From NCBI GenBank assembly GCA_965197475.1, contig CBDANF010000002.1, forward strand, positions 288,001 through 352,000: DNA of 64,000 bases, read 5' to 3'. Shown one piece after another: positions 1-64,000 of the stretch. Origin of the DNA: Candidatus Poribacteria bacterium (GTDB lineage Bacteria; Poribacteria; WGA-4E; WGA-3G). The position numbers and the translations under genes are program-made. The notes beneath the pieces were generated by a model. It was not told the DNA's origin and made no database searches. It worked only from the letters and a program-made list of their open reading frames with translations. Position 1 is the stretch's first letter. Each line of letters starts with the position of its first letter.

Positions 1-287
1 GGGGCATTACTCGGAACAACTTATGGAGTTTTACTCGGAGTGTTGCGGGCATTTTTCCTCATTTTCGAGAATATGCATGGAAGCTGCCACTTGTCGTCGC
101 GCTTGCTATCTTTATGAATATGATTATTGCAGCAACGGTGGGAACAATCATTCCGATGTTCTTCAAACGTATCCGTATTGACCCTGCTGTTGCTACGGGA
201 CCTTTCGTTACAACTGCGATTGATGTAATTGGTATTTTTAGTTACTTTTTGTTGGCGGAAATTTTTCTCTTTGGAGAATTGGTGTAG
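1..287 (+). CDS. mgtE: Magnesium transporter MgtE, 3' part (window edge)
   Basis: Manual translation gives ...IIPMFFKRIRIDPAVATGPFVTTAIDVIGIFSYF..., the MgtE C-terminal membrane motif; stop TAG at 285-287. Confidence 0.85.
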   Translation, partial: GITRNNLWSFTRSVAGIFPHFREYAWKLPLVVALAIFMNMIIAATVGTIIPMFFKRIRIDPAVATGPFVTTAIDVIGIFSYFLLAEIFLFGELV

Positions 288-328
288 GCATCAGAAGATA
301 GTGATCCCTCACCGTCGTTTAATGAAGG

Positions 329-811
329 GTGTCCAAAATGGCTACGGCAATTGAAATCAAAGAGGTCACACCCGATAAGACTTTGGAAGTTTGCGCTCAG
401 CAGATTATTGTGGGTTATTTCCGAGAAATGATGTCACATAAAACAGGTGCAAGCCATGGCTCCGATATTGAATTCGTACACGATATGCGTGTCGCCTCTC
501 GGCGGTTACGTGCCGCAATGGACAACTTCGCTGACTGTTTTGAAAAAGAGCCGTTCAAAAAATACTATAATCAGATAAGAACTATTACACAGGCAATGGG
601 AGCAGTGCGCGATCTTGATGTCCTCATCGCTCATTTTCAAAAGGAGTTATCTATCCTAACTGAAATTGAACAGAGGGATATCAGTGGATTGATTGAACAC
701 CTACAGCAAAAACGGGAAAAAGCACGAAAGCCGATGTTAGATCTGTTTACAGAACTTGATGAGACCGATTTTGAAACACAATTTCTGATGTTCTTTGAGG
801 CAGGAACATGA
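329..811 (+). CDS. CHAD domain protein (polyphosphate-binding)
   Basis: HDMRVASRRLR and GAVRDLDV motifs of CHAD. Confidence 0.85.
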   Translation: MSKMATAIEIKEVTPDKTLEVCAQQIIVGYFREMMSHKTGASHGSDIEFVHDMRVASRRLRAAMDNFADCFEKEPFKKYYNQIRTITQAMGAVRDLDVLIAHFQKELSILTEIEQRDISGLIEHLQQKREKARKPMLDLFTELDETDFETQFLMFFEAGT

Positions 812-815
812 TAAA

Positions 816-1280
816 ATGGCAAAGCCGCAGAAGATTATAGGAATCAACCCGAAGCAAAGTTTTCGCGAGAATGCAAGTATAATCCTACCACAAAAGGTCG
901 AAGAGGTTTATAGTTGGGAGCAGTTTATTCGAGACCCGGAGCGGCGTGAAGAACTCCACAACATGCGGATTTCGATTAAGAGGCTCCGGTATACAATGGA
1001 GTTTTTTGCAGAAAACTACGATAAACATTTTACTGATCTTATTGAAACTATTATTGAATTGCAAGATATACTCGGCGATATACACGATAGTGATGTCGTC
1101 TTAGAGGTTCTAACAGAATATAAAGAAAACCTTCAACCTGCTGTGTTGAGTGGGGTTGACACACTTATCGCACGCACTCGCGAAACTCGCAATGCTGACT
1201 ATGAAAAGTTTATAGAAAAATGGGAACAATTATCAGCAATAGGTTTCAAACAGAAACTACTCGCAATTATTGCGTCGTAG
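816..1280 (+). CDS. CHAD domain protein
   Basis: LHNMRISIKRLRY and LQDILGDIHDSDV motifs; probable ATG at 816. Confidence 0.85.
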   Translation: MAKPQKIIGINPKQSFRENASIILPQKVEEVYSWEQFIRDPERREELHNMRISIKRLRYTMEFFAENYDKHFTDLIETIIELQDILGDIHDSDVVLEVLTEYKENLQPAVLSGVDTLIARTRETRNADYEKFIEKWEQLSAIGFKQKLLAIIAS

Positions 1281-1355
1281 AAAACGCACACTAAAATAAC
1301 ACTGATGATGCTCAGAAACCTATTGAAGCTTGCTACTACTATAAAAGGAATAAAA

Positions 1356-2330
1356 ATGAATACCAATGTTGTCGGAGTAGATATGGGCGGCACAAAGATT
1401 CTCGCAGCCATTGTTGATGCAGAAGGTAATATCCTAAGTACAGCCAAAATTCCAACGCAAGCGGAAAATAATACGTCTATCGTTATTGATCGGATTGCAG
1501 ATTGTATCCAAAAGGCGATTGATAAATCTCGTGTCGATCCTGACTCAATTGGAGCAATCGGAATTGGCGCGCCGGGACCGCTTGATCCAGAAACAGGGGT
1601 TGTGATTTTCGCACCAAATCTTGGCTGGAAAGATGTGCCTTTGAAAACTGAACTTGAGACCAGAGTCCATATTCCCACTTTTGTTGACAACGACGTAAAC
1701 GTAGGAACGCTTGGTGAACATACGTTCGGTGCAGGGCAAAACGTTCAGAATTTGGTTGGAATTTTTGTCGGCACCGGGATCGGGGGAGGCATTATTCTGA
1801 ACGGCGAACTTTTCCACGGTGCAAGCAAGACTGCGGGAGAGATCGGACATATCATTGTCAAAGCGGACGGTCCTAAGTGCGGGTGTGGCACCCGCGGTTG
1901 CTTAGAAGCACTCGCAAGTCGCACTGCGATGACGAAACAATTTCAAAAAGCTATCCTAAAAAAAGGCAAAAAAAGTATCCTCACAAAACTCACCGATGGT
2001 GACCTTGGGTTAATTCGGAGCGGCACCTTAGCTAAAGCAATTCGTAGAAAAGATAAATTAACGCTGAAAGTTTTCAAAAATACGATAAAATACCTCGGTG
2101 TCGGTATCGGTTCGATTGTGAATTTCTTAAATCCGCAGATGATAGTACTTGGAGGCGGTGTTGTTGAGGCACTTGGCAATACATTCATAGACGATATCCG
2201 CAAAGCTACCAAGAAGTATGCACTACCCGATACGTTAAAAGGTGTCCAGATCGTGGGAGCGCAACTGGGAGATAATGCCGGTATTCTTGGGGCAGCAGCG
2301 TTGGCAAGACAGAGATTCAAAGCGGGATAG
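1356..2330 (+). CDS. ROK family sugar kinase (glucokinase-like)
   Basis: GVDMGGTK, DNDVN, GTGIGGG, AGEIGH, CGCGxxGCLE motifs. Confidence 0.92.
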   Translation: MNTNVVGVDMGGTKILAAIVDAEGNILSTAKIPTQAENNTSIVIDRIADCIQKAIDKSRVDPDSIGAIGIGAPGPLDPETGVVIFAPNLGWKDVPLKTELETRVHIPTFVDNDVNVGTLGEHTFGAGQNVQNLVGIFVGTGIGGGIILNGELFHGASKTAGEIGHIIVKADGPKCGCGTRGCLEALASRTAMTKQFQKAILKKGKKSILTKLTDGDLGLIRSGTLAKAIRRKDKLTLKVFKNTIKYLGVGIGSIVNFLNPQMIVLGGGVVEALGNTFIDDIRKATKKYALPDTLKGVQIVGAQLGDNAGILGAAALARQRFKAG

Positions 2331-2377
2331 ATCTCAAGTTCAGATACAGAGGTCTTAAATCAGGGGAGGGAGAATCC

Positions 2378-4057
2378 ATGTTAGTTGATGATAATAGAGA
2401 AGAACATCGAATGATGATTTTTGGAAACGATAGCCGCCTCGTACATGAGCGGTTAATCGTGAACAATAAAACAAACAATCAAGGTATTCTGGCACAGAAG
2501 GTGCATGAGGATTCCTATACCGTAACTTTATATGCGTTACTAAAGGATTACGGTCTTACACCTGTGTTTCGAATCAAACCGCGTATCCGGTTCCATCGAT
2601 CTAACTACGATAACCTCTCATCAAGTGCCCCGCTCCAATATACCCCCAACGACATCATCCATTTCGCGGAACTCAAACGCGGTACTGTTTTGATGGAGAA
2701 GATAGACGATGTTAAATTAGCTGAAATCCTCGGCGATGCGCCGACTATCGCAAATATGACTGATGACCCCGCTTTGCAACTCGTTTCGCAACGTGATGTA
2801 TCGCTTTGCAACCCGCCTTTCAAAACCAAAACAAAGGTCTTTGGAAAAAGTGAGGACGAAGGGGTGGAGGAGGCAGGTATCCCTATCGGATCATTCCTTG
2901 ATGCGCTTAATCAACCGCAACGTACCGAGCAGATTTTCAGAAAGTTTTCTCGTGGAAGTGAGTTTGCACGCGATCTGCGTAAGGCTTTGGAAAACTACGA
3001 AACTTATGAATTTCAATTCGGTCTCTATTCCCGATATGAGCGGCGAGATTGTGTCTTGGCAGGTGGAGATGCGGAAACAAGTGGATATTACCGCGCAACC
3101 TTTGATCCGTGGACAGCACTCGGATATATCCGGACTAGCGGCGATAAACAGCAGTTCCAAATTCTGGCACACGAACGCGGCACACGATGGGAACACAAAG
3201 TTATGTTGGAGAAACTTGATGCCGCTACGCTTGAACGACTCGCCGCAGAAATTCCTAAACTCCGAAGTAAATATCTTATTGGACGCGTCTTATCCAAAAG
3301 CCAGACAGCATTAACACGGTTGGCACAACTCCGTAAATCACAACTGAATCTAACAACCGATTTAGATACGGGGTATACCCTTCAGTTAGAGATACCTATT
3401 CCTGAAAAGCGGTTCTCTGTAATAGACCATCGCCGAAAATTGCGGTCCGTGTTTAATGGTAATGGAAATTACCAACTACATCCGCTCAACGGAGAATTTG
3501 TTGAAAAACACCTCAACTTGGCAAAGGGAGTTCAAGATGGTGTTGTCTGGACACTTGATAACGTTGACCTACTGACAGGCCCTCTTCCATTAACAGAGCA
3601 GAATGAAGATTTTCCTATCACCAAAATCCTACATCAAAACAGATTTGTGGTGCGCTCCGCAGAGGAGCTTCGCGAACGTCTCCCTAAAAACGGATTTGAG
3701 AAGTGTTGGAACGAATCTATTGACGAGGGGGGCTATACCGTCCTTAGCCAAACAACTGGCAGAGTTTATGCTGTGGGTTACGGACGGAAGATTACCGGCA
3801 GTATCCATAAAGGCAAAATTAGGAAAGGCGAAGCAGCCTACTATCTCTCAATTGAATACTTGGGAATAGACCCGTCACGTGCAGAAATACCGCGCTTTGA
3901 GGTGCCAGCGGAAGCACAACGAAGTTTCTTTGATAGACTTTTTAAAAGAGAGCCTGTCCCGCCTTTCTATAGTCAACTGATGCAAACCGAGGTGCAGGTC
4001 ATTGACGAGATGAAAACGCTCGCGCGGCACTGTAAAGAGAAGCTAAAGATACCGTAA
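2378..4057 (+). CDS. Divergent VTC/CYTH-like (polyphosphate polymerase-like) domain protein
   Basis: Ordered motifs TLY...KPRIR...ELKR...YERR...RATFD...EHK...SK resemble the VTC domain; next to CHAD genes. Confidence 0.5.
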   Translation: MLVDDNREEHRMMIFGNDSRLVHERLIVNNKTNNQGILAQKVHEDSYTVTLYALLKDYGLTPVFRIKPRIRFHRSNYDNLSSSAPLQYTPNDIIHFAELKRGTVLMEKIDDVKLAEILGDAPTIANMTDDPALQLVSQRDVSLCNPPFKTKTKVFGKSEDEGVEEAGIPIGSFLDALNQPQRTEQIFRKFSRGSEFARDLRKALENYETYEFQFGLYSRYERRDCVLAGGDAETSGYYRATFDPWTALGYIRTSGDKQQFQILAHERGTRWEHKVMLEKLDAATLERLAAEIPKLRSKYLIGRVLSKSQTALTRLAQLRKSQLNLTTDLDTGYTLQLEIPIPEKRFSVIDHRRKLRSVFNGNGNYQLHPLNGEFVEKHLNLAKGVQDGVVWTLDNVDLLTGPLPLTEQNEDFPITKILHQNRFVVRSAEELRERLPKNGFEKCWNESIDEGGYTVLSQTTGRVYAVGYGRKITGSIHKGKIRKGEAAYYLSIEYLGIDPSRAEIPRFEVPAEAQRSFFDRLFKREPVPPFYSQLMQTEVQVIDEMKTLARHCKEKLKIP

Positions 4058-4102
4058 ATATTCAGATTTTACGTTGAAAACTATCTCTGTGAGGTAAAAC
4101 AG

Positions 4103-5284
4103 ATGATACAAAGACTTGAAGTTAAGGGACTCAATAATCGTCTTGATGGTGAGTTTGAGTTCAATGAAGACTTGAACATTTTTACAGGAGCAAACGGCTC
4201 AGGTAAGACAACATTGCTGAAGTTGATATGGTACCTTATCAGTGGACATCTTGAGCAAACTCTATCAGAAATTCCGTTTTCTTCTCTTTCAATTGAAACC
4301 GAACCGTTTTCTTTAACTATGGATCGACATAAACCTGAAGAACTTATACTGGGATTGAATTTTCCGAGTAGAGGTAGCCAGCAACGTATAAAGATAGATC
4401 CTGAAACCAATACGATTGACCAAAAGAATGTTGATAATATTAATACACTTGAGAAACGAATCGTCGAATCGTCCAAGGGAAGTCTTTTTTTTCCTACGTT
4501 CAGGAGAATTGAAGGTGGTTTTTCAATTGGTTCCAGAAGTTTGACAGATACTGAGGACACGGTTGTACTAAGACTATTAAGTTCAACGACAGAGAAGCTT
4601 CTGACTGCGATATCACAACTATCAGATGATATGTCTTCCGAAAGACACAAGTTCATAACCTCGGTTTCAACTATGGATATAATAAAATTACTTCCGGAAA
4701 AATACGTTAATATTTATCAAGAAATCAGCACGCTTCAATCTCAGGTATTAGCAAATATCTCAAGAGAAATACAAAGTAATCCTGATAAAGACAAAGTTGG
4801 TGAGATTCCTAAAAGTGCTTCTGCCCTTCTGGGTGCTATCCAGAAGGTTGATAAGGAAACAGAACAATTGAAGAAGCCGTTTTCTGTGTTGTCTGAGTTG
4901 ACTCGAAAGATTCTACGATACAATGCAATTCTGATAGCCGAAAAGTTAGTTCTTGGAGAAAAAGCCGATGATCTTGCCTTTGAAGAAGAAAGTGATGACA
5001 TTGCAATTGAAGAAATAAATGATGCAATCTCCTCCGACAAACTTTCTTCCGGTGAAAAGCAGATGCTCAGTTATTTGTGCTACAACGCTTTCTATGATAA
5101 TACGCCTATTTTTATTGACGAACCGGAATTAAGTCTTCACGTGGATTGGCAAAGGATACTCTTTCCTACTCTGCTTGAACAGGCAACAGGAAATCAATTT
5201 TTCGTCGCCACACATTCACCTTTCATATATACAAAGTACCCTGACAAAGAATTTCTGTTAGACGAAGATCGCGGAGAGAGTTAA
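4103..5284 (+). CDS. AAA_21/ABC-type ATPase (AriA-like, PARIS-type defence)
   Basis: Walker A GANGSGKT, signature LSSGEKQ, Walker B FIDEPELSLH, ATHSP. Confidence 0.8.
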   Translation: MIQRLEVKGLNNRLDGEFEFNEDLNIFTGANGSGKTTLLKLIWYLISGHLEQTLSEIPFSSLSIETEPFSLTMDRHKPEELILGLNFPSRGSQQRIKIDPETNTIDQKNVDNINTLEKRIVESSKGSLFFPTFRRIEGGFSIGSRSLTDTEDTVVLRLLSSTTEKLLTAISQLSDDMSSERHKFITSVSTMDIIKLLPEKYVNIYQEISTLQSQVLANISREIQSNPDKDKVGEIPKSASALLGAIQKVDKETEQLKKPFSVLSELTRKILRYNAILIAEKLVLGEKADDLAFEEESDDIAIEEINDAISSDKLSSGEKQMLSYLCYNAFYDNTPIFIDEPELSLHVDWQRILFPTLLEQATGNQFFVATHSPFIYTKYPDKEFLLDEDRGES

Positions 5285-6040
5285 TGTTACAGCGACACCC
5301 TACGGTGGACGAATTGGTTTCTACTCTTCGTAGATCGAAACTACCAACGGTTGTTGTGGAAGGTAGAGATGATATGCAGATCTTTCGGTGGATGGAAGAT
5401 CTCCTTGAGGTTCACGAAGTCGATATTCTTGGAGTAGGTGGAAGACCTAATCTATTTGCTATTTATGATAGAAAAAGCGAATTTGCCCATCTACCCGTTG
5501 CTGGATCGAGATAAAGAATTGTTCACACAGCTGCCATCTGGTTATCAAGAAATCATTTGGACACAAGGATATAGCATTGAGAACGACTTATATGCGGGTG
5601 TTGATCCAAGTTTAGAGAACTTGATGGATCCTCAGGAAACAGATGAACATGGGCAATTACTAAATACAATTACTGAATGGTTTGCATTTGAAGTTGAGGA
5701 ATTTTTAGCTGGTAGAACTCCAGAGTTTAATCACCATTGCAATGAAGTTGTCCCCCGAAATCAAACTGAAATGGACGATAGTTTTCGTCAACGCCGAGGA
5801 TTTCGCCTCCCTAATTCAAAACTCCAACAACAGATAAAAGACGCGTATCAACTTCAATTGAAAGGAAAACTTCTTTTTCAAATGTTAGTTCGTTTTCTTA
5901 GTAAGTCTAACCGCCGGATCAAGCATAGTATTCACGGTCTATATGAAATCGCATTTAAGATGACTCCTTTTCACCCTCTGATGAATAGGCTAATACAAGA
6001 AATTGAAACAAAAATTGCAGCACACAGACTAACTCCCTAA
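5284..6040 (+). pseudogene. DUF4435/TOPRIM-like protein (AriB-like), frameshifted near 5500
   Basis: VVVEGRDD, DRD and YSIEN motifs split over ORFs 5284-5514 and 5438-6040; TAATG overlap with the ATPase. Confidence 0.7.
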
Positions 6041-6081
6041 ACACCTCATTATATCCCAACAGAAGGAAACACCGAAAAATA

Positions 6082-6909
6082 ATGCAAAACCGCAGAAAAG
6101 TCCTCATCACCGGTGCAGCAGGTTATATAGCCGGACGCATGCTACCCGAATTCCGCAAACGCTACGACCTTGTCCTACTTGACGTCAGAACCACAAATCG
6201 GCAAGGAGAAGAGGTTAAAGATCTTCAAATCGTTGACGTTAGCGACCCTGACCGTGAGTTATACAAACACTATTTTGAAGGTGTTGATGCTGTCGTCCAC
6301 TGTGCATTCAAAGGCGGCGGATTTGAAAGCGAACTCAACAACATTCAGATGGCATATAATATCTACCATACCTGTTTTGAAATGGATGTCCGACGCGTTG
6401 TTGTCTGTAGTTCTAACCATGCAGCAGACTATTATGAACGACTTATTTGGGCAGGCAAATGGGATTTCGTAACACCAGAAATGCGTCCGTTGTCAGATAA
6501 CTTCTATGGATGGGCGAAAGAGGCTTATGAACATCTCGGTTTTGTCTTTGCGACTGGACACAGGAAAAATAAGAAGCTGCAGAATGTGCAAATCCGTATC
6601 GGTGCACCGCGGGAAACGGATATGAATGATGTCACAGCGGATAATTATCAGAAGATGCACCGCGCACTTGGCGCATATCTGAGTGTTCGCGATCAGGTTC
6701 AACTCTTTGTCAAGAGCATTGAGACAGAGAATATAGAGGACGAAAACGGAATTCCATTCCAGATTTTCTACGGTATCAGCGACAATTCACATAAGTTCTG
6801 GAGTATCACCAACGCACGAGAGGTGATAGACTACGCGCCAGAGGACAATAGCGCATTCCGTTTTGCTGAACGGATAGCACAAATTTTCAAACAGACAGAA
6901 GACGTATAA
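6082..6909 (+). CDS. NAD(P)-dependent epimerase/dehydratase (uronate dehydrogenase-like SDR)
   Basis: ITGAAGYIA, SSNHA, YGWAK, IRIG motifs. Confidence 0.85.
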   Translation: MQNRRKVLITGAAGYIAGRMLPEFRKRYDLVLLDVRTTNRQGEEVKDLQIVDVSDPDRELYKHYFEGVDAVVHCAFKGGGFESELNNIQMAYNIYHTCFEMDVRRVVVCSSNHAADYYERLIWAGKWDFVTPEMRPLSDNFYGWAKEAYEHLGFVFATGHRKNKKLQNVQIRIGAPRETDMNDVTADNYQKMHRALGAYLSVRDQVQLFVKSIETENIEDENGIPFQIFYGISDNSHKFWSITNAREVIDYAPEDNSAFRFAERIAQIFKQTEDV

Positions 6910-6964
6910 TCCCTCCTTTAAGTTTTAAGACACAGTAGAGGCATTTCACAAAAGGATTCCCGTA

Positions 6965-7987
6965 ATGCCGAACCTCACCGCAGAAGAACTCACCGCCATT
7001 TGTCTAAACGTCTTTAAAAGATTAAATATCCCAACATCCGAAGCGGAAGTCGTAACCCGTTCCATGGTGGATGCCAACCGCGTTGGACACGATTCACACG
7101 GCGTTATCCACTTGCCGAAATATGTGCGGGAATTGGAAACAGGATTAATCCAACCGGGTGTACCGACAGAAACTCTACACGAATCTGCATCTATAGCAGT
7201 ATTAGATGGCAATTGGGGCTTTGGTCCCGTTATTGCGACGCGTGCCGTTACGTTAGCAATCCAGAAGGCAAGGCAGACAGATGTCAGCTCTGTTGCTGTG
7301 TCAAGGTGCAACGAGATGGGTCGGTTAGGTGGATATGCATGCCTCGCGGCAGATGCCGAGATGATTGGGCTGCTCATGGCAAACGATCACGGGGGTGGCA
7401 CTTGTGTCGCACCGCATGGCGGAATTGAAGGACGACTCTCTACTAATCCAATTGCGTGTGCCGTCCCGATTGAAGGGCAAAATCCGATTGTGTTGGATAT
7501 GTCCACAAGCGTTGTTGCTTCGGGAAAGATTCGTGTTAAACAGCATCGCAATGAAGCACTTCCACACGGTTGGCTCATCAATGCGGAAGGGGAGTCAACC
7601 ACTGATGCAGAGGATTTCTATAGAGTGCCACCCGCTGCTTTATTACCGTTCGGTGGAATTGCAGCACATAAGGGATTTGGATTGAGTGTAATTGTGGATA
7701 TTCTTGCAGGCGCGCTTACAAGTGCGGGTTGCAGCCGAAGTGAGGATGTACGCGTCGGTAATGGGTTGTTTGTATTTGTAATTAATGTCGCGAGTTTTAG
7801 GGAATTTTCCGGATTCAGTGCTGAGATAGCGCGATTTATTGAATATCTCAAATCTACGAAGCGCGCTGTTGGGGTTGATACAATTCGGGTGCCGGGAGAA
7901 CGCGGTTGGGATGAACAACGCAAACGGGAGCAGGAAGGTATTCCTATAGATGTGGAGACGTGGCAGCAGATTCAATCGCTATTGTAA
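6965..7987 (+). CDS. Ldh_2 family oxidoreductase (type 2 malate/L-lactate dehydrogenase)
   Basis: GHDSHG, DGNWGFG, STNPIA, LDMSTS, HKGFGL, RVPGE motifs. Confidence 0.92.
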   Translation: MPNLTAEELTAICLNVFKRLNIPTSEAEVVTRSMVDANRVGHDSHGVIHLPKYVRELETGLIQPGVPTETLHESASIAVLDGNWGFGPVIATRAVTLAIQKARQTDVSSVAVSRCNEMGRLGGYACLAADAEMIGLLMANDHGGGTCVAPHGGIEGRLSTNPIACAVPIEGQNPIVLDMSTSVVASGKIRVKQHRNEALPHGWLINAEGESTTDAEDFYRVPPAALLPFGGIAAHKGFGLSVIVDILAGALTSAGCSRSEDVRVGNGLFVFVINVASFREFSGFSAEIARFIEYLKSTKRAVGVDTIRVPGERGWDEQRKREQEGIPIDVETWQQIQSLL

Positions 7988-8056
7988 GATTCCGTTGCGA
8001 AATGCTCTTGTAGGAGGGTTTTGTAAAACCCGATTTTGAAGAAGGCAATGCTGAAA

Positions 8057-9148
8057 TTATGCTGTCAACAATTTGCCTGTCTCTGGGTGGAATAGATGCG
8101 CTTTGTCAATGTCAAAACTGACCTTCAGCGGTGTGTTGTGAGGTGGTAAATTGACAAGATTAGATTGCACAACAAAACTGTTCTTCTCTGTCCGCAGATA
8201 CAGCAGCGCATGGTTTCCGAGCGGTTCAACTAATTCTACCTGCGTTGAAACCTGATTTACCCCGTTCTTGCCAATGTGGATATCCTCTGGTCGGATGCCG
8301 AGTGTCACTGAGTTCCCCGAAAGCTCACTGAGGACTGCCTGCAAATCAGGATTCAGTTCCACCTCAAAATTTTCAAACCTAAGTTTCGGTATGCCATCGT
8401 TATTAACAATGTTTGTATCTATAAAGTTCATTGGTGGCGTGCCGATGAAACCCCCGACAAATTGATTTGCAGGTTTGTGGTAGAGCGTCCCCGGAGCCGC
8501 AATTTGCTGGATTTTCCCTTCATTGAGAACGACAATCTGATCCCCCATCGTCATCGCTTCAACCTGATCGTGCGTGACATAGACAATCGTCGCGTTGAGT
8601 CGGTCATGTAAACGACTAATTTCCATCCGCATTTGCACGCGCAGCTTCGCATCAAGATTGCTCAACGGTTCATCAAATAGAAATACCTTCGGATGCCGAA
8701 CGATTGCCCTACCAACCGCAACGCGTTGGCGTTCGCCACCGGAAAGATGTTTCGGTTTGCGGTTCAATAGATGGGAAATACTGAGAATGTCTGCTGCTTC
8801 GTTGACGCGTTGGTCAATCTCGCTTTTCGGATATTTACGAAGTTTCAATCCGAACGCCATGTTCTTATATACCGTCATGTGTGGGTAGAGCGCATAGTTT
8901 TGGAAGACCATGGCGATATCCCTATCTTTCGGTGGGATTTCGTTAACGCGTTCGTCGTCAATATAGATGTCTCCCTCTGTTACTGCCTCTAATCCGGCAA
9001 TCATCCGCAAAATTGTTGATTTGCCACACCCCGAAGGACCGACAAGCACAGTAAACGACTCATCCGGAATCTGAAAGTCTGCCTTATCAACCGCGAGGAC
9101 ATCACCGTCGTAAATTTTGGTAACATCTTTCAAATTAACGTGCGCCAT
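8057..9148 (-). CDS. Sugar ABC transporter ATP-binding protein (MalK/UgpC family)
   Basis: GPSGCGKST, VFQNYALYPHM, LSGGERQRVA, DEPLSNLDAKLR, TOBE C-terminus. Confidence 0.95.
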   Translation of the reverse strand: MAHVNLKDVTKIYDGDVLAVDKADFQIPDESFTVLVGPSGCGKSTILRMIAGLEAVTEGDIYIDDERVNEIPPKDRDIAMVFQNYALYPHMTVYKNMAFGLKLRKYPKSEIDQRVNEAADILSISHLLNRKPKHLSGGERQRVAVGRAIVRHPKVFLFDEPLSNLDAKLRVQMRMEISRLHDRLNATIVYVTHDQVEAMTMGDQIVVLNEGKIQQIAAPGTLYHKPANQFVGGFIGTPPMNFIDTNIVNNDGIPKLRFENFEVELNPDLQAVLSELSGNSVTLGIRPEDIHIGKNGVNQVSTQVELVEPLGNHALLYLRTEKNSFVVQSNLVNLPPHNTPLKVSFDIDKAHLFHPETGKLLTA

Positions 9149-9157
9149 TGCTTCTCC

Positions 9158-9355
9158 TCAAACACGCGACCGAAGGGAACTTAGGATTAACGCGACAAGA
9201 AAGCCAACGACAAGTTGCCAAGCGAAAAAGTGTTTTAGGAGGAAGCTGAATATAGTTTCATTCTTTTTCATCTTAATCCTGTCGAATATTTCACCGCCGG
9301 CAACGACCTTTGATTTGCTGACCCAGTTCCCGTATCCCTTCTTATCAACAGCAAT
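9158..9355 (-). pseudogene. 3' fragment of a paralog of the neighbouring carboxypeptidase-regulatory-like domain gene
   Basis: Translates as ...AVDKKGYGNWVSKSKVVAGGEIFDRIKMKKNETIFSFLLKHFF...RV*, matching the C-half of 9403-9876; no start codon. Confidence 0.65.
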
Positions 9356-9402
9356 TAATTTATGGTGTACGCCATAGGTTCCCGCAAATACGGGTTTGAA
9401 AA

Positions 9403-9876
9403 TTACAATTCTGCACCGGTAAAGATGAGAATAAAGGCAAAGACAAGTGCAAAGAAGAAGAATCCAAATTTTTCAGTAAAAAAGGTAAAAATGTTTTCTT
9501 TTTTTCTTATCTTGATTCGGTCGAAGATTTCGCCACCGGCTGCAACAACCTTCGATCTGCCGATCCGGTCCCCATAACCGTTCTTAGAAACACTAATTGT
9601 GTAGCGACCAGCAGGTAAACCTTTCAACTCGTAGACACCTTTTTCATTTGTTAGCACGGTATATTCTTTGTCGTTAGCCGCATTAACAATTTTAACGGTA
9701 ACTCCCGCTATCGGTCTCTGTTCTGGAGATGTATCAATAACTTCGCCTCGAATCGTTGCACCCGCAACGACCTCTTCTTGTGCTATGGCAATGCTAACGG
9801 ACATACTCATACAGACAATTAACATTGAAATTAAACTAAAACGAGTCATCTTTTCTGTTCCCATTTCAAACATCAT
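9403..9876 (-). CDS. Carboxypeptidase-regulatory-like domain protein with signal peptide and C-terminal TM anchor
   Basis: IRGEVID...PIAGVTV...TNEKGVYELKGLPAGRYTISVSKNGY. Confidence 0.8.
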   Translation of the reverse strand: MMFEMGTEKMTRFSLISMLIVCMSMSVSIAIAQEEVVAGATIRGEVIDTSPEQRPIAGVTVKIVNAANDKEYTVLTNEKGVYELKGLPAGRYTISVSKNGYGDRIGRSKVVAAGGEIFDRIKIRKKENIFTFFTEKFGFFFFALVFAFILIFTGAEL

Positions 9877-9942
9877 TAGGAATAGCTAATCTATAAGACA
9901 TAGATATTGCCTTTTAGGATTACCATGTTTGTAGTAGCCAAT

Positions 9943-11604
9943 TTATTTTTGGGTATCGGTAGGTGGTGATTCAGGTTTATCGGTACTTTCTGTTGTTTCA
10001 GGGATTTGGGTGGTCTTCGCGAGATTTTCCGTTACTAATTCGGCAACGGCAGATTCAACATCAAAACCACCGAGGGATGCTTTTCGGACAATACCTTCAC
10101 CGTCAATCAGAAAGGCTGTTGGAATTCCCCATACTCCAAATAGAGTCCTCAACTTGCGGTTTTCATCCCAATAGTGATGCCACGCAAGTCCTTCTTTTTC
10201 AACATAAGCTTCAAGTGGTTGTTTTGACCTGTCTAAACTAATACCGATAATTTGAAACTTCTGATCTTTGTATTCTTCATAAGTCTTCTTAACTTTAGGC
10301 ATCTCGGCAATGCAGGGACCACACCATGTTGCCCAAAAGTCAAGTAGCACAACCTGTCCTCGGTATTTTTTCAGCGACAGTTCTTCACCCTTCAAATCCA
10401 TTACCTGAAAATCTGGAGCAGGTTTACCAATCCACTCACTTGGGTTTGGACGCTCTCTTAAAGGTTCGGGTGATTCGCCTTTTGGAGAGGTTGCCTCCTT
10501 TTTAAGTGTTTTTGTTGCGGGGATTGACTGCGATCGCGAACCGTCTGCGGGTGTTTTAGTGGGAGTATCCGCAGGTTTCGCGAGATTTTCTTTTACCAGT
10601 GCAGATACGGCAGTTTCAAGTGACCGACCATGGAGATGAGTCTTACGGATAACACCTTCACCGTCAATTAGAAATGTAGACGGGATTGCATTCACCTGAT
10701 ACATATTGGCGATTTTACCCACATTGTCGTAATATTGTGGCCACGTAAGTCCTTCTTTTTCAATAAATGCATCAAGTGGGGGTTTTGATCTGTCAAGACT
10801 AATACCGATAATCTGGAACTTCTGATCTTTGTATTTTTCATAAGTTCTCTTAACGTTCGGTATCTCGGCGACACAGGGTGGACACCAAGTTGCCCAGAAA
10901 TCAAGAAGCACAACCTGTCCACGGAATTTTTTCAAAGAAAGTTCTTCACCGCTCAAATCTTTTACCTGAAAGTCTGGTGCGGGTTTACCGACCCACTCAA
11001 TAGGTTCCGCACTTACACCAGGCGGCAGAGGTAATTCACCGTTTCGGGAAGTTATCTCCTGTTCAAGAATCATTTTTGCCTGTTTCGCATAGGATCGCGA
11101 ACTGTACTTCGGATGATCTATCAATTTTTTATAGGCTGCGTCCGCTTTATCATGCTTACTGAGTTTGTCGTAAACTAACCCCAACTCTAACAAACTTGGT
11201 TGAATATAGCGCGCTTCTGGATGTTTCTTGATAAGTGTTTGAAAAACTTTTATACCTTCTTCAACACGGTCCAACCGGACTAAGGCGTTACCAAGATAAT
11301 AGTATATCTCATCCACGCGTTTATATTCAGGAAACGCTGCGACAAAATCGGTTGATTTTTTAACTAACTTCTCCAATTCTTCTGGTTTGTTCTGATTGGC
11401 GGGTTTTTTAGCAATTGCCTTAATTTCTTGATATTTGAACCCCGGTCTTACAGTGCTAACATTGGTACTTGTCTGCGTAGAATCATCACCGGCAAGATTT
11501 GAACAGAAACTTATTAACAAAACAATTGCAATCATACCAATGCTGCGGATAGAAAAACATGTCTTATCTGTCTGAATTAGCATTGTTTGATTTCGGATAA
11601 ACAT
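9943..11604 (-). CDS. TPR + two TlpA/AhpC-TSA thioredoxin domains, exported
   Basis: Two DFWATWCxPC motifs; N-terminal TPRs. Confidence 0.9.
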   Translation of the reverse strand: MFIRNQTMLIQTDKTCFSIRSIGMIAIVLLISFCSNLAGDDSTQTSTNVSTVRPGFKYQEIKAIAKKPANQNKPEELEKLVKKSTDFVAAFPEYKRVDEIYYYLGNALVRLDRVEEGIKVFQTLIKKHPEARYIQPSLLELGLVYDKLSKHDKADAAYKKLIDHPKYSSRSYAKQAKMILEQEITSRNGELPLPPGVSAEPIEWVGKPAPDFQVKDLSGEELSLKKFRGQVVLLDFWATWCPPCVAEIPNVKRTYEKYKDQKFQIIGISLDRSKPPLDAFIEKEGLTWPQYYDNVGKIANMYQVNAIPSTFLIDGEGVIRKTHLHGRSLETAVSALVKENLAKPADTPTKTPADGSRSQSIPATKTLKKEATSPKGESPEPLRERPNPSEWIGKPAPDFQVMDLKGEELSLKKYRGQVVLLDFWATWCGPCIAEMPKVKKTYEEYKDQKFQIIGISLDRSKQPLEAYVEKEGLAWHHYWDENRKLRTLFGVWGIPTAFLIDGEGIVRKASLGGFDVESAVAELVTENLAKTTQIPETTESTDKPESPPTDTQK

Positions 11605-11896
11605 CGTATACCTCCTCAGGTTCTCGTTATGAAACTGTTGGCAACATCTGATTTTTAAGATTTTAGAATGTAATTAAATTTCATAATGGTGAGGCCTAAA
11701 GACCTCGCCTTACGCACAAGCGCAAACATGACGAGGTACAGAGACCTCAACCTTCAAATAAAATTGGGTATAGCAAGGTGCCAAATCAACTCAAGGATTA
11801 ATGCTTGTCAAGTTTACAAAGAACTCCAACAAGGATATTCACCGATACCAATAACCAAAGGAATCAACAAAAGCGGATTCAAGAAATACGCGTTGT

Positions 11897-12910
11897 TTAC
11901 TGTGACATATTTTCCCGAACAAGTTCAGCGACAGCGGACTCAAGCGCACTTCCCCGGAGATTCATCTTACGGATAACTCCGTCACCGTCAATCAGAAAAG
12001 TAGAAGGGATGGAACTCACTTCATACATATTGGAAATTTGCCTGTTGCTGTCGTAGTATTGTGGCCATGCGATTCCCTCTTTCTCAATATAAGTTTCAAG
12101 CTGAGATATTCCTCTATCTAAACTGATACCTATAATCTGAAACTTCTTATTTTTATATCTTTCATAAGTGCGCTTGACGCTTGGCATTTCCGCGATGCAG
12201 GGTCCACACCACGTTGCCCAGAAATCGAGAAGCACAACCTGTCCAAGGTATTTTTCTAACGATAACGAATCACCATTCAGATCCTCCACTTCAAAATCTA
12301 AAGCAAGTTGACCAATAAAATTAGTCGAAGCGGATGTAGAATCGGATCCAGCAGACAAATCTTCAAGAGCTCCTTTTCGCTTAGATTTATCTGTTTGCAG
12401 CAGTCGCTGAGCGGTTTTGGCATAGGCGGTGTCACTATATTTTGAATTATTGACTAATTTTTCATAAACTTCATTTGCTTTGCTAAATTTGCTAACTCTA
12501 TCATAAGCTATTCCTAATGTTAATAAACTTTTTCCAATAGAGGGAGCATACGGGTAAAATTTGATAACCTCTTCTAAGACTACGATCGCTTCTTCGGTAC
12601 GGTCAAATTCAACTAAAGTGCTTCCGAGAATTTGATAGACCTCATCCGTCTTCCCAAATTTAGGGTGTGCCTTGATAAAAGTCTGTGATTTCTCAATTAA
12701 TATATCCGCAGTTTCCTGTTTGCCAGAGATTGATAGTTTCGTTTTGATTTCTGTGATCTCGGTGTATGCATCGTTAGGTCGAACCGATGTCCTGCCTGTG
12801 GAATTGAAAGTAGTTGGCACACAGGAACCTAACAGTAGCATGCTCGCGAGTACGGTTAAAAGATAGTACCAACTGTTTATCCGTGTGAGCTTATTTCGTG
12901 ATAACATCAT
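11897..12910 (-). CDS. TPR + TlpA-family disulfide reductase lipoprotein
   Basis: LGSC lipobox-like, TPRs, DFWATWCGPC. Confidence 0.9.
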   Translation of the reverse strand: MMLSRNKLTRINSWYYLLTVLASMLLLGSCVPTTFNSTGRTSVRPNDAYTEITEIKTKLSISGKQETADILIEKSQTFIKAHPKFGKTDEVYQILGSTLVEFDRTEEAIVVLEEVIKFYPYAPSIGKSLLTLGIAYDRVSKFSKANEVYEKLVNNSKYSDTAYAKTAQRLLQTDKSKRKGALEDLSAGSDSTSASTNFIGQLALDFEVEDLNGDSLSLEKYLGQVVLLDFWATWCGPCIAEMPSVKRTYERYKNKKFQIIGISLDRGISQLETYIEKEGIAWPQYYDSNRQISNMYEVSSIPSTFLIDGDGVIRKMNLRGSALESAVAELVRENMSQ

Positions 12911-12951
12911 TTGCCTCCTTAAGGTTTGTTATATCACCCAAAAAGTTCATC

Positions 12952-13542
12952 TTAAATAGCGTTCCGATAGGAATATGCAAGTAGCAGTTTAATTTCTTCT
13001 GCCTGCACTTGTTGCAAAAATAGGGTTACATCTAAGGACAAATCGTTTTCTGCAGCTTGACACCAATCAATAAACTGGTATGCGTCCCAATGTGCTTGCG
13101 ATTCAATCGTGTTTGCAATCTGTGTCAACGCATCCGATGGGTTCGCTGTTTCGTTGCAAAGTGCAAGCGCGCGATCTCGAAGTGCGGGGAAAATTGGATG
13201 CGTGCCAACTCTACCGAACCAATACTTGGCATTGCCGTAATCCGGTTCCCGGCGGTGCATGATACCGTGCCAATAACTACCTGTATTGTTCCCCAGTCCT
13301 TGTGAGATGTCATGCGAATCGTCTAATGCATCGTTCCAAAGCAGTAAACCGCTTTTAATAGCACCGCCGAAAGTGTCATCTTTCAACGATTGTCCTTGGA
13401 AAAGATCGTCAAGCGATGCGGCTAATAATTTGTCTGTGAGTTCACTATTCCAGGCTTTTTCTGGGACAAGTGGTGGAAGTGGGTTACCCGCTTCTAATTT
13501 CTCAATGACTTCAGCGATTGCCGACGTGTATGTTACATCCAT
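12952..13542 (-). CDS. Conserved hypothetical protein
   Basis: 196 aa with SHDISQ / [20 protein letters not shown] conserved-looking motif; RBS GAGGAG. Confidence 0.75.
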
Positions 13543-13697
13543 GAAAAACTCCTCAATCTCTAAATCGGTTAGTTGAAATTTAGTTTAGCATCTTTTTCTG
13601 AATATATCAAGTGTTTTCTTTCATTGTAACACCAAAAGATAAATTTTGCTATTACATCACAAATGTGTTACAATTAGCATAAAGGAGTTCAGCAAAG

Positions 13698-14054
13698 ATG
13701 GGAAGTGCCTTTAAAAAAGCCTTAATTGTATTCATCGGATTTATTGTAATTTTGCTGGGTATCTTGATCATTGTCATCCTACAATATTCAAGATACCTTT
13801 CAATCCCAGAAGATCTGAAAATGATAGACTTTCAAGGGATTCTCTTATCATTTTTAGGCGCGGTCGTTCTGTGTTTGATCAGTGTTCTCTTAACCTTTAA
13901 CTTGGCGCGTGCATGGGTAAAAGAACAACCAGAATTTGCTGAACGGATCTTTCGGTTCGCATTAATTATCAACATCGGTCTTCTCGTTGTAGTTGGTGGT
14001 TTAGCGGGTGTGGGCATTATTTTACGGTTTTTATGGACAATCGGATTTTTTTAG
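13698..14054 (+). CDS. Hypothetical membrane protein (3 TM)
   Basis: RBS AAGGAG; three hydrophobic segments. Confidence 0.7.
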   Translation: MGSAFKKALIVFIGFIVILLGILIIVILQYSRYLSIPEDLKMIDFQGILLSFLGAVVLCLISVLLTFNLARAWVKEQPEFAERIFRFALIINIGLLVVVGGLAGVGIILRFLWTIGFF

Positions 14055-14197
14055 TTTGCATTTATGTTAGAATTGTGATATAATATTTTAATTAATATTT
14101 GGACGAGCATTTCCGGCACTGTTTTTGGCGATTTTCCGTATTTCGTAAAGATTGGTTTATTGTCGTAACAGTGCACAAAACGTAAATGTAAGATTTA

Positions 14198-14264
14198 GTC
14201 GTGGGCAGGAGAAGATAGGGTGTTAGTTTTGCTCACAATACCCTACCACATTTGGGACCTGCAC
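14198..14264 (+). promoter_or_regulatory. Structured leader upstream of infC-rpmI-rplT (possible L20-responsive leader)
   Basis: Nested stems GTGGGCAGG/CCTGCAC and TAGGGTGTT/AATACCCTA in the 5' UTR; position typical of L20 autoregulation. Confidence 0.35.
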
Positions 14265-14307
14265 AGATATAAGTTGAGAGCCAACCATAAACTTGGGGGT
14301 GTCGAAA

Positions 14308-14853
14308 ATACACTATAGAGGCAAACGTACTCAGAAAACACGGGAAAGAAAGAGCCGTTCGAATTATCAGATTCGAGCCAAGGAGATTTTGCTAATTGAT
14401 CACGAAAACAATCAGGTTGGTGTGATGTCTCCTCGCGATGCGATGGAACGTGCTGAAGAAATTGGATTGGATCTGGTCGAAGTTTCTCCGAATGCCAAAC
14501 CTCCCGTTTGTAAGATAATGGACTATGGGAAATATCAGTACGAAAAGAACAAGCGCGAGCGAGAGGCCCGAAAGAAGCAGACGAAGATCGTTCTGAAAGA
14601 GATGCAATTCCGACCGGACACAGCCGAGCATGACTATCAATTCAAGAAGCGTCACATTGAAGACTTCTTGAAAAACGGTTGGAAAGTGAAAGCGACAGTC
14701 CGTTTTCGAGGTAGAGAGATGTTGCATACGGAGTTGGGTAGAAACATGCTTACCCGATTGAAAGAAGACGTGGCTGAAATTGCAGAGGTTGAACAACCTG
14801 CTAAGATGGAAACACGCGTCATGTCCATGCTCTTGACACCGAAATCTTCGTAA
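14308..14853 (+). CDS. infC: Translation initiation factor IF-3 (probable non-canonical ATA start)
   Basis: LDLVEVSPNAKPPVCKIMDYGKYQYE, KVKATVRFRGRE; in-frame ATA at 14308 after GGGGTG SD. Confidence 0.95.
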   Translation: MHYRGKRTQKTRERKSRSNYQIRAKEILLIDHENNQVGVMSPRDAMERAEEIGLDLVEVSPNAKPPVCKIMDYGKYQYEKNKREREARKKQTKIVLKEMQFRPDTAEHDYQFKKRHIEDFLKNGWKVKATVRFRGREMLHTELGRNMLTRLKEDVAEIAEVEQPAKMETRVMSMLLTPKSS

Positions 14854-15041
14854 CTAAAGTATTTCTTGTAGGTTATGGAAGATCATGTTTCTCTTTTATG
14901 GGGGACTATTTGAAAGGGAAACATAGTTTGCGAGGAAACCGTTTTTCTCGTCGTTGATTCGGTGCATCTATGCCTACATTTCACGGACAGACCCCTTGAA
15001 AAAAATTGGTTTGGATAAGTCGCCAACAGAAGGATATTGTA

Positions 15042-15233
15042 ATGCCGAAAATCAAAACACATAAAGGCGCAGCAAAACGTTTTAAATTTACAGCCACAGG
15101 GAAAATACGTCGCAACCGTGCGTATGCTAGTCACCTATTCATCTCAAAATCAGCGAAACGGAAGCGTCGTCTCAGACAAGCCACGCTAGTTGATCCGAGT
15201 AATGAGAAACGTTTGAAACGTCTAATTCATTAG
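15042..15233 (+). CDS. rpmI: 50S ribosomal protein L35
   Basis: MPKIKTHKGAAKRFKFTATGK. Confidence 0.97.
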   Translation: MPKIKTHKGAAKRFKFTATGKIRRNRAYASHLFISKSAKRKRRLRQATLVDPSNEKRLKRLIH

Positions 15234-15242
15234 GAGTTCAGA

Positions 15243-15590
15243 ATGTCACGAGTAAAAACAGGGAGTATCCGCCGACAACGGCGGAAACGGATACTAAAGC
15301 ATTCTAAAGGGTATCGCGGTGGACGCAACAACCTGAGGCGTACTGCTATGGAGGCGGTTGAAAAAGGATGGAACCACGCGTACACCCATAGACGTACGCG
15401 GAAACGCGACTTTAGACGGCTTTGGATAATACGTATTAATGCCGCTGCAAGACTACACGGACTCACATATAGTAAATTCATCCACGGACTTAAAACAGCT
15501 GGTATTGAGCTTGACAGAAAAGTTCTTGCTGATATTGCTGTGCATGATGCAGCAGGGTTTGGACAACTTGCAGCTCTCGCTAAGGGATAA
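15243..15590 (+). CDS. rplT: 50S ribosomal protein L20
   Basis: MSRVKTG...[17 protein letters not shown]...LDRKVLA. Confidence 0.97.
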
Positions 15591-15629
15591 GTTTAACCGA
15601 TACATTTGCTCATTAGAATTTACACTATT

Positions 15630-15876
15630 AAAAGGCTATAAAGGGACAAAGTAGGGAGTTGAGACTTCTCAACCAGAAAGACCGCGCCATTGGTTGGAAG
15701 CGTGGTTTTGAGAGCAACTGCTGAATTTCATCTTGGAGCCATTAAACAAAAAATGAAGCGGGCAGATTTTACCAATCTGTCAAGCGGGGTGGTACCGCGG
15801 AAGTAGATGCTTGTCGCTTTCGTCCCCAGAAGGAAATTAACCTTTATGGGGCAGAGTGATAGGCATTATCTTTTTA
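15630..15876 (+). promoter_or_regulatory. T-box riboswitch (Phe) upstream of pheS
   Basis: T-box GGGTGGTACCGCG at about 15787-15799, complementary CGTCCCC antiterminator arm, specifier GAAT-TTC-A (Phe codon 15727-15729), downstream hairpin + T run. Confidence 0.88.
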
Positions 15877-15886
15877 AAAGGCAACT

Positions 15887-16903
15887 ATGAAAACAGAATT
15901 AGAGGCGATTCAAGCAGAAGCACTTGAGGCGTTGAAAGCGGTTAAAACGTCAGACGCGCTTGAATCGCTAAGGATTGAATACTTCGGGCGCAGAGGCAAG
16001 TTGACAGATGTCATGAAGGGCATGGGAAAGCTTTCCAAAGAGGAGCGTCCGATAATTGGAAAACTCGCCAATGAAGTGCGCGCCGCACTAACTGAAGCGT
16101 TTGAAGCAGCGAAAAATGCGCTGGATAGTGAACAACAGGAACAGCAACTCAAAGCAGAATCTATTGACATCACACTTCCCGGCCGGAAACCTGCTTACGG
16201 GAAAGCGCATCCGGTCATGCAAACGTTGGAACGAATTGAGACGATCTTCACGCAAATGGGTTTTCAGGTGGTTACGGGACCAGAAGTTGAGACGGAGCAT
16301 TACAATTTTGATGCGCTTAACACGCCTCAAGACCATCCCGCGAGGGATTTGCATGATACATTTTATTTGACAGATGGACATCTACTGAGGACACACACCT
16401 CGCCTGTGCAAATTCGCTCAATGGAAAACCAGAAACCACCAGTACGCATTATTGTGCCAGGAAAGGCGTATCGTGTGGATTACGATGTATCGCACACCCC
16501 GATGTTTCATCAGGTTGAGGGATTGCTTGTGGATAGGCATGTCACCTTCAGCAAATTGAAGGGTGTTTTGGTATCTTTCGCTCGTCAGATGTTCGGTGAC
16601 CAGACGCAGATGCGTTTCCGTCCACATTTTTTCCCTTTTACTGAACCGAGTGCTGAAGCGGATATTTCATGCACTGTATGTCGTGGTAAGGGATGCCGCA
16701 GTTGCGGACACACTGGATGGATTGAAATTTTAGGGGCAGGGGCAGTTGATCCAGAGGTGTTCCGTGCAGTCAACTATGATCCGGAGGAGGTTACCGGTTT
16801 TGCCTTCGGAATGGGTGTAGAACGAATTGCAAATCTCCAATTTCGTATTCCAGATATCCGCACCTTCTATGAGAACGACCTCCGTTTCTTGCAGCAGTTT
16901 TAA
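15887..16903 (+). CDS. pheS: Phenylalanine--tRNA ligase alpha subunit
   Basis: HPARDLHDTFY, LRTHTSPVQ, FPFTEPS, GFAFGMGVER. Confidence 0.98.
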   Translation: MKTELEAIQAEALEALKAVKTSDALESLRIEYFGRRGKLTDVMKGMGKLSKEERPIIGKLANEVRAALTEAFEAAKNALDSEQQEQQLKAESIDITLPGRKPAYGKAHPVMQTLERIETIFTQMGFQVVTGPEVETEHYNFDALNTPQDHPARDLHDTFYLTDGHLLRTHTSPVQIRSMENQKPPVRIIVPGKAYRVDYDVSHTPMFHQVEGLLVDRHVTFSKLKGVLVSFARQMFGDQTQMRFRPHFFPFTEPSAEADISCTVCRGKGCRSCGHTGWIEILGAGAVDPEVFRAVNYDPEEVTGFAFGMGVERIANLQFRIPDIRTFYENDLRFLQQF

Positions 16904-16947
16904 AGGTAGTAGGCACACTCCGCTGTGCCGTAACGAAGGACTTATCT

Positions 16948-19377
16948 ATGAACGTAACCCTAAATTGGCTGAAAACCTACATTGATTTTAATTTTTCTCC
17001 AGATGAACTCGCGGAAAGATTAACGATGTTAGGCATTGAAGTTGAATCCATCAAGCAACTCGGTGCTGGATTAGAAGGTGTGGTCGTTGGGAAAGTGGCT
17101 TCCATCAGACCGCATCCGAATGCTGATAAACTTGTGCTCTGTCAGGTAGATGTTGGCGGGGGAGATGCGCTTCAGATCGTCTGCGGTGCGCCGAACGTGT
17201 CCGAAGGCATGCTCGCACCTGTCGCAACAATCGGCACAGAATTGCCCACTGGCATTACAATCAAACACGCTAAACTGCGCGGTGAAGAATCGCACGGTAT
17301 GCTCTGCTCAGAGAAAGAATTGGGTATCTCAGATGAAGCAGCGGGACTCATGGAATTATCCTCAGACCTTCCCCTCAGCACCTCGCTCACCAAAGCGTTA
17401 GGATTAGACGATGTGGTATTTGAACTGGAGATAACACCAAATCGTCCGGACTGTCTCAGTATGATCGGTGTTGCTCGCGAGATTCGCGCTGAAACAGGAA
17501 ACGACTTAAAACTCCCACAGATAGACCTCAAAGAAAGCGAAGCAGACATACGAGAAATTACATCTGTAACGATTGAGGCAACTGACCTCTGTCCTCGTTA
17601 TGCGGCGCGCGTTATTCAAGGCGTTAAAATTGATGAATCTCCTGAATGGTTAAAACAACGGCTTGAATCTATCGGTGTGGGTGTTATTAATAATATTGTT
17701 GATATTACTAACTTTGTCTTAATGGAATATGGACAACCGCTGCATGCCTTTGATTATAACAAACTTGCACAAAATTGTATTGTGGTACGCCGCGCAGCAG
17801 AAGGTGAACAAATCACAACCCTTGATGAAGAAGAACGCAAACTCACTCCTGATATGTTAGTTATTGCAGATGCGGAAAAACCTGTGGCACTCGCGGGAAT
17901 TATGGGTGGATATGATTCTGAAATTACTGAGACAACATGTGATGTGCTGCTGGAAAGTGCCAATTTTCAACCCTTAAGTATCCGTGCAACCGCAAAAGCA
18001 TTGGGAATACACACTGAGGCATCATATAGATTTGAACGTGGCGCAGATCCGGAGGTTGTTATCCGTGCTCTTGACCGCGCAGCACAACTGATTGTGGAAT
18101 TGGTAGGTGGCACTATCTGTGAAGGTATTATTGATGTCTATCCGGGACAATCTGAACCGCTGCAGATTCAACTCCGTCAGGAACGCGTCAATTTCATATT
18201 GGGAACCGCATTTGAAGCAACTGAGATAGAGCAGATTTTAAGTCGGTTGGGATTTGGGGTTGAAATGGTGGGACAAGAAGGTCGCGACCGGGAGATCGAT
18301 CCTACAGAAGAAAAAGATGTTTATAATGTCACCGTGCCGACGTTCCGCTCAGATATTACGCGCGAAATTGATCTGATTGAGGAGATCGCTCGTGTCCATG
18401 GCTATGATAACATTCCGACAACGTTGCCGAAGGGTGATATTCCAGTTCCCGTCCCAAACATCTCAGTAGAAGTTCGTAGACGTATAAAGTATTTTCTGCT
18501 TGGGGCAGGCATGATGGAGGCAGTAAATTATAGTTTTAGCCACCCGAACTGCTTTGATAGGATAAGGTTAGCAGAAGACAATCCGCTTCGTGATGCCCTG
18601 AAATTGTGCAATCCGTTGAGTCCAGAGATGTCGATTTTGCGTACGACATTACTGCCGAGCTTACTCCAAAATGCGCAGCACAATCATAATCATCAGATAA
18701 ATAATATCGCACTTTTTGAGATGTCCACAGTGTTCGTGCAAGGCGAAGAACCTGCGCGCGTTGCTGGTATCCTCGCCGGAGAAATTGGGGGTGGTGTATA
18801 CAGCAACCCGTATCGACATCCAGATTTCTTTGACATTAAGGGTATTGTTGAAGGAGTGCTTGAAGTCTGTGGTATTACCGATTACACGTTTGAGAAAACG
18901 GAAGATCCAACCTTCCACCCGGGTCGCAACGCTGAGGTGTTGTTGGGGAATAGACGCATCGGTATTCTCGGAGAGACACACCCGATAGTGCTTGAAAATT
19001 ATGAGCTTCCGTATAAGGCATATCTCTTTGAACTTGACCTTGAAGTACTATCGGACGCAGCCGATTTTTTGAAACGTTTTGAACCGATCCCTATTTATCC
19101 AAGCATCCAGCGCGACATTGCGATTGTGGTAGATCAAGAGATGCAGTCGGATATGCCGATAGAGATTATCTATTCAACCGGGGGAGAGTTGGTTGAATCA
19201 GTCAGACTGTTTGACGTATATGATGGGGATCAGGTACCGAAAGGGAAAAAGAGTCTCGCTTACACTATCACGTATCATTCTGCAACCGAGACGTTGACAG
19301 ATAAGGCGGTTAACGATCTTCATGATAGGGTTGTTAAACGGCTGAACCGAGAACTTGGTGCGGAGCTGCGAATGTAG
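16948..19377 (+). CDS. pheT: Phenylalanine--tRNA ligase beta subunit
   Basis: [43 protein letters not shown]-terminus. Confidence 0.98.
18280..18305 (-). repeat. GTAG-type REP-like palindrome embedded in frame in pheT
   Basis: Minus strand GTAGGATCGATCTCCCGGTCGCGACC encodes GRDREIDPT within an apparent loop insertion. Confidence 0.5.
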
Positions 19378-19396
19378 GAAACGCTCTCTTAGCATT

Positions 19397-20116
19397 ATGC
19401 AAGCACACCGTATAAAAAACCTATTTTCAGCCATCGCGCGGCACTACGATTTTCTCAACTCGCTGTTAAGCCTTCGGTTCGATCGTGTATGGCGACGAGA
19501 GACGGTCAAAGCAAGTAATGTGACTCCGACAAGTAAGGTACTTGATGTTTGCACAGGCACAGGTGAACTTGCACTTGCGTATGCTGACAAAATAGACATA
19601 GGTGGTTCTGTCATCGGGTCAGATTTCTGCTTTGAGATGTTAGTTGTCGGTAAGCAAAAGGTAGAACGACAAGGAAGGACACACGCCTTTGTACCGATTG
19701 AGGCGGATACCCTGACTCTCCCGTTTGCAGATAACACTTTTGACATTGTCTCTGTCGGTTTTGGTATCCGAAACGTTACTGACCTCAAATTGGGGATCCG
19801 AGAGATGGCACGCGTCGCTGTACCTGGTGGTAGAATTGCTATCTTGGAATTCACGCAGCCTGTTAATCCGGTGTTTCGTAGTCTCTACTATTTCTATTTT
19901 ACGAAGATTTTACCTTTCATCGGCAATTGCATCTCGCGTAACGAGGATGATGCGTACGGATATCTTCCTCGTTCTGTCATGCAGTTTCCGAATTGCGATG
20001 CGTTAAAAAAGGTTATGGAGCAGTGTGGACTTACAGATGTGCAGTATTATCGGAAAACTTTAGGCATCGTTGCGATTCATGTCGGAAAGAAATCTGTGGG
20101 TTATAGTAAAGTGTAG
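19397..20116 (+). CDS. ubiE: UbiE/MenG-family quinone biosynthesis methyltransferase
   Basis: YDFLNSLLS, LDVCTGTGEL, LPFADNTFD, FGIRNV, ILEF. Confidence 0.92.
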   Translation: MQAHRIKNLFSAIARHYDFLNSLLSLRFDRVWRRETVKASNVTPTSKVLDVCTGTGELALAYADKIDIGGSVIGSDFCFEMLVVGKQKVERQGRTHAFVPIEADTLTLPFADNTFDIVSVGFGIRNVTDLKLGIREMARVAVPGGRIAILEFTQPVNPVFRSLYYFYFTKILPFIGNCISRNEDDAYGYLPRSVMQFPNCDALKKVMEQCGLTDVQYYRKTLGIVAIHVGKKSVGYSKV

Positions 20117-20136
20117 GCGCGCTTTGTAAGCGCGCT
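20113..20136 (+). repeat. GTAG-type REP palindrome
   Basis: GTAGGCGCGCTTTGTAAGCGCGC after the ubiE stop; similar elements near 8009, 16908, 25205, 33363 and 37506. Confidence 0.6.
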
Positions 20137-20167
20137 GTCATGAGAAAACTCCAATAGACCATTATGT

Positions 20168-21130
20168 TTATTGTGCTGCAGCCGCACCGTTTTGCCCAAC
20201 CAAACATTCCACATGCGCTACAACAGATTCAGAGACACCTTCCAAGCTATACCCGCCCTCCAATGCCGAAACAACGTTGCCTGATGCAGTGTCTTCCGCA
20301 ACATCCAGAACCAAATCGGTTAGTGCCACAAAACCCTCAGCAGTTAGATTAATATGGGCAAGCGGGTCAAGGTAGTGCGCATCAAATCCTGCGGATATTA
20401 GAATAAACTCAGGCGAAAAATCCTGTAATGCGGAAATCAGAACATCCTCAAAGACAGCAATGTATTCACTGTCGCCGCTTCCGGGTGGCATCGGCACGTT
20501 TAGCGTAGTGCCACGCGCATTTCCGCTGCCCTGTTCATGTCTTGAACCGGTGCCAGGATAAAGTGGAGATTGGTGAATAGAGAAGAAGAAAACCGATTTA
20601 TCTTCATAGAAGATGTCTTGTGTGCCGTTCCCGTGATGCACATCCCAATCCACGATTGCAACCTTCCCTACACCATGCTCACGTTGAAGATAACGGGCTG
20701 TAACTGCAATGTTATTGAACAGGCAAAAACCCATACTCTGCCCTGGTGTAGCGTGGTGTCCTGGTGGACGCACCATCGCAAAAGCATTTTTCACTTTCTT
20801 TGTTGCTACTGCCTCTGCTGCACACAGCACCCCACCTGTTGAAAGTAGGGCAATGTCATAAGATTCATGCCCGACAGGCGTATCGTATGTAAGCGGAACT
20901 TCCGACTCACAGTATTGGCGGATATGTTCGCTATAGCCAGGGTTGTGCGCGTAAGCGATCTGTTCAATGTTCGCGGGTATTGGGTCAATGTGGTGCAGTT
21001 GCTCCCAAACATCACTTTGTTGGAGTGCTACGAGACTGGCTCTGAGTCGGTCAGGTCGTTCGGGGTGTTCGGGACCTGTGTCGTGGTTAAGGTAGTCTGG
21101 GTGATAGATGAATGCGGTTTTTTGTGGCAT
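20168..21130 (-). CDS. Histone deacetylase family protein
   Basis: HPERPDRL, RPPGHHA, GFCLFNN, DWDVHHGNGTQ, SAGFDAH, LEGGY. Confidence 0.95.
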   Translation of the reverse strand: MPQKTAFIYHPDYLNHDTGPEHPERPDRLRASLVALQQSDVWEQLHHIDPIPANIEQIAYAHNPGYSEHIRQYCESEVPLTYDTPVGHESYDIALLSTGGVLCAAEAVATKKVKNAFAMVRPPGHHATPGQSMGFCLFNNIAVTARYLQREHGVGKVAIVDWDVHHGNGTQDIFYEDKSVFFFSIHQSPLYPGTGSRHEQGSGNARGTTLNVPMPPGSGDSEYIAVFEDVLISALQDFSPEFILISAGFDAHYLDPLAHINLTAEGFVALTDLVLDVAEDTASGNVVSALEGGYSLEGVSESVVAHVECLVGQNGAAAAQ

Positions 21131-21164
21131 GATGCTGTAGTTATGCTTCCCCAATTAAACTCTA

Positions 21165-22524
21165 CTGATATTTCTCACAATTGTCTGGATCCTAATGATA
21201 ATCACTACAAACAGGATATTACAATATGAAAATGCGTTTTGACTTTTAAATTTAACTTGAGTTTTATCGCATGAGATATCATCCTAATTATCAAAACACT
21301 ATGTATATTAGGAGAACATCTCATGCAACTCAGCTTATCAAATTAACAGTCTTTTTTCAACAACTTCTTTCTTCACGCTTTCGCACCTTGAAACAACGAC
21401 TGGTAGAGACCATAATGTTGCTGTCATTGTGTCATCTATTTGGATTCTATAACCCGAATCAAGTGTCGGATGCGTTGTCTATACCGAAAGCGAGCCTATA
21501 TCGGCATCTGAACGAGGTGCGTCTTTATCAGTGGCAGCACCTATTTGTGCGTCTCAGATGTTCTGTTGCACTACAGGAAATCCGGGATACCGAATCGAAA
21601 AGTGCTTCAACGCAATCACGGCGTTGTCCCACGCTGAGTGTCGATGATACGCATAACGAACGAGACGCAGAGAAAGTGTCCTACTGCTTCAATTGGTGGT
21701 CTACTCAAGCGAACCGCCCCGTAAAGGGACAAAATATATTGGGCATCACAATCAAGATTGGAAAACCAACGTTCCGCTGAATATGTGCTTTGTCAGCAAA
21801 CAAGGGAGAGGCAATACGGATAAACCCTCCTGTTTTGTCTTTCTGCTCAAAGAAATACTGGATTTCTTTGAGCAGAAAGGGTAGATATTCGAAAATATCC
21901 AATTACCTTCGATTCATGGTATGGCAGTCGTCAACTGATTGACATCTTGCAAAAGATGAACTTTGAGACGATCCTGATACATGGTAAAAACATGGTAAAA
22001 ACAACTATGTGATGACTATCGGTGAAAAACCACGAAACTTTCGGCATATAAAAAGTCAGGACAACTGCTTCCAGATCAATGGGGGTGTGGTAGTAAACTG
22101 GTCTGTCGCACCAAAGCCACAAGTCCTACATTTGGAGATGTCGTGCTGTTGTTCTTTTCAGACAGCGGGAAAATACAAACAATGATGGTTTTTGGCAAAC
22201 CCTTGCAGGCGTGTGAGATACGCAGAATTTGGTCTCAACACCACGGAATAGAACAGTATTGGCGACATCTGAAAACAGACCTAAACCTCACACCCATGAG
22301 TCTAAAAGGACAAAATGGTGCGTATGCGAACTTAGGCGTGAAAGTGATGAGCTATCTCTTGATACAGCAGGTCAGTCGTTCCGTGCGAAAAACCTTTCAT
22401 CAAATTCAACTTGAACTTTCTGGGCAAAGACAGATTTTGTCTACTATCAGCGCGCATTTTCATGAACAAATACCAAGAAAACACTGAAAAACATTGATAT
22501 CTGAAGAATTATGATAAATTTCAG
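21165..22524 (+). mobile_element. Degenerate IS4-superfamily (IS701-like) element with multiply frameshifted transposase
   Basis: Homologous to the intact copy at 61414-62769; imperfect IRs CTGATATTTCTCA / TGATAAATTTCAG; transposase in 3 or more pieces. Confidence 0.88.
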
Positions 22525-22549
22525 GTAGTTTACCCTCACACATTAAAAA

Positions 22550-23150
22550 CGCTTGAGGTGTTGGGCTTCTTGTGACCGAAATGGTCATCAAGATACGTTA
22601 TCAGCAAACCACCTCAGAGTCTACCGCTCTTTTGGCATCAAGACTGGTGGGGTTGGGACGATCCGTGCAGCTACACGGCACTACCTCAGCAGCTATTTCT
22701 GATGTATTATTTGGTTGATACAACGCCGTATAACGGATGCCTCCGTGTGCTTAAAGGTTCGCATCTCAAACGGCATCCACTCCATGATATATTACCAAAT
22801 GCACACGGTGCGGAACTACAGCGCGTGGAAAATGCTAACCATCCTGCATTTCAACACTTCCCAGGTGAGGTTGACATACCGGTAAACGCTGGCGACCTCG
22901 TTATCGGTGATTCCCGGCTGCTACATGCTTCACACGGTAATCAATCTAATGAACGCCGCACTGTCATAACACTCTGGTATCATCCGTTTTTTTGCGCTGT
23001 TACCTGCAGGAATGCAAGCACATATCGGGAGACTCCGGCAAAGTTTCACTTGGTCGGACGCGGATTGGGCGCGAATTGCCGAACTCGCGCCGGTCTGTGA
23101 AAGCGACGTTGAACCGTTAAAATGGAATCGGAATCCGGGACCTGAACTGA
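22550..23150 (+). pseudogene. Phytanoyl-CoA dioxygenase (PhyH) family, 5'-truncated and frameshifted
   Basis: SKPPQSLPLFWHQDWWGWDDP, NGCLRVLKGSH, GDLVIGDSRLLHASHGNQSNERR; begins just after the IS end. Confidence 0.75.
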
Positions 23151-23393
23151 GATAATTGCGTTCCGATATATAGCAAGATTTAATTTGAAAGAAATTGCAT
23201 CTCATGATACACTAATATAGCAAGTAATTTTCGGACTATGATTGTATAATTCTGTAACACAATTATACAGAGGAAAGCGAGATTATTCTTGCTGTCTCAG
23301 TAACCAATACCAATATGGTGAGACTCATTTTTGAATAATAGCCAGTGGATAATGCGCTGGCTTTCAATTGTAGAATGATGAAGGAGGTAATAG

Positions 23394-24191
23394 ATGAAAA
23401 CTACAGTTGCAAGGTTAAAACTTTTATGTGTCAGTTTAATGGTTATTAGCTTGATGTTTGTAGGTATCAGCTCTGCTGAAGTTGACTTTGAAACTTGCGT
23501 CGGAATGTGGCTCTTTGATGAGGGGAATGGTGAAGTAGCCAAAGATTCCTCTGGGAAGGACAATAATGCCACGATTCAAGGTGGTGCAAAATGGGTTAAT
23601 GGCAAGCATGGCAAGGCTTTGAGTCTTGACGGTACGGATGATTACGTGGAAATTGCTCATGATGATTCTTTAAATATTGGAGGTGGACACACGATTGCCC
23701 TTTGGTTTAAATTAGATAGTGTTCCCGCTGCTGCCATGTGTGTTGTGACTAAAGATGATTGGGCACCTGGATTTTGGTGGGATGGGGCTACAATCCGACA
23801 TCACACGCATGACCCACCGGGCATGCTTCACTATGTAGATGCAGCTTGGAATCCAGATACAGAGTGGCACCATATTGCCGCTACTTATGATGGTGAAGCG
23901 TTTGGAGTATATCTGGACGCTGAGCAGATTGGTTCTGGTGTAACTGCAGCAAACTTAGGAAGAAATCCGTTAACGGACAAACCCCTTTTATTAGGTATCT
24001 ATTTAGCTACTGAAGAACATGGTCAGTGGGGTGCGTTTTTTTCTGGAATAATTGACGACGTTGCCATCTTCAATACGGCATTGACCGTTGCTGATATTGA
24101 TACCATCATGACTAACGGATTAGAAACAGTAGCTGGTATTGAGCCTACAGATAAGCTCACAACGACCTGGGCTGCCATTAAAAACTATTGA
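23394..24191 (+). CDS. Secreted LamG/ConA-like domain protein
   Basis: Signal peptide; WLFDEG, WHHIAATYDG, GIIDDVAIFN; tail KLTTTWAAIK. Confidence 0.88.
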   Translation: MKTTVARLKLLCVSLMVISLMFVGISSAEVDFETCVGMWLFDEGNGEVAKDSSGKDNNATIQGGAKWVNGKHGKALSLDGTDDYVEIAHDDSLNIGGGHTIALWFKLDSVPAAAMCVVTKDDWAPGFWWDGATIRHHTHDPPGMLHYVDAAWNPDTEWHHIAATYDGEAFGVYLDAEQIGSGVTAANLGRNPLTDKPLLLGIYLATEEHGQWGAFFSGIIDDVAIFNTALTVADIDTIMTNGLETVAGIEPTDKLTTTWAAIKNY

Positions 24192-24444
24192 CCTACTCCT
24201 TAAACCTAAAGATTGCGTTGATTGGCAATTTTCCGATGTTGCGGGCAAGTTTACGCCTTGCCCGCGCCCTGATGGACGGGAAGGGTAGGCGGGCAAACCC
24301 CGGGCGACCAAGCAGGGGAATGCTTATTTAGCGGCAGACGGCTTTTTGAAATCTGTCTCTATATTGATGGTGACAAGACTGAGTGTGGTTCAATACTGGC
24401 CACCCTCGGCCTTGTCAAGGTATCACTAAGCGGGAGAAGTTTTT

Positions 24445-25203
24445 ATGTCACAAAACCCGATTTTTCATAGTTACACCTTCGGCGATCAAGAGCGTAAAGA
24501 ATTAGATCATGATGGACATTATGTTCTTCCCGGACTTTTGACTGCTGATGCTCAGGAGCGATTGACAGAATCGTTGGCACGGATTCAATCACTCATACCC
24601 GGTTGTAAAGAAGGATATGAACCGAATCGATTCTCTGCTGAATATGATAGTTATCTCGAAAGTCTGATACCGCATCCTCAGATGCTTAAACTCGCGCGTG
24701 AAGTGCTTGGCGAAGAGATTCGATATGACCACTGCGTTAGCCTAAATCGCCCCGGTGGCAATGGCGGTATCGGTTGGCATAGCCACGGATACTCTGAAGA
24801 TGATCCTCGCTACGGTTTCGTCCGAATCTTTTTCTATGTTAATGGATTTGAGGCAGATGATGGTGGTTTGAAAGCAGTTCCTGGGAGCCATCTTTACCGA
24901 GATCCAAAAATTCACGGTGCGACTGATGAGGCACTGCGTGAAGGTTGGTTGGTAGGAAAAACCCATTCAGAGACTGGAGAACCGTTAGAAATTGAGACGT
25001 TATCAGTGCCACCGGGAACAGTCGTATTGATGTGGACTCATGCGGCACACGCAGTTAATCCAAGAAAACCTGATAGTGACACACGATGGACAGTCGTTTA
25101 CGCCTATCGCAATCCCGGTAAAGATGCTGGTGCGCGGTGGATCACTCCCGAATTTGAGCGAAAGCATATCCCTGGTGCTGAAGGATTGATGTCCCTATAT
25201 TGA
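24445..25203 (+). CDS. Phytanoyl-CoA dioxygenase (PhyH) family protein
   Basis: DGHYVLPG, WHSH, GGLKAVPGSH, HAAHAV...R. Confidence 0.85.
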   Translation: MSQNPIFHSYTFGDQERKELDHDGHYVLPGLLTADAQERLTESLARIQSLIPGCKEGYEPNRFSAEYDSYLESLIPHPQMLKLAREVLGEEIRYDHCVSLNRPGGNGGIGWHSHGYSEDDPRYGFVRIFFYVNGFEADDGGLKAVPGSHLYRDPKIHGATDEALREGWLVGKTHSETGEPLEIETLSVPPGTVVLMWTHAAHAVNPRKPDSDTRWTVVYAYRNPGKDAGARWITPEFERKHIPGAEGLMSLY

Positions 25204-25243
25204 AGGTAGCAGCACCTTCTACCGTGCCTTAACGCAAAGTAGC

Positions 25244-26617
25244 ATGCCACAAAAGAAACCCCATATTCTATTACTCATCAACGACGAACACCGCCCCGAT
25301 GTATTGCCAATCGAAGAGAACACGGTTATCCGCACACCGGCACTTTCTCGGTTTATGGATGAGGGCACATACTTTCGTAATGCCTACACACCTTCGCCAG
25401 TCTGTGTTCCTGCCCGACAGAGTTTCCTTTCTGGACTCTATCCTCGCAACTGCGGCTGCTTAAACTTCGGTGACCCAATGCCGACAGAAGTCCGAACTAT
25501 TCCAGGACATCTCGGCAACTATGGATATTATTCATGTTGCGCGGGGAAGATGCACTTTGTCGGAAGTGATGTAATGCACGGTTGGCACGAACGTATTGGG
25601 CGCGATATTGTTGGTAATAACGGATACCCGTATCGTGCTGTTAAGGATGAACACACCGCACAGATTGAACGAGAGCCAGGTACAGGAATGAAACGGGACA
25701 AGACCGCACAAGAGATACGAGATGTGCAACCGGGTATTGGACATTGGATGCTCCATGATCAATACAATGTGGACGGTGCGCTGCAATTCCTTGATGAATA
25801 TTTTGTCAATGCCTCTTATGATCGTCCCAGATCAAATCCGCTCTGTATGGCGGTAAGCCTCATAGCACCACACTATCCGTATCAGTGTCCACTTGACCTG
25901 TTCAACTACTACATGCAGCGTGTGGAACCGATTGTTGAAGAACCGAACGAGAAGTTTGGATATGATAATTTTTTCAGAGTGCAAGTAAATAAAGATGTTA
26001 CCTACCGTCAAGCACACCGGACGACCGCGGCTTATTATGGAATGATTGAGTGGATGGATGCCCAGTTTGGACGAGTGATTGAGAAAATGGAGCATCTGAA
26101 TGTGCTTGACGATTTTATCATCGTGTTTCTCTCCGACCACGGTGAGATGCTTGGCACAAAAGGACTGTGGGAGAAACAGAGTTACTTTGAGGCATCGGCA
26201 CGGGTGCCGCTTTCAATCTGGTATCCAAAAAAATTCGGACGAGAACCGAGAATCGTTGAGCAGAATGTGTCGTTAGTTGACCTCTTTCCAACGTTGTGTG
26301 AGTTAGCGGAAATCCCAGCCCCTGATGAACTTGATGGAAAATCGCTTGTGCCGCTGATTGAGGGAAATCCTGTTGAGTGGGATGACACAGTGTATAGTGA
26401 GTTGTGGCGTGCACAAAACGGACCTTCTGTGATGGTAAAAGAGGGTAGTTTGAAGTATTTCCGTTTTGACAACGATAAGGGATGGCCTGATCAACTTTTT
26501 GATCTCTCCAAAGATCCAGACGAACGAAACAATCTGATAGACAATCCTGATTATGCTGATGCACTTTCAAGGCTTAAGGAAAGCAGACGCATTACCACCA
26601 CCTCGCCAGAAAGATAA
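25244..26617 (+). CDS. Sulfatase (choline-sulfatase-like)
   Basis: CVPARQS formylglycine motif, GKMH, SDHGEMLG. Confidence 0.92.
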   Translation: MPQKKPHILLLINDEHRPDVLPIEENTVIRTPALSRFMDEGTYFRNAYTPSPVCVPARQSFLSGLYPRNCGCLNFGDPMPTEVRTIPGHLGNYGYYSCCAGKMHFVGSDVMHGWHERIGRDIVGNNGYPYRAVKDEHTAQIEREPGTGMKRDKTAQEIRDVQPGIGHWMLHDQYNVDGALQFLDEYFVNASYDRPRSNPLCMAVSLIAPHYPYQCPLDLFNYYMQRVEPIVEEPNEKFGYDNFFRVQVNKDVTYRQAHRTTAAYYGMIEWMDAQFGRVIEKMEHLNVLDDFIIVFLSDHGEMLGTKGLWEKQSYFEASARVPLSIWYPKKFGREPRIVEQNVSLVDLFPTLCELAEIPAPDELDGKSLVPLIEGNPVEWDDTVYSELWRAQNGPSVMVKEGSLKYFRFDNDKGWPDQLFDLSKDPDERNNLIDNPDYADALSRLKESRRITTTSPER

Positions 26618-26646
26618 AAATAACTGCTTCATTGACCCACATAACC

Positions 26647-28099
26647 CTATTCTTGAATAGAATTGGTTTCCTCAGATAAAGATGTTCCGTTAAATAGATC
26701 ATTTAGTTCAAAAAGCAATACTCCTTCTTCTGATGCTCTCTGTATGAGGGAATTCGTAAAGCCACCAGCAGAAAACAAGATATATCTCGGATTCTGCTTC
26801 CATTGATCGGGAACTTTCGCAGCTTTTTGAATGAGACGCTCAAGTACATTTTCTCCGACAGGTTGATTCCACCATTCGCATTCACCAAAAAAGCGGGTTT
26901 CGTCAATGTTCTCTGTTAATATGTCAATTTCAAGATTTGATCCCCAATGTGCTCCAACTTGTTTGGAGGCAACTTTTAGTTTTTCGTCCCAATAGAGGCT
27001 TATGTATTGACGGCAAACGTCTTTGAAAAGTGCTCCCATGTAATCAGAAAGGTGCGGAGCGATCATTTGCTGATATACCAAATCTGCATTCCCAGATTCA
27101 AGGAGACTCCGATTCGGCGACACAAATCGGAACCAAAATTTGACATAGTTATCCGCAATCTTATACAGTCCCTTTCTACTTTTTTGCGGTGCGCCCTCGG
27201 TCAGTGGTGTTTGGCGTTTGATTAACCCTAATTCTCGTAGCACACTCAGATATTTTTCGCGTTCGTCGGGTTAAGTCCGACCCGTTGGGAAATTGCGTTT
27301 AATCGGGTCGCGCCGCCAGCGATTGCTTGCAATACACTTGCGTAAGTTCTGGGATCTCTGAGTTCCATGCGCAGCAGAAAGTTAACTTCGTCGAATAGAT
27401 AGCCTTGAGGGGTGAGCAACTCTTTGATATGTTGTTCTATCGTTCTTTGAGATGTTTCCTGTGAATGTTGTGAAAAACCTAACACGAACCGATTTAAATA
27501 TACTGGGATTCCGCCGAGGATTCCATAAACAATTATCTTCTCTTTTGGAGAATATTTAGGAAAAAACCTTCCACTATCTCGATAAGATAGTGGCATCAAT
27601 TGGAGTTGACCTGTCCGTCTCCCATACAATGGAGATCGTACTGCCAATACCTCACGTTCCATAAAACTTACCTGTGACCCACACAAAATCAGGAATAGGT
27701 TGCTGTTTTTCCATGTAAATCCCAAAATCGTTGTATTAGAGAGGGTAGTGCTGCGTTATCTTCACATAGATATTGAAATTCATCAAGGACAAGGATTAGT
27801 CGTTCTTCTTGAGATTTTTGAGCGAAATAGATAAGTGCAGATTCCCAATCATCAAACGTCAGGTTTTGCAGCAACGGGTCATCAATTACATGCTGTGCTA
27901 CTTCAATCAATTGGCGGAGATGATCATGTTCTTTCAACTGACTTGCAAGAAAATAGATGCGCCGTTTGTTTTTACAAAACTGCAATAGGAGTTCAGTTTT
28001 TCCAACTCGATGCCTACCATACAACACAAAAAATTCTGCATTTCCTGTCCGATACATTTGCTCTAATGCGTTTAATTCTTGTTCTCGGTTTACAAACAT
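26647..28099 (-). pseudogene. Archaeal-type ATPase_2/DUF234 protein, broken into three ORFs
   Basis: FVNREQEL..YGRHRVGKT, LDEFQY, GRRTG, GGIP, EIDI..FGEC; frameshifts at about 27715 and 27245. Confidence 0.85.
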
Positions 28100-28237
28100 T
28101 TTTCTAATGAGAAAAACAGAAATGTGGTATAATCGTTTTTGTCAGGATAATACATTGGAATCTTCGTAAAAACGAGATAAATTGTTTGCAAAGTACGCAG
28201 CTCAAACAACATATTCACAGACAAGGAGAAGCTTCAG

Positions 28238-30101
28238 ATGAAAACTAGGTTATTTCCGATTTTCCTTGTGTTCCTTATCATTTCAATCTCATGTCTATCG
28301 TGCGGATCAAGGTTATATTTGCAAAGTAAGGGTGGTCAAAACGGTTCTATTCAGAATTACACGCACCTGGGTTTACTTGGCGGAACCAAAGCGCGCATAG
28401 GTAAAGGTTGGGTAAATGACATCCAATATTCACCAGCCAACACCCTGTTCGTTGTTGCCGGTTCTGCTGGTATTTGGATATATGATGCTGGTAGCTATCA
28501 AGCGCGCGCCCTGCTCACTAAGAATACTGGGGAGGTCAAGAGCGTTTCCTTCAGCTCAGACGGTCGAACTCTTGCGAGTGCAAGCGACAGTGGCGCAATA
28601 CAGTTGTGGAATACAGCCACAGGCAAACACCGTAAAACACTTACTGATCATACTGGGGAGGTAAAAAGCGTATGCTTCAGTCCGGATGGACAGACTCTTG
28701 CGAGTGCAAGTGGTAGTATGAGAAAAGCACGGTTTGTTAATGGAAAGTGGGAAAACAAAATCCGTTTGTGGGATACAACCACAGGTGCGCGTCTGGAAAC
28801 ATTCAAGGTGGGTGTGGGGTATGTTACCAGTCTCTCTTTTAGTTCAGACGGACGGAAGCTAGCAAGTGCAAGCGTTGATGACGTAGTACATCTGCGGGAT
28901 ATAGCCACTGGTCAGCAGCATACTATACACACTTTCAATATGTCTCGTAACAAGCAGACTATTGGTGTTGTTAGTGAAGACTTCAGTCCGAATGGACGAA
29001 CCCTCGCGAGTGGGTATAATGATGGTGCAATCCAGATATGGGATGTAGTTACAGGCGAATGCTATCAAACGCTCACAGGACATACAGATGCCGTCACCAC
29101 GCTTTGTTTTAGTCCGAATGGACGAACCCTCGCGAGTGGGTGTATTGATGGAGCTATCATGTTATGGGATGTAGTTACGGGCGAATGCTATCAAACGCTC
29201 ACAGGACATACAGGTTACGTCACCACGCTTTGTTTCAGTGCAGATGGACAAAACCTCGCAAGCGCAAGCAAAGACAACACGCTCCGGATTTGGGATACTG
29301 ATGCAGGCATGCATCTCAAAACACTCACGGGGTATACGGAACGGATATGGGGTGTCTGTTTGAGTACCGATGGAAAAATAACTCGCAAGTGCGACCTTGG
29401 ACAGTACAATTCGTCTGTGGGATACTGTTACAGGCATACATCTCAAAACACTTACGGGATCTACAAAAGATTACTTTAGGTATTATAGTGTTTGTTTGAG
29501 TCCCGACGGGCATAAACTTGCTTGTGGTGGTTCAAATGGAACAATTCAAGTGTGGGATATTGAGACTGGTCAGCAAATAATGTTACTCTCTAAAAGCAAA
29601 CATGAATTCTACTCGGTGGCATATTCGCCGGATGGCAAAACCCTCGCTAGTGGTAGCCATAATGGTGCAATATTGATTTGGGATATTTCCATCGGTAAAC
29701 ATAAAAATACTCTTATAGGACATACCGGGGAAATTAGAAGCGTCTGCTTCAGTCCAGATGGGTTGACATTGGCGAGTGCAAGTTTTGATAACACAATTCG
29801 GATTTGGGATGCTGTAACTGGCGCGCTCAAAAAAACATATAGGACCACGTCTATTGTTAGAAGCATATTCTTTACGCCAGATGGAAGGCTGCTTGCTAGT
29901 AGTGGAAAAGATGGTTTAACAGTCCAGATTTGGGATGTATTTACTGGAACACATAAAAAAACACTCACAGGACATACAGAAGGGCTTTATACTGTTTGCG
30001 TGAGTGCAGATGGGCGAACTCTTGCAGGACATTGTAAAAACGGTACGGTACTCTTATGGGATCTCGCTTCTACTAATCAATCGGTAGTTGGAACAAAATA
30101 A
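28238..30101 (+). pseudogene. WD40-repeat exported protein, frameshifted near 29385
   Basis: Many GH..V.S..FSPDG..LAS...D..I.LWD repeats over two ORFs. Confidence 0.85.
28985..29236 (+). repeat. Near-identical 126-bp tandem duplication of one WD40 repeat
   Basis: AGTCCGAATGGACGAACCCTCGCGAGTGGGT...ACCACGCTTTGTTT occurs twice in tandem. Confidence 0.8.
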
Positions 30102-30315
30102 GATAGATGGAAGATAATTGTCAAAACTTGACCCGTTCGTTAAGAGATTCGCTTTGCACATATTTCTTTTTTATGATAAATTACTTTGACATACAAAATC
30201 TTAAGGTATATAGCACCAGTATTTTCGTCTACTTGCAAGGAGGAGATGTTCTACAATGTTTAGGACGTACCAAGAAAAAAAGTTATTTTTGTCAATGCGA
30301 TTATGCAAAGGCTTC

Positions 30316-33300
30316 ATGAGTTTGTTAGTGATCGTACTGTTGCTGACAACAACAACGCATTTCGCTGATGCAGATAAAATTCAATTTGATCGGGATATTC
30401 GTCCGATTTTGTCTGATAAATGCTACGCGTGCCACGGTCCCGATCCAGCGGTGCGGCAAGCCGAACTAAGGCTTGACACTAAGGAAGGGGCATTCTCGGA
30501 TCCAAGCGGTTACCCGATTATTGTTCCAGGTGAACCAGAAAACAGTGAATTGGTCCAGCGTATCACACACGAAGACATTGATAGGCGGATGCCACCGCTG
30601 ACTTCTAACCGTCAACCTACACAAGAACAGATTGACACGCTAATTCAATGGATTGCCGAAGGTGCTGAATGGGAGGAACATTGGGCATATAATCCGCCGA
30701 AACGGATTGATTTACCAGAAGTGAAGAAATCTGATTGGATTCGCAATCCGATCGATCAATTTATTCTGGGTAGGTTGGAGACAGAAGGACTTGAACCTTC
30801 TTCTGAAGCAGATAAACGCACACTGATCCGGCGTTTGCATTTTGATTTGACAGGACTATTACCAAAACCAGGAGAGGTAGATCAATTTTTAAGAAACAAA
30901 CGCCCAGAAGTCTATGAGGAGCTGGTCAATCGACTGCTCTCTACTCCACAGTATGGCGAGCGGATGGCAATTTACTGGCTTGATCTGGTGCGTTATGCAG
31001 ATACAAGCGGTTATCATTCGGATGAGAATGTTAGCGTCTGGCCTTACCGAGATTATGCGATTAAGGCATTTAATGAGAATATGCCGTTCGACCAATTTAC
31101 GATAGAAAACCTTGCAGGCGACCTTCTTTCTAATGCGTCAGCAGAACAGAAGGTGGCATCTGGTTACAATAGGTTAAATCAAACTACCGCTGAAGGTGGC
31201 GCACAAGCAAAAGAATATCTCACAATCTACGCAGCTGACCGCGTTCGAACTACAGCATCTGTATGGTTAGGCGCAACGCTCGGATGTGCGCAATGTCATG
31301 ACCATAAATTTGACCCTTATACCGCAAAAGATTTCTACAGTTTTGCTGCTTTCTTCGCTGATATACAGGGACCCGGTGTGTATGGAGGGGGTAGCAAATG
31401 GGACCCTGTTGTAATGCTACCATCACCTGAACAACAGACTGAATTGCAGGAAATTGATGATGAATTAGCAAGATTGCGCAATGTGTTTGAGCTGTCATCG
31501 CCTGGGTTGCAAGCAGAACAAGCAAAGTGGGAGGAGGAGATTCGTTCACTTCTCACTTCAACGGAAGCAGCTGATTTTGCATGGGTTGATGATGCACAGT
31601 CAAACGGTGGCAAAACTGAAGGCACATGGAAATTTGTTGGAAAAAACGAAGCACCCGTTTACAGTAAAGAGCGTTCCCGGATACAGACAGCAGCACCGGA
31701 ACAACTTGTGCAGCATGCATTCCGAGGTGCAAATCGAAAAGTTACACTAGCTGAAGACGACAAACTTTTCGCTTATGTCTGGTTAGATCCCGAAAATCCG
31801 CCTAAAACAATCATGCTTCAGTGGAACGATGGGAACTGGGACCACCGGGCGTTCTGGGGTGAAGACAAAATTACTTATGGTGAGATAGGAAGTGATACGC
31901 CTGCTCACAAACCGATGGGAGGGCTTCCCAAGCTTGGCGAATGGGTGCGTCTTGAAGTTGATCCCACTGTCGTTGGGTTAAAAGTTGGCAGTGTCCTAAA
32001 CGGAATGGCATTCACACAGTTTGGCGGTACAGCCTATTGGGACATCGCTGGTGTCGCAACTACTCTTGGTGTGGTGACGAAGAATTCCCATGACGGTGCA
32101 GTCATTAAAGCAATTCAAGTTGATCCCTTCGTCAGAACGACAAATCAACGAAAACAGATTACCGACTACTATAGACGAATTGCGCCTGCCCTCGACGGAA
32201 TTCGCAACCAGATTGCCGAGCTGGAAAAACGCAAAAATGAAATCAGAGGCAAAAGTTCATACTCTCTAACAACCGTCTCGGTTCAACCTCGCACGACGCG
32301 GATATTACCGAGAGGGAATTGGCTGGACGATTCGGGTGAAATTGTTGAACCGATGATACCAGAATTTATCGGAGATCTTGGTATTAAAAACCGCCGTCCG
32401 ACCCGTCTTGATCTCGCGAAATGGGTAGTGTCAAGGAATAATCCTTTGACTGCTCGTACATTTGTCAATCGTCTCTGGGCACTCTATTTCGGAACTGGCA
32501 TATCACGGGTGCTTGATGACCTCGGCGCACAAGGTGAACCGCCAATACATTCAGAGTTACTTGATTGGTTAGCAGTGGAGTTTATGGAAAGTGGGTGGAA
32601 CGTCAAACACATGGTGAAACTCATTGTTTCTTCAAACGCCTATCGCCAGTCTTCAAAACCGAATGAAGTCCTGCGCGAAAAAGACCCTTACAACCGTCTT
32701 GTCGCTCGCCAGTCACTTTGGCGATTGGATGCAGAAATCGTGCGTGATAATGCACTTCTGCTGAGTGGACTTCTCGTGCCGAAAATTGGTGGACCCAGTG
32801 TTAGACCGTATCAACCAGTAGGATATTACTCAAACTTGAACTTCCCCAAGCGTAAATATGTGCATGACACTGGTGAAAGTCAATATCGCCGAGGGCTTTA
32901 TATCCACTGGCAGCGTACCTTCTTGCATCCAAGCATGATGGCTTTCGATGCACCGAGTAGGCAGGAGTGTACGGCGGAAAGATCAACCTCCAACACGCCG
33001 ATGCAGGCACTTACGCTGCTCAATGATCCAACCTACGTTGAGGCAGCACGCGTGTTTGCAGCACGAATTATCAAAGAAGGTGGGCAGACCCCAGAAGACC
33101 GTATCAATTGGGCATTCCATCAAGCGTTGTCACGTCTGCCGCAGCCCAAAGAGTTAGAGGTTATGACAGGATTGTACGAAAAGCATAAAAACGAGTATAC
33201 TGATAATCCGGATGCTGCGAAAACATTAGCGGCAGTAGGTCAAACTTCTGCAACACAGAGTATTGAACCTATCGAACTTGCATCGTGGACCTCTGTCGCA

Positions 33301-33342
33301 CGGGTGATTTTGAACTTGCATGAGACGATTACTCGGTATTAA
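30316..33342 (+). CDS. PSCyt1/DUF1549/DUF1553 (PSD1) planctomycete cytochrome c domain protein
   Basis: CYACHGPD, CAQCHDHKFDP, NPLTARTFVNRLW, TPMQALTLLND; start uncertain (30256-30316). Confidence 0.92.
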   Translation: MSLLVIVLLLTTTTHFADADKIQFDRDIRPILSDKCYACHGPDPAVRQAELRLDTKEGAFSDPSGYPIIVPGEPENSELVQRITHEDIDRRMPPLTSNRQPTQEQIDTLIQWIAEGAEWEEHWAYNPPKRIDLPEVKKSDWIRNPIDQFILGRLETEGLEPSSEADKRTLIRRLHFDLTGLLPKPGEVDQFLRNKRPEVYEELVNRLLSTPQYGERMAIYWLDLVRYADTSGYHSDENVSVWPYRDYAIKAFNENMPFDQFTIENLAGDLLSNASAEQKVASGYNRLNQTTAEGGAQAKEYLTIYAADRVRTTASVWLGATLGCAQCHDHKFDPYTAKDFYSFAAFFADIQGPGVYGGGSKWDPVVMLPSPEQQTELQEIDDELARLRNVFELSSPGLQAEQAKWEEEIRSLLTSTEAADFAWVDDAQSNGGKTEGTWKFVGKNEAPVYSKERSRIQTAAPEQLVQHAFRGANRKVTLAEDDKLFAYVWLDPENPPKTIMLQWNDGNWDHRAFWGEDKITYGEIGSDTPAHKPMGGLPKLGEWVRLEVDPTVVGLKVGSVLNGMAFTQFGGTAYWDIAGVATTLGVVTKNSHDGAVIKAIQVDPFVRTTNQRKQITDYYRRIAPALDGIRNQIAELEKRKNEIRGKSSYSLTTVSVQPRTTRILPRGNWLDDSGEIVEPMIPEFIGDLGIKNRRPTRLDLAKWVVSRNNPLTARTFVNRLWALYFGTGISRVLDDLGAQGEPPIHSELLDWLAVEFMESGWNVKHMVKLIVSSNAYRQSSKPNEVLREKDPYNRLVARQSLWRLDAEIVRDNALLLSGLLVPKIGGPSVRPYQPVGYYSNLNFPKRKYVHDTGESQYRRGLYIHWQRTFLHPSMMAFDAPSRQECTAERSTSNTPMQALTLLNDPTYVEAARVFAARIIKEGGQTPEDRINWAFHQALSRLPQPKELEVMTGLYEKHKNEYTDNPDAAKTLAAVGQTSATQSIEPIELASWTSVARVILNLHETITRY

Positions 33343-33393
33343 TCGTCAATTGTTTAAACCCGGTAGGCGCGGTTTTCAACCGCGCTTTCATTA

Positions 33394-34301
33394 TAGTAAA
33401 TCCCGTAATTACTTATACACTTTTATAATATCATCAATAGAAGTCTGAGCATTGTATTGACGTATCCGCTTGATGTTGGCGAAATCCTTCTCAATCGGAT
33501 TCAACTCCGGTGAATACGGCGGTAAAAACAACAAACTCGCACCGCAATCCCGGATCAATGCTGCCGTCTGTGAACCTTTGTGGAAAGACGCATTATCCAT
33601 AATCACAACATGGCTATCGTCAAGCAATGGACACAACATTTCCGAAAGCCAACTGTTGAAGGCGACCGCATCGCAACTGCCCTTGAAAAGCACAGGTGCT
33701 GTGAAACATCCATCAAGCCGTGCCGCAATCAGCGTCGTGGTGTGGTATACCGATGGCTTGGCACTTTATCTTCAACACGGACACCTTTCGGGGCATAAGC
33801 ATACCGACGGAAAGTGGTTTCAGTGAAACCACTTTCGTCAAGATAAACCGGTTTTTTGCCATGCTCCTGTGTCTCTTGTTGAAGTGCCGAAAGATACTCT
33901 TGGCGTTTTATCGGACACTGTTCTTTGTAGGTCGTTGTCTTTTTTCGCGTAATATTGAGTTTTGAGAAGGCATAAAAGATGCCGTTTGTTGAAACACCGA
34001 AGTGTTTGGCACGTTCGGCGAGTGTGGAATCTGGGAAATCGGCAACATGTTGCTGAAGTGCGTCATAATCAATATCTCGGGGACCTTTGGGTCCCGGTTT
34101 TTCACAGGCGAAGGGGTCTTCTGCTTCCAACCAGTTATAGATCGTTCTTCTTGAGACACGAAAAGTGCGTTCTGCGGCGGCTTTACTGCCACCATTATTG
34201 ATGAAATCAAGCACGCGTTTGCGTCCATCTGTTGAATATGCCATAATCATAAAGGCTAACATAAATCACAGAAAATGTAAACTTATTTTCAGGATCTACT
34301 A
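33394..34301 (-). mobile_element. IS630 family element, transposase frameshifted or partly deleted
   Basis: IRs TAGTAAATCCCG / CAGGATCTACTA flanked by TA; YLDESGF, MDNASFHK, LPPYSPELNPIE. Confidence 0.9.
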
Positions 34302-34405
34302 TAAGTATTGAAGAGATTCTTGGAGATTATCAATGAAATCCATTAATTTTAGTACGGACGGGACCTGTGCGGTAGGACTGAAAATTGACGATAGGAGGAA
34401 TAGGT

Positions 34406-35403
34406 ATGAGAATGGTATTGATTTTTTGTATGATTATCTTGCAGCTGATGTGTGTGCGGGTATGTCGGGTTTTAGCCGAAGCACCGACGACACCGAAAAT
34501 CCTGTTTACCTCCAGGCAGGATGGCAATTACGAAATCTACATGATGAATCCGGATGGCTCCGAACAGGTGAATCTCACGCAGCATCCTGCTATCGATCTT
34601 CAGGCAGCCTGGTCGCCGACGGGTGAGCAGATTCTGTTCGTCTCGGATCGCGGGGGCACGCGAGACCTGTATTTGATGGATGCCGATGGCAGGAATGTCC
34701 GCCGCGTCTTTAAGAAAAAAATAACCGCTTGGAGAACAGAACCTACCTGGTCGCCCGATAGCAAACAGTTTGCTTACCAGTGCAAGGACTGGAACCGCCG
34801 CATAAAAGGCGGTCTCTATCTTGGGACGTTTGGCGAAGAAGATGCCGAATTCATCGCGAATTACCATTCCCCGGTGTGGTCTCCCGATGGTTCAGAAATA
34901 GCCTGCTCTGAACATCACCCACTGGGGGCTCGACTTATGTTTATCAACGTCCGCACACGGGAGGCGGAACAACCGCTACCCGATGAAGCACTCCGCTGGC
35001 AATTCGAGCCGTCCTGGTCTGCTGCGGGGGACAGACTTGCCTTTGCTGGGAACAGGCACCCGTTGCCGGTCATCTTGGATAGGGAGCTGCACCGCGCATG
35101 GAAGAACAAACAGACGATCTACATCGTTAACCGAGACGGCACGGGTCTGCGGCAGCTTGTTGATGAAGCGGGCCCCATGCAGAGTATCCTGCGTTATCGC
35201 CAGACAGATCGGAAGTGCTTTATACACAGGGTAACGGGACATCCCAAATTTTCAAAGTTGATGTAAACAGCGGGGTTCGGACGCAGCTGACGCATATTCA
35301 AACGAATTTTAGCGGAGATTGGTTTGATCCTGCGTATGCGTTGCCGGTTTTACCTCAGTCAGAGTTGCTAACGATAACATGGGGAGAACTGAAAAAGGAT
35401 TGA
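34406..35403 (+). pseudogene. TolB-like PD40 beta-propeller exported protein, frameshifted near 35180-35215
   Basis: EIYMMNPDGS, WSPTG/WSPDG repeats; C-terminal LLTITWGELKKD in a second ORF. Confidence 0.8.
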
Positions 35404-35454
35404 CTCAAATTATCCAACATTTTCCAAAGATTAGGAATAGGAGGTATCAGATAT

Positions 35455-36894
35455 ATGTTAAATGGTATAAATGAAGAAACTAAACTTCGTCTCACAAGAC
35501 GCACATTTTTAGGGAAAACAGTGCGTGGCATTGGCTCGCTTGCACTTGCATCTCTATTATCACCATCGTTGCTGAATGCTGCACCACAGATTGAAAGATG
35601 GTCCGGAATAATTGCCGAACCGCACGTGCCACCAAAAGCAAAGTGTGTAATCCACCTCTGCATGGCAGGTGGTCCCTCACATTTGGAGACTTTAGATTAT
35701 AAGCCGAAACTGGCGGAAATGCACGGTAAACCGATGCCGCAGTCATTCACGAAAGGTCAACCGATTGCGCAGCTTCAGGGTCAGGCAAACGCGCTCAAGT
35801 GTCTTGGACCAACTCACGAATTTAAAAAATGGGGAGAATCGGGACAGGAGATGAGTACGGCGTTTCCACACACCGGCGGACTCGCAGACGACATCTGCAT
35901 CGTGCGGTCTTTGCGAACCGAGCAGATTAATCACGATCCCGCGCACACCTTTATGAATACCGGCACTGCCATCTCAGGTAGACCCAGCATGGGATCGTGG
36001 CTGCTCTACGGACTTGGCAGTGACAACGAAAACCTGCCGGGGTACGTCGTCCTTGTCTCCTCTGGCGGCGGGCAGGACCAACCGATTGCAACCCGGCAGT
36101 GGCACAGTGGATTTCTGCCCGGACAATTTCAGGGTGTTCAGTTCCATTCAAGTGGCGACCCCGTTCATTATGTCTCAAGCCCTGGCGGTGTGAGTCAGGA
36201 ACAGCAGCATGACGTTGTTGGAGCAGTACAGACCTTGAACGGCATGTTAGATGAAACTGTTGACGACCCAACAATCTCGACGCGTATCAATCAATATGAG
36301 ATGGCATTTCGCATGCAGACCAGTGTCCCAGAATTGACCGATATATCCAAAGAACCGCAGGATATTCTTGATATGTATGGTGCCAAACCGGGGGGCGGGT
36401 CGTACGCATCAAACTGTCTACTTGCGAGAAGGCTAGCGGAACGCGGTGTACGCTTTATTCAACTCTACCATCGTGGATGGGATCACCACGGCGGAATCCA
36501 GAACGCCATTAAGACAACTGCCGGATATGTTGATAAGGCAACAGCAGCACTCGTTAACGATCTGAAACAACGCGGTATGTTAGATGAGACCTTAGTTATC
36601 TGGGGCGGTGAGTTCGGTCGGACTCCGATGGCACAAGGCAGCGGACGTGACCACCACATTAAGGGATTCTCAATGTGGATGGCAGGCGGCGGTGTCAAAG
36701 GCGGTATTAGTTACGGTAATACGGATGAACTCGGCTACAATGCGGTTGAAAACATCGTGCATGTCCATGACTTCCACGCCACAATGCTACATGTTTTGGG
36801 TATTGACCACGAGAAACTGACATACCGTTTCCAAGGTCGAGATTTCCGTCTCACAGACGTGCACGGACATGTTGTCCGCGATATTTTGGCATAA
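35455..36894 (+). CDS. DUF1501 family protein (Tat-exported)
   Basis: TRRTFL twin-arginine motif, GGPSHLET, ARRLAERGVRF, WDHH, GEFGRTP. Confidence 0.92.
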   Translation: MLNGINEETKLRLTRRTFLGKTVRGIGSLALASLLSPSLLNAAPQIERWSGIIAEPHVPPKAKCVIHLCMAGGPSHLETLDYKPKLAEMHGKPMPQSFTKGQPIAQLQGQANALKCLGPTHEFKKWGESGQEMSTAFPHTGGLADDICIVRSLRTEQINHDPAHTFMNTGTAISGRPSMGSWLLYGLGSDNENLPGYVVLVSSGGGQDQPIATRQWHSGFLPGQFQGVQFHSSGDPVHYVSSPGGVSQEQQHDVVGAVQTLNGMLDETVDDPTISTRINQYEMAFRMQTSVPELTDISKEPQDILDMYGAKPGGGSYASNCLLARRLAERGVRFIQLYHRGWDHHGGIQNAIKTTAGYVDKATAALVNDLKQRGMLDETLVIWGGEFGRTPMAQGSGRDHHIKGFSMWMAGGGVKGGISYGNTDELGYNAVENIVHVHDFHATMLHVLGIDHEKLTYRFQGRDFRLTDVHGHVVRDILA

Positions 36895-36930
36895 GGTAAG
36901 AGACAAACTCTATGTGCCACACACCCAAAT

Positions 36931-37212
36931 ATGAAAAGCAAACCGCTTCAACTTCAATTTTATACGAAGTCGGATTGTCCACTTTGCGACGAGGCAAAAT
37001 CGGTGCTGCAAAGTATTGCAGCGAAACTGTCGTTTTTTGATGTGGAAGAGATTGACATTACGACAAATCTGGGTCTGTTTACAAAATATAAACTTCTAAT
37101 TCCAGTACTTGAACTGAATGGAAAGCAGCTTTTTGCACATCGCGTGGATACAAAAAAGTTGGTGTGGCAGTTAAGATGGCATCTGTTGCTAAGGCGTTTC
37201 ATTAGGAACTGA
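36931..37212 (+). CDS. Glutaredoxin-like (DUF836) protein
   Basis: YTKSDCPLCDEAK, IPVL. Confidence 0.85.
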   Translation: MKSKPLQLQFYTKSDCPLCDEAKSVLQSIAAKLSFFDVEEIDITTNLGLFTKYKLLIPVLELNGKQLFAHRVDTKKLVWQLRWHLLLRRFIRN

Positions 37213-37224
37213 GTGGGCGTTTAA

Positions 37225-37395
37225 ATGATCCACCCGAAATATATTGTTGCTGTCTCTGCATTGATAAGCCATCAGAAAGAGGCAGGAGTTACGGCATCAA
37301 TTGGGGCACTGGTTGGTATTTCCTCAAACATCAAGTCTCCGATTAAATTGGCGTTTAGTTTTTTAGCCGATTAAGTCAGTGGTGAATTAGTTGAG
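37225..37395 (+). pseudogene. Possible NUDIX hydrolase remnant
   Basis: MIHPKYIVAVSALI..EAGVTASIGALVGI resembles Nudix flanks with the Nudix box deleted; in-frame stop. Confidence 0.35.
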
Positions 37396-37583
37396 GGTGT
37401 GCCTAATTATTTGGTCCAGCAACACAGACAGTAACGCATTTCAGGTGCCGCTTCATTTGTAGAAGTGCGTCTATAGTCGCGCAATTACGCGTCTCTTTAA
37501 TTTGTGTGCGGCACGCGGCGCGTGCCTATTACCTTTAAGTACACATCTAACACTGAATTATTTATGCACACCCTTCAACTAAT

Positions 37584-37925
37584 TTACCCCCACGAGGGTC
37601 GGTGTCCAGTTAACTTTTCTAAATACTCAGCCGTTCGCCGAACTTCCTCTTTAAGTTTTTTCTGTGCTTTCTGTTTCCCTGCCTCTTCAGTTCTGTATTG
37701 CACTCGATAGGTGCCTTTGTCCAGTCGCCGTAAAGCAAATTCACCAGAAACATTCCGGTTCACATACGCCAGCATGTCGTGCAACAACCAATAGACATCT
37801 GTCGGTGTGTACTCAAAGTGGCAGTGCTCGGATTTTTCCTTCACTTCATCGAGGGTTTTCTGCACTAACTCAACGACTTCAGCAAGGGTATAGGATTTAT
37901 TTTCTTCCAAATTAATCTTGTTCAT
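37584..37925 (-). CDS. Hypothetical protein
   Basis: ORF from MNKINLEE with RBS GGAG; overlaps the xdhC 3' end. Confidence 0.6.
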   Translation of the reverse strand: MNKINLEENKSYTLAEVVELVQKTLDEVKEKSEHCHFEYTPTDVYWLLHDMLAYVNRNVSGEFALRRLDKGTYRVQYRTEEAGKQKAQKKLKEEVRRTAEYLEKLTGHRPSWG

Positions 37926-39042
37926 TTTCAACTCCTGACAATTTAATGGTAGGCATCCGCGCAGGTTGCGCTTCATAAGGTTGCACCTTCTCCATCCCGT
38001 TGCACACCTGAATTAGCTGGGAAGCAATGCTAACTGCTATCTCAGGCACAGTTTTGGAGTTAATATCCAATCCGATTGGTGCGTACACTCGCTGCAGCTT
38101 TTCCATAGGAATTCCAACCTCCAGCAGATCGTCAAAAATCAATTTTATTTTTCGACGGCTACCGATCAATCCGATGTACCGCGCGTCTGATTCAACAACG
38201 CTATGCAGTGCAGATTCATCGTGCTGGTGTCCACGTGTTACGATGACGACATAAGTTAAATGGTTAATGCGATATTTCCGAAGTTCCTCAGCAATGTCAC
38301 CGATGATAATTTCGTCCGCTTCAGGTAACCGCTCAGTTGAGGCAAAATCTGCCCGGTCATCAACGATAGCAATGTCGAAATCTAACCAACTTCCGAGGTG
38401 GCAAAGTGCCTGTCCAACATGCCCTGCCCCTGCAATTAGCAAAGTGGGTCGCGGTTGAAGCGGTTCCAAAAAAACGGATATCTTTTTATCTTTTTGAAAT
38501 ATAGACGGTCGGTTCCGCTCAAGAATGTCAGAGATTTCAGTTTCTACATCCGCTTCCAATGCAGAATTCCCCAATGTCCCTATACGGTCACCGTTCGTTC
38601 CGAAAACCATCTTCATACCAACATCTACACCGTTTTGTTCACTTTCCACAACTGTTGCACAGATAAGCGGCACCTTCTCGGCATTCAGTTTCTGTAGGCG
38701 GGTGAACATTTCAGCTTCCGAGCGAGTTTTCGGCAAATCTATAAATATTTTCATATTTCCGCCACAGATTAGACCATCGTCCCAACCGTAATCACTATCC
38801 AATTGAAACTCAAGCAAGCGAGGTTTACCGCCCTGCATTAGACCAATGGCTTGTCGGCGTGCTTCTGCTTCCACACAACCACCGCCAAGTGTGCCGATAT
38901 TCCGCAAATTCGGTAGAATCAGCAGTTTCGACCCCGGCTTTTGCGGTGTTGAACCTTTGGTCTCAATAACAGTACAGTAGGCACCGACTTGAGCCGATTC
39001 AATCAATTCTGAGATTTTTTGATATATTTCTCTCATCTGCAA
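37912..39042 (-). CDS. xdhC: XdhC/CoxI family molybdoenzyme accessory protein
   Basis: GSTPQKPG, GTLGGGCVE, GLICGG, GAGHVG, TRGHQHD, YIGLIGSRRK, APIGLDI. Confidence 0.9.
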   Translation of the reverse strand: MQMREIYQKISELIESAQVGAYCTVIETKGSTPQKPGSKLLILPNLRNIGTLGGGCVEAEARRQAIGLMQGGKPRLLEFQLDSDYGWDDGLICGGNMKIFIDLPKTRSEAEMFTRLQKLNAEKVPLICATVVESEQNGVDVGMKMVFGTNGDRIGTLGNSALEADVETEISDILERNRPSIFQKDKKISVFLEPLQPRPTLLIAGAGHVGQALCHLGSWLDFDIAIVDDRADFASTERLPEADEIIIGDIAEELRKYRINHLTYVVIVTRGHQHDESALHSVVESDARYIGLIGSRRKIKLIFDDLLEVGIPMEKLQRVYAPIGLDINSKTVPEIAVSIASQLIQVCNGMEKVQPYEAQPARMPTIKLSGVENEQD

Positions 39043-39121
39043 TATACTTTTTCACTTGAGGAGCGATAAAATCAAGGATGACTCCTCGGTTTAAACCGTA
39101 GGTGAAGCTTGAAACTATATT

Positions 39122-40045
39122 TCAACTAAAGTTTTGGGCTGCTGCACTTTGTGCGATTAGTTGCTTAAATTGTCCGCGTTGCCGTTCTGTTAGTTCCAAT
39201 GGAATAATGTTTTCTATGCCGTTACTGCCAATTTTTGATGGGACATTCAGGAAAACTGATGTTGTGTCAGTTGAAATCAGCGCACCAACACTCATAACCC
39301 GTTTTTTATCAAGACTGATTGCTGAAACAACCTGCAAAATGTGACTTGCCAACGTATATTCACTTGCCGAAGTGTATGGACAACGAGCAGCTATCGCTGC
39401 TAATAGTTTTTGGATATCGGATTCATCCATCAATTGGGAAAGGGGAATCCCGTTAACCCTGCAATACTGCGGTAACGGATGCGTCACTTCATCATTTCCG
39501 ATTGCCAACGTGGACACATCCTTCACTGAGAGTCCAAGACGGTTCGCTATTTCAGATTTCAGATGCGCAGTGGAAACACCGTTTGCAATGCCGATCACGG
39601 TTTCTGTCCCGTGTGTCTGATGTATCCATGCCGAGATGTAGTTTGCAAAAGGCATGGCGACCAAAATTTTGGCATTCTGCACGTACTCCAGAATCTTCGG
39701 CACAATTTGACGAGCTATAGAAAGATTCGTTGTTTTCAATGCTTGTGCCGAGTGAAAACCAAAGGGTAATGCCGTAGGCAGCAGAACAACTATATCAGAA
39801 TCAGATAGTTCTTCACCAGAATTTGTGAATGAAATATCAGTGTCGCTTGCACTCATGGCAGTTGCAAAGGTAATATCCTCTACACCATCTGTAAGTGGTC
39901 GTGGGTTTCTCGAGAGGCGGTTTCCCGGTTTGCTACCGGATTGCGTGTCGGTGAAGAAAACGATTTTCTGAGCCAATTCTGAATGACATATACCCCAAGC
40001 AACTGTAAGTGCTAACTGGCTATGTCCTAACAATGCTATTTTCAT
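39122..40045 (-). CDS. Divergent lactate/malate dehydrogenase-fold protein
   Basis: SDIVV, NLSIARQI, NGIPL, DKKRVMSV, VPSKIGSNGIE match LDH/MDH; GxGxxG and catalytic motifs degenerate. Confidence 0.65.
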   Translation of the reverse strand: MKIALLGHSQLALTVAWGICHSELAQKIVFFTDTQSGSKPGNRLSRNPRPLTDGVEDITFATAMSASDTDISFTNSGEELSDSDIVVLLPTALPFGFHSAQALKTTNLSIARQIVPKILEYVQNAKILVAMPFANYISAWIHQTHGTETVIGIANGVSTAHLKSEIANRLGLSVKDVSTLAIGNDEVTHPLPQYCRVNGIPLSQLMDESDIQKLLAAIAARCPYTSASEYTLASHILQVVSAISLDKKRVMSVGALISTDTTSVFLNVPSKIGSNGIENIIPLELTERQRGQFKQLIAQSAAAQNFS

Positions 40046-40056
40046 GCAGTTTGTTC

Positions 40057-42810
40057 CTATAAAAGAGTCCCAACAATTTCTTGAAATCGAGATTCAAGGT
40101 TTTCGCGTTGGACATCCATCTCAGAATTGGCTTTCAGTTTAGTTTGCAACAATTCATCGTAGCGTTCAACGTATTCCATTAAGTTTTCTACCTCTTTTTC
40201 ATAACATATTGCCGAAGTTAAAACCTTTTCCTTAACAACAACCGGAAGTTCTTCAGAAGTAATCTGTGTTAATTCCCAACGCCACACTTTTTCGGAAATA
40301 TAGGTAATAAACCGATCCAGAACTTCACCTTCATAACTACTTTTCTGAAGTTCTTGTACCTCTTGAATTAGTCCTAATACTTGGTTAAAAAGTGAATCGG
40401 ACAAAATATTGCGTAATTCCATCAAAATACGTCCCGTTGTTGAAATTGGCAGCTTATTTTGAAGCAGGAACACGCGGAGATTTGGATAGTCTTCCAAAGT
40501 TTTTATTTCGGTGAGCCACGTTTCACCTATTGAAGGGAGTTCACTTAAATCAAAACTCAATACTTGTTGCTTCCGAATTTCTTCAAGTTTAGCGGCACTC
40601 TTATTAAGTCCGGCGTTCGCGAGCGTACTAATAACCTCTGATTCACCATAAGGTTTCAAAAAGGCAATCATTTCACTGACTTTCGTCTGTTCTGCTTGAA
40701 TTGTCTCAGGTGTTGCGTTGCCGTTGCTACGCGCTTGATCAGAATTCCGTTTTTTACTTTTCCGTGTCGGGTTCGTAAGTCGACTGGCACGTTTTGTTAA
40801 CGTTTCATCGTACCTCACCAATTCTTCGCGCAGCAAAGAAAGCGTAACATCTCCATGGATTGCAAGTTTCTCCGCTGTCGCAATATCACGCAGGTTGTGT
40901 CCGGTTTTCACAACAAGTGCCCTATTCAGATTCCGCTCAAGCACTTTCCGATCCTTTTCGTTTTCAACGACAAGTTGGCTTCCCAAAGTGAGATTCATTA
41001 ATCGCTTCGTCTGATCTGGCACGCTGAGATTGATGTCACAAGTAGGTTGAAAATCCCCAAGGAGTTTCTCTCGTGATTTTCCATAAAGCACTAAGACCCA
41101 CAATGTTGTGTAATAAGTTTGGAGATTTTCAGATTCTCGTGGTGCTTGCTCAATCCACCGTTTTATGATCGGAAAATGATCTCCCACATGCGTCAAGAGT
41201 TCTTCAAATTCCGCGTCTGCAACCTCAAATCCTGGGAATTTTGATTGCGTTTGCCGATTCGTTCGGTTGTTTCGCTGTGCAGTCGCGGGTTTCGCAGCTA
41301 AGAGAATATTCTGAAGTGGCTGAATTACCTTTTCAAAATCTTGATTGTGCTGACTTGCATAGTTAGCGATTTCAAGAAAAGCCAGCCACACGTTCCGCAT
41401 TCTTTCAATTTGCATCGGATCCAAAGTGGAACGAAGACCGATCCGAGTCATCTTTTCCCGAACGGTACCAGATGTCCATTCAGGTAGATATATTTCGTCT
41501 TGCGGAATGTCATTCTCAAAGATGTTCAGTTCAACCGGGGTGACAAGTCCCTTAGCGATCAAATCCGTTTCAAAAACAAGGTCATGAAAAAGCCCTACTG
41601 CCTTATCTAATACCTGGCTCGTCAATGTATAACTTGATTGAATCATGTGGTTGAGCGTAAACTGTTGGTTCTCTTGTAGCTGCCAAAACTCAATCATCGG
41701 GTCAATGTTCTCTCTAAGGATATCTGTTTTTGTTGCTTCATCCTCAAAATGTTCGCCCAGATAATCGGCGTAGAAATCAGAAAACGCAAAAATCGTATTT
41801 CGCAATTCACGAATAACAAGGTCATCCCAAACTTTATTGTGAATACGTTGCCCACGATTGAGCATTAAAGCTCTCAACCGACTTTCAACACCTTGATGAA
41901 ATTGCGTCATCAACTGGTACGCATGCTGGGTCGCTTTGATCATATAGTCTTCAATTTTCGATGAACTTTCAACTATTGCCTCCTCAATTTCCTTAGTTGG
42001 CGCGCTGAATGCTATTGGAACAAGCCTTAGCACTTTGGGTTCAAGCGGATTGAAAATAGCTGCTGTTGATAAAACCCGCACAGATGGCTCGGTTTCAGAA
42101 TCATTATCATCTAAAAAGCGACTATGAAGCGTTAAACTGTATTCTAAATCAAAGAGATCAGGATAGTTTTTAATATGAGTCCGCAACACTACCAAAACCG
42201 TATCAAACCCATCTTTCTCAATCTCAGTCAACATCACGTCTTCGTTGAGATTTACTCGGTGGATATGAGTCTGTTCCGGAATAACGACCTTCACTGATGC
42301 AAAATCAGTGTCAGCGGTCTTTGCGAGTACAAAACCACCTGTTTTGATAGTACTCGGCACCATCAAACGGGATTGTAAAACCTCTTCAGTCAGTTCAGAA
42401 AGTGTAAGAGATTTTCCTAAGTGTTGTATCGTAATATTCGCAAGAACACCATCAGCAAAATCGGTGATTTGGCGTGTGTTGCGTTCTAACTCCTGGACAC
42501 TTTTGTGAACGCGGTCATAATCGTCAAGTGCAGAAGCCTGTACCTTCGCTTCATCAATCCAAGATACCCAAGCTCCTGGACGATGCTTCATTTTTAAGGT
42601 GAGTTTTCCATCTTCGGAATCAAAGCCTGGAAGTATCTGACTTTCGGAGGTGACTTTTGGTGTCCAGACAATCAGGTGTTTATTGTTTTTGCCACCGAGT
42701 CCAATTCCAAATGTGTCTCCCCAACTCATCCGACCTTCAACACTGGCTTTGATTTTATCAGTTAATGTAAAGAGTGATTTAGCGTGAAAATTTAGTGAAA
42801 TACCTTGCAT
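40057..42810 (-). CDS. Large hypothetical protein (917 aa)
   Basis: Long uninterrupted ORF; no recognisable motif. Confidence 0.75.
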   Translation of the reverse strand: MQGISLNFHAKSLFTLTDKIKASVEGRMSWGDTFGIGLGGKNNKHLIVWTPKVTSESQILPGFDSEDGKLTLKMKHRPGAWVSWIDEAKVQASALDDYDRVHKSVQELERNTRQITDFADGVLANITIQHLGKSLTLSELTEEVLQSRLMVPSTIKTGGFVLAKTADTDFASVKVVIPEQTHIHRVNLNEDVMLTEIEKDGFDTVLVVLRTHIKNYPDLFDLEYSLTLHSRFLDDNDSETEPSVRVLSTAAIFNPLEPKVLRLVPIAFSAPTKEIEEAIVESSSKIEDYMIKATQHAYQLMTQFHQGVESRLRALMLNRGQRIHNKVWDDLVIRELRNTIFAFSDFYADYLGEHFEDEATKTDILRENIDPMIEFWQLQENQQFTLNHMIQSSYTLTSQVLDKAVGLFHDLVFETDLIAKGLVTPVELNIFENDIPQDEIYLPEWTSGTVREKMTRIGLRSTLDPMQIERMRNVWLAFLEIANYASQHNQDFEKVIQPLQNILLAAKPATAQRNNRTNRQTQSKFPGFEVADAEFEELLTHVGDHFPIIKRWIEQAPRESENLQTYYTTLWVLVLYGKSREKLLGDFQPTCDINLSVPDQTKRLMNLTLGSQLVVENEKDRKVLERNLNRALVVKTGHNLRDIATAEKLAIHGDVTLSLLREELVRYDETLTKRASRLTNPTRKSKKRNSDQARSNGNATPETIQAEQTKVSEMIAFLKPYGESEVISTLANAGLNKSAAKLEEIRKQQVLSFDLSELPSIGETWLTEIKTLEDYPNLRVFLLQNKLPISTTGRILMELRNILSDSLFNQVLGLIQEVQELQKSSYEGEVLDRFITYISEKVWRWELTQITSEELPVVVKEKVLTSAICYEKEVENLMEYVERYDELLQTKLKANSEMDVQRENLESRFQEIVGTLL

Positions 42811-42896
42811 TGGATCAATTAGAACGTGTCCTCCATAATAGGTAATTTATCTATCGAAATATAATATTGATTTCGTAGATAATTATTAATAAGCAT

Positions 42897-43460
42897 CTAT
42901 ACCGATTTAGATTTAATCTCAAGTCCCCACACATCCCAACCATCAACTTCCTTTCGAGCGAAAAGCTCAAGTTTACTCTGTTCGGGAAACATCTCTTCAA
43001 TACGCCGTCGTACCTCATCCGGTTTTTCCGAATGCCGTGTCCGCTCCGATTGCACAAGCTGCCTAATATTTCGCATACCCCGAGGTTGCGGAATTGTCCC
43101 GCGTTTAAAAACGAGACACAATTCGCACTGACTCATCGTATAGAAGCCTGGATTTACGCGGCATTTGTCCCATACAAACGCGACTGTTGCCCAACGAAAT
43201 CCCCAAGCTTTTCCCAACATGATAGCTTGGTCAAGGTGCGGTGATGAACTCCACATAAACAGCAGGCAATTTTTAGTGGTAATAGCCTCAATATTCCATT
43301 TCTCCATCTCTGATACAGATATGGTCGGATAATGTAGAACTGCACCACCACTATCATTGCCGCCAGCACCTGTGTGCTGCAGTTGCCCTTTGTAATCCCA
43401 AGGGGGGTCAGCATAGAGTATTTGATACTGTTTGTTCGGAAACGGGGGATGTAATACCAT
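42897..43460 (-). CDS. MT-A70 family N6-adenine methyltransferase
   Basis: ILYADPPW, LFMW, AWGF, HSEKP, KLELFAR, GWDVWG. Confidence 0.9.
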   Translation of the reverse strand: MVLHPPFPNKQYQILYADPPWDYKGQLQHTGAGGNDSGGAVLHYPTISVSEMEKWNIEAITTKNCLLFMWSSSPHLDQAIMLGKAWGFRWATVAFVWDKCRVNPGFYTMSQCELCLVFKRGTIPQPRGMRNIRQLVQSERTRHSEKPDEVRRRIEEMFPEQSKLELFARKEVDGWDVWGLEIKSKSV

Positions 43461-43554
43461 AGTATGTTTACAGACAGATTACCCTCAAACAGGCATACTG
43501 ACTGAATTACAAGCGCGCACGAAGCATCATGGGCAGCGTCCTGCTTATATGTTG

Positions 43555-44103
43555 CTACTGTGCATCAACGCTCAGTCCTTCTTGAGCGATGTCGTTATTT
43601 GCGACTAACATATCTCGGTTAAAGATAAAATCACTACGGGAACTTCCAAGGTTTTCCCCTTCTGCCTGACGTTCACGGAAGTATTGCGGAAGTGTTAGTC
43701 CTGTCATGCGAATAGCATCTTCGGGACATGCTTCAATACAATAACCACAGAATATACAGCGGAGCATATTGATTTCAAAAACATCAGGGTATTTTTCCCG
43801 TTGGTAACCTTCTTTGGTTGTCCATCCATCAGGAGCGGGGGCTGCTTGTATCGTGATGCAGTCAGCTGGGCAAGCGGTTGCGCATAAGAAGCATGCAACG
43901 CATTTAATTTCATCCTTGTCAGTCGTGGTTAATTTATGGATACCTCGATACCGATCATTACGTTCATTGACGCTTCTCGGATCTTCGGGGTACTGAACTG
44001 TTAATTTCTTCTTAGGGATGTGTTTTAACGTTGTGAACATCCCCTTAATCAACGCTGGGATATAGAGTCTATCCCAAAATGACATCTCTTCGTTAACTTT
44101 CAT
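43555..44103 (-). CDS. nuoI: NADH-quinone oxidoreductase subunit I
   Basis: TVQYPE, RYRGIH, CVACFLCATACP, RCIFCGYCIEACPEDAI. Confidence 0.9.
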   Translation of the reverse strand: MKVNEEMSFWDRLYIPALIKGMFTTLKHIPKKKLTVQYPEDPRSVNERNDRYRGIHKLTTTDKDEIKCVACFLCATACPADCITIQAAPAPDGWTTKEGYQREKYPDVFEINMLRCIFCGYCIEACPEDAIRMTGLTLPQYFRERQAEGENLGSSRSDFIFNRDMLVANNDIAQEGLSVDAQ

Positions 44104-45740
44104 AAACGGAATTCCTTTCTGATTACAACTTTCACAAAATTAATTCTTTCCTACACGTTCTCTCGTGTTTGCGCGATACGCGCGGTATCACCTGCCAACG
44201 CAGGTATTAGTAGACACACGATTTTCAATCGATTTTACATAAAACTTCAGTAGTCGTTATTCTTTTGCTGTTGCTGTCGCTATGTTTGAAGCTCCACCTT
44301 CGCCCTCACTATTCACAGCTCGCACTTGGAAGCCATAAAGTTCACCGCCTGTACGTTCGGTTACCGTTACAAAAGTATATGTTCCGACTGTAGAGAACCA
44401 CGATGTCCAAGCACTCCATCCCGAACTATAGTATCTCCGAAACCGCGCCTCATAACCGGTAATCGCAGTGCCCCCATCATCGCTTGGCGCATCCCAAGAC
44501 AGATATACCGCGCCGACTATTGTACTATGTGTTGAAGCTCTGAGATTAGTCGGCGCACCCGGCACAGTCGTAGATGATTGTGGCGTGACAGTGACTTTAG
44601 ACGATTCTGGACCTGACCCAGAACTATTCACTGCACGCACTTTAAACGCATAAACCGTGCCATTCGTTAAGCCCGTTAGCGGAACGGACGTGCTGCTACC
44701 GTTGTCCGTGGATGCCCAAGATCTCCAAGAACCATCGTCATCGGTATCTCTGCGATATTCGTAACCTGTAATCGCACCTCCACCATCTGAGGATGGCGTA
44801 TCCCAAGATAACGTGACCTGTCCATCACCTGCGGTTGCCTGTAGATTCTGAGGCGCACCTGGTGTTGATATTAATGGTAATTGCGGTGTGCCGGTGGCAA
44901 TATCTGATTCTGAACCTGCTGCACCCACGCTATTCACCGCACGCACACGGAACTCATATAGGGTGTCATTCGTGAGACCCGTTACGGTTTCCGATAAATC
45001 TATCCCCGCGGATGTCCATGAACCGAAATCGCCGCTGCTCCCTTCGCGATAACTGTATTCGTAATCGGTAATTATTAAACCCCCATTTGAATTGGGAGCA
45101 TCCCAGTAAAGTGACACTTCACCATCACCCGCGGTTGCGTTTAGATTTTGCGGCGCACTCGGTATAGTGGCTGGCGTTGCATAAGCTGTCCTTGATTCGG
45201 TACTTTCACCCGCGCTATTCACAGCTCGTATCCGGAACTTGTATCCCGTGCCGTTGGTCAATCCAAAAACCGAATTAAGAGTGTTGGTATTACCCCACGA
45301 TGTCCATGATGAACCGAAACTTTGAGAGGTGCGGCTATATTGGTATTCGTAATCGCTAATATCCGCACCGCCATCATCGCTTGGTGCTGTCCAAGATAGA
45401 CTGACCCACCCATTGTAACCGTAGCCACTCAAACTTGTGGGGGCACTAGGCACCGTCGCAGGCGTTGATTCTAAAGACTCGGTAGCGGCACTTGCACTCT
45501 CACCATTCATCGCTTTCACCTGGAACTTAAAGTCGTCCCGTTCGTTAACCCCAAAACATCAAAAAATGTGTTCGACCCCGCGGGTATCCAAAGACTCCAT
45601 ATTGAAAATGGCACATCCACGCGATACCGGTATTTGTAACCGGTAGTCGTACCACCGCCAGCAGTCCAGGAAAGACGGACTTGACCATCCCCAAAAGACG
45701 CACTAAAATTTGTCGGTGTATCTGGTGGTGCGGTGTCTGT
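43973..45740. repeat. 1.77-kb direct duplication, copy 1 (FN3 tail + intergenic + nuoI 5' end)
   Basis: Near-identical to 57933-59700 (offset 13960); a few SNPs. Confidence 0.95.
44257..45519 (-). CDS. Fibronectin type III repeat tail (4 complete FN3), frameshift-separated from the upstream protease ORF
   Basis: Repeated PSAP.NL.ATAGDG.V.LSW..P..DGG..IT.YEY....GLTNGT.Y.F.VRAVN. Confidence 0.9.
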   Translation of the reverse strand: MKAMNGESASAATESLESTPATVPSAPTSLSGYGYNGWVSLSWTAPSDDGGADISDYEYQYSRTSQSFGSSWTSWGNTNTLNSVFGLTNGTGYKFRIRAVNSAGESTESRTAYATPATIPSAPQNLNATAGDGEVSLYWDAPNSNGGLIITDYEYSYREGSSGDFGSWTSAGIDLSETVTGLTNDTLYEFRVRAVNSVGAAGSESDIATGTPQLPLISTPGAPQNLQATAGDGQVTLSWDTPSSDGGGAITGYEYRRDTDDDGSWRSWASTDNGSSTSVPLTGLTNGTVYAFKVRAVNSSGSGPESSKVTVTPQSSTTVPGAPTNLRASTHSTIVGAVYLSWDAPSDDGGTAITGYEARFRRYYSSGWSAWTSWFSTVGTYTFVTVTERTGGELYGFQVRAVNSEGEGGASNIATATAKE

Positions 45741-47732
45741 ACTAGTAACAATATCGGTGTCAGTGTCTTGACTGAGTTGATTTTCAAGGTTTTCCTCGTT
45801 GACGGGATGCTCTGTCCACTCCGGGTCCTCGTTCCCTTGCGGCGCACCTAAATCATACTCATAGTGGTGAAATACAGGGTAAATAGTTTCAGGATAAATG
45901 CCATACGCACGGGGGCCCGACATATAGTAGTCATAGTCCATAATGGATCTGCCGTAGGTATACGTGAAGGGACCCGTTGATATTCGAGACTTATTACCAC
46001 TATAAGTGTGGAATTTGAGCGTAAAAGTCGTAGTTTTCTTATCAGCATACTCATCCTCTGAGTCGGAGATATTCCAATAAAGATTTCGTTTTTGCAATGC
46101 TATTTGGTAGGCATCCGTCTCTCTATAGTCATTGCGGGCTTTCTCCGCATTCTTCTCGGCTTGCTCTCCTGCTTCGGGCGTTCGCTGGGCGGGGGGTAAG
46201 GCGTTAAATGCACTTACGATCTCATCATACTTGGCAGTTGCTGTCCGTGCTTCTGTTTGCCATGCTTCGAAAATCGATACCCTTCTTGCTATTTCATCAT
46301 GGGCTGCTTCTCTTTTCGGTTTGCCTGTATTGTCGAAAGCATACAAACCGATCCAGCCGGTTGCGGTACTCCCAAGTTGGAGACTGGCATCTTCCTCGAA
46401 ATCAAGTTTAGGATACACTGCCTTCTCTGCATCGGTCAGTGTAGGAACGCCTCCGTTAAAAGAGACTTTCCAGGGGTGCTTCAGTCCGATAGCATGTCCT
46501 ATTTCATGTCCTATCGTAGAATAAATAATTGCATCTTTCGTTGTCAGTTGATTTCCATCGTTATCTGTCTGTCGTGCAAGCCACTCAGGAAATCCGAGAT
46601 AATTATCACCATTGCCAACCGCGTTAGCCCTATTATCAATGGTATTGGTATAAATGTCAATAGTGTCATCCGCGTTTGTCCACCCCAAAAGGTTTGTCGT
46701 TGTCGTCTGTTTCTCAACCCATATCGCCTTTTTCGGCATGATCCACCAAGATACGTCGGCAGTATCTCGGATCGCTGTCGGCGCACCAAGCTTGTTAAAG
46801 TTGACGATGCGGTCATTTTTACCATCTTTCGTCTCGGTTTCCAGTATTTCGTATATAACGAACACACCCGGGAGTTTGTAGGCAGCACCGATACCCGATT
46901 TCGTCAGCCCTTTTTCACCAAACTCAGCGTATTGACTGTAAACAAAGATGTCTTTATTTTTCGGGTTCAAGCGTGTATGACTTCCACCAACCATGAACCC
47001 ACGGTATTCTTCAAACACGCACAGACCATCACCGATATGTGTATTCGTTTGCACACGGTTTTCATCGCCACCGGTTGTCGGACCCTCCTCAGTGTCCGCG
47101 GGCGGTATATGTCCGGTCGCGCCATCCCACTTATCTTTTTCCCATGAATCGGCAATGTAGTCGCCGTTGTCGTCCTTCGGAATAAATTTATTATCCGACC
47201 CCTGGCTCGTACCCGTAGAATTTGACAGTTCTGCAACAAGTCTGCCATACGCACCGCCATCTTCACAGCGAACGGTTATTGTAAACGTGATAGTAGCTCC
47301 AACATTGCTGTCAGAGTTAAACTTGACACCTACGCTGTCCCGCACGGCTATATTAACATTTGTCAGTTCTCTACCGACGAGGTCATTCCAGATGGCCGGT
47401 TCCCATCTTAAACCCGCAGGAAGCGGCACCTGATCTGCCGGATAGAAACGCAGATCAGGGTCGGTGCCAGGATTTTCACGGGGCATGTTCATACAAATAC
47501 CTATCCAACTCGAAACCTTTTCAAAACTCAAACTGACCGACCCCTCAGAAAAATCGATACCAGAAACCTCAACAGTGAAAGTTATTTTGCCCTGATCCGT
47601 CGGTTTCCAATCATCATAATCCATCGGAGGTCTCAACTCCACAGACGCAGCACGCGTATCAGAGGGAGACAAACCTGCCAACGTTGTTAAAAGACATAAT
47701 AGTATGATGTAAACAAATAAGCGATCTGTCAT
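45516..47732 (-). CDS. Secreted zinc metalloprotease-like protein (variant 1), continues into FN3 repeats after a 1-bp frameshift
   Basis: Signal peptide; W.P/CMN/DL.F N-domain; PKDDNGDYIADSWE; GDGL..EEYRGF; HEIGHAIGLKH; SIMDY Met-turn-like; first FN3 at the C-terminus. Confidence 0.75.
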   Translation of the reverse strand: MTDRLFVYIILLCLLTTLAGLSPSDTRAASVELRPPMDYDDWKPTDQGKITFTVEVSGIDFSEGSVSLSFEKVSSWIGICMNMPRENPGTDPDLRFYPADQVPLPAGLRWEPAIWNDLVGRELTNVNIAVRDSVGVKFNSDSNVGATITFTITVRCEDGGAYGRLVAELSNSTGTSQGSDNKFIPKDDNGDYIADSWEKDKWDGATGHIPPADTEEGPTTGGDENRVQTNTHIGDGLCVFEEYRGFMVGGSHTRLNPKNKDIFVYSQYAEFGEKGLTKSGIGAAYKLPGVFVIYEILETETKDGKNDRIVNFNKLGAPTAIRDTADVSWWIMPKKAIWVEKQTTTTNLLGWTNADDTIDIYTNTIDNRANAVGNGDNYLGFPEWLARQTDNDGNQLTTKDAIIYSTIGHEIGHAIGLKHPWKVSFNGGVPTLTDAEKAVYPKLDFEEDASLQLGSTATGWIGLYAFDNTGKPKREAAHDEIARRVSIFEAWQTEARTATAKYDEIVSAFNALPPAQRTPEAGEQAEKNAEKARNDYRETDAYQIALQKRNLYWNISDSEDEYADKKTTTFTLKFHTYSGNKSRISTGPFTYTYGRSIMDYDYYMSGPRAYGIYPETIYPVFHHYEYDLGAPQGNEDPEWTEHPVNEENLENQLSQDTDTDIVTSTDTAPPDTPTNFSASFGDGQVRLSWTAGGGTTTGYKYRYRVDVPFSIWSLWIPAGSNTFFDVLGLTNGTTLSSR

Positions 47733-48883
47733 TATTCTGTCTCCTTACTCTTATCAATTATAAGTTTCCTGGTTTTTTCATCGTAAATGTATTTTGGAGC
47801 CGGCCCGAAATACGAATATCCCTTGCGCTGCTCATAAACTTTATCTTGTGCCTTCTCTATACCATCAAGACTATTACTATATGGCAACCTTTGTATCCAA
47901 GATAATCCCTGATAGGCAGCGACAGAGTTTTCCCACTTACCGAGTTTCGCATAACATTTTGCTAACAATGAGTTCTTTTTCGCAATACGGCTATCCAGTT
48001 GACAGGCTTTCTGAATGTGCTCAAGAGCTAAGGCATACTTGTTCTTTATATAGTAGTACCACGCGATATCTTCGTGTGCAAAGGCAGCGTTTGGGAACTT
48101 TGCCAGCAGCTGCTTGTATGCTTCAATCCGTTCATCGTATGGATCGTATGGATGACATTTTACCCAGACGCGCATCGCCTCGACAGAGTTTGGGTTTTCC
48201 CGCATCGCACGCACTGCATACTCAAGACCAAACGTTTCGCGGGTGAGAGAGGAGCTCATAAGATACTTTGCAGCGGTGAGAGTATCTATGCCTTCAAACA
48301 GAATCTCAAGCCTTTTTCGTTCACGGACATCTTCTGGGAGCGTTGTTGGCAGTGCGTCCATTCGCTCCTCTTGTCCCTTTGTCATGTAAAAGATTTTACC
48401 TGTGAAAGGTGCCTTATTCTTATCCACCGGATAGTCTACAAAGATAGCACCGGGGTAGCCGCGAACATCATCCCATATCGGTTTTCCTTTTTGGTCATAA
48501 GGGAGGATTTTTATCTTGTCTTTGAAAGGATTGGTGCCGATAAGAGCAGGATCATAGAGTGCCTTTATCGGCACAGCAAAGTCTGGTTTCCACAGCAGAT
48601 CAGGATTAGCAATAACTTCTTTTTTGCGTTCAATAGATTCCGGGTAGCCTCTATTTTCAGCGACATCTGCCTTGAATTGTTCTATAAGCCGCTCAAAACT
48701 CGGTTCTTGGAACGGGGGCAGTTTGACCGGTTTACGACTATTTGCAGGGACGGGACCGTAGGCAGCTTGGTTATACGGATCTGCGTGTTCGGGCACAGTT
48801 TCCACGTCACAGCCACTGTAGCCTGCAAGCAGGATAACGGTTAGCATCAGTCCGGTTGTGAGGGTATCAATACGAAATTTCAT
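47732..48883 (-). CDS. TPR lipoprotein (array cassette L1), coupled to the intact protease
   Basis: MKFRIDTL...LAGYSGC lipobox; C-terminal TPRs; TAATG overlap with the protease. Confidence 0.8.
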   Translation of the reverse strand: MKFRIDTLTTGLMLTVILLAGYSGCDVETVPEHADPYNQAAYGPVPANSRKPVKLPPFQEPSFERLIEQFKADVAENRGYPESIERKKEVIANPDLLWKPDFAVPIKALYDPALIGTNPFKDKIKILPYDQKGKPIWDDVRGYPGAIFVDYPVDKNKAPFTGKIFYMTKGQEERMDALPTTLPEDVRERKRLEILFEGIDTLTAAKYLMSSSLTRETFGLEYAVRAMRENPNSVEAMRVWVKCHPYDPYDERIEAYKQLLAKFPNAAFAHEDIAWYYYIKNKYALALEHIQKACQLDSRIAKKNSLLAKCYAKLGKWENSVAAYQGLSWIQRLPYSNSLDGIEKAQDKVYEQRKGYSYFGPAPKYIYDEKTRKLIIDKSKETE

Positions 48884-48923
48884 CAGTTTTCTCCTTTTGC
48901 TTGACTTGCTGAGTCTCAACAGT

Positions 48924-49006
48924 TTATGTAGCAAGGTTAGCGACCGTATAGTTCGGTGCTTCCTCCGTAATATCAATATCGTGCGGATGGCTTTCTCGGT
49001 AACCAC
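48924..49006 (-). pseudogene. guaB: guaB 3'-end fragment copy (83 bp)
   Basis: GYRESHPHDIDITEEAPNY = IMP dehydrogenase C-terminus. Confidence 0.85.
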
Positions 49007-49116
49007 CCATTATACGCATCCAAATTCGCTGGCTCTATAGAAACACTCGGTGGACCATCCGCAGCGGACGGATTCAGCACACTAAACAATGTCAAAACAG
49101 AAATGCGATATTTCAT
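49007..49116 (-). pseudogene. 5' stub of the secreted protease family
   Basis: MKYRISVL.../...PSVSIEPANLDAYNGWLP; ATGA overlap with the lipoprotein stop. Confidence 0.6.
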
Positions 49117-50222
49117 TTGTCATATCCTTCTTGTATTAATTCTATAAGTGAATACCCTTTTCGTTGCTTCCGAATCTTATCTTTTGCTATATCCAACTCA
49201 CTATCCAACTTATATATCCGCAATGGACTTGGTTGGAAAAAATAATCCATTCCCTGATAGGCAGCAACGGCTTTCTCCCATTCCCCAAGTGTGAAATAGC
49301 ATATCGCTAACAAGTCATTCGTTTTGGCAATACGACTGTCTAACTGACAAGATTTTTGCATATGAACCAGTGCAGCCTCCGGGTCATCTTTCTCGTAGTA
49401 ATAGTGCCACGCGATTAGCTCGTGAGCAAACGCATCGTTGGGGAACTTTGAAAGCAGCTGTTGGTATGCCTCAATCTTTTGATCTTCAGGATGGCATTTG
49501 ACCCAAATACGCATCGCTTCAACAGAGTTCGGATTTTCACGTATTGCACGCTCCGCATATTCAACGCCAATAGCTTTTTTGTTAGGAGAATTCATTTGGC
49601 TCAGGTGTTTTGCAGCAGTGAGTGTATCTACCCTCTCATACACAATCACAGCACGTTTTCTATAGTAGTTAATATCTGCGTCCGAATTTGGATTCAAATG
49701 CCTCCAGTTTTGCCGTACAGCATCCAACCTCTCCTCTTGATCTTTTGTTTTGTAGATAACTTTGCCCGCAAAAGGATACACTTCTTTGTCATGATCATAG
49801 ACCCCGTGTATAGGTTTTCCTTTTTCAGAATAAGAGCGGACTTTTATCTTATCGCGTGTTGGATTGTAGCCCGGCAGTCTTGGGATTTCATCGAAATTTA
49901 GTGTGGGGGGCACCTCAAATCCGATGCCATCCCACAGTATATCGGGGTTGGCAATTGCTTTTCTTTTGCGTTTGAGCATCTCTGGGTCCCCCTTATTTTC
50001 AGTGACATCTGCTTTGAACTGTTCTATCAGTCTCTCAAAACTCGGTTCAACAATGGTTAGTTTTACGGGCTTTCGGCTATTCGCCGCGACGGGTCCGTGT
50101 TCTGCTTGGTTATAAGGGTCTGCGTGTTCGGGGGCGGTTTTCTGTCCGCAGCCAGAGCAACCAGCGAGCAGAGTAACGGTCGTCAATAGTAAAGTTGTGA
50201 GGATTTCAATACGAAATTTCAT
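49113..50222 (-). CDS. TPR lipoprotein (cassette L2)
   Basis: MKFRIEIL...LLAGCSGC; paralog of L1. Confidence 0.8.
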   Translation of the reverse strand: MKFRIEILTTLLLTTVTLLAGCSGCGQKTAPEHADPYNQAEHGPVAANSRKPVKLTIVEPSFERLIEQFKADVTENKGDPEMLKRKRKAIANPDILWDGIGFEVPPTLNFDEIPRLPGYNPTRDKIKVRSYSEKGKPIHGVYDHDKEVYPFAGKVIYKTKDQEERLDAVRQNWRHLNPNSDADINYYRKRAVIVYERVDTLTAAKHLSQMNSPNKKAIGVEYAERAIRENPNSVEAMRIWVKCHPEDQKIEAYQQLLSKFPNDAFAHELIAWHYYYEKDDPEAALVHMQKSCQLDSRIAKTNDLLAICYFTLGEWEKAVAAYQGMDYFFQPSPLRIYKLDSELDIAKDKIRKQRKGYSLIELIQEGYDK

Positions 50223-50262
50223 CAGTTTTCTCCTTTTGCTTGACTTGCTGAGTCTCAACAGT

Positions 50263-50490
50263 TTATGTAGCAAGGTTAGCGACCGTATAGTTCGGTGCTT
50301 CCTCCGTAATATCAATATCGTGGGGATGGCTTTCTCGGTAACCGCTGCTTGACATACGGACAAATTGGACATCTCTGCGTAACGACTCAATATCTGGTGT
50401 GCCGCAATATCCCATAGCGGAACGAATCCCACCTACTAACTGATAGACAAAATTGCTCAGTTTGCCTTTATGAGGCACTCGACCTTCAAT
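50263..50490 (-). pseudogene. guaB: guaB 3'-end fragment copy (228 bp)
   Basis: IEGRVPHKGKLSNFVYQLVGGIRSAMGYCG...ESHPHDIDITEEAPNY. Confidence 0.92.
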
Positions 50491-50625
50491 AACACGCCAT
50501 CACCTATTTTAGCACCAATACGCACAGTGTGCAAGCGTTTTGACGTGTGTTCAAGGATAAATGCTTTTGTGTCTGCAGCATCCGCAGCGACAGAATTTTG
50601 TTTGTGTTTTTCATTTGCATTTTAC

Positions 50626-50797
50626 GCAAGCCCCCTTCAATAACAGGGCTATCTTTTGCTGGGTACCATGGCTTCGGTACAGAAACCTTTATCTTATTGT
50701 TATTAGTGGGAGCTTGTTCTGCAGCACCAATAGCATTGTCAATAAAATATATGTGTATACTCAACAAAACTAATAAAAATATGATTGCCCTATTCAT
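50626..50797 (-). pseudogene. 5' stub of a secreted protein (MNRAII...KPWYP)
   Basis: Signal peptide plus W.P motif; truncated at the junction with a duplicated foreign segment. Confidence 0.55.
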
Positions 50798-51806
50798 TGG
50801 TTTTCTCCTTTTTGGGTCGCCCAATCTTACCAATCTTGTTATCTCGCTGCATCGTCATAATATGGTATTCTGCACCTTCTGGGCCATACTTAGACAAATG
50901 CTTTAATGTTTCCAACGCTTTGGCATCTTCTTCTGTCCAGTAAAAGTATGCTTTAGCCAATTCAAACAATATACCTGTTTTCAAAAAAGTTGGGTGGTCT
51001 GCTGGCACATCGGGTGCGTATTGATATGCTTTTTTCAGTAAAGGTATTGCCTCCGCAGAATACGTTATATCCCCTAACCTATAAAGCGCGTAAGGTGCGT
51101 TTGGACGCATTTTCAATAAACGCCAATAGCCGTCCCTTTTTTTGTCATAATTCCGTTGGAAGCGTGTCCAAACGAGTAACGTGTGGTAATCGTCTGGGTT
51201 GTCATCAAGGGCTTGTTGCGCATACTTCAAGTCTCGGTCTGTGTAAATATTGTGCGCAGCAATATATTTCACAGCATTCAGTGGGGTCATGCCTTCCGTC
51301 ATTATCTCTGCCCGTTTGTCTGCTAATTCTGATTCGATTTCTCGGATAATGTCCCCTCTGCGTTTTTCTGATGTTACGCCTTCAATTCTTTTTTTGAGTT
51401 TATCCCTATATTCGTATTCGCGTTGTTCATATCGCGCCCATTTCTCCGCATGGTTAGGCGCGATTGGCACCATGTCATTATATTCCGCTGGTGTATCCTC
51501 AATCTCCCATTCATAGTCAAAATCGGGTATCCAAAAAATAGGGTCGTCTTGATAGTCGGGCGGTGGTGCTGTGCCTGTTGCCGTAAGGTCTTCATACGGG
51601 TTTTCGGGTGGGTAATATGTGGTCGGTATAACTTCCGAGTCCAGTATCTCTGTCGGGGGCGTGCGTCCATCTGTTATGTCCGCACCGTTTTTCTCCGACT
51701 CGGCTTTTTCGTCGGTAATGTTTTGCTGTTGACACCCTAAACTTCCAACAAATAAAATAAAGGCTGTCATCAGTAAAGTGGTGATGTGTGCTGTGATAAG
51801 TTTCAT
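50790..51806 (-). CDS. TPR lipoprotein (cassette L3; no guaB fragment upstream)
   Basis: GSLGC lipobox; YPPENPYEDLTATGTAPP shared with L4. Confidence 0.8.
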   Translation of the reverse strand: MKLITAHITTLLMTAFILFVGSLGCQQQNITDEKAESEKNGADITDGRTPPTEILDSEVIPTTYYPPENPYEDLTATGTAPPPDYQDDPIFWIPDFDYEWEIEDTPAEYNDMVPIAPNHAEKWARYEQREYEYRDKLKKRIEGVTSEKRRGDIIREIESELADKRAEIMTEGMTPLNAVKYIAAHNIYTDRDLKYAQQALDDNPDDYHTLLVWTRFQRNYDKKRDGYWRLLKMRPNAPYALYRLGDITYSAEAIPLLKKAYQYAPDVPADHPTFLKTGILFELAKAYFYWTEEDAKALETLKHLSKYGPEGAEYHIMTMQRDNKIGKIGRPKKEKTNE

Positions 51807-51921
51807 CGTTTGTTCCCCTTATTGATTTGAAGTATGCAGTTTGCTTTTATAAATGCTCGTTTTATCAATAAATACTACCATCTGATATGACTATCTTAAA
51901 ACGAATATAAATATGATTGCT

Positions 51922-52932
51922 CTATTCATTGGAAGTCTCCTTTGTGCCACGCACAAACATACCAATCTTGTTATCGCGTTGCATAGACGTAATATAGTAT
52001 TCTGCGCGTTCTGGGTTAAACTTTGACATATACTCCAACGTTTCCAACGCTTTTGCATCTTCACGAGTCTCGTAGTAGTATTTTTTAGCCAATTCATACA
52101 ATGCACCGTATTGTATATTAAACCCGCTGGGTTTAAGTGGTTCTTCTGGGGCGTATTGCAGTGCCTTCTTGAGTATAGGTATCGCCTCGGGGGAATGTGT
52201 ATAACGACCTAACCTATAAAGCGTGTAGGGTGCGTTGGGGCGCATTTTGACCAAACGTTGATAGGCTTCCCTTCTTTTATCTAAATCAACTTGTGCTTCT
52301 GTCCAAACGAGTAGGGTGTGATAATCATTCGGGTTTTCATCAAGGGCTTGCTGCACATATTTCAATACATGGTCTGTATTCATGTTATGTGCAATCAAAT
52401 ACTTTGCAGCATTGAGGGGTGTCAAGCCTTCGGTCATTATCTCTGCCTTGATGACCTTTAATTTCGACTGGTTCACTTTGTAAATTTGCAACAGCAATTT
52501 TTCTGATGTTACGTCTGTTACGTTTTTCAGTTCTTCCTCAAATTTATCGTCAAATTCTTTCTCGTGTTGTTCAAACCGTGCCATTTTCTCCGCACGGTTG
52601 GGTGCTATAGGCAAGGATACTGCATATTTCTCTGTGATGTCAGATTCTAACTCATATTCAAACGCTGGTATCCAGAAAATAGGGTTGCCTTTATAGTCGC
52701 TGGGCGGTGCCGTTCCTGTTGCCGTAAGGTCTTCATACGGGTTTTCGGGTGGGTAAAAGGTTGTGGGAAGTGTTGTATCCGCATCTGCTTCGGGGAACGG
52801 TGTAACATCCTTTTGCGTATCCGCTTGCGGTTCAACTTGTTCTGGTGGTTTCTGTTTATCCCCATTGCAGCCAACGAGTAGAATAACGACTATCATTAGT
52901 AAAGTTGTGAGTATTTCAATACGGATTTTCAT
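51922..52932 (-). CDS. TPR lipoprotein (cassette L4)
   Basis: MKIRIEIL...LLVGC; paralog of L3; followed by a 12-codon MNRAII stub (51891-51929). Confidence 0.8.
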   Translation of the reverse strand: MKIRIEILTTLLMIVVILLVGCNGDKQKPPEQVEPQADTQKDVTPFPEADADTTLPTTFYPPENPYEDLTATGTAPPSDYKGNPIFWIPAFEYELESDITEKYAVSLPIAPNRAEKMARFEQHEKEFDDKFEEELKNVTDVTSEKLLLQIYKVNQSKLKVIKAEIMTEGLTPLNAAKYLIAHNMNTDHVLKYVQQALDENPNDYHTLLVWTEAQVDLDKRREAYQRLVKMRPNAPYTLYRLGRYTHSPEAIPILKKALQYAPEEPLKPSGFNIQYGALYELAKKYYYETREDAKALETLEYMSKFNPERAEYYITSMQRDNKIGMFVRGTKETSNE

Positions 52933-52972
52933 CAGTTTTCTCCTTTTGCTTGACTTGCTGAGTCTCAACAAT

Positions 52973-53428
52973 TTATGTAGCAAGGTTAGCGACCGTATAG
53001 TTCGGTGCTTCTTCGGTAATATCAATATCGTGCGGATGGCTTTCCCTGTAACCACTGCTTGACATACGGACAAATTGCACATCTCTGCGTAACGACTCAA
53101 TATTGGACGTGCCGCAATATCCCATAGCAGAACGAATTCCACCTACTAACACCCGATCCGCGATGGTAAAATATAGATCAGCATCGTCGCCTGTCCCTTT
53201 GTTCATGCATGTCTCTTCCCAAGTGGATACATTGGTCAGATTTAACTCGATGGAACCTGTGGATTGGGCACCTGCGACGGTCACAAGAAAAGTGACCGTG
53301 TCCCCATCTTCAGGTAGCCACGCATTAAACTCTGTTTCATTTAACGGTTCTATACAGACGTTTTGCGCGTGTGCAAACGGTAATAATGTAAACAATAAAA
53401 GCAAAATAGTGAGATAATAATTTTTCAT
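52973..53428 (-). pseudogene. Chimeric ORF: protease-family 5' stub fused in frame to the guaB 3' fragment (52973-53150)
   Basis: MKNYYL...NAWLPE...TCMNKG..DLYF..DRV|LVGGIRSAMGYCG...APNYTVANLAT. Confidence 0.85.
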
Positions 53429-53478
53429 AAAATAAACCCCTAATTAATAATCTAAGGTATGACATTAACGATTGATGT

Positions 53479-54600
53479 TTATTGTGAATTGTCTATAGGC
53501 TCCAATTTTTTAGGGTTGTAAAATGAACGACCTTTTCGCTGTATAAATACCCCGTCTTGTGCTGTCGTAAGATGTGTATAGACTCCACCCCCCAACTGAC
53601 CGTATGAGTCTATTACAGATATGCTCTGATAGACTGCGACCGCTTTCTCCCATTCCCCAAGTGTCTCATAACAGGAGGCTAATCCAGCCTTTGATAATGA
53701 TTCGTGACGACTATCAAGTTGTATCGCTTTTTGGTAATGTGGGATGGCTAACTCAGGAGAATCCAGCTTTCTGTGGTATATATAACCAAGGATTGAATGG
53801 GAATTGGCATCGTTAGGGAACTTTGCTAACAACTTTTCATACGCATTTTTTTTATCTTCTATAGGTTCCCACGGAACGCAGCCTGTCCAAATAGACATCG
53901 CCTCTACAGAGTTTGGGTTTTCGCGCACGGCACGTTCAGCGTATTCAAGTCCGATGGTATGTGCAACACTTGCAGTCTCTTTGCTCAGATACTTTGCCGC
54001 TGTGAACGTATTTATACCCTCAAGCTTTATCTCATACTTTTTACGTATTCGCTCTTCTATTGAGAGATCGTAGGTATGTGAGATTGCTGCCATTCTCTTC
54101 TCTTGTTCTTTTGTAGTATAGAAAACCTTACCTTTGAATTCATACTGAGTGTCACCACCATCCGCGAAGGTGGCGAGTATCGGTTTTCCTTTCTGACTCT
54201 CACGCAGTATCTTTATATCTCTTCTAAACGGGTTTCCCCCTGGAGCAAATCTGGGGTCTTGAAAGTTGTGATTCGGGACACAAAATCCAGGTGTCCATAG
54301 CTGATCAGGGTTCTCGATCGCCTGTTTTTTACGAGCAAGCACTTCTGGGTCGCCACGGTTGGCTGCCACATCTGCTTTGAATTGTTCAATAAGATTCTCA
54401 AAACTCGGTTCGGGGAAAGGATCCAGTTTTGCCTGTTTGCGCGTGTTCGCTGCGACTGGTCCGTATTTAGATTGTTCGTTGTGATCGTCTGTCGGTTCAA
54501 TCCCTTTGAGGGCGTTTTTTTGTGCACATCCAGCGCATCCGCTTAATAGGATTATCACTGTAAGAAACACAGTTGTGAGGGTTTCTATGCGAAATAACAT
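53479..54600 (-). CDS. TPR lipoprotein (cassette L5)
   Basis: MLFRIETL...LLSGCAGC; GPVAAN..PSFE.LIEQFKADV shared with L1/L2. Confidence 0.8.
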   Translation of the reverse strand: MLFRIETLTTVFLTVIILLSGCAGCAQKNALKGIEPTDDHNEQSKYGPVAANTRKQAKLDPFPEPSFENLIEQFKADVAANRGDPEVLARKKQAIENPDQLWTPGFCVPNHNFQDPRFAPGGNPFRRDIKILRESQKGKPILATFADGGDTQYEFKGKVFYTTKEQEKRMAAISHTYDLSIEERIRKKYEIKLEGINTFTAAKYLSKETASVAHTIGLEYAERAVRENPNSVEAMSIWTGCVPWEPIEDKKNAYEKLLAKFPNDANSHSILGYIYHRKLDSPELAIPHYQKAIQLDSRHESLSKAGLASCYETLGEWEKAVAVYQSISVIDSYGQLGGGVYTHLTTAQDGVFIQRKGRSFYNPKKLEPIDNSQ

Positions 54601-54641
54601 TTTGATTCTCCTTTTTGCCTGGCTTGCTGAGTCTCAACAAT

Positions 54642-54724
54642 TTATGTAACAAGGTTAGCGACCGTATAGTTCGGTGCTTCCTCCGTAATATCAATATCGT
54701 GCGGATGGCTTTCTCGGTAACCAC
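54642..54724 (-). pseudogene. guaB: guaB 3'-end fragment copy (83 bp)
   Basis: Same junction as 48924-49006; preceded by a duplicate protease stub at 54725-54834. Confidence 0.85.
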
Positions 54725-54830
54725 CCATTATACGCATCCAAATTCGCTGACTTTATAGAAACACTCGGTGGACCATCCGCAGCGGACGGATTCAGCACAC
54801 TAAACAATGTCAAAACAGAAATGCGATATT

Positions 54831-55949
54831 TCATTTGTCATATCCTTCTTGTATTAATTCTATAAGTGAATACCCTTTTCGTTGCTTCCGAATCTTATCT
54901 TTTGCTATATCCAACTCACTATCCAACTTATATATCCGCAATGGACTTGGTTGGAAAAAATAATCCATTCCCTGATAGGCAGCAACGGCTTTCTCCCATT
55001 CCCCAAGTGTGAAATAGCATATCGCTAACAAGTCATTCGTTTTGGCAATACGACTGTCTAACTGACAAGATTTTTGCATATGAACCAGTGCAGCCTCCGG
55101 GTCATCTTTCTCGTAGTAATAGTGCCACGCGATTAGCTCGTGAGCAAACGCATCGTTGGGGAACTTTGAAAGCAGCTGTTGGTATGCCTCAATCTTTTGA
55201 TCTTCAGGATGGCATTTGACCCAAATACGCATCGCTTCAACAGAGTTCGGATGCTCACGCATCGCACGCTCCGCATATTCAATGCCGATAATTTTTGTGC
55301 TGGGATGATCAGGATCATTGAATTGACTCAAATATTTTGCTGCTGTGAGTGTGTCTATTCCTTCAAATGTAATCACATACTGTTCTCGGTAATAGTCAAC
55401 ATCCGCTCTTGAGTTCGGATTCGCATTATGCCAGTTTTGGCGCGCAGCATCCTTCCTTTCCTTTTGCTCTTTTGTGATGTAGATAACTTTGCCCGCAAAA
55501 GGATACACTTCTTTGTCATGATCATAGACCCCGCGTATAGGTTTTCCTTTTTCAGAATAAGAGCGGACTTTTATCTTATCGCGTGTTGGATTGTAGCCCG
55601 GCAGTCTTGGGATTTCATCGGAATTTAGTGTGGGGGGCACCTCAAATCCGATGCCATCCCACAGTATATCGGGGTTGGCAATTGCTTTTCTTTTGCGTTT
55701 GAGCATCTCTGGGTCCCCCTTATTTTCAGTGACATCTGCTTTGAACTGTTCTATCAGTCTCTCAAAACTCGGTTCAACAATGGTTAGTTTTACGGGCTTT
55801 CGGCTATTCGCCGCGACGGGTCCGTGTTCTGCTTGGTTATACGGATCTGCGTGTTCGGGCACAGTTTCCACGTCACAGCCACTGTAGCCTGCAAGCAGGA
55901 TAACGGTTAGCATCAGTCCGGTTGTGAGGGTATCAATACGAAATTTCAT
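54831..55949 (-). CDS. TPR lipoprotein (cassette L6), mosaic of L1 and L2
   Basis: N-terminus identical to L1, most of the body identical to L2, unique middle patch. Confidence 0.8.
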   Translation of the reverse strand: MKFRIDTLTTGLMLTVILLAGYSGCDVETVPEHADPYNQAEHGPVAANSRKPVKLTIVEPSFERLIEQFKADVTENKGDPEMLKRKRKAIANPDILWDGIGFEVPPTLNSDEIPRLPGYNPTRDKIKVRSYSEKGKPIRGVYDHDKEVYPFAGKVIYITKEQKERKDAARQNWHNANPNSRADVDYYREQYVITFEGIDTLTAAKYLSQFNDPDHPSTKIIGIEYAERAMREHPNSVEAMRIWVKCHPEDQKIEAYQQLLSKFPNDAFAHELIAWHYYYEKDDPEAALVHMQKSCQLDSRIAKTNDLLAICYFTLGEWEKAVAAYQGMDYFFQPSPLRIYKLDSELDIAKDKIRKQRKGYSLIELIQEGYDK

Positions 55950-55989
55950 CAGTTTTCTCCTTTTGCTTGACTTGCTGAGTCTCAACAAT

Positions 55990-56487
55990 TTATGTGTTCA
56001 GGTTAGCGACCGTATAGTTCGGTGCTTCCTCCGTAATATCAATATCGTGCGAATGGCTTTCTCGGTAACCACTGCTTGACATGCGGACAAATTGGACATC
56101 TCTGCGTAATGTCTGTCTCGAACCGCTTCGGTTATCTTCTTCTCGGAAAAAGAGATCTACTGATCTACCGGTGTCATCGTCCCCGTTAGCATTCATGCAG
56201 ATGCCAGGCCACTCAGAAGAATCAAGAGTAAACGTATACGTCACAGAATCAATTCGGACAGATTGTCCTGTTTTAGTTTCCCCCTTAAGTGTTGCCACAA
56301 ACTCTGCGTTTGTCTTATATTCAGGTCGCCAATCTGCCCATGTTGTTGGAGACGCCGGTTCAAGGTTCAGCTCGAATGTCGGCGTATTGGCATTTCCGTT
56401 TGCCTCTGCCGAGCCAACAGGTAAGTAAAACGGTAAACAAATAACCAATGTTAACAGTATCAATGAAATAATAACATTCTTTCGCAT
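55990..56487 (-). pseudogene. Chimeric ORF: protease-family 5' stub fused in frame to the guaB 3' fragment (55990-56109)
   Basis: MRKNVII...ADWRPE...WPGICMN..DLFF..RQT|LRRDVQFVRMSSSGYRESH. Confidence 0.85.
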
Positions 56488-56521
56488 AATATTCTCCTTA
56501 ATTGATGTCATCAACTTCTCT

Positions 56522-57529
56522 CTAACGCCGCAGTGGTGTCGGCAGATGGGGACCGAGGATCGGTAGTCCAGCCTTTCTTATCTTTTCACGCACGTCCTCA
56601 CCTTTGCCCCCACTGTTCACAACATCTTCCGCTGTAAGGAACAACGAACTGATCGCACCGATGATGTAAGAAGGTTGTGAGGTTGCCACCGCATATTGAT
56701 GTGAACGCCGGAACGATGCTAATGCCTTTTGGTAATCGCCCATTTGATAATAACACATCCCCTCAAGTCCTAATGGAAGATAACGCGGGTCTAATTCTTG
56801 TGCTTTTTGTGCATAACCGAGTGCCTCTTGCGGATTCGTTCCTAAAATACATTTAGCAAGTCTATGCAGGACCCACGGATGGTTTGGATTCATTTCATAC
56901 AAACGACGGGTCGCTGCCGTTTTTTCTTCACCATAAGGGTTTGCCAAATTTCCACCTGCGAGCACCCACAGCAGCAAGGTATCAAAATCATCAGGATTTT
57001 CGGCATACGCAAGGTTTATTAAATTGCTCACTCTGTGATCAATCGATCCACTTAGTTCAATGTCCAGCTGCGCGGATGCGACAAGACCATATTCCCGAAA
57101 ATATTGAAGGGCTATTTCATCAGACTCTTTAGCAGTTATCGTCTTTTGTCTTCCGGCTTTAAGCAATTTTCTTGATATTTCCACGCGATTTATCCACCAC
57201 TCAATAGGAACAACGATTGGGTCCCATGGCAAAGGAATGCCAGCTTCATTTTTACGCGATATCTCAATGTATTCAATACCTTTTAGGGACTTAAGGTAAT
57301 CCAAATCACTGAAGTTCTTTGGAGATAATTTTGCGGTTTTTCCGCGTGGTTTGGGTTTTGTCCCATTTTGCTTTACTCCGGATAACTTAGGCACCCTATC
57401 TGGTGTTGATTGATTCGGTGGTGTGATAGGTGTATCGGGATCCGTTTTTTGTCCGCAACCAGAGCAACCACCGAGTAGTATTACCACTATCAAAAGTAAA
57501 ATTGCGAGGTTTTCAATACGAAGTTTCAT
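56522..57529 (-). CDS. TPR lipoprotein (cassette L7)
   Basis: MKLRIENL...LLGGCSGC; ENPDDFDTLLLW, TPRs. Confidence 0.8.
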   Translation of the reverse strand: MKLRIENLAILLLIVVILLGGCSGCGQKTDPDTPITPPNQSTPDRVPKLSGVKQNGTKPKPRGKTAKLSPKNFSDLDYLKSLKGIEYIEISRKNEAGIPLPWDPIVVPIEWWINRVEISRKLLKAGRQKTITAKESDEIALQYFREYGLVASAQLDIELSGSIDHRVSNLINLAYAENPDDFDTLLLWVLAGGNLANPYGEEKTAATRRLYEMNPNHPWVLHRLAKCILGTNPQEALGYAQKAQELDPRYLPLGLEGMCYYQMGDYQKALASFRRSHQYAVATSQPSYIIGAISSLFLTAEDVVNSGGKGEDVREKIRKAGLPILGPHLPTPLRR

Positions 57530-57568
57530 TGTTTTCTCCCTTGGCTTGACTTACTGAGTCTCAACAAT

Positions 57569-57796
57569 TTATGTGTTCAGGTTAGCGACCGTATAGTTCG
57601 GTGCTTCCTCCGTAATATCAATGTCGTGGGGATGGCTTTCTCGGTAACCGCTGCTTGACATACGGACAAATTGGACATCTCTGCGTAACGACTCAATATC
57701 TGGTGTGCCGCAATATCCCATAGCGGAACGAATCCCACCTACTAACTGATAGACAAAATTGCTCAGTTTGCCTTTATGAGGCACTCGACCTTCAAT
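57569..57796 (-). pseudogene. guaB: guaB 3'-end fragment copy (228 bp)
   Basis: Near-identical to 50263-50490. Confidence 0.92.
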
Positions 57797-57932
57797 AACA
57801 CGCCATCACCTATTTTAGCACCAATACGCACAGTGTGCAAGCGTTTTGACGTGTGTTCAAGGATAAATGCTTTTGTGTCTGCAGCATCCGCAGCGACAGA
57901 ATTTTGTTTGTGTTTTTCATTTGTATTTTACA

Positions 57933-58063
57933 CTTCTCGGATCTTCGGGGTACTGAACTGTTAATTTCTTCTTAGGGATGTGTTTTAACGTTGTGAACAT
58001 CCCCTTAATCAACGCTGGGATATAGAGTCTATCCCAAAATGACATCTCTTCGTTAACTCTCAT
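57933..58063 (-). pseudogene. nuoI: nuoI 5' fragment (about 43 codons)
   Basis: Copy of 43973-44103 ending at ...QYPEDPR. Confidence 0.88.
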
Positions 58064-58216
58064 AAACGGAATTCCTTTCTGATTATAACTTTCACAAAAT
58101 TAATTCTTTCCTACACGTTCTCTCGTGTTTGCGCGATACGCGCGGTATCACCTGCCAACGCAGGTATTAGTAGACACACGATTTTCAATCGATTTTACAT
58201 AAAACTTCAGTAGTCG

Positions 58217-59479
58217 TTATTCTTTTGCTGTTGCTGTCGCTATGTTTGAAGCTCCACCTTCGCCCTCACTATTCACAGCTCGCACTTGGAAGCCATAAAG
58301 TTCACCGCCTGTACGTTCGGTTACCGTTACAAAAGTATATGTTCCGACTGTAGAGAACCACGATGTCCAAGCACTCCATCCCGAACTATAGTATCTCCGA
58401 AACCGCGCCTCATAACCGGTAATCGCAGTGCCCCCATCATCGCTTGGCGCATCCCAAGACAGATATACCGCGCCGACTATTGTACTATGTGTTGAAGCTC
58501 TGAGATTAGTCGGCGCACCCGGCACAGTCGTAGATGATTGTGGCGTGACAGTGACTTTAGACGATTCTGGACCTGACCCAGAACTATTCACTGCACGCAC
58601 TTTAAACGCATAAACCGTGCCATTCGTTAAGCCCGTTAGCGGAACGGACGTGCTGCTACCGTTGTCCGTGGATGCCCAAGATCTCCAAGAACCATCGTCA
58701 TCGGTATCTCTGCGATATTCGTAACCTGTAATCGCACCTCCACCATCTGAGGATGGCGTATCCCAAGATAACGTGACCTGTCCATCACCTGCGGTTGCCT
58801 GTAGATTCTGAGGCGCACCTGGTGTTGATATTAATGGTAATTGCGGTGTGCCGGTGGCAATATCTGATTCTGAACCTGCTGCACCCACGCTATTCACCGC
58901 ACGCACACGGAACTCATATAGGGTGTCATTCGTGAGACCCGTTACGGTTTCCGATAAATCTATCCCCGCGGATGTCCATGAACCGAAATCGCCGCTGCTC
59001 CCTTCGCGATAACTGTATTCGTAATCGGTAATTATTAAACCCCCATTTGAATTGGGAGCATCCCAGTAAAGTGACACTTCACCATCACCCGCGGTTGCGT
59101 TTAGATTTTGCGGCGCACTCGGTATAGTGGCTGGCGTTGCATAAGCTGTCCTTGATTCGGTACTTTCACCCGCGCTATTCACAGCTCGTATCCGGAACTT
59201 GTATCCCGTGCCGTTGGTCAATCCAAAAACCGAATTAAGAGTGTTGGTATTACCCCACGATGTCCATGATGAACCGAAACTTTGAGAGGTGCGGCTATAT
59301 TGGTATTCGTAATCGCTAATATCCGCACCGCCATCATCGCTTGGTGCTGTCCAAGATAGACTGACCCACCCATTGTAACCGTAGCCACTCAAACTTGTGG
59401 GGGCACTAGGCACCGTCGCAGGCGTTGATTCTAAAGACTCGGTAGCGGCACTTGCACTCTCACCATTCATCGCTTTCAC
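58217..59479 (-). CDS. FN3 repeat tail, identical to 44257-45519
   Basis: Identical 420-aa translation. Confidence 0.9.
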   Translation of the reverse strand: MKAMNGESASAATESLESTPATVPSAPTSLSGYGYNGWVSLSWTAPSDDGGADISDYEYQYSRTSQSFGSSWTSWGNTNTLNSVFGLTNGTGYKFRIRAVNSAGESTESRTAYATPATIPSAPQNLNATAGDGEVSLYWDAPNSNGGLIITDYEYSYREGSSGDFGSWTSAGIDLSETVTGLTNDTLYEFRVRAVNSVGAAGSESDIATGTPQLPLISTPGAPQNLQATAGDGQVTLSWDTPSSDGGGAITGYEYRRDTDDDGSWRSWASTDNGSSTSVPLTGLTNGTVYAFKVRAVNSSGSGPESSKVTVTPQSSTTVPGAPTNLRASTHSTIVGAVYLSWDAPSDDGGTAITGYEARFRRYYSSGWSAWTSWFSTVGTYTFVTVTERTGGELYGFQVRAVNSEGEGGASNIATATAKE

Positions 59480-59504
59480 CTGGAACTTAAAGTCGTCCCG
59501 TTCG

Positions 59505-61385
59505 TTAACCCCAAAACATCAAAAAATGTGTTCGACCCCGCGGGTATCCAAAGACTCCATATTGAAAATGGCACATCCACGCGATACCGGTATTTGTAAC
59601 CGGTAGTCGTACCACCGCCAGCAGTCCAGGAAAGACGGACTTGACCATCCCCATAAGACGCACTAAAATTTGTCGGTGTATCTGGTGGCGCGGTGTCTGT
59701 GCCTGACCATCAGTCCCAGTGCCATTGTCGTTATCTTCATCGTTGTCTAGTTCCCATTGTGGCTTGGTTTTACGGGGCGGATCCAGCAACGGCTTGGCAA
59801 GATGTGCTGCACGAACATCGGGGGCAACGAATTGGTATTCACTGTTATGGAAGTCGGGGTACTCTTTGCTCCCTTCGTAACCGGACATGTAGGAAGAGGC
59901 AGCCGCGTTATATCCCTTATTAGAATACTCGCCAACGACGTGAGGATCACCGTAATCCATTATGGTTTCACCAGGTCTATTAAAAAGGAACGTTCCCAAC
60001 GCACCACCAACTCTATCTGTTAACCAAGGATGATACAAGTTGATACCGTGTCCAAGTTCATGACCAATATAACGTTTTATCATTTCAGAGGTGGTTGGTA
60101 ATGCCTTATTCGGTTCATGTTCTTCCATCTCCGCAACAGCAGCTTTATTTCGTTCTTTGATGTATTCATGAAAAATGTAGACATATAACACCTGATGACA
60201 TGGACCGACAACCGGTTCAATAATACCATATATTCCAACATAATCTGTCCCGTTTGAGTGTGTGTAACTACCGTTTGCGTTCTCATGCTTTCTGACCCAG
60301 AGGTCGCGCTGTTTTACGACTTGTAAGGCGTTACCGCAACTTCGAGAATTCATAACACATGGATCCCCTTGAACGTCTATCACGGGATTCCCTTGAGCGT
60401 CCATCACATCATTCCCTTGAGCGTCTTTCTTTATGGGATCATTCATTTCCGCAAACAGGATTTGGTGAGTTGTTATGATATCATCAGGTAGGTTACTTGC
60501 ATAACCGATGCCCTCATCAAACTCGGAATGGATAAAGAGGTCTTTCTTCCTTGAATCCGTGCGGATATGCTCGCCTTGGACGATGAAACCACGATATTCT
60601 TCAAGCACGGTGAAACCATCACCGCGGAAAGTATTGTTGCCGGGACCGGTTTCTTCATCTGCCCACGGGTCATAATCGTGTATCGCGTCGTCTTGCCACC
60701 CATCGGCGATGTCGTTGCCATTATTGTCTTTGGGAATCGAAAGACTGTCGTTTGCTGAGGTGTTATTGCTTGGGGTGCCATCTTCCTCTTCGCCTTCTGC
60801 ATCTTCCTTATCGTTGAGGCTTACAAAACCATCAAGTATGCCGTGTCCACCATAGTCATCAACGTAAAGATATATGGAAATACCTGTATGAGGTGTTTTG
60901 CAGGTAACCGTCAGGATCGGCCCATTCGTCCCGCTAACCCGATACTTTAATTGATCAGTGTCTGCGGGTTGGTCTGTTTGACGAAAGTAAATATCCTTTT
61001 GAGAGTCGGACTGATCGCCTTTATTCATGCAGAAACCTGGGTAATCGGAAACATTATTTCGCAGCGTAAAAGTGTAGGAAGTTGATGTGATGGCATCAGT
61101 CTCCTCTGAACCCGCAATGATATAGGCAGAAATAGTAAGGACTGTTTTCTGGGCCGGTCTCCAGTCCTCCCACGTAATATTTTCAAATTCACCATCGGAT
61201 TCCTTAGCCGCAGTGGGGTGAAGTTTTAGTTTGTAAGTGTCATCACCATTTGCTGCACAAGGCTGCTGAGAAATGACTAAACTGATAACGACGATAGGTA
61301 ACAAAGTCAAGATAAGATATTGAGGGTATTGGTTAAATAATGATGCAAGAATTAGCGGGATACCCTCTGAACCGCGCTGCATCAT
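59505..61385 (-). pseudogene. Secreted metalloprotease-like protein (variant 2), out of frame with its FN3 tail at about 59700
   Basis: WRPA, FCMNKG, DIYF, PKDNNGNDIADGWQ, GDGF..EEYRGF, HELGHGINLYH, TIMDY. Confidence 0.72.
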
Positions 61386-61396
61386 ATTTCAGTTGC

Positions 61397-63616
61397 GGTA
61401 ATGATAACACTTACTGATATTTCTCAGAATAGTCTTGAACCTAATAATAATCAATAGAAACAAGGTATAGCACCATGAAAATGCGTTTTTGCTGTGTCCA
61501 TTTTCCTTGACTTTTATAGCATGAGATAGCATCCTAATTACAGATTTGAATATAAACAAACATTAGGAGGATATCTCATGCTAACTCAGCTTATCAAATC
61601 TACCACTTTTTTTCAAGAACTTCTATCTTCACAGTTTCGGACCTTGAAACAGCATTTTGTTCATACCTTAGTGTTTTTGTCAACCTGCCATCTGTTTGGG
61701 CTCACTAACCCGGATCAAGTGGCGGATGCGTTGTCTATTCCGAAAACGAGGCTATATCGGGAACTGAACACGATGAGTCTTTATCTCTGGCAGCATCTTT
61801 TTGTGCGTATCGGGTGTTCTATTGCGTTAGAGGTGCTACAGGAGGCAGTATCAAAAAGTGCTGCTTCTCTATCGCGTCTGTGTATCGTCATCAGTGTGGA
61901 TGATACCTTTGTTTTCCGCTATGGAGAGGGTCTCGCCTACACATCCAATTGGTGGTCTTCTCAAGCAAAACAGCCGATGAAGGGGCAAAATATATTGGGG
62001 ATCGTTCTAAAGATTGGAAAACGGATCATTCCCCTGAATATGCGACTGATCAGCAAACAAGGCCGCGGGAATACGGATAAACCCTCTTGTGTCATCACTA
62101 TGTTCAAGGAAGTGGTGTCCTTCTTTGAAGAGACCGGAATAGATATTCGAAACTATCCGGTCACCTTTGATTCGTGGTATGGTAGCCGCCACTTGATTGA
62201 CACCTTGCGAGAAATGGGATTTGAAACGATCCTTGTGCACGGAAAAAGCAACTATGTGATGACGATTGATGAAAAAAGGGCGAAACTCTCGGAACATAAA
62301 AAGTCGATCCAACTCCTTTCCAATCAATGGGGGTGCGATAAACCGGTCTATCGGACTAAAGCCACAAGTCCAACTTTTGGAAAAGTAGTGGTGTTGTTCT
62401 TGGCAGACCGTGGCAAAGTCCGAACAATGCTCGTATTCGGGAAACCGCTGCGTGCGTGTGAAATCCTACGGATATGGTCTCAACACCACGGTATAGAACA
62501 GTATTGGCGGTATCTAAAAACAGACCTAAACCTTGCATCCATGAGCCTAAAAGGACGGAATGGCGCGTATGTGAACTTAGGTGTGAAAGTGATGAGCTAC
62601 CTTTTGATACAGCAGGTCAGTCGCTCCGTGCGAAAAACCTTTCATCAAGGACAACTTGAACTTTCAGGACAGAGGCAGATGCTGTCTGATCTCAGCGAGC
62701 ATTTTCATGAACAAATACCAAGAAAACATTGATAAACATTGACATATGAAGAATTTTGATAAATATCAGACTTATAACGAGAGTTGTCAATGAAAAAATC
62801 AGACTGATTTTCATTGACTTATATGCCTAAAACCTGTATCCTCATTGAAACAACTCATTTCTACTCACAGGAGGATACCATGAAAGCGTGTCCAAGATGT
62901 CAACATATTCACTTCGTCAAAAACGGGTTCGTCAACGCAAAACAACGCTATAAATGTCCAAGTTGCCACTATCAATTCACACGCAAAACACCACGAGGTA
63001 AACCCCAGACACATAAAACCCTCGCTCTGCTCTTGGACTGCCACGGTATTTCAATGAATGCTATCTCAAAACTCTTCAACATTCATGTAACAACTGTTCT
63101 CAAATGGGGACGCTCCTATGCGAAAAAACACGCCCCGAAACGGACATTTTCACCCGGATCCACCGTAGTTTTGGAGCTTGATGAAATGTGGCATTATATC
63201 GGAAAGAAGAAAAACAAACTTTGGATATGGAAAGCACTTGACAGGAACACAGGATACCTCATAGATTGGCAATGCGGCGGACGCAACACAGAAACCCTTG
63301 AAAAACTGACGCATCGCCTCAAAGCCTTGAATGTCAAAATGTCCTACACCGACAAGTGGCAGGTGGACGAATCCATCCTACCTGCTTCAAAACATGTTCA
63401 AACGAAAGCGGAGACACATCGCATTGAACGCAACAATTGCTTGATGCGGCACTGGTTCGGCCGGTTCAAACGTCCGTCCATTATTGTTTCAAAAAGTGTG
63501 GAGATGGTGAACCTAACGATTGCCTTGTTCGCACGATTTCGTGTTAATGGAGACGTGTTTGACATTTTAAAACTTGGCGGAATGGAAACCATGAATATCA
63601 TTAGTTAGGCAATACC
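61397..63616 (+). mobile_element. IS1 family element (transposase about 62880-63608) interrupted in its left end by the IS701-like element
   Basis: CPRC..KNG....QRYKCPSC zinc finger, ELDEMW, TDKW, IERNN; ends GGTAATG... and ...CAATACC. Confidence 0.8.
61414..62769 (+). mobile_element. IS4-superfamily (IS701-like) element with intact transposase (61578-62732)
   Basis: IRs CTGATATTTCTCAGAAT / ATTTTGATAAATATCAG; 5-bp direct repeat ACTTA; VDDT, FDSWY, HGIEQYWRYLK. Confidence 0.9.
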
Positions 63617-63617
63617 C

Positions 63618-63983
63618 TCAATGCGAAAATAGGGTTTGCCGAAGATCGCGCATAACGTGTTGTCCGATCATTTGCATGCGATATTCCTCAAAATAGGCAA
63701 ACACAAACTCGCCTATCAATCCAAATACAAGAAAAATTGCAATCGTGCTCAAACCTTCCAATTCACCCAGAGTAATATGCTCATCGATAGCGATTTGCAT
63801 CAGAAAGGGTCCAACCAAACGAGAAAGTGTGGTACCAATCATAAGCAATGCAATCACAAACAATTGAACTTTATAGGGTTTGAGATATGAAAGGAGTCGC
63901 TTCATCAACACCCTGTCATACACTTTCCCGAGATCGTCCTCTTCCTCGCTATATTCATATAGACCGCTTCCCATACCGAACAT
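63618..63983 (-). pseudogene. ABC transporter permease/ATP-binding protein, 5' part truncated by IS1
   Basis: LMKRLLSYLKPYK...GQHVMRDLRQTLFSH* ends at the IS1 boundary. Confidence 0.82.
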
Positions 63984-64000
63984 AAGTTTGTTCCTCTCTA

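What the first reader, a model, noticed from the sequence alone, without database searches (positions are those of the whole stretch)
44257..61385. Integrase-free cassette array: guaB 3' end + TPR lipoprotein + truncated secreted-protease stub, repeated
Seen on the minus strand: the unit [guaB 3' fragment - conserved ~40-bp spacer with RBS - TPR lipoprotein - protease-family gene] recurs six times, plus one lipoprotein lacking the guaB piece. The protease is reduced to a 5' stub in every unit except the last, where one full lipoprotein-protease-FN3 pair sits next to nuoI. The seven lipoproteins are intact and divergent while their partners are mostly destroyed. Inference: this mirrors the orphan-immunity arrays of polymorphic toxin systems (CDI/Rhs/MafB), but with reversed order (putative immunity gene first) and housekeeping-gene ends as recombination anchors. 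No integrase, reverse transcriptase or attC-like site is visible. I do not recognise a described system with this layout.
Basis: partly seen in the sequence, partly recalled or inferred. Interest (0 to 1): 0.92.

Follow-up and report, generated by a model that had tools for sequence, protein, structure and literature searches.

The report
Recombination-built lipoprotein–protease cassette array
In this sponge-symbiont (Poribacteria) genome, the spot between two housekeeping genes has filled with swappable lipoprotein/protease gene cassettes, each still carrying a copied tail of the neighbouring housekeeping gene, apparently without any dedicated recombinase.

Summary
The repeat is real. On the minus strand, six copies of the guaB 3' end (78-231 nt), each followed by an identical 41-nt leader, precede TPR-lipoprotein genes (L). 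There are seven intact L genes, and one lacks the guaB piece. Only two units carry a protease-family (P) stub. A second near-full metzincin protease, a second FN3 gene and a nuoI 5' fragment lie in the range as a 1774-bp, 99.7% repeat. The intact guaB, with a second array, is on another contig.

Across the genus, guaB and nuoI are usually adjacent; eight genomes hold 1.4-11 kb of L/P modules there. Cassettes are far more alike between two species (dS 0.009-0.24) than the flanking housekeeping genes (0.47-0.84). The guaB fragments differ from the resident guaB almost only synonymously (pN/pS 0.09).

I read this as an integrase-free hot spot. L-P modules are added, shuffled and exchanged by recombination anchored in the guaB tail. 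IS elements later split the locus.

L-P partnership is supported by conserved adjacency (9 of 15 P genes) and weakly by complex prediction. The toxin/immunity reading is untested and somewhat disfavoured. I rate it a new variant of a known kind.

The parts
43555..44103 (-). Intact nuoI, the right-hand conserved flank of the hot spot.
   Evidence: NCBIfam NuoI E 9.5e-33. It is 81-92% nt identical in 38 of 39 genus genomes.
43967..45740 (.). Copy 1 of the 1774-bp direct repeat. It spans the nuoI 5' 137 nt, the intergenic region, FN3x4 and the last ~220 nt of the protease gene.
   Evidence: blastn: 99.66% identity to 57927-59700.
44257..45519 (-). FN3x4 ORF with four fibronectin-III domains. It is most likely the C-terminal continuation of P738, cut off by a 1-nt T-run frameshift near 45529.
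   Evidence: Pfam fn3 E 1.8e-44. Relatives are single 1030-1193-aa P+FN3 proteins. A run X3 contig has an extra T behind 45529. Sequence read.
45516..47732 (-). P738, a secreted metzincin-type zinc protease. It has a signal peptide, an Ig/cohesin-like N-domain, a GDGLxxFEEYRGF region, HEIGHAIGLKH, a SIMDY Met-turn and a first FN3.
47732..48883 (-). L1, a TPR lipoprotein of 383 aa, immediately upstream of P738.
   Evidence: AF2 model pLDDT 85. TPR Pfam hits.
48927..49004 (-). guaB 3' fragment of 78 nt (aa 478-503), followed by the 41-nt leader.
49113..50222 (-). L2, a TPR lipoprotein.
50266..50625 (-). guaB 3' fragment of 231 nt (aa 427-503; 50266-50496), plus a ~130-nt upstream segment shared with unit 6.
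50504..50833 (-). Short ORF (109 aa) with a signal-peptide-like start. It is not a detectable P-family stub.
   Evidence: No hit to the P profile or PADLOC.
50790..51806 (-). L3, a TPR lipoprotein. It is the one unit without a guaB piece.
51922..52932 (-). L4, a TPR lipoprotein (56% aa identity to L3).
52973..53428 (-). P-family stub (~93 codons) fused in frame to a guaB 3' fragment of 174 nt (aa 446-503).
   Evidence: P profile E 4.9e-26. Pfam IMPDH E 8e-11. The same junction occurs on contig C3 and in G055.
53479..54600 (-). L5, a TPR lipoprotein.
54645..54722 (-). guaB 3' fragment of 78 nt.
54831..55949 (-). L6, a mosaic TPR lipoprotein. Its signal peptide is 100% identical to L1's and its body is 93% identical to L2's.
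55990..56514 (-). P626-type stub fused in frame to a guaB 3' fragment of 123 nt (aa 463-503).
   Evidence: P profile E 4.7e-14.
56522..57529 (-). L7, a TPR lipoprotein of a divergent type.
57572..57931 (-). guaB 3' fragment of 231 nt plus the shared ~130-nt upstream segment. It abuts the nuoI fragment.
57926..58063 (-). nuoI 5' fragment (aa 1-46), the start of repeat copy 2.
58217..59479 (-). Second FN3x4 copy, identical in protein sequence to the first.
59505..61385 (-). P626, a second, divergent metzincin (26% aa identity to P738 over the N-terminal 430 aa). It joins the repeat out of frame in the assembly.
   Evidence: Contigs of runs X1, X3 and X4 carry one extra base behind 59703 that restores the frame.
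61578..63608 (+). Two transposase genes (IS701/IS4-like at 61578-62732; IS1 at 62814-63608) where the missing upstream part of the locus (L and guaB) would be expected.
   Evidence: NCBIfam.

Best explanation
This is the nuoI-proximal half of a hypervariable guaB-nuoI hot spot of Candidatus Poribacteria. The hot spot holds two-gene modules: a TPR lipoprotein (L) followed by a secreted metzincin-FN3 protease (P).

Inferred mechanism:
- Modules are added next to guaB, duplicated, shuffled and exchanged between strains and species by general recombination.
- The homology anchor is the last 78-231 nt of guaB plus the 41-nt leader, and often the signal-peptide codons.
- Each founding event was an illegitimate join of something downstream (a P 5' part, FN3, an L 3' flank or the nuoI 5' end) to a point in the guaB tail.
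- That join left a guaB 3' copy in front of the next L and often cut the preceding P to a stub of about 100 codons.
- Afterwards, units spread by homologous recombination. No integrase or attC-like site is needed.

In this genome an IS-associated rearrangement split the locus. The intact guaB with 4-5 cassettes sits on contig C3. The array with two protease-FN3 genes and nuoI sits here.

Functionally, L and P are partners. L most likely binds and controls, or docks, its protease in the envelope. Whether it acts as inhibitor, chaperone or adaptor is not resolved.

Shown: the anatomy, the variability, the horizontal sharing, purifying selection on L, and L-P adjacency. Inferred: the recombination route and the L-P interaction.
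For: 1. Empty versus filled site. By subtracting the coordinates, guaB and nuoI lie less than 800 nt apart in 28 of 39 other genus genomes. In 8 genomes (G054, G006, G005, G041, G049, G013, G003, G052) they are 1.4-11.3 kb apart. In 2 they are on different contigs, and 1 genome matched neither. One search shows that the filled sites hold L, P, FN3 and guaB fragments. G003 reads guaB-L-guaB'-L-guaB'-L-P-FN3-nuoI. G052 holds three L-P modules joined by FN3'::guaB'.
2. Anchor contrast. Over 45 pairs of 10 units, the anchor has a median identity of 91.7% (minimum 86.7%) and the L body 57.2% (41.7-93.2%). Mosaics are visible: L6 is L1's signal peptide joined to L2's body.
3. Horizontal exchange. 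Between G000 and G003, L cassettes show dS 0.009, 0.077, 0.099, 0.117 and 0.241. The flanking genes show dS 0.84 (guaB), 0.47 (nuoI) and 0.84 (the 917-aa gene). At nucleotide level, cassettes reach 97.5% over 2595 nt, against 82-87% in the flanks.
4. The guaB fragments diverged as parts of working genes. Pooled over 9 fragments, there are 74 synonymous differences over 282 sites and 23 nonsynonymous differences over 963 sites, so pN/pS is 0.09. There are no stops. The fragments share changes, so the counts are not independent.
5. The junction class goes with the upstream L type. All 78-nt fragments (4 in G000, 3 in G003) follow an L385-type L, while the downstream L varies.
6. L genes are alive: dN/dS is 0.18-0.57 in 14 of 14 pairs.
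7. L-P partnership. In G000, 9 of 15 non-stub P genes have an L-profile ORF directly upstream on the same strand, and 2 more have one within 2 kb. There are 59 L-profile ORFs in 5.7 Mb. Stub type matches the preceding L type. Complex prediction gives weak support: score 0.33 (runs 0.33, 0.27, 0.72), best of 3 controls 0.01, partner pLDDT at least 80, and runs agreeing in at least 49% of contacts. That mark was reached by 58 of 80 solved complexes and 2 of 110 mismatched pairs. A pass at 0.60 or under was seen in only 7 of the 80 solved complexes and in both mismatches that passed.
8. No recombinase or structured element was found. No integrase lies in the array. There is no recurrent inverted repeat and no Rfam hit. 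The anchor fold has z -1.08.
Against: - The order of cassettes in this window rests on the assembly alone. Public short-read contigs break at every anchor and cannot bridge units.
- Depth differs about 10-30-fold between cassettes L3-L5 and the rest in runs X1 and X3. Part of the array is therefore shared with, or could have been borrowed from, a more abundant co-resident strain.
- In-situ tandem duplication can produce the same junctions. Another locus of the same genome shows a plain tandem array of four 93-94% identical L copies.
- All guaB breakpoints lie in the last ~470 nt. That could reflect a promoter requirement rather than an anchor role. No promoter signal above shuffles was found (24 sites versus a mean of 22).
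- Stubs that share one junction still show dN/dS 0.20-0.24. A 'dead scar' reading does not predict this.
- The L-P interaction has only weak computational support. P relatives in other phyla lack an L-like neighbour.
Confidence: 0.62

Rival explanations
1. P is an inter-bacterial protease toxin and L its immunity protein. The array is a store of orphan immunity genes, with toxin remnants, that protects against the P variants of neighbouring strains. It would be analogous to CDI/Rhs/MafB orphan arrays or acquired interbacterial defence clusters.
For: - L genes are kept under purifying selection while adjacent P genes are truncated.
- There are many L genes per P, and one contig-C3 array has no P at all.
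- Cassettes are strain-variable and horizontally shared.
- L-P adjacency holds in 9 of 15 modules.
- The binding prediction gives weak support: 0.33 against a best control of 0.01, a weak pass by the tool's own calibration.
Against: - No known toxin, delivery or immunity family was detected. Pfam, NCBIfam and PADLOC gave only weak metzincin and TPR hits.
- P looks like an ordinary secreted protease: Sec signal, Ig-like domain, FN3 tail.
- Relatives at 23-32% identity occur in many phyla, and an L-profile ORF lies upstream in 0 of the 67 non-poribacterial loci kept.
- Gene order is reversed, and the remnants are N-terminal, non-catalytic pieces.
- Variation is spread over the whole of P rather than confined to a C-terminal tip.
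- The genome holds about 15 P paralogues.
Confidence: 0.18
2. Purely local evolution. Repeated in-situ tandem duplications had their left breakpoints in guaB. Divergence of L followed, and gene conversion homogenised the 5' region. There is no horizontal exchange, and the guaB pieces are passive scars.
For: - A plain tandem L array exists at another locus of the same genome (93-94% identical units).
- The junction structures (P', FN3', L flank or nuoI' joined to guaB') are what tandem duplication gives.
Against: - Cassette dS between species is 10-90 times lower than that of the flanking genes.
- The guaB fragments differ from the resident guaB with pN/pS 0.09. About 0.5 or more would be expected if the fragment had drifted neutrally since an in-situ duplication.
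- The same junction classes occur in different species and at different loci.
Confidence: 0.08
3. Assembly artefact. The array is a chimeric or collapsed join of several strains' versions of one short guaB-L-P-nuoI locus.
For: - Depth across the array is uneven in runs X1 and X3 (about 17-20 versus 190-250, and about 50-60 versus 420-2400).
- Joints in more abundant strains link other cassette borders (52758 to 57516; 59685 to 50679; sides of only 20-37 nt).
- The assembly has indel errors.
- The genome's contamination estimate is 6.97%.
Against: - The array lies deep inside a 1.5-Mb contig of a 3-contig assembly.
- Multi-cassette arrays of the same build occur in independent genomes, including a single-contig one (G003, G052, G055, G013).
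- Every cassette sequence is recovered in public runs at 95-100% identity.
Confidence: 0.07
4. L genes form a variable surface-lipoprotein family (as in Mycoplasma vsp/vlp, with a conserved 5' region and signal peptide) used for host or phage interaction. The neighbouring protease is functionally unrelated.
For: - The upstream region and signal peptide are conserved while the bodies are divergent.
- All L genes are complete, each with its own ribosome-binding site.
- TPR and FN3 proteins are discussed as host-interaction candidates in Poribacteria (PMC3909097, passages read).
Against: - L-P adjacency across very divergent paralogues (9 of 15) argues for coupling.
- Stub type matches L type.
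- No invertase or phase-variation repeat was seen.
- dN/dS of 0.18-0.57 shows no overall positive selection.
Confidence: 0.1
5. Tandem accretion of integrase-less islands at an att site in the guaB 3' end, served by a site-specific recombinase encoded elsewhere.
For: Repeated 3'-end copies of a target gene are typical of islands that integrate in gene 3' ends. This rests on recalled knowledge and was not tested here.
Against: - Fragment lengths vary (78, 102, 123, 174, 231, about 273 and 471 nt) instead of one fixed core.
- The left partners of the junctions differ.
- No recurrent inverted repeats were found.
Confidence: 0.04

Closest known systems
Orphan toxin/immunity arrays formed by displacement (rhs C-terminal displacement, CDI orphan cdiA-CT/cdiI, Neisseria MafB islands). 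PMC2935791, PMC4287609 and PMC3482391 were seen only as search listings and abstract starts; the details are recalled.
   Same: - Serial cassettes each keep a short piece of a conserved upstream sequence that can serve as a recombination anchor.
- Older modules are displaced and truncated.
- The loci are strain-variable and horizontally exchanged.
- No dedicated recombinase is involved.
   Different: - The anchor is the 3' end of an unrelated housekeeping gene (guaB), not the toxin's own core.
- The retained gene (L) lies upstream of the truncated gene.
- The remnants are N-terminal.
- No toxin, delivery or immunity family was recognised.
Minimal mobile elements of Neisseria: variable cassettes between conserved flanking genes, exchanged by homologous recombination. 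PMC3787668 and PMC3082526 were seen only as listings; the concept is recalled.
   Same: - Gene content varies between two conserved housekeeping genes.
- Many relatives have an empty site.
- There are no mobility genes inside.
- Exchange between lineages is inferred.
   Different: Here the units pile up in tandem and carry partial copies of the flank. Minimal mobile elements are usually single alternative inserts without duplicated flank pieces.
TPR-lipoprotein partners of envelope proteases (E. coli NlpI-Prc, P. aeruginosa LbcA-CtpA), and dedicated partners of secreted enzymes (serralysin inhibitor Inh/AprI, lipase foldase Lif). All are recalled; none was retrieved here.
   Same: A lipid-anchored, helical-repeat protein is paired with a protease, and a partner gene is encoded beside a secreted enzyme.
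   Different: - The protease class differs (metzincin, not S41).
- L shows no sequence or fold match beyond a generic TPR.
- The known pairs do not form cassette arrays.
Mycoplasma vsp/vlp variable lipoprotein gene arrays (recalled).
   Same: Lipoprotein genes lie in tandem, with a highly conserved upstream region and signal peptide and divergent mature parts.
   Different: - No site-specific invertase or internal tandem repeats were found.
- The conserved upstream part here is a housekeeping-gene fragment.
- The genes are linked to protease genes.

Membership tests
Polymorphic toxin system with orphan immunity array (CDI/Rhs/MafB type) | The toxin has a conserved N-terminal delivery or core region and a variable C-terminal toxin tip. 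| tested here: not met
   P738 and P626 differ along the whole N-terminal 430 aa (26% identity) and share only the FN3 tail. No delivery or toxin domain appears in Pfam, NCBIfam or PADLOC.
Polymorphic toxin system with orphan immunity array (CDI/Rhs/MafB type) | The immunity gene lies directly downstream of its toxin, and orphans are C-terminal toxin pieces plus immunity. | tested here: not met
   L lies upstream of P. The stubs are N-terminal pieces (signal peptide plus about 90-130 aa).
Polymorphic toxin system with orphan immunity array (CDI/Rhs/MafB type) | Orphan modules keep a conserved upstream stretch usable for homologous recombination. | tested here: met
   The guaB tail plus leader is 87-99% identical among 10 units. 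The stretch comes from guaB, not from the toxin gene.
Polymorphic toxin system with orphan immunity array (CDI/Rhs/MafB type) | The toxin is toxic and is specifically neutralised by the cognate immunity protein. | not testable with these tools
   Only a complex prediction was possible. It gave weak support: 0.33 against a best control of 0.01.
Metzincin zinc metalloprotease (P) | The HExxHxxGxxH zinc-binding motif. | tested here: met
   P738 carries HEIGHAIGLKH. H409, E410, H413 and H419 are present in 22 of 23 aligned family members, and G416 in 15 of 23.
Metzincin zinc metalloprotease (P) | A Met-turn downstream of the zinc motif. | tested here: met
   SIMDY is present. M598 occurs in 19 of 19 non-gap rows and Y600 in 18 of 18. 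Assigning this methionine as the Met-turn is by analogy (recalled), not by structure.
Metzincin zinc metalloprotease (P) | A catalytic-domain fold or significant family match. | tested here: inconclusive
   - Pfam Reprolysin_4 reaches 22.1 bits, just at its cut-off of 22.
- NCBIfam serralysin gives E 1.4e-4, far below its cut-off.
- PDB sequence search finds only FN3.
- The fold search is dominated by the N-terminal beta-sandwich.
- The model has a mean pLDDT of 66.8.
Bacterial lipoprotein (L) | An N-terminal signal peptide ending in a lipobox with an invariant Cys. | tested here: met
   The sequence reads MK[FIL]RIE..LLAGC(S/A)GC in L2, L5 and L7 and in the contig-C3 copies. L1 and L6 have LLAGYSGC, and L3 has VGSLGC. 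This was read by eye; no dedicated predictor was run.
Integron-type gene cassette array | An integrase gene and attC-like imperfect inverted repeats at each cassette border. | tested here: not met
   No integrase lies in or beside the array; there are only IS transposases at 61578-63608. Eight unrelated inverted-repeat pairs were found, and none recurs at the unit borders.
Minimal-mobile-element-like hot spot | Alternative gene content between two conserved genes, with empty sites in relatives and no mobility genes inside. | tested here: met
   In 28 of 39 genus genomes guaB and nuoI lie less than 800 nt apart, and 8 genomes have inserts of 1.4-11.3 kb.
NlpI/LbcA-type protease adaptor | A TPR lipoprotein that binds an S41 C-terminal processing protease. 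| tested here: not met
   The partner is a metzincin, not an S41 protease. L matches only generic TPR folds.

The most novel reading that the evidence does not exclude
The units are a population-shared, recombinase-free library of anti-protease defences that hitch-hikes on the guaB tail.
- The L lipoprotein is kept as an inhibitor or decoy against the metzincins of rival Poribacteria strains in the sponge.
- So is the stub of about 100 codons. It consists of a signal peptide plus the conserved G-x-C-M-N...D-L-x-F half-domain. It is repeatedly cut at nearly the same point and stays under purifying selection after truncation (dN/dS 0.20-0.24 among copies that share one junction).
- Any strain can capture units by homologous recombination in an essential gene's 3' end.
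Probability: 0.12. Interest if true: 0.85.

Novelty: new variant of a known kind. Interest (0 to 1): 0.62.

Why it matters
It shows a way to build and share a multi-cassette accessory locus with no integrase, transposase or att site. The conserved tail of an essential gene (guaB) serves as the portable homology arm, and copies of that tail mark each acquisition.

For sponge-symbiont biology, it points to a large Poribacteria-specific module family: a TPR lipoprotein paired with a secreted metzincin-FN3 protease. There are about 15 protease genes per genome. The genes are strain-variable and move between species, so they are likely to matter for competition or for dealing with the host matrix.

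It also gives concrete, testable protein pairs.

Tried and rejected
- Structured RNA or riboswitch in the conserved anchor: rejected. There was no Rfam match at E <= 0.1 over 43000-62000, and the fold z-score was -1.08.
- Promoter in the anchor: no signal. There were 24 sigma-70-like sites against a mean of 22 in shuffles. One weak site recurs upstream of the two 231-nt fragments.
- attC-like or other recurrent inverted repeats: none.
- Defence-system membership: PADLOC gave nothing for L, P, the 917-aa protein or the 109-aa ORF. Only the MT-A70 gene matched a type II methyltransferase.
- Function from structure. The L model matched only generic or designed TPR proteins. The P model search returned Ig/cohesin-like domains for the N-terminus and nothing for the catalytic part. 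PDB sequence searches were uninformative.
- Protein atlas. It gave only leads under 0.9 for P (Reprolysin_3, M66, TSP3_bac) and generic TPR for L.
- Spanning the array with public reads: not possible. All four runs laid were short contigs that end at the anchors, and no piece spans the stretch.
- RNA contigs of run X21 lie on L1, L2 and FN3x4 at depth about 3. The tool warns that this does not show transcription, so I draw no conclusion on expression.
- Parts of the stretch without cover in X4 and X21 are not interpreted.
- Literature. Searches found no paper describing this locus type in Poribacteria. These three searches are the only basis for 'not found in print'. Gene tables in supplements of Poribacteria genome papers might mention these families.
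- A cognate versus non-cognate L/P co-variation test was considered and dropped, because adjacent genes co-inherit and any correlation would be uninformative.

Full report
**1. What is in the window.**
All genes described here lie on the minus strand of the window. The window is G000:C2:288001-352000, in a 3-contig, 5.7-Mb assembly.

Reading 5' to 3' on the minus strand:
- P626, a 626-aa metzincin-like protein (59505-61385).
- FN3x4, a four-domain fibronectin-III ORF (58217-59479).
- A nuoI 5' fragment, aa 1-46 (57926-58063).
- Seven lipoprotein genes, L7 to L1, between 57529 and 47732.
- P738, a 738-aa metzincin (45516-47732).
- A second, identical FN3x4 (44257-45519).
- The intact nuoI (43555-44103).

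Six L genes are preceded by a guaB 3' fragment. The fragments measure 231, 123, 78, 174, 231 and 78 nt. They are 93-97% identical in protein to IMPDH residues 427/463/478/446-503 (Pfam IMPDH E 8e-11). L3 has no such fragment.

After each fragment come the guaB stop codon, the same 41-nt leader with an AAGGGAG ribosome-binding site, and a lipoprotein start.

Positions 43967-45740 and 57927-59700 form a 1774-bp direct repeat, 99.66% identical.

Only two units carry a stub recognisable as P family (52973-53428 and 55990-56514). Both are fused in frame to the guaB fragment that follows. The 109-aa ORF at 50504-50833 is not P-like.

Transposase genes (IS701/IS4-like and IS1) lie directly upstream, at 61578-63608.

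**2. The proteins.**
P738 carries HEIGHAIGLKH and a SIMDY turn. The three histidines and the glutamate are present in 22 of 23 family members aligned. The methionine is present in 19 of 19 non-gap rows.

Family-library matches are marginal: Reprolysin_4 at 22.1 bits with a cut-off of 22, and serralysin at E 1.4e-4.

The AF2 model has mean pLDDT 66.8. It shows an N-terminal beta-sandwich that matches Ig/cohesin-like domains.

Relatives are single proteins of 1030-1193 aa with FN3 tails. In the window, P738 and FN3x4 are separated by a 1-nt shift in a T run. A public contig of run X3 carries one more T behind 45529. Contigs of X1, X3 and X4 carry one more base behind 59703, which puts P626 in frame with its FN3 tail. 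Both proteases are therefore probably whole, and the frameshifts are assembly indels.

The L proteins have a signal peptide with a lipobox (LLAGC), an N-terminal alpha/beta part and a C-terminal TPR domain. The model has pLDDT 85.2. Only generic TPR matches were found.

Both families are essentially poribacterial at the sequence level. P gave 24 protein clusters and L gave 42. One P relative is named Candidatus Poribacteria.

**3. The rest of the locus is elsewhere in the genome.**
The only intact guaB is on contig C3. It is followed by a second array of 4-5 L genes and two P stubs. That array has the same guaB fragments and is interrupted by an IS630-type fragment and closed by an IS3-type transposase.

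**4. Comparison within the genus.**
I subtracted the coordinates of the guaB 3' end from those of nuoI for the 39 other genomes:
- In 28 genomes the two genes lie less than 800 nt apart.
- In 8 genomes they are 1.4-11.3 kb apart.
- In 2 genomes they lie on different contigs.
- One genome matched neither gene.

The filled sites hold the same parts:
- G005 has guaB-L-P remnant-nuoI.
- G003 has guaB, three L or L remnants with two guaB fragments, a P626-like protease, FN3 and nuoI.
- G052 has three L-P modules joined by FN3'::guaB' junctions.
- G013 has guaB'-L-stub-L-P-FN3-nuoI.
- G055 has the array upstream of an intact guaB that abuts nuoI.

The window therefore shows the nuoI half of a guaB-nuoI hot spot, split in this genome with IS elements at both broken ends.

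Multi-copy guaB fragments occur in 7 of 40 genomes.

**5. Evidence for recombination and horizontal exchange.**
- Among 10 units of G000 (45 pairs), the 121-nt guaB tail plus leader has a median identity of 91.7% (minimum 86.7%). The signal-peptide codons have 68%, and the L body 57% (42-93%).
- L6 has L1's signal peptide (100%) and L2's body (93%). C3_L2 and C3_L4 share anchor and signal peptide (98-100%), but their bodies are 58% identical.
- Between species G000 and G003, L cassettes have dS 0.009-0.24. In contrast, guaB, nuoI and the neighbouring 917-aa gene have dS 0.84, 0.47 and 0.84.
- At DNA level, 2595 nt of array are 97.5% identical, against 82-87% in the flanks.
- The guaB fragments differ from the resident guaB by 74 synonymous changes (282 sites) and 23 nonsynonymous changes (963 sites). 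That gives pN/pS 0.09, with no stop or frameshift. A fragment drifting since an in-situ duplication should give about 0.5 or more. The fragments look like tails of other working guaB alleles, captured recently. The fragments share substitutions, so the pooled count overstates independence.
- Junction classes recur across loci and species and go with the upstream element. All seven 78-nt fragments (four in G000, three in G003) follow an L385-type gene, while the downstream gene varies. The 174-nt fragment always follows the same stub.
- This fits units of the form [leader-L-(P remnant)::guaB tail] that enter or duplicate at the guaB end and push older units towards nuoI.
- No integrase, recurrent inverted repeat, Rfam family or unusual fold was found.

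**6. Are L and P partners?**
In G000, my profiles found 20 P-family ORFs. Five are stubs and 15 are longer. Of the 15:
- 9 have an L-profile ORF directly upstream on the same strand.
- 2 more have one within 2 kb.
- 4 have none, and one of these is P626, whose upstream side is an IS.

There are 59 L-profile ORFs in the genome.

Stub type matches the L type that precedes it. L373/L385-type genes come with P738-like stubs. L7 comes with a P626-like stub.

The single complex job (L1 residues 36-383 with P738 residues 26-640, both run with alignments) gave weak support. The median score was 0.33 (runs 0.33, 0.27, 0.72), against a best control of 0.01. Partner pLDDT was at least 80, and at least 49% of contacts were shared between runs. 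By the tool's calibration, a pass at 0.60 or under is weak.

Outside Poribacteria, P relatives (23-32% identity) occur in many phyla. No L-profile ORF lies upstream in any of the 67 non-poribacterial loci kept. The 5 loci with one are all poribacterial.

L genes are under purifying selection: dN/dS is 0.18-0.57 in 14 of 14 pairs.

**7. Interpretation.**
This is an integrase-free cassette array whose recombination anchor is the end of a housekeeping gene.

The functional half (immunity/toxin) is not shown. The following speak against a classical polymorphic toxin system:
- Reversed gene order.
- N-terminal remnants.
- Lack of any toxin or delivery domain.
- The ordinary secreted-protease look of P.
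- Its L-less relatives in other phyla.

The pattern of many L genes kept while P is lost remains compatible with that reading. I therefore commit to L as a dedicated envelope partner of its protease. Inhibitor, chaperone and adaptor roles are all left open.

**8. Caveats.**
The cassette order rests on the assembly. Public short-read contigs stop at the anchors.

Cassettes L3-L5 are 10-30 times deeper than P738, L1, L7 and P626 in runs X1 and X3. Joints with short sides (20-37 nt) suggest other cassette orders in more abundant co-resident strains. This fits a shared cassette pool but also leaves room for a chimeric assembly.

Similar arrays in independent genomes, one of them a single contig, argue that the architecture itself is real.

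One observation is unexplained. Stubs that share one junction have dN/dS 0.20-0.24, and many stubs in the genus end near P738 position 100-116. This is not expected of dead scars.

**9. Novelty.**
The closest known kinds are displacement arrays of rhs/CDI/MafB systems and the minimal mobile elements of Neisseria (listings only; details recalled). The use of a housekeeping-gene tail as a reiterated anchor, the L-first order and the protein families are different.

My three literature searches found no description of such a locus in Poribacteria. Supplements were not available. I rate it a new variant of a known kind.

Noticed in passing
window 45529 and 59703 (also the equivalent T run near 59489): The assembly seems to carry single-base homopolymer indels. 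Public contigs add one base at 45529 (run X3) and at 59703 (runs X1, X3, X4). This fuses P738 with FN3x4 and puts P626 in frame with its FN3 tail.
   Followed up: partly
window 52973-53428; L007 9312-9758 and 13173-13451; L026 6104-6406: P stubs evolve under purifying selection (dN/dS 0.18-0.41 over 6 pairs), even among copies that share the same stub::guaB' junction. Many stubs in the genus end near P738 residues 100-116, just after a conserved G-x-C-M-N...D-L-x-F motif. They may be functional small secreted proteins rather than scars.
   Followed up: partly
G000:C2:1130001-1148000 (L024): A second kind of array lies at another locus of the same genome. Four 93-94% identical L copies in plain tandem, one interrupted by a transposase-like ORF, precede a 1002-aa P-FN3 gene. 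There are no guaB pieces.
   Followed up: partly
G000 contig C2 362107-365801 (about 10 kb beyond the window's right end) and ten further places in the genome: Further L-P modules occur. There are about 15 non-stub P-family genes in the genome, most with a TPR gene directly upstream.
   Followed up: partly
window 61386-62000: The IS701/IS4-like element has very high summed depth in the public runs (about 1700 in X1 and 12000 in X3, against about 17-60 for unique parts). It is therefore highly repeated in these communities.
   Followed up: no
window 40057-43460: A 917-aa protein with no family match and an MT-A70/type II methyltransferase gene lie downstream of nuoI. They are syntenic in G003 and G013 (82-87% nt), so they belong to the conserved backbone, not the island.
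   Followed up: partly
L028 (G055:C21:2584001-2598000): In G055 the intact guaB abuts nuoI. The L/stub array lies upstream of guaB and begins with a long guaB fragment (aa 347-503). The whole of guaB seems to have been duplicated and the first copy truncated.
   Followed up: no
window 47732-50432 and all units: A frame other than the guaB frame stays open through the guaB fragment and leader and runs in frame into each L gene. This is why ORF lists show L genes with 40-70 extra N-terminal residues. The ATG after the ribosome-binding site is the likely true start.
   Followed up: partly

Follow-up and report, generated by a model that had tools for sequence, protein, structure and literature searches.

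Islands borne by integrases leave duplicated 3' ends of their target genes (tRNA, tmRNA and guaA-type targets) as att sites. The displacement arrays of Rhs and CdiA C-termini have reportedly been described by Jackson 2009, Poole 2011 and Koskiniemi 2014. In these arrays, according to PMC5361080 and PMC8125069, a conserved upstream anchor is followed by variable modules, and a displaced module retains a 5' piece of the anchor that enables homologous recombination. The T6SS orphan immunity arrays of Vibrio cholerae, as outlined in a section of PMC5361080, grow 3' of a conserved gene and hold modules nearest to those of other strains, and one homologous anchor plus one illegitimate end (HFIR) has been proposed for their growth. 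Our search of the literature on guaB together with Poribacteria, or on guaB as an integration hotspot, found no description of the locus presented here.

Poribacteria are uncultured and dominant symbionts of sponges. PMC3909097 presents their TPR, FN3 and other eukaryote-like proteins as presumed mediators of host contact. Here we analyze a 64,000-nucleotide stretch (the window) of a Candidatus Poribacteria MAG (G000, with contigs C2 and C3; 92.7% complete, 7% contamination) and compare it with other Candidatus Poribacteria species (G003, whose assembly is one contig of 6.07 Mb, G011, G013, G020, G049, G050, G052 and G055). On our best reading, which taken as a whole we hold to be probable, the window contains that half of a hypervariable cassette island which adjoins nuoI. 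The evidence leans toward an origin in a few old illegitimate joins, followed by homologous recombination at repeated guaB fragments that included lateral exchange.

In 26 of 31 further loci of the genus, guaB is followed directly by a nuoI-like gene, and other loci carry islands of differing content between the two; in the empty-site species the guaB match ends at the stop codon. This adjacency implies that the cassettes of TPR-lipoprotein, zinc-protease and FN3 genes constitute an island that grew in that gap. Judged from the assembled loci, the island is an occupant of the otherwise short guaB-nuoI spacer in part of one Candidatus Poribacteria genus. A cassette comprises a guaB 3' remnant, a leader of ~40 nt with a ribosome-binding site (RBS) and a TPR lipoprotein gene, sometimes followed by a truncated or whole zinc protease gene and an FN3 protein gene. 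Cassettes measure 1.1-1.7 kb, lack mobility genes and each possess their own RBS, ATG and signal peptide, unlike the silent pilE/pilS cassettes, which have no start, RBS or promoter and depend for their expression on being moved into a single site. The genes of the island in the window, and a large repeat, are the following:

43555..44103, minus strand: nuoI-like 2x[4Fe-4S] gene, conserved right flank of the island, single-copy in the genome
44257..45519, minus strand: protein with four FN3 domains
45516..47732, minus strand: full-length secreted zinc metalloprotease (HExxH; weak reprolysin/serralysin motif match), ends the array
47732..48883, minus strand: lipoG, TPR lipoprotein cassette
49113..50222, minus strand: lipoF, TPR lipoprotein cassette
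50790..51806, minus strand: lipoE, TPR lipoprotein, no tail 5'
51922..52932, minus strand: lipoD, TPR lipoprotein, 56% aa identity to lipoE
53479..54600, minus strand: lipoC, TPR lipoprotein
54831..55949, minus strand: lipoB, TPR lipoprotein, 88% aa identity to lipoF
56522..57529, minus strand: lipoA, TPR lipoprotein
57927..59700, minus strand: repeat of 1774 nt that matches 43967-45740 at 99.7% identity; covers the protease C-terminus, the FN3 gene, the spacer and nuoI up to its nt 137
59505..61385, minus strand: protease paralogue 2, upstream end of the array in the window, adjoining IS copies

The search for the family of the protease returned weak zinc-motif matches only, and no solved relative was found. 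Across 47600-58300, 24 promoter-like matches were detected against 22 +/- 4.3 in shuffled sequences, that is, no enrichment; over the same interval, the 83-nt guaB fragments contain no consensus promoter and no terminator-like site was found on the coding strand. A promoter-like match 5' of both J229 fragments (listed below) is retained as a lead only.

A blastn search with the 3' end of G000 guaB, which encodes IMP dehydrogenase (PF00478), plus 150 nt downstream, identified six guaB 3' fragments (tails) in the window, all on the minus strand, with match starts at 49004, 50491, 53149, 54722, 56109 and 57797 (E 4e-41 to 6e-160). The sizes given by an earlier, sequence-only reading of this DNA (83, 228, ~178, 83, ~120 and 228 bp) agree with these matches within 2 nt. 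As that reading had also stated, all six tails stop at the guaB stop codon and continue into a leader, which spans 39-41 nt and takes the form A(C/T)TGTTGAGACTCAG(C/T)AAG...GGAGAA...ATG, and the window contains no full-length guaB; the true gene lies at G000:C3:203306-204817. Both blastn and junction comparison underlie the assignment of the tails:

48924..49006, minus strand: guaB tail J83 (-81/83) copy 1, before lipoG
50263..50490, minus strand: guaB tail J229 (228 nt) copy 1, before lipoF
52973..53150, minus strand: guaB tail J178, before lipoD
54642..54724, minus strand: guaB tail J83 copy 2, before lipoC
55990..56109, minus strand: guaB tail J120, before lipoB
57569..57796, minus strand: guaB tail J229 copy 2, before lipoA

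The six tails fall into four junction classes (-81/83 and -229 twice each, -178 and -120 once), and the upstream flank is identical in both 83-bp copies and likewise in both 228-bp copies. Three further tails (-81, -178 and -81) lie directly 3' of the true guaB on C3, which brings G000 to nine tails in four classes (J83 four times, J229 twice), each 5' of a lipoprotein gene. G003 contains J83 three times as well, and J229 is found with the same flank in G013 and G050; the recurrence of J120 in G049 is one of breakpoint position only, the upstream DNA being unrelated. Because classes recur with the same flanks on C3 or in other species, the junctions must be old, inherited or transferred ready-made. 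This recurrence, and the doubling of two classes in the window, contradict the earlier proposal that the staggered ends are the breaks of six donor fragments captured here; nor do the fixed 3' ends testify to fragment capture, as they are expected of any unit obliged to include the lipoprotein gene. With a conserved anchor 5' and a piece of it retained by each module, the locus resembles the Rhs/CdiA displacement arrays. It differs from them in its anchor, which comes from the 3' end of a housekeeping gene unrelated to the modules rather than from the constant core of the varying gene. Its modules differ too: each is an entire gene equipped with a start, an RBS and a signal peptide of its own, and they encode lipoproteins and proteases instead of toxin/immunity pairs. 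In the T6SS/HFIR arrays each insertion creates one new junction, whereas here junctions are reused and common to several species, and most of the subsequent change seems to stem from homologous recombination between the repeated anchors.

At every junction the left side is downstream island DNA in the same orientation and the right side is the 3' part of guaB. The left side derives from the protease N-terminus in J83, J178, J120 and J233 of G003, from the FN3 gene in J103 of G052, and from the FN3-nuoI spacer in J229. In the window these flanks are:

49007..49116, minus strand: truncated protease N-terminus (MKYRISVL..., 38 codons), ATG overlapping the lipoF stop; out-of-frame fusion to J83 at GGTTACCG
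50491..50625, minus strand: 135-nt segment conserved 5' of both J229 tails, copy 1
53151..53428, minus strand: truncated protease N-terminus (MKNYYL...); in-frame fusion to J178, 151-aa chimeric ORF
54725..54834, minus strand: truncated protease N-terminus, copy of 49007-49116
56110..56514, minus strand: truncated protease N-terminus, third paralogue; in-frame fusion to J120, 174-aa ORF
57797..57931, minus strand: 135-nt segment 5' of J229, copy 2

The last ~70 nt of the 135-nt segment have their homologue in the FN3-nuoI spacer of G003 and contain a sigma70-like TTGCAC-N17-TAAAAT. The J83 junction lies, as had been claimed, within GGTTACCG, common to the protease W-L-P and guaB G-Y-R codons; microhomology, scored at this junction only, amounts to 8 nt and is backed by a G013 paralogue. 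Breakpoints range from 5' of the guaB promoter (G055, G011) to within the leader (G013b, G003c), with others at -473, -233, -229, -178, -159, -120, -103, -81, -41 and -33 (at least 10 different, spread over >500 nt), and this scatter argues that there is no att core. The earlier remark that the lengths vary, unlike the constant repeat of an att site, therefore stands, no constant core or boundary having been found. A site-specific interpretation of the -120 breakpoint common to G000 and G049 was considered and judged to reflect chance, as, by our own estimate, roughly 10 classes should produce ~0.6 such pairs. Integrase islands share with this locus the repetition of a conserved gene's 3' fragment at their borders, several copies of which arise by tandem accretion; they differ from it in the absence here of an integrase and a constant core, in the spread of the breakpoints, and in the small cassettes devoid of mobility genes.

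Pairwise nucleotide identity between units is strongly uneven, at 87-99% in the tails, 72-100% in the leaders, 59-100% in the signal peptides and 40-93% in the bodies. A tail-less lipoprotein array of the same genome (G000:C2:1134381-1143702) is likewise built of head-to-tail units with truncated protease N-termini between lipoprotein genes, but its units are uniformly 88-94% identical along their whole length and monophyletic in a quick ML tree of 41 lipoproteins, in contrast to the mosaic and polyphyletic guaB-linked array. The J229 pair shows 2 mismatches in 353 nt and then dense mismatches that start in the last 10 nt of the tail, and the J83 pair shows 2 mismatches in 469 nt and then diverges from the 3' end of the tail. 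Such change-points at the 3' ends of the tails indicate that the tails act as homology anchors.

The NLAT, NLVT and NLNT variants (three, one and two tails, respectively) and the TPD/TSN variants noted previously are all present. Differences between tails and the resident guaB number 14/7/69 at codon positions 1/2/3, and same-junction tails compared across species differ at position 3 in 22/25, 24/31 and 18/23 cases. Variants unique to the tails number 6/3/29 (p=1.4e-4 against the 46% expected for decay, in a test that presumes equal neutral rates), and this excess at position 3 indicates that they arose in functional guaB genes. The suggestion of allelic variation from different donor strains is thus upheld as to the kind of variation but not as to the donors: among 31 functional guaB genes, a sample of species representatives that is thin relative to the possible donors, none is nearer to any G000 tail than the resident gene (90-97%). 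G020 is the one genome whose true guaB encodes NLAT, but it is otherwise not the best match. None of the tails follows whichever species has the nearest lipoprotein relative, contrary to what donor-strain alleles linked to their lipoproteins would predict. Since all G000 tails are nearest to the resident guaB, intragenomic conversion alone could account for much of the tail similarity.

That cassettes are common to different lineages, as the sequence-only reading had supposed, is borne out by comparison with other species. A 2.6-kb tract of G000 (C3:204764-207313) matches the second array of G003 at 97-100% identity in each 150-nt window, except for one patch at 81-93%, against a background between the two genomes of 80-91% in the true guaB and 72-87% in syntenic flanks. 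The J83 tails of G003 are nearer to G000 guaB (97.5% and 92.6%) than to their own guaB (85.2%), and lipoC has a copy of 95% nucleotide identity at a third G003 locus; the second and third G003 arrays lie away from guaB. In the quick tree, the tail-linked cassettes of G000 are spread over at least six clades that also contain other species, and 10 changes of the G000 label are required. Modules closest to those of other strains or species, a property of the Rhs, CDI and T6SS displacement arrays, are hence found here as well.

In the history that we favor, a small number of old head-to-tail illegitimate joins would have connected the 5' part of a downstream island gene to a point 5' of a lipoprotein gene that happened to fall inside guaB. 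Each may have been a tandem duplication or a displacement in which an incoming copy of the island pushed the old one downstream, two origins that leave the same mark at an individual junction. Thereafter the tails, as direct repeats of 81-229 nt and 87-99% identity, would have provided portable homology for RecA-type recombination, by which cassettes could be duplicated, deleted and re-paired within the genome and by which those of co-resident Poribacteria lineages could recombine in. Direct observations are the array anatomy, the shared junction classes, the empty site, the identity mosaic, the excess of synonymous differences, the polyphyly and the near-identity to another species. What we infer from them is the order of these events, their dependence on RecA, how the DNA was transferred and whether the tails play a role in expression; recA, comEC and dprA homologues were found in G000.

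The sequence-only reading, supported in part, had each tail captured separately by this genome, a randomly broken donor guaB'-lipoprotein-protease' fragment being attached through guaB homology at one end and through an illegitimate join at the other. Such a mechanism is known and has been proposed for T6SS and Rhs orphan arrays in part of PMC5361080, and it would suit the synonymous-biased, hence allelic, tail variants, the relatives of the cassettes in other species and the 8 nt of microhomology at J83. We nevertheless consider it quite improbable, given that the six tails represent four junctions, with J83 and J229 doubled on identical flanks, that all classes recur on C3 or in other species and so predate the array, and that the tails best match the resident guaB and do not follow the species with the nearest lipoprotein relatives. 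Plain tandem duplication in situ, with the tails as passive scars and the lipoproteins diverging rapidly under diversifying selection, draws on the head-to-tail duplication anatomy of the junctions, the ordinary tandem array of the family in the same genome and the 1774-nt, 99.7% identical duplication within the window. It is unlikely in view of the sharp change-points located at the tails and the disparity between tails and bodies; as the sole process it is ruled out by this mosaic identity together with the synonymous rather than decay-like bias, the polyphyly of the cassettes and the tract nearly identical to another species.

A site-specific mobile system, be it an integrative element or integron-like, in which the guaB 3' end serves a recombinase encoded elsewhere as attachment site and element families carry different lengths of guaB homology, would explain why the guaB stop codon is invariably where the island begins, why all cassettes share one orientation and why discrete tail-length classes recur across species; the tail immediately 5' of nuoI in G049 is attR-like in placement, and the -120 breakpoint recurs with different flanks. 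No integrase, however, was detected in or beside any array examined, nor any recombinase near either array, where an integron would have its intI; the whole assembly, 92.7% complete, yielded no match to serine recombinases (PF00239) and a single one to tyrosine recombinases (PF00589), which lies on C3 at 1.86 Mb from guaB. With breakpoints scattered from upstream of the promoter into the leader, and with two G003 arrays not beside guaB, we regard such a system as very unlikely. Least probable is an assembly artefact, in which reads of several co-occurring strains were merged into a chimera at the tails. The four public runs inspected (X1, X4, X5 and X21) yielded contigs only, which break at the tails so that none bridges one, the MAG carries 7% contamination, and in X1 the block 50679-54454 has ~10x the depth of the remaining array, which fits a shared cassette block and also chimeric assembly. 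Against this, the same architecture, including the same junctions, is present in the independent assemblies of G003 (a single contig), G013, G049, G052 and G055, and repeats of 81-229 nt are short for a misjoin, if the reads are long.

Under the favored history of old joins and later recombination at the tails, the locus shows how host-contact genes may be diversified and shared: with a housekeeping gene on either side, it is a hotspot at which whole cassettes of lipoprotein and protease genes multiply, are re-paired and cross between species, apparently without a dedicated recombinase. It would extend the orphan-module logic of toxin loci to surface proteins, the anchor being the end of a housekeeping gene, and guaB-tail junction classes could serve as a marker for gene flow among symbiont populations in metagenomes. 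More speculatively, and with considerable doubt, tail and leader might together form a functional, recombinase-free cassette handle, a universal homology tag kept because guaB is conserved, through which co-resident Poribacteria species share one pool of lipoprotein and protease cassettes for host interaction. A cassette recombined next to intact guaB might then be co-transcribed with this highly expressed gene, an expression-site logic achieved by ordinary RecA recombination.

Where X4, X5 and X21 lack cover of the array they are uninformative. In X4 we observed one joint, 50242->55970, which at a depth of 2 may represent an alternative pairing of tail and cassette and is too weak to count. 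While not showing transcription of the copies in G000, RNA contigs of run X21 match lipoF, lipoG and the FN3 gene at an identity of at least 99%.

The sequence-only reading had taken six guaB tails in the window for captured, randomly broken donor fragments from different strains; the observation was confirmed, but the interpretation is only partly supported. When the last 1500 nt of the resident guaB plus 150 nt downstream were used as a blastn query against the source assembly (G000), six partial copies were found in the window on the minus strand, with starts at 49004, 50491, 53149, 54722, 56109 and 57797. The coordinates and lengths of the six fragments had been given correctly, as had the tail endings NLAT, NLVT and NLNT and the TGGTTACCG overlap at the junction. 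Full-length guaB is indeed absent from the window; the intact gene lies on another contig, C3 (G000:C3:203306-204817), where the same query detected three further tails immediately 3' of it. Every copy extends to the stop codon and is followed by a 39-41-nt leader with GGAGAA and then by the ATG of a lipoprotein gene. The order of elements in the two arrays is given below, with tails named by junction class according to their length (J83, 81/83 nt; J120; J178; J229, 228/229 nt).

Order of elements in the two guaB-tail arrays of G000
Window (minus strand), start: protease2, FN3, first 137 nt of nuoI, 135-nt segment
Window, next: J229 tail, lipoA, protease N-terminus joined to J120 tail, lipoB
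Window, next: protease N-terminus joined to J83 tail, lipoC
Window, next: protease N-terminus joined to J178 tail, lipoD, lipoE
Window, next: second 135-nt segment, J229 tail, lipoF, protease N-terminus joined to J83 tail, lipoG
Window, end: full protease1, FN3, nuoI-like gene
C3: guaB, lipoprotein, J83 tail, lipoprotein, J178 tail, frameshifted lipoprotein, J83 tail, lipoprotein, protease N-terminus cut by an IS

The lipoproteins combine a lipobox signal peptide with C-terminal TPRs, HExxH is present in the proteases, and the FN3 protein contains four domains of that type. A 1774-nt repeat of 99.7% identity (window 43967-45740 and 57927-59700) contains a protease C-terminus, a complete FN3 gene with its spacer, and also the first 137 nt of nuoI, so that a nuoI 5' fragment is left within the array and the C-terminal 74 aa of protease1 and protease2 are identical. 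In the C3 array, a frameshift or stop splits the third lipoprotein gene (G000:C3:207799-208897) into two ORFs of 160 and 234 aa. The first 75 nt of lipoG (window 48800-48883) and lipoB (55866-55949) are identical, and their signal peptide reads LLAGYSGC against LLAGCSGC in the other copies: tyrosine takes the place of the usual lipobox cysteine, and a further cysteine follows three residues later.

Alignment of the tails with their flanks reduced the nine G000 tails to only four junctions. The upstream sequence common to the two window and two C3 copies of J83 is a 38-codon protease N-terminus (MKYRISVL...), both 228-nt tails are preceded by the same 135 nt, the J178 tail of the window has a twin on C3, and J120 is present as a single copy. 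G003, another species of the genus, also has three copies of J83, and J229 together with its G000 flank was found in G013 and G050. As the same junctions are repeated within G000 and in other species, the staggered 5' ends are not a record of incoming DNA having broken six times in this genome, and the proposal that they mark six donor fragments entering G000 is not supported. J83 has 8 nt of microhomology, GGTTACCG, and a longer G013 paralogue shows how the protease sequence would have continued. The J178 and J120 junctions are in frame (window 52973-53428 and 55990-56514), forming ORFs of 151 and 174 aa in which a protease signal peptide and N-terminal domain run on into the C-terminal 58 or 40 residues of IMP dehydrogenase.

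In every junction class the left side is same-orientation island DNA whose normal place is downstream of a lipoprotein gene: the 5' end of a protease gene, FN3, or the spacer between FN3 and nuoI. In J229 the ~70 nt just before the tail resemble this spacer, with 78.6% identity to that of G003. Such a junction would be expected from head-to-tail duplication, and equally from displacement, where a newly arrived copy of the island is fused illegitimately to the end of the resident guaB. Upstream breakpoints are spread over many sites rather than one. They precede the guaB promoter in G055 and G011, so that an entire second guaB was made in both; in G055 one of the two copies was later reduced to the promoter and the last 473 nt. 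The promoter, TTGAC[TC]-N17-TATAAT, is present twice in G055 (stretch L023, G055:C21:2580000-2599000), once before the full guaB adjoining nuoI and once fused directly to the final 473 nt of the gene where the array begins, which places the array upstream of the functional guaB in that species. In G013 and at the third G003 locus the breakpoint falls inside the leader, and thus no tail is left. The tail 3' end is fixed because the lipoprotein gene must be included.

G000, a member of Candidatus Poribacteria, carries an island at a site that is mostly empty in its genus. In 26 of 31 further genus loci guaB is directly followed by a nuoI-like gene (gap 21-392 nt), and G003, G005, G006, G049, G052 and G054 have islands of varied content in this gap; in G009 it holds a remnant, and G041 and G044 have islands 3' of guaB on stretches that end before nuoI. 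Both island flanks are on one contiguous stretch in G003, the guaB side matching C3 of G000 and the nuoI side matching the window, which indicates that the locus is split in G000. An MT-A70 family methyltransferase gene (window 42897-43460) lies just 3' of the nuoI-like gene, and this flank is conserved with G003. Both broken ends adjoin high-copy IS elements:

Insertion sequences at the broken ends of the split locus
Window side, 61413-63608: ~1.36-kb DDE_Tnp_1 element and an IS1-like element
C3 side, G000:C3:211482-212728: ~1.25-kb element

Of the two large elements, either is present in G000 in about 25 or more near-identical copies, making this a very IS-rich genome. A second, tail-bearing array of G003, a ~12.7-kb block at about 3369-16066 of stretch L022 (G003:C1:2225000-2244999), sits between queG and pheA with a DDE transposase at one end; queG and pheA are adjacent in G000 (C3:138061/138093). 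The third G003 array is without guaB tails.

Similarity is uneven along the units. Among ten units, pairwise identity is 87-99% over the last 83 nt of guaB, 72-100% in the leader, 59-100% in the signal peptide and 40-93% in the next 900 nt. In the J229 pair 2 mismatches were counted over 353 positions before the final 10 nt of the tail, from where mismatches are dense; in the J83 pair there are 2 over 469 positions as far as the tail 3' end, with divergence thereafter. A tail-less array of the same lipoprotein family (G000:C2:1134381-1146600) has four copies that are 88-94% identical over the whole unit, then protease and FN3 repeats, and is an ordinary recent tandem duplication.

Differences between tails and resident guaB fall at codon positions 1, 2 and 3 in the ratio 14/7/69 (6/3/29 with each variant counted once), a third-position excess far above the one-third expected for decay and also above the 46% that we ourselves expect for a decaying tail compared with an evolving gene (p=1.4e-4). 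Tails with the same junction in different species likewise differ mainly at third positions, and 33 of 38 tail variants are also present in functional guaB of other species. This synonymous bias and the occurrence of the variants in functional genes indicate that the tail interiors derive from several functional guaB alleles, so that recombination with functional genes of the same or another genome is needed. Together with the uneven similarity and its sharp change-points, the bias makes the tails more than passive scars. The SNPs had also been thought to track donor strains; instead, of 31 functional guaB genes the resident one is the closest to each G000 tail (90-97%), and for none of the six window tails does the next-best guaB come from the species with the nearest relative of the adjacent lipoprotein. 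Tail and lipoprotein histories are therefore separate, as a crossover at the tail/leader would predict.

Exchange between species is apparent in several comparisons. From the last 81 nt of the true guaB through two lipoprotein genes (G000 C3:204764-207313), identity to the second G003 array is 97-100% per 150-nt window, apart from one patch at 81-93%, against a background between these genomes of 80-91% in guaB and 72-87% in syntenic flanks. The G003 J83 tails are 97.5% and 92.6% identical to G000 guaB versus 85.2% to their own, and lipoC has a 95% nucleotide copy at the third G003 locus. A quick ML tree, built from 41 lipoproteins, placed the tail-linked cassettes of G000 in at least six clades, each common to other species, and the tail-less array in a G000-only clade. 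In contigs of a public run (X1), the block at window 50679-54454 has a depth of 189-207 and unique array parts 17-20 (~10-fold), and two other studies contain it at 99% or more without the rest of the array. The depth pattern fits a shared cassette block, chimeric assembly being the other reading.

No site-specific recombinase gene was found within the arrays examined; the G000 assembly yielded a single match for a tyrosine recombinase, on C3 at a distance of 1.86 Mb from guaB, and none for a serine recombinase. Homologues of recA, comEC and dprA were found in G000, which shows that genes for the machinery exist, and no more. At 81-229 nt the repeats are longer than the minimum on which RecA is known to pair in E. 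coli. We propose that a few rare illegitimate joins may have produced tail-bearing units, after which the tails, as direct repeats 81-229 nt long and 87-99% identical, could support homologous recombination: unequal exchange might add or remove cassettes, a cassette might loop out and re-enter, or a double crossover might occur with incoming DNA bearing tail-cassette-tail or guaB...nuoI flanks.

No description of the guaB-tail locus was found by literature searches on Poribacteria guaB and on guaB as an integration hotspot. The closest known parallel is the logic of Rhs, CDI and T6SS orphan-module arrays, in which displaced modules retain a piece of conserved upstream sequence and HFIR, with one homologous anchor and one illegitimate end, has been proposed (PMC5361080). 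Unlike in those arrays, the anchor of the guaB locus is the end of an unrelated housekeeping gene, the modules are complete lipoprotein genes with or without a protease, and the same junctions recur in different cassettes and species.
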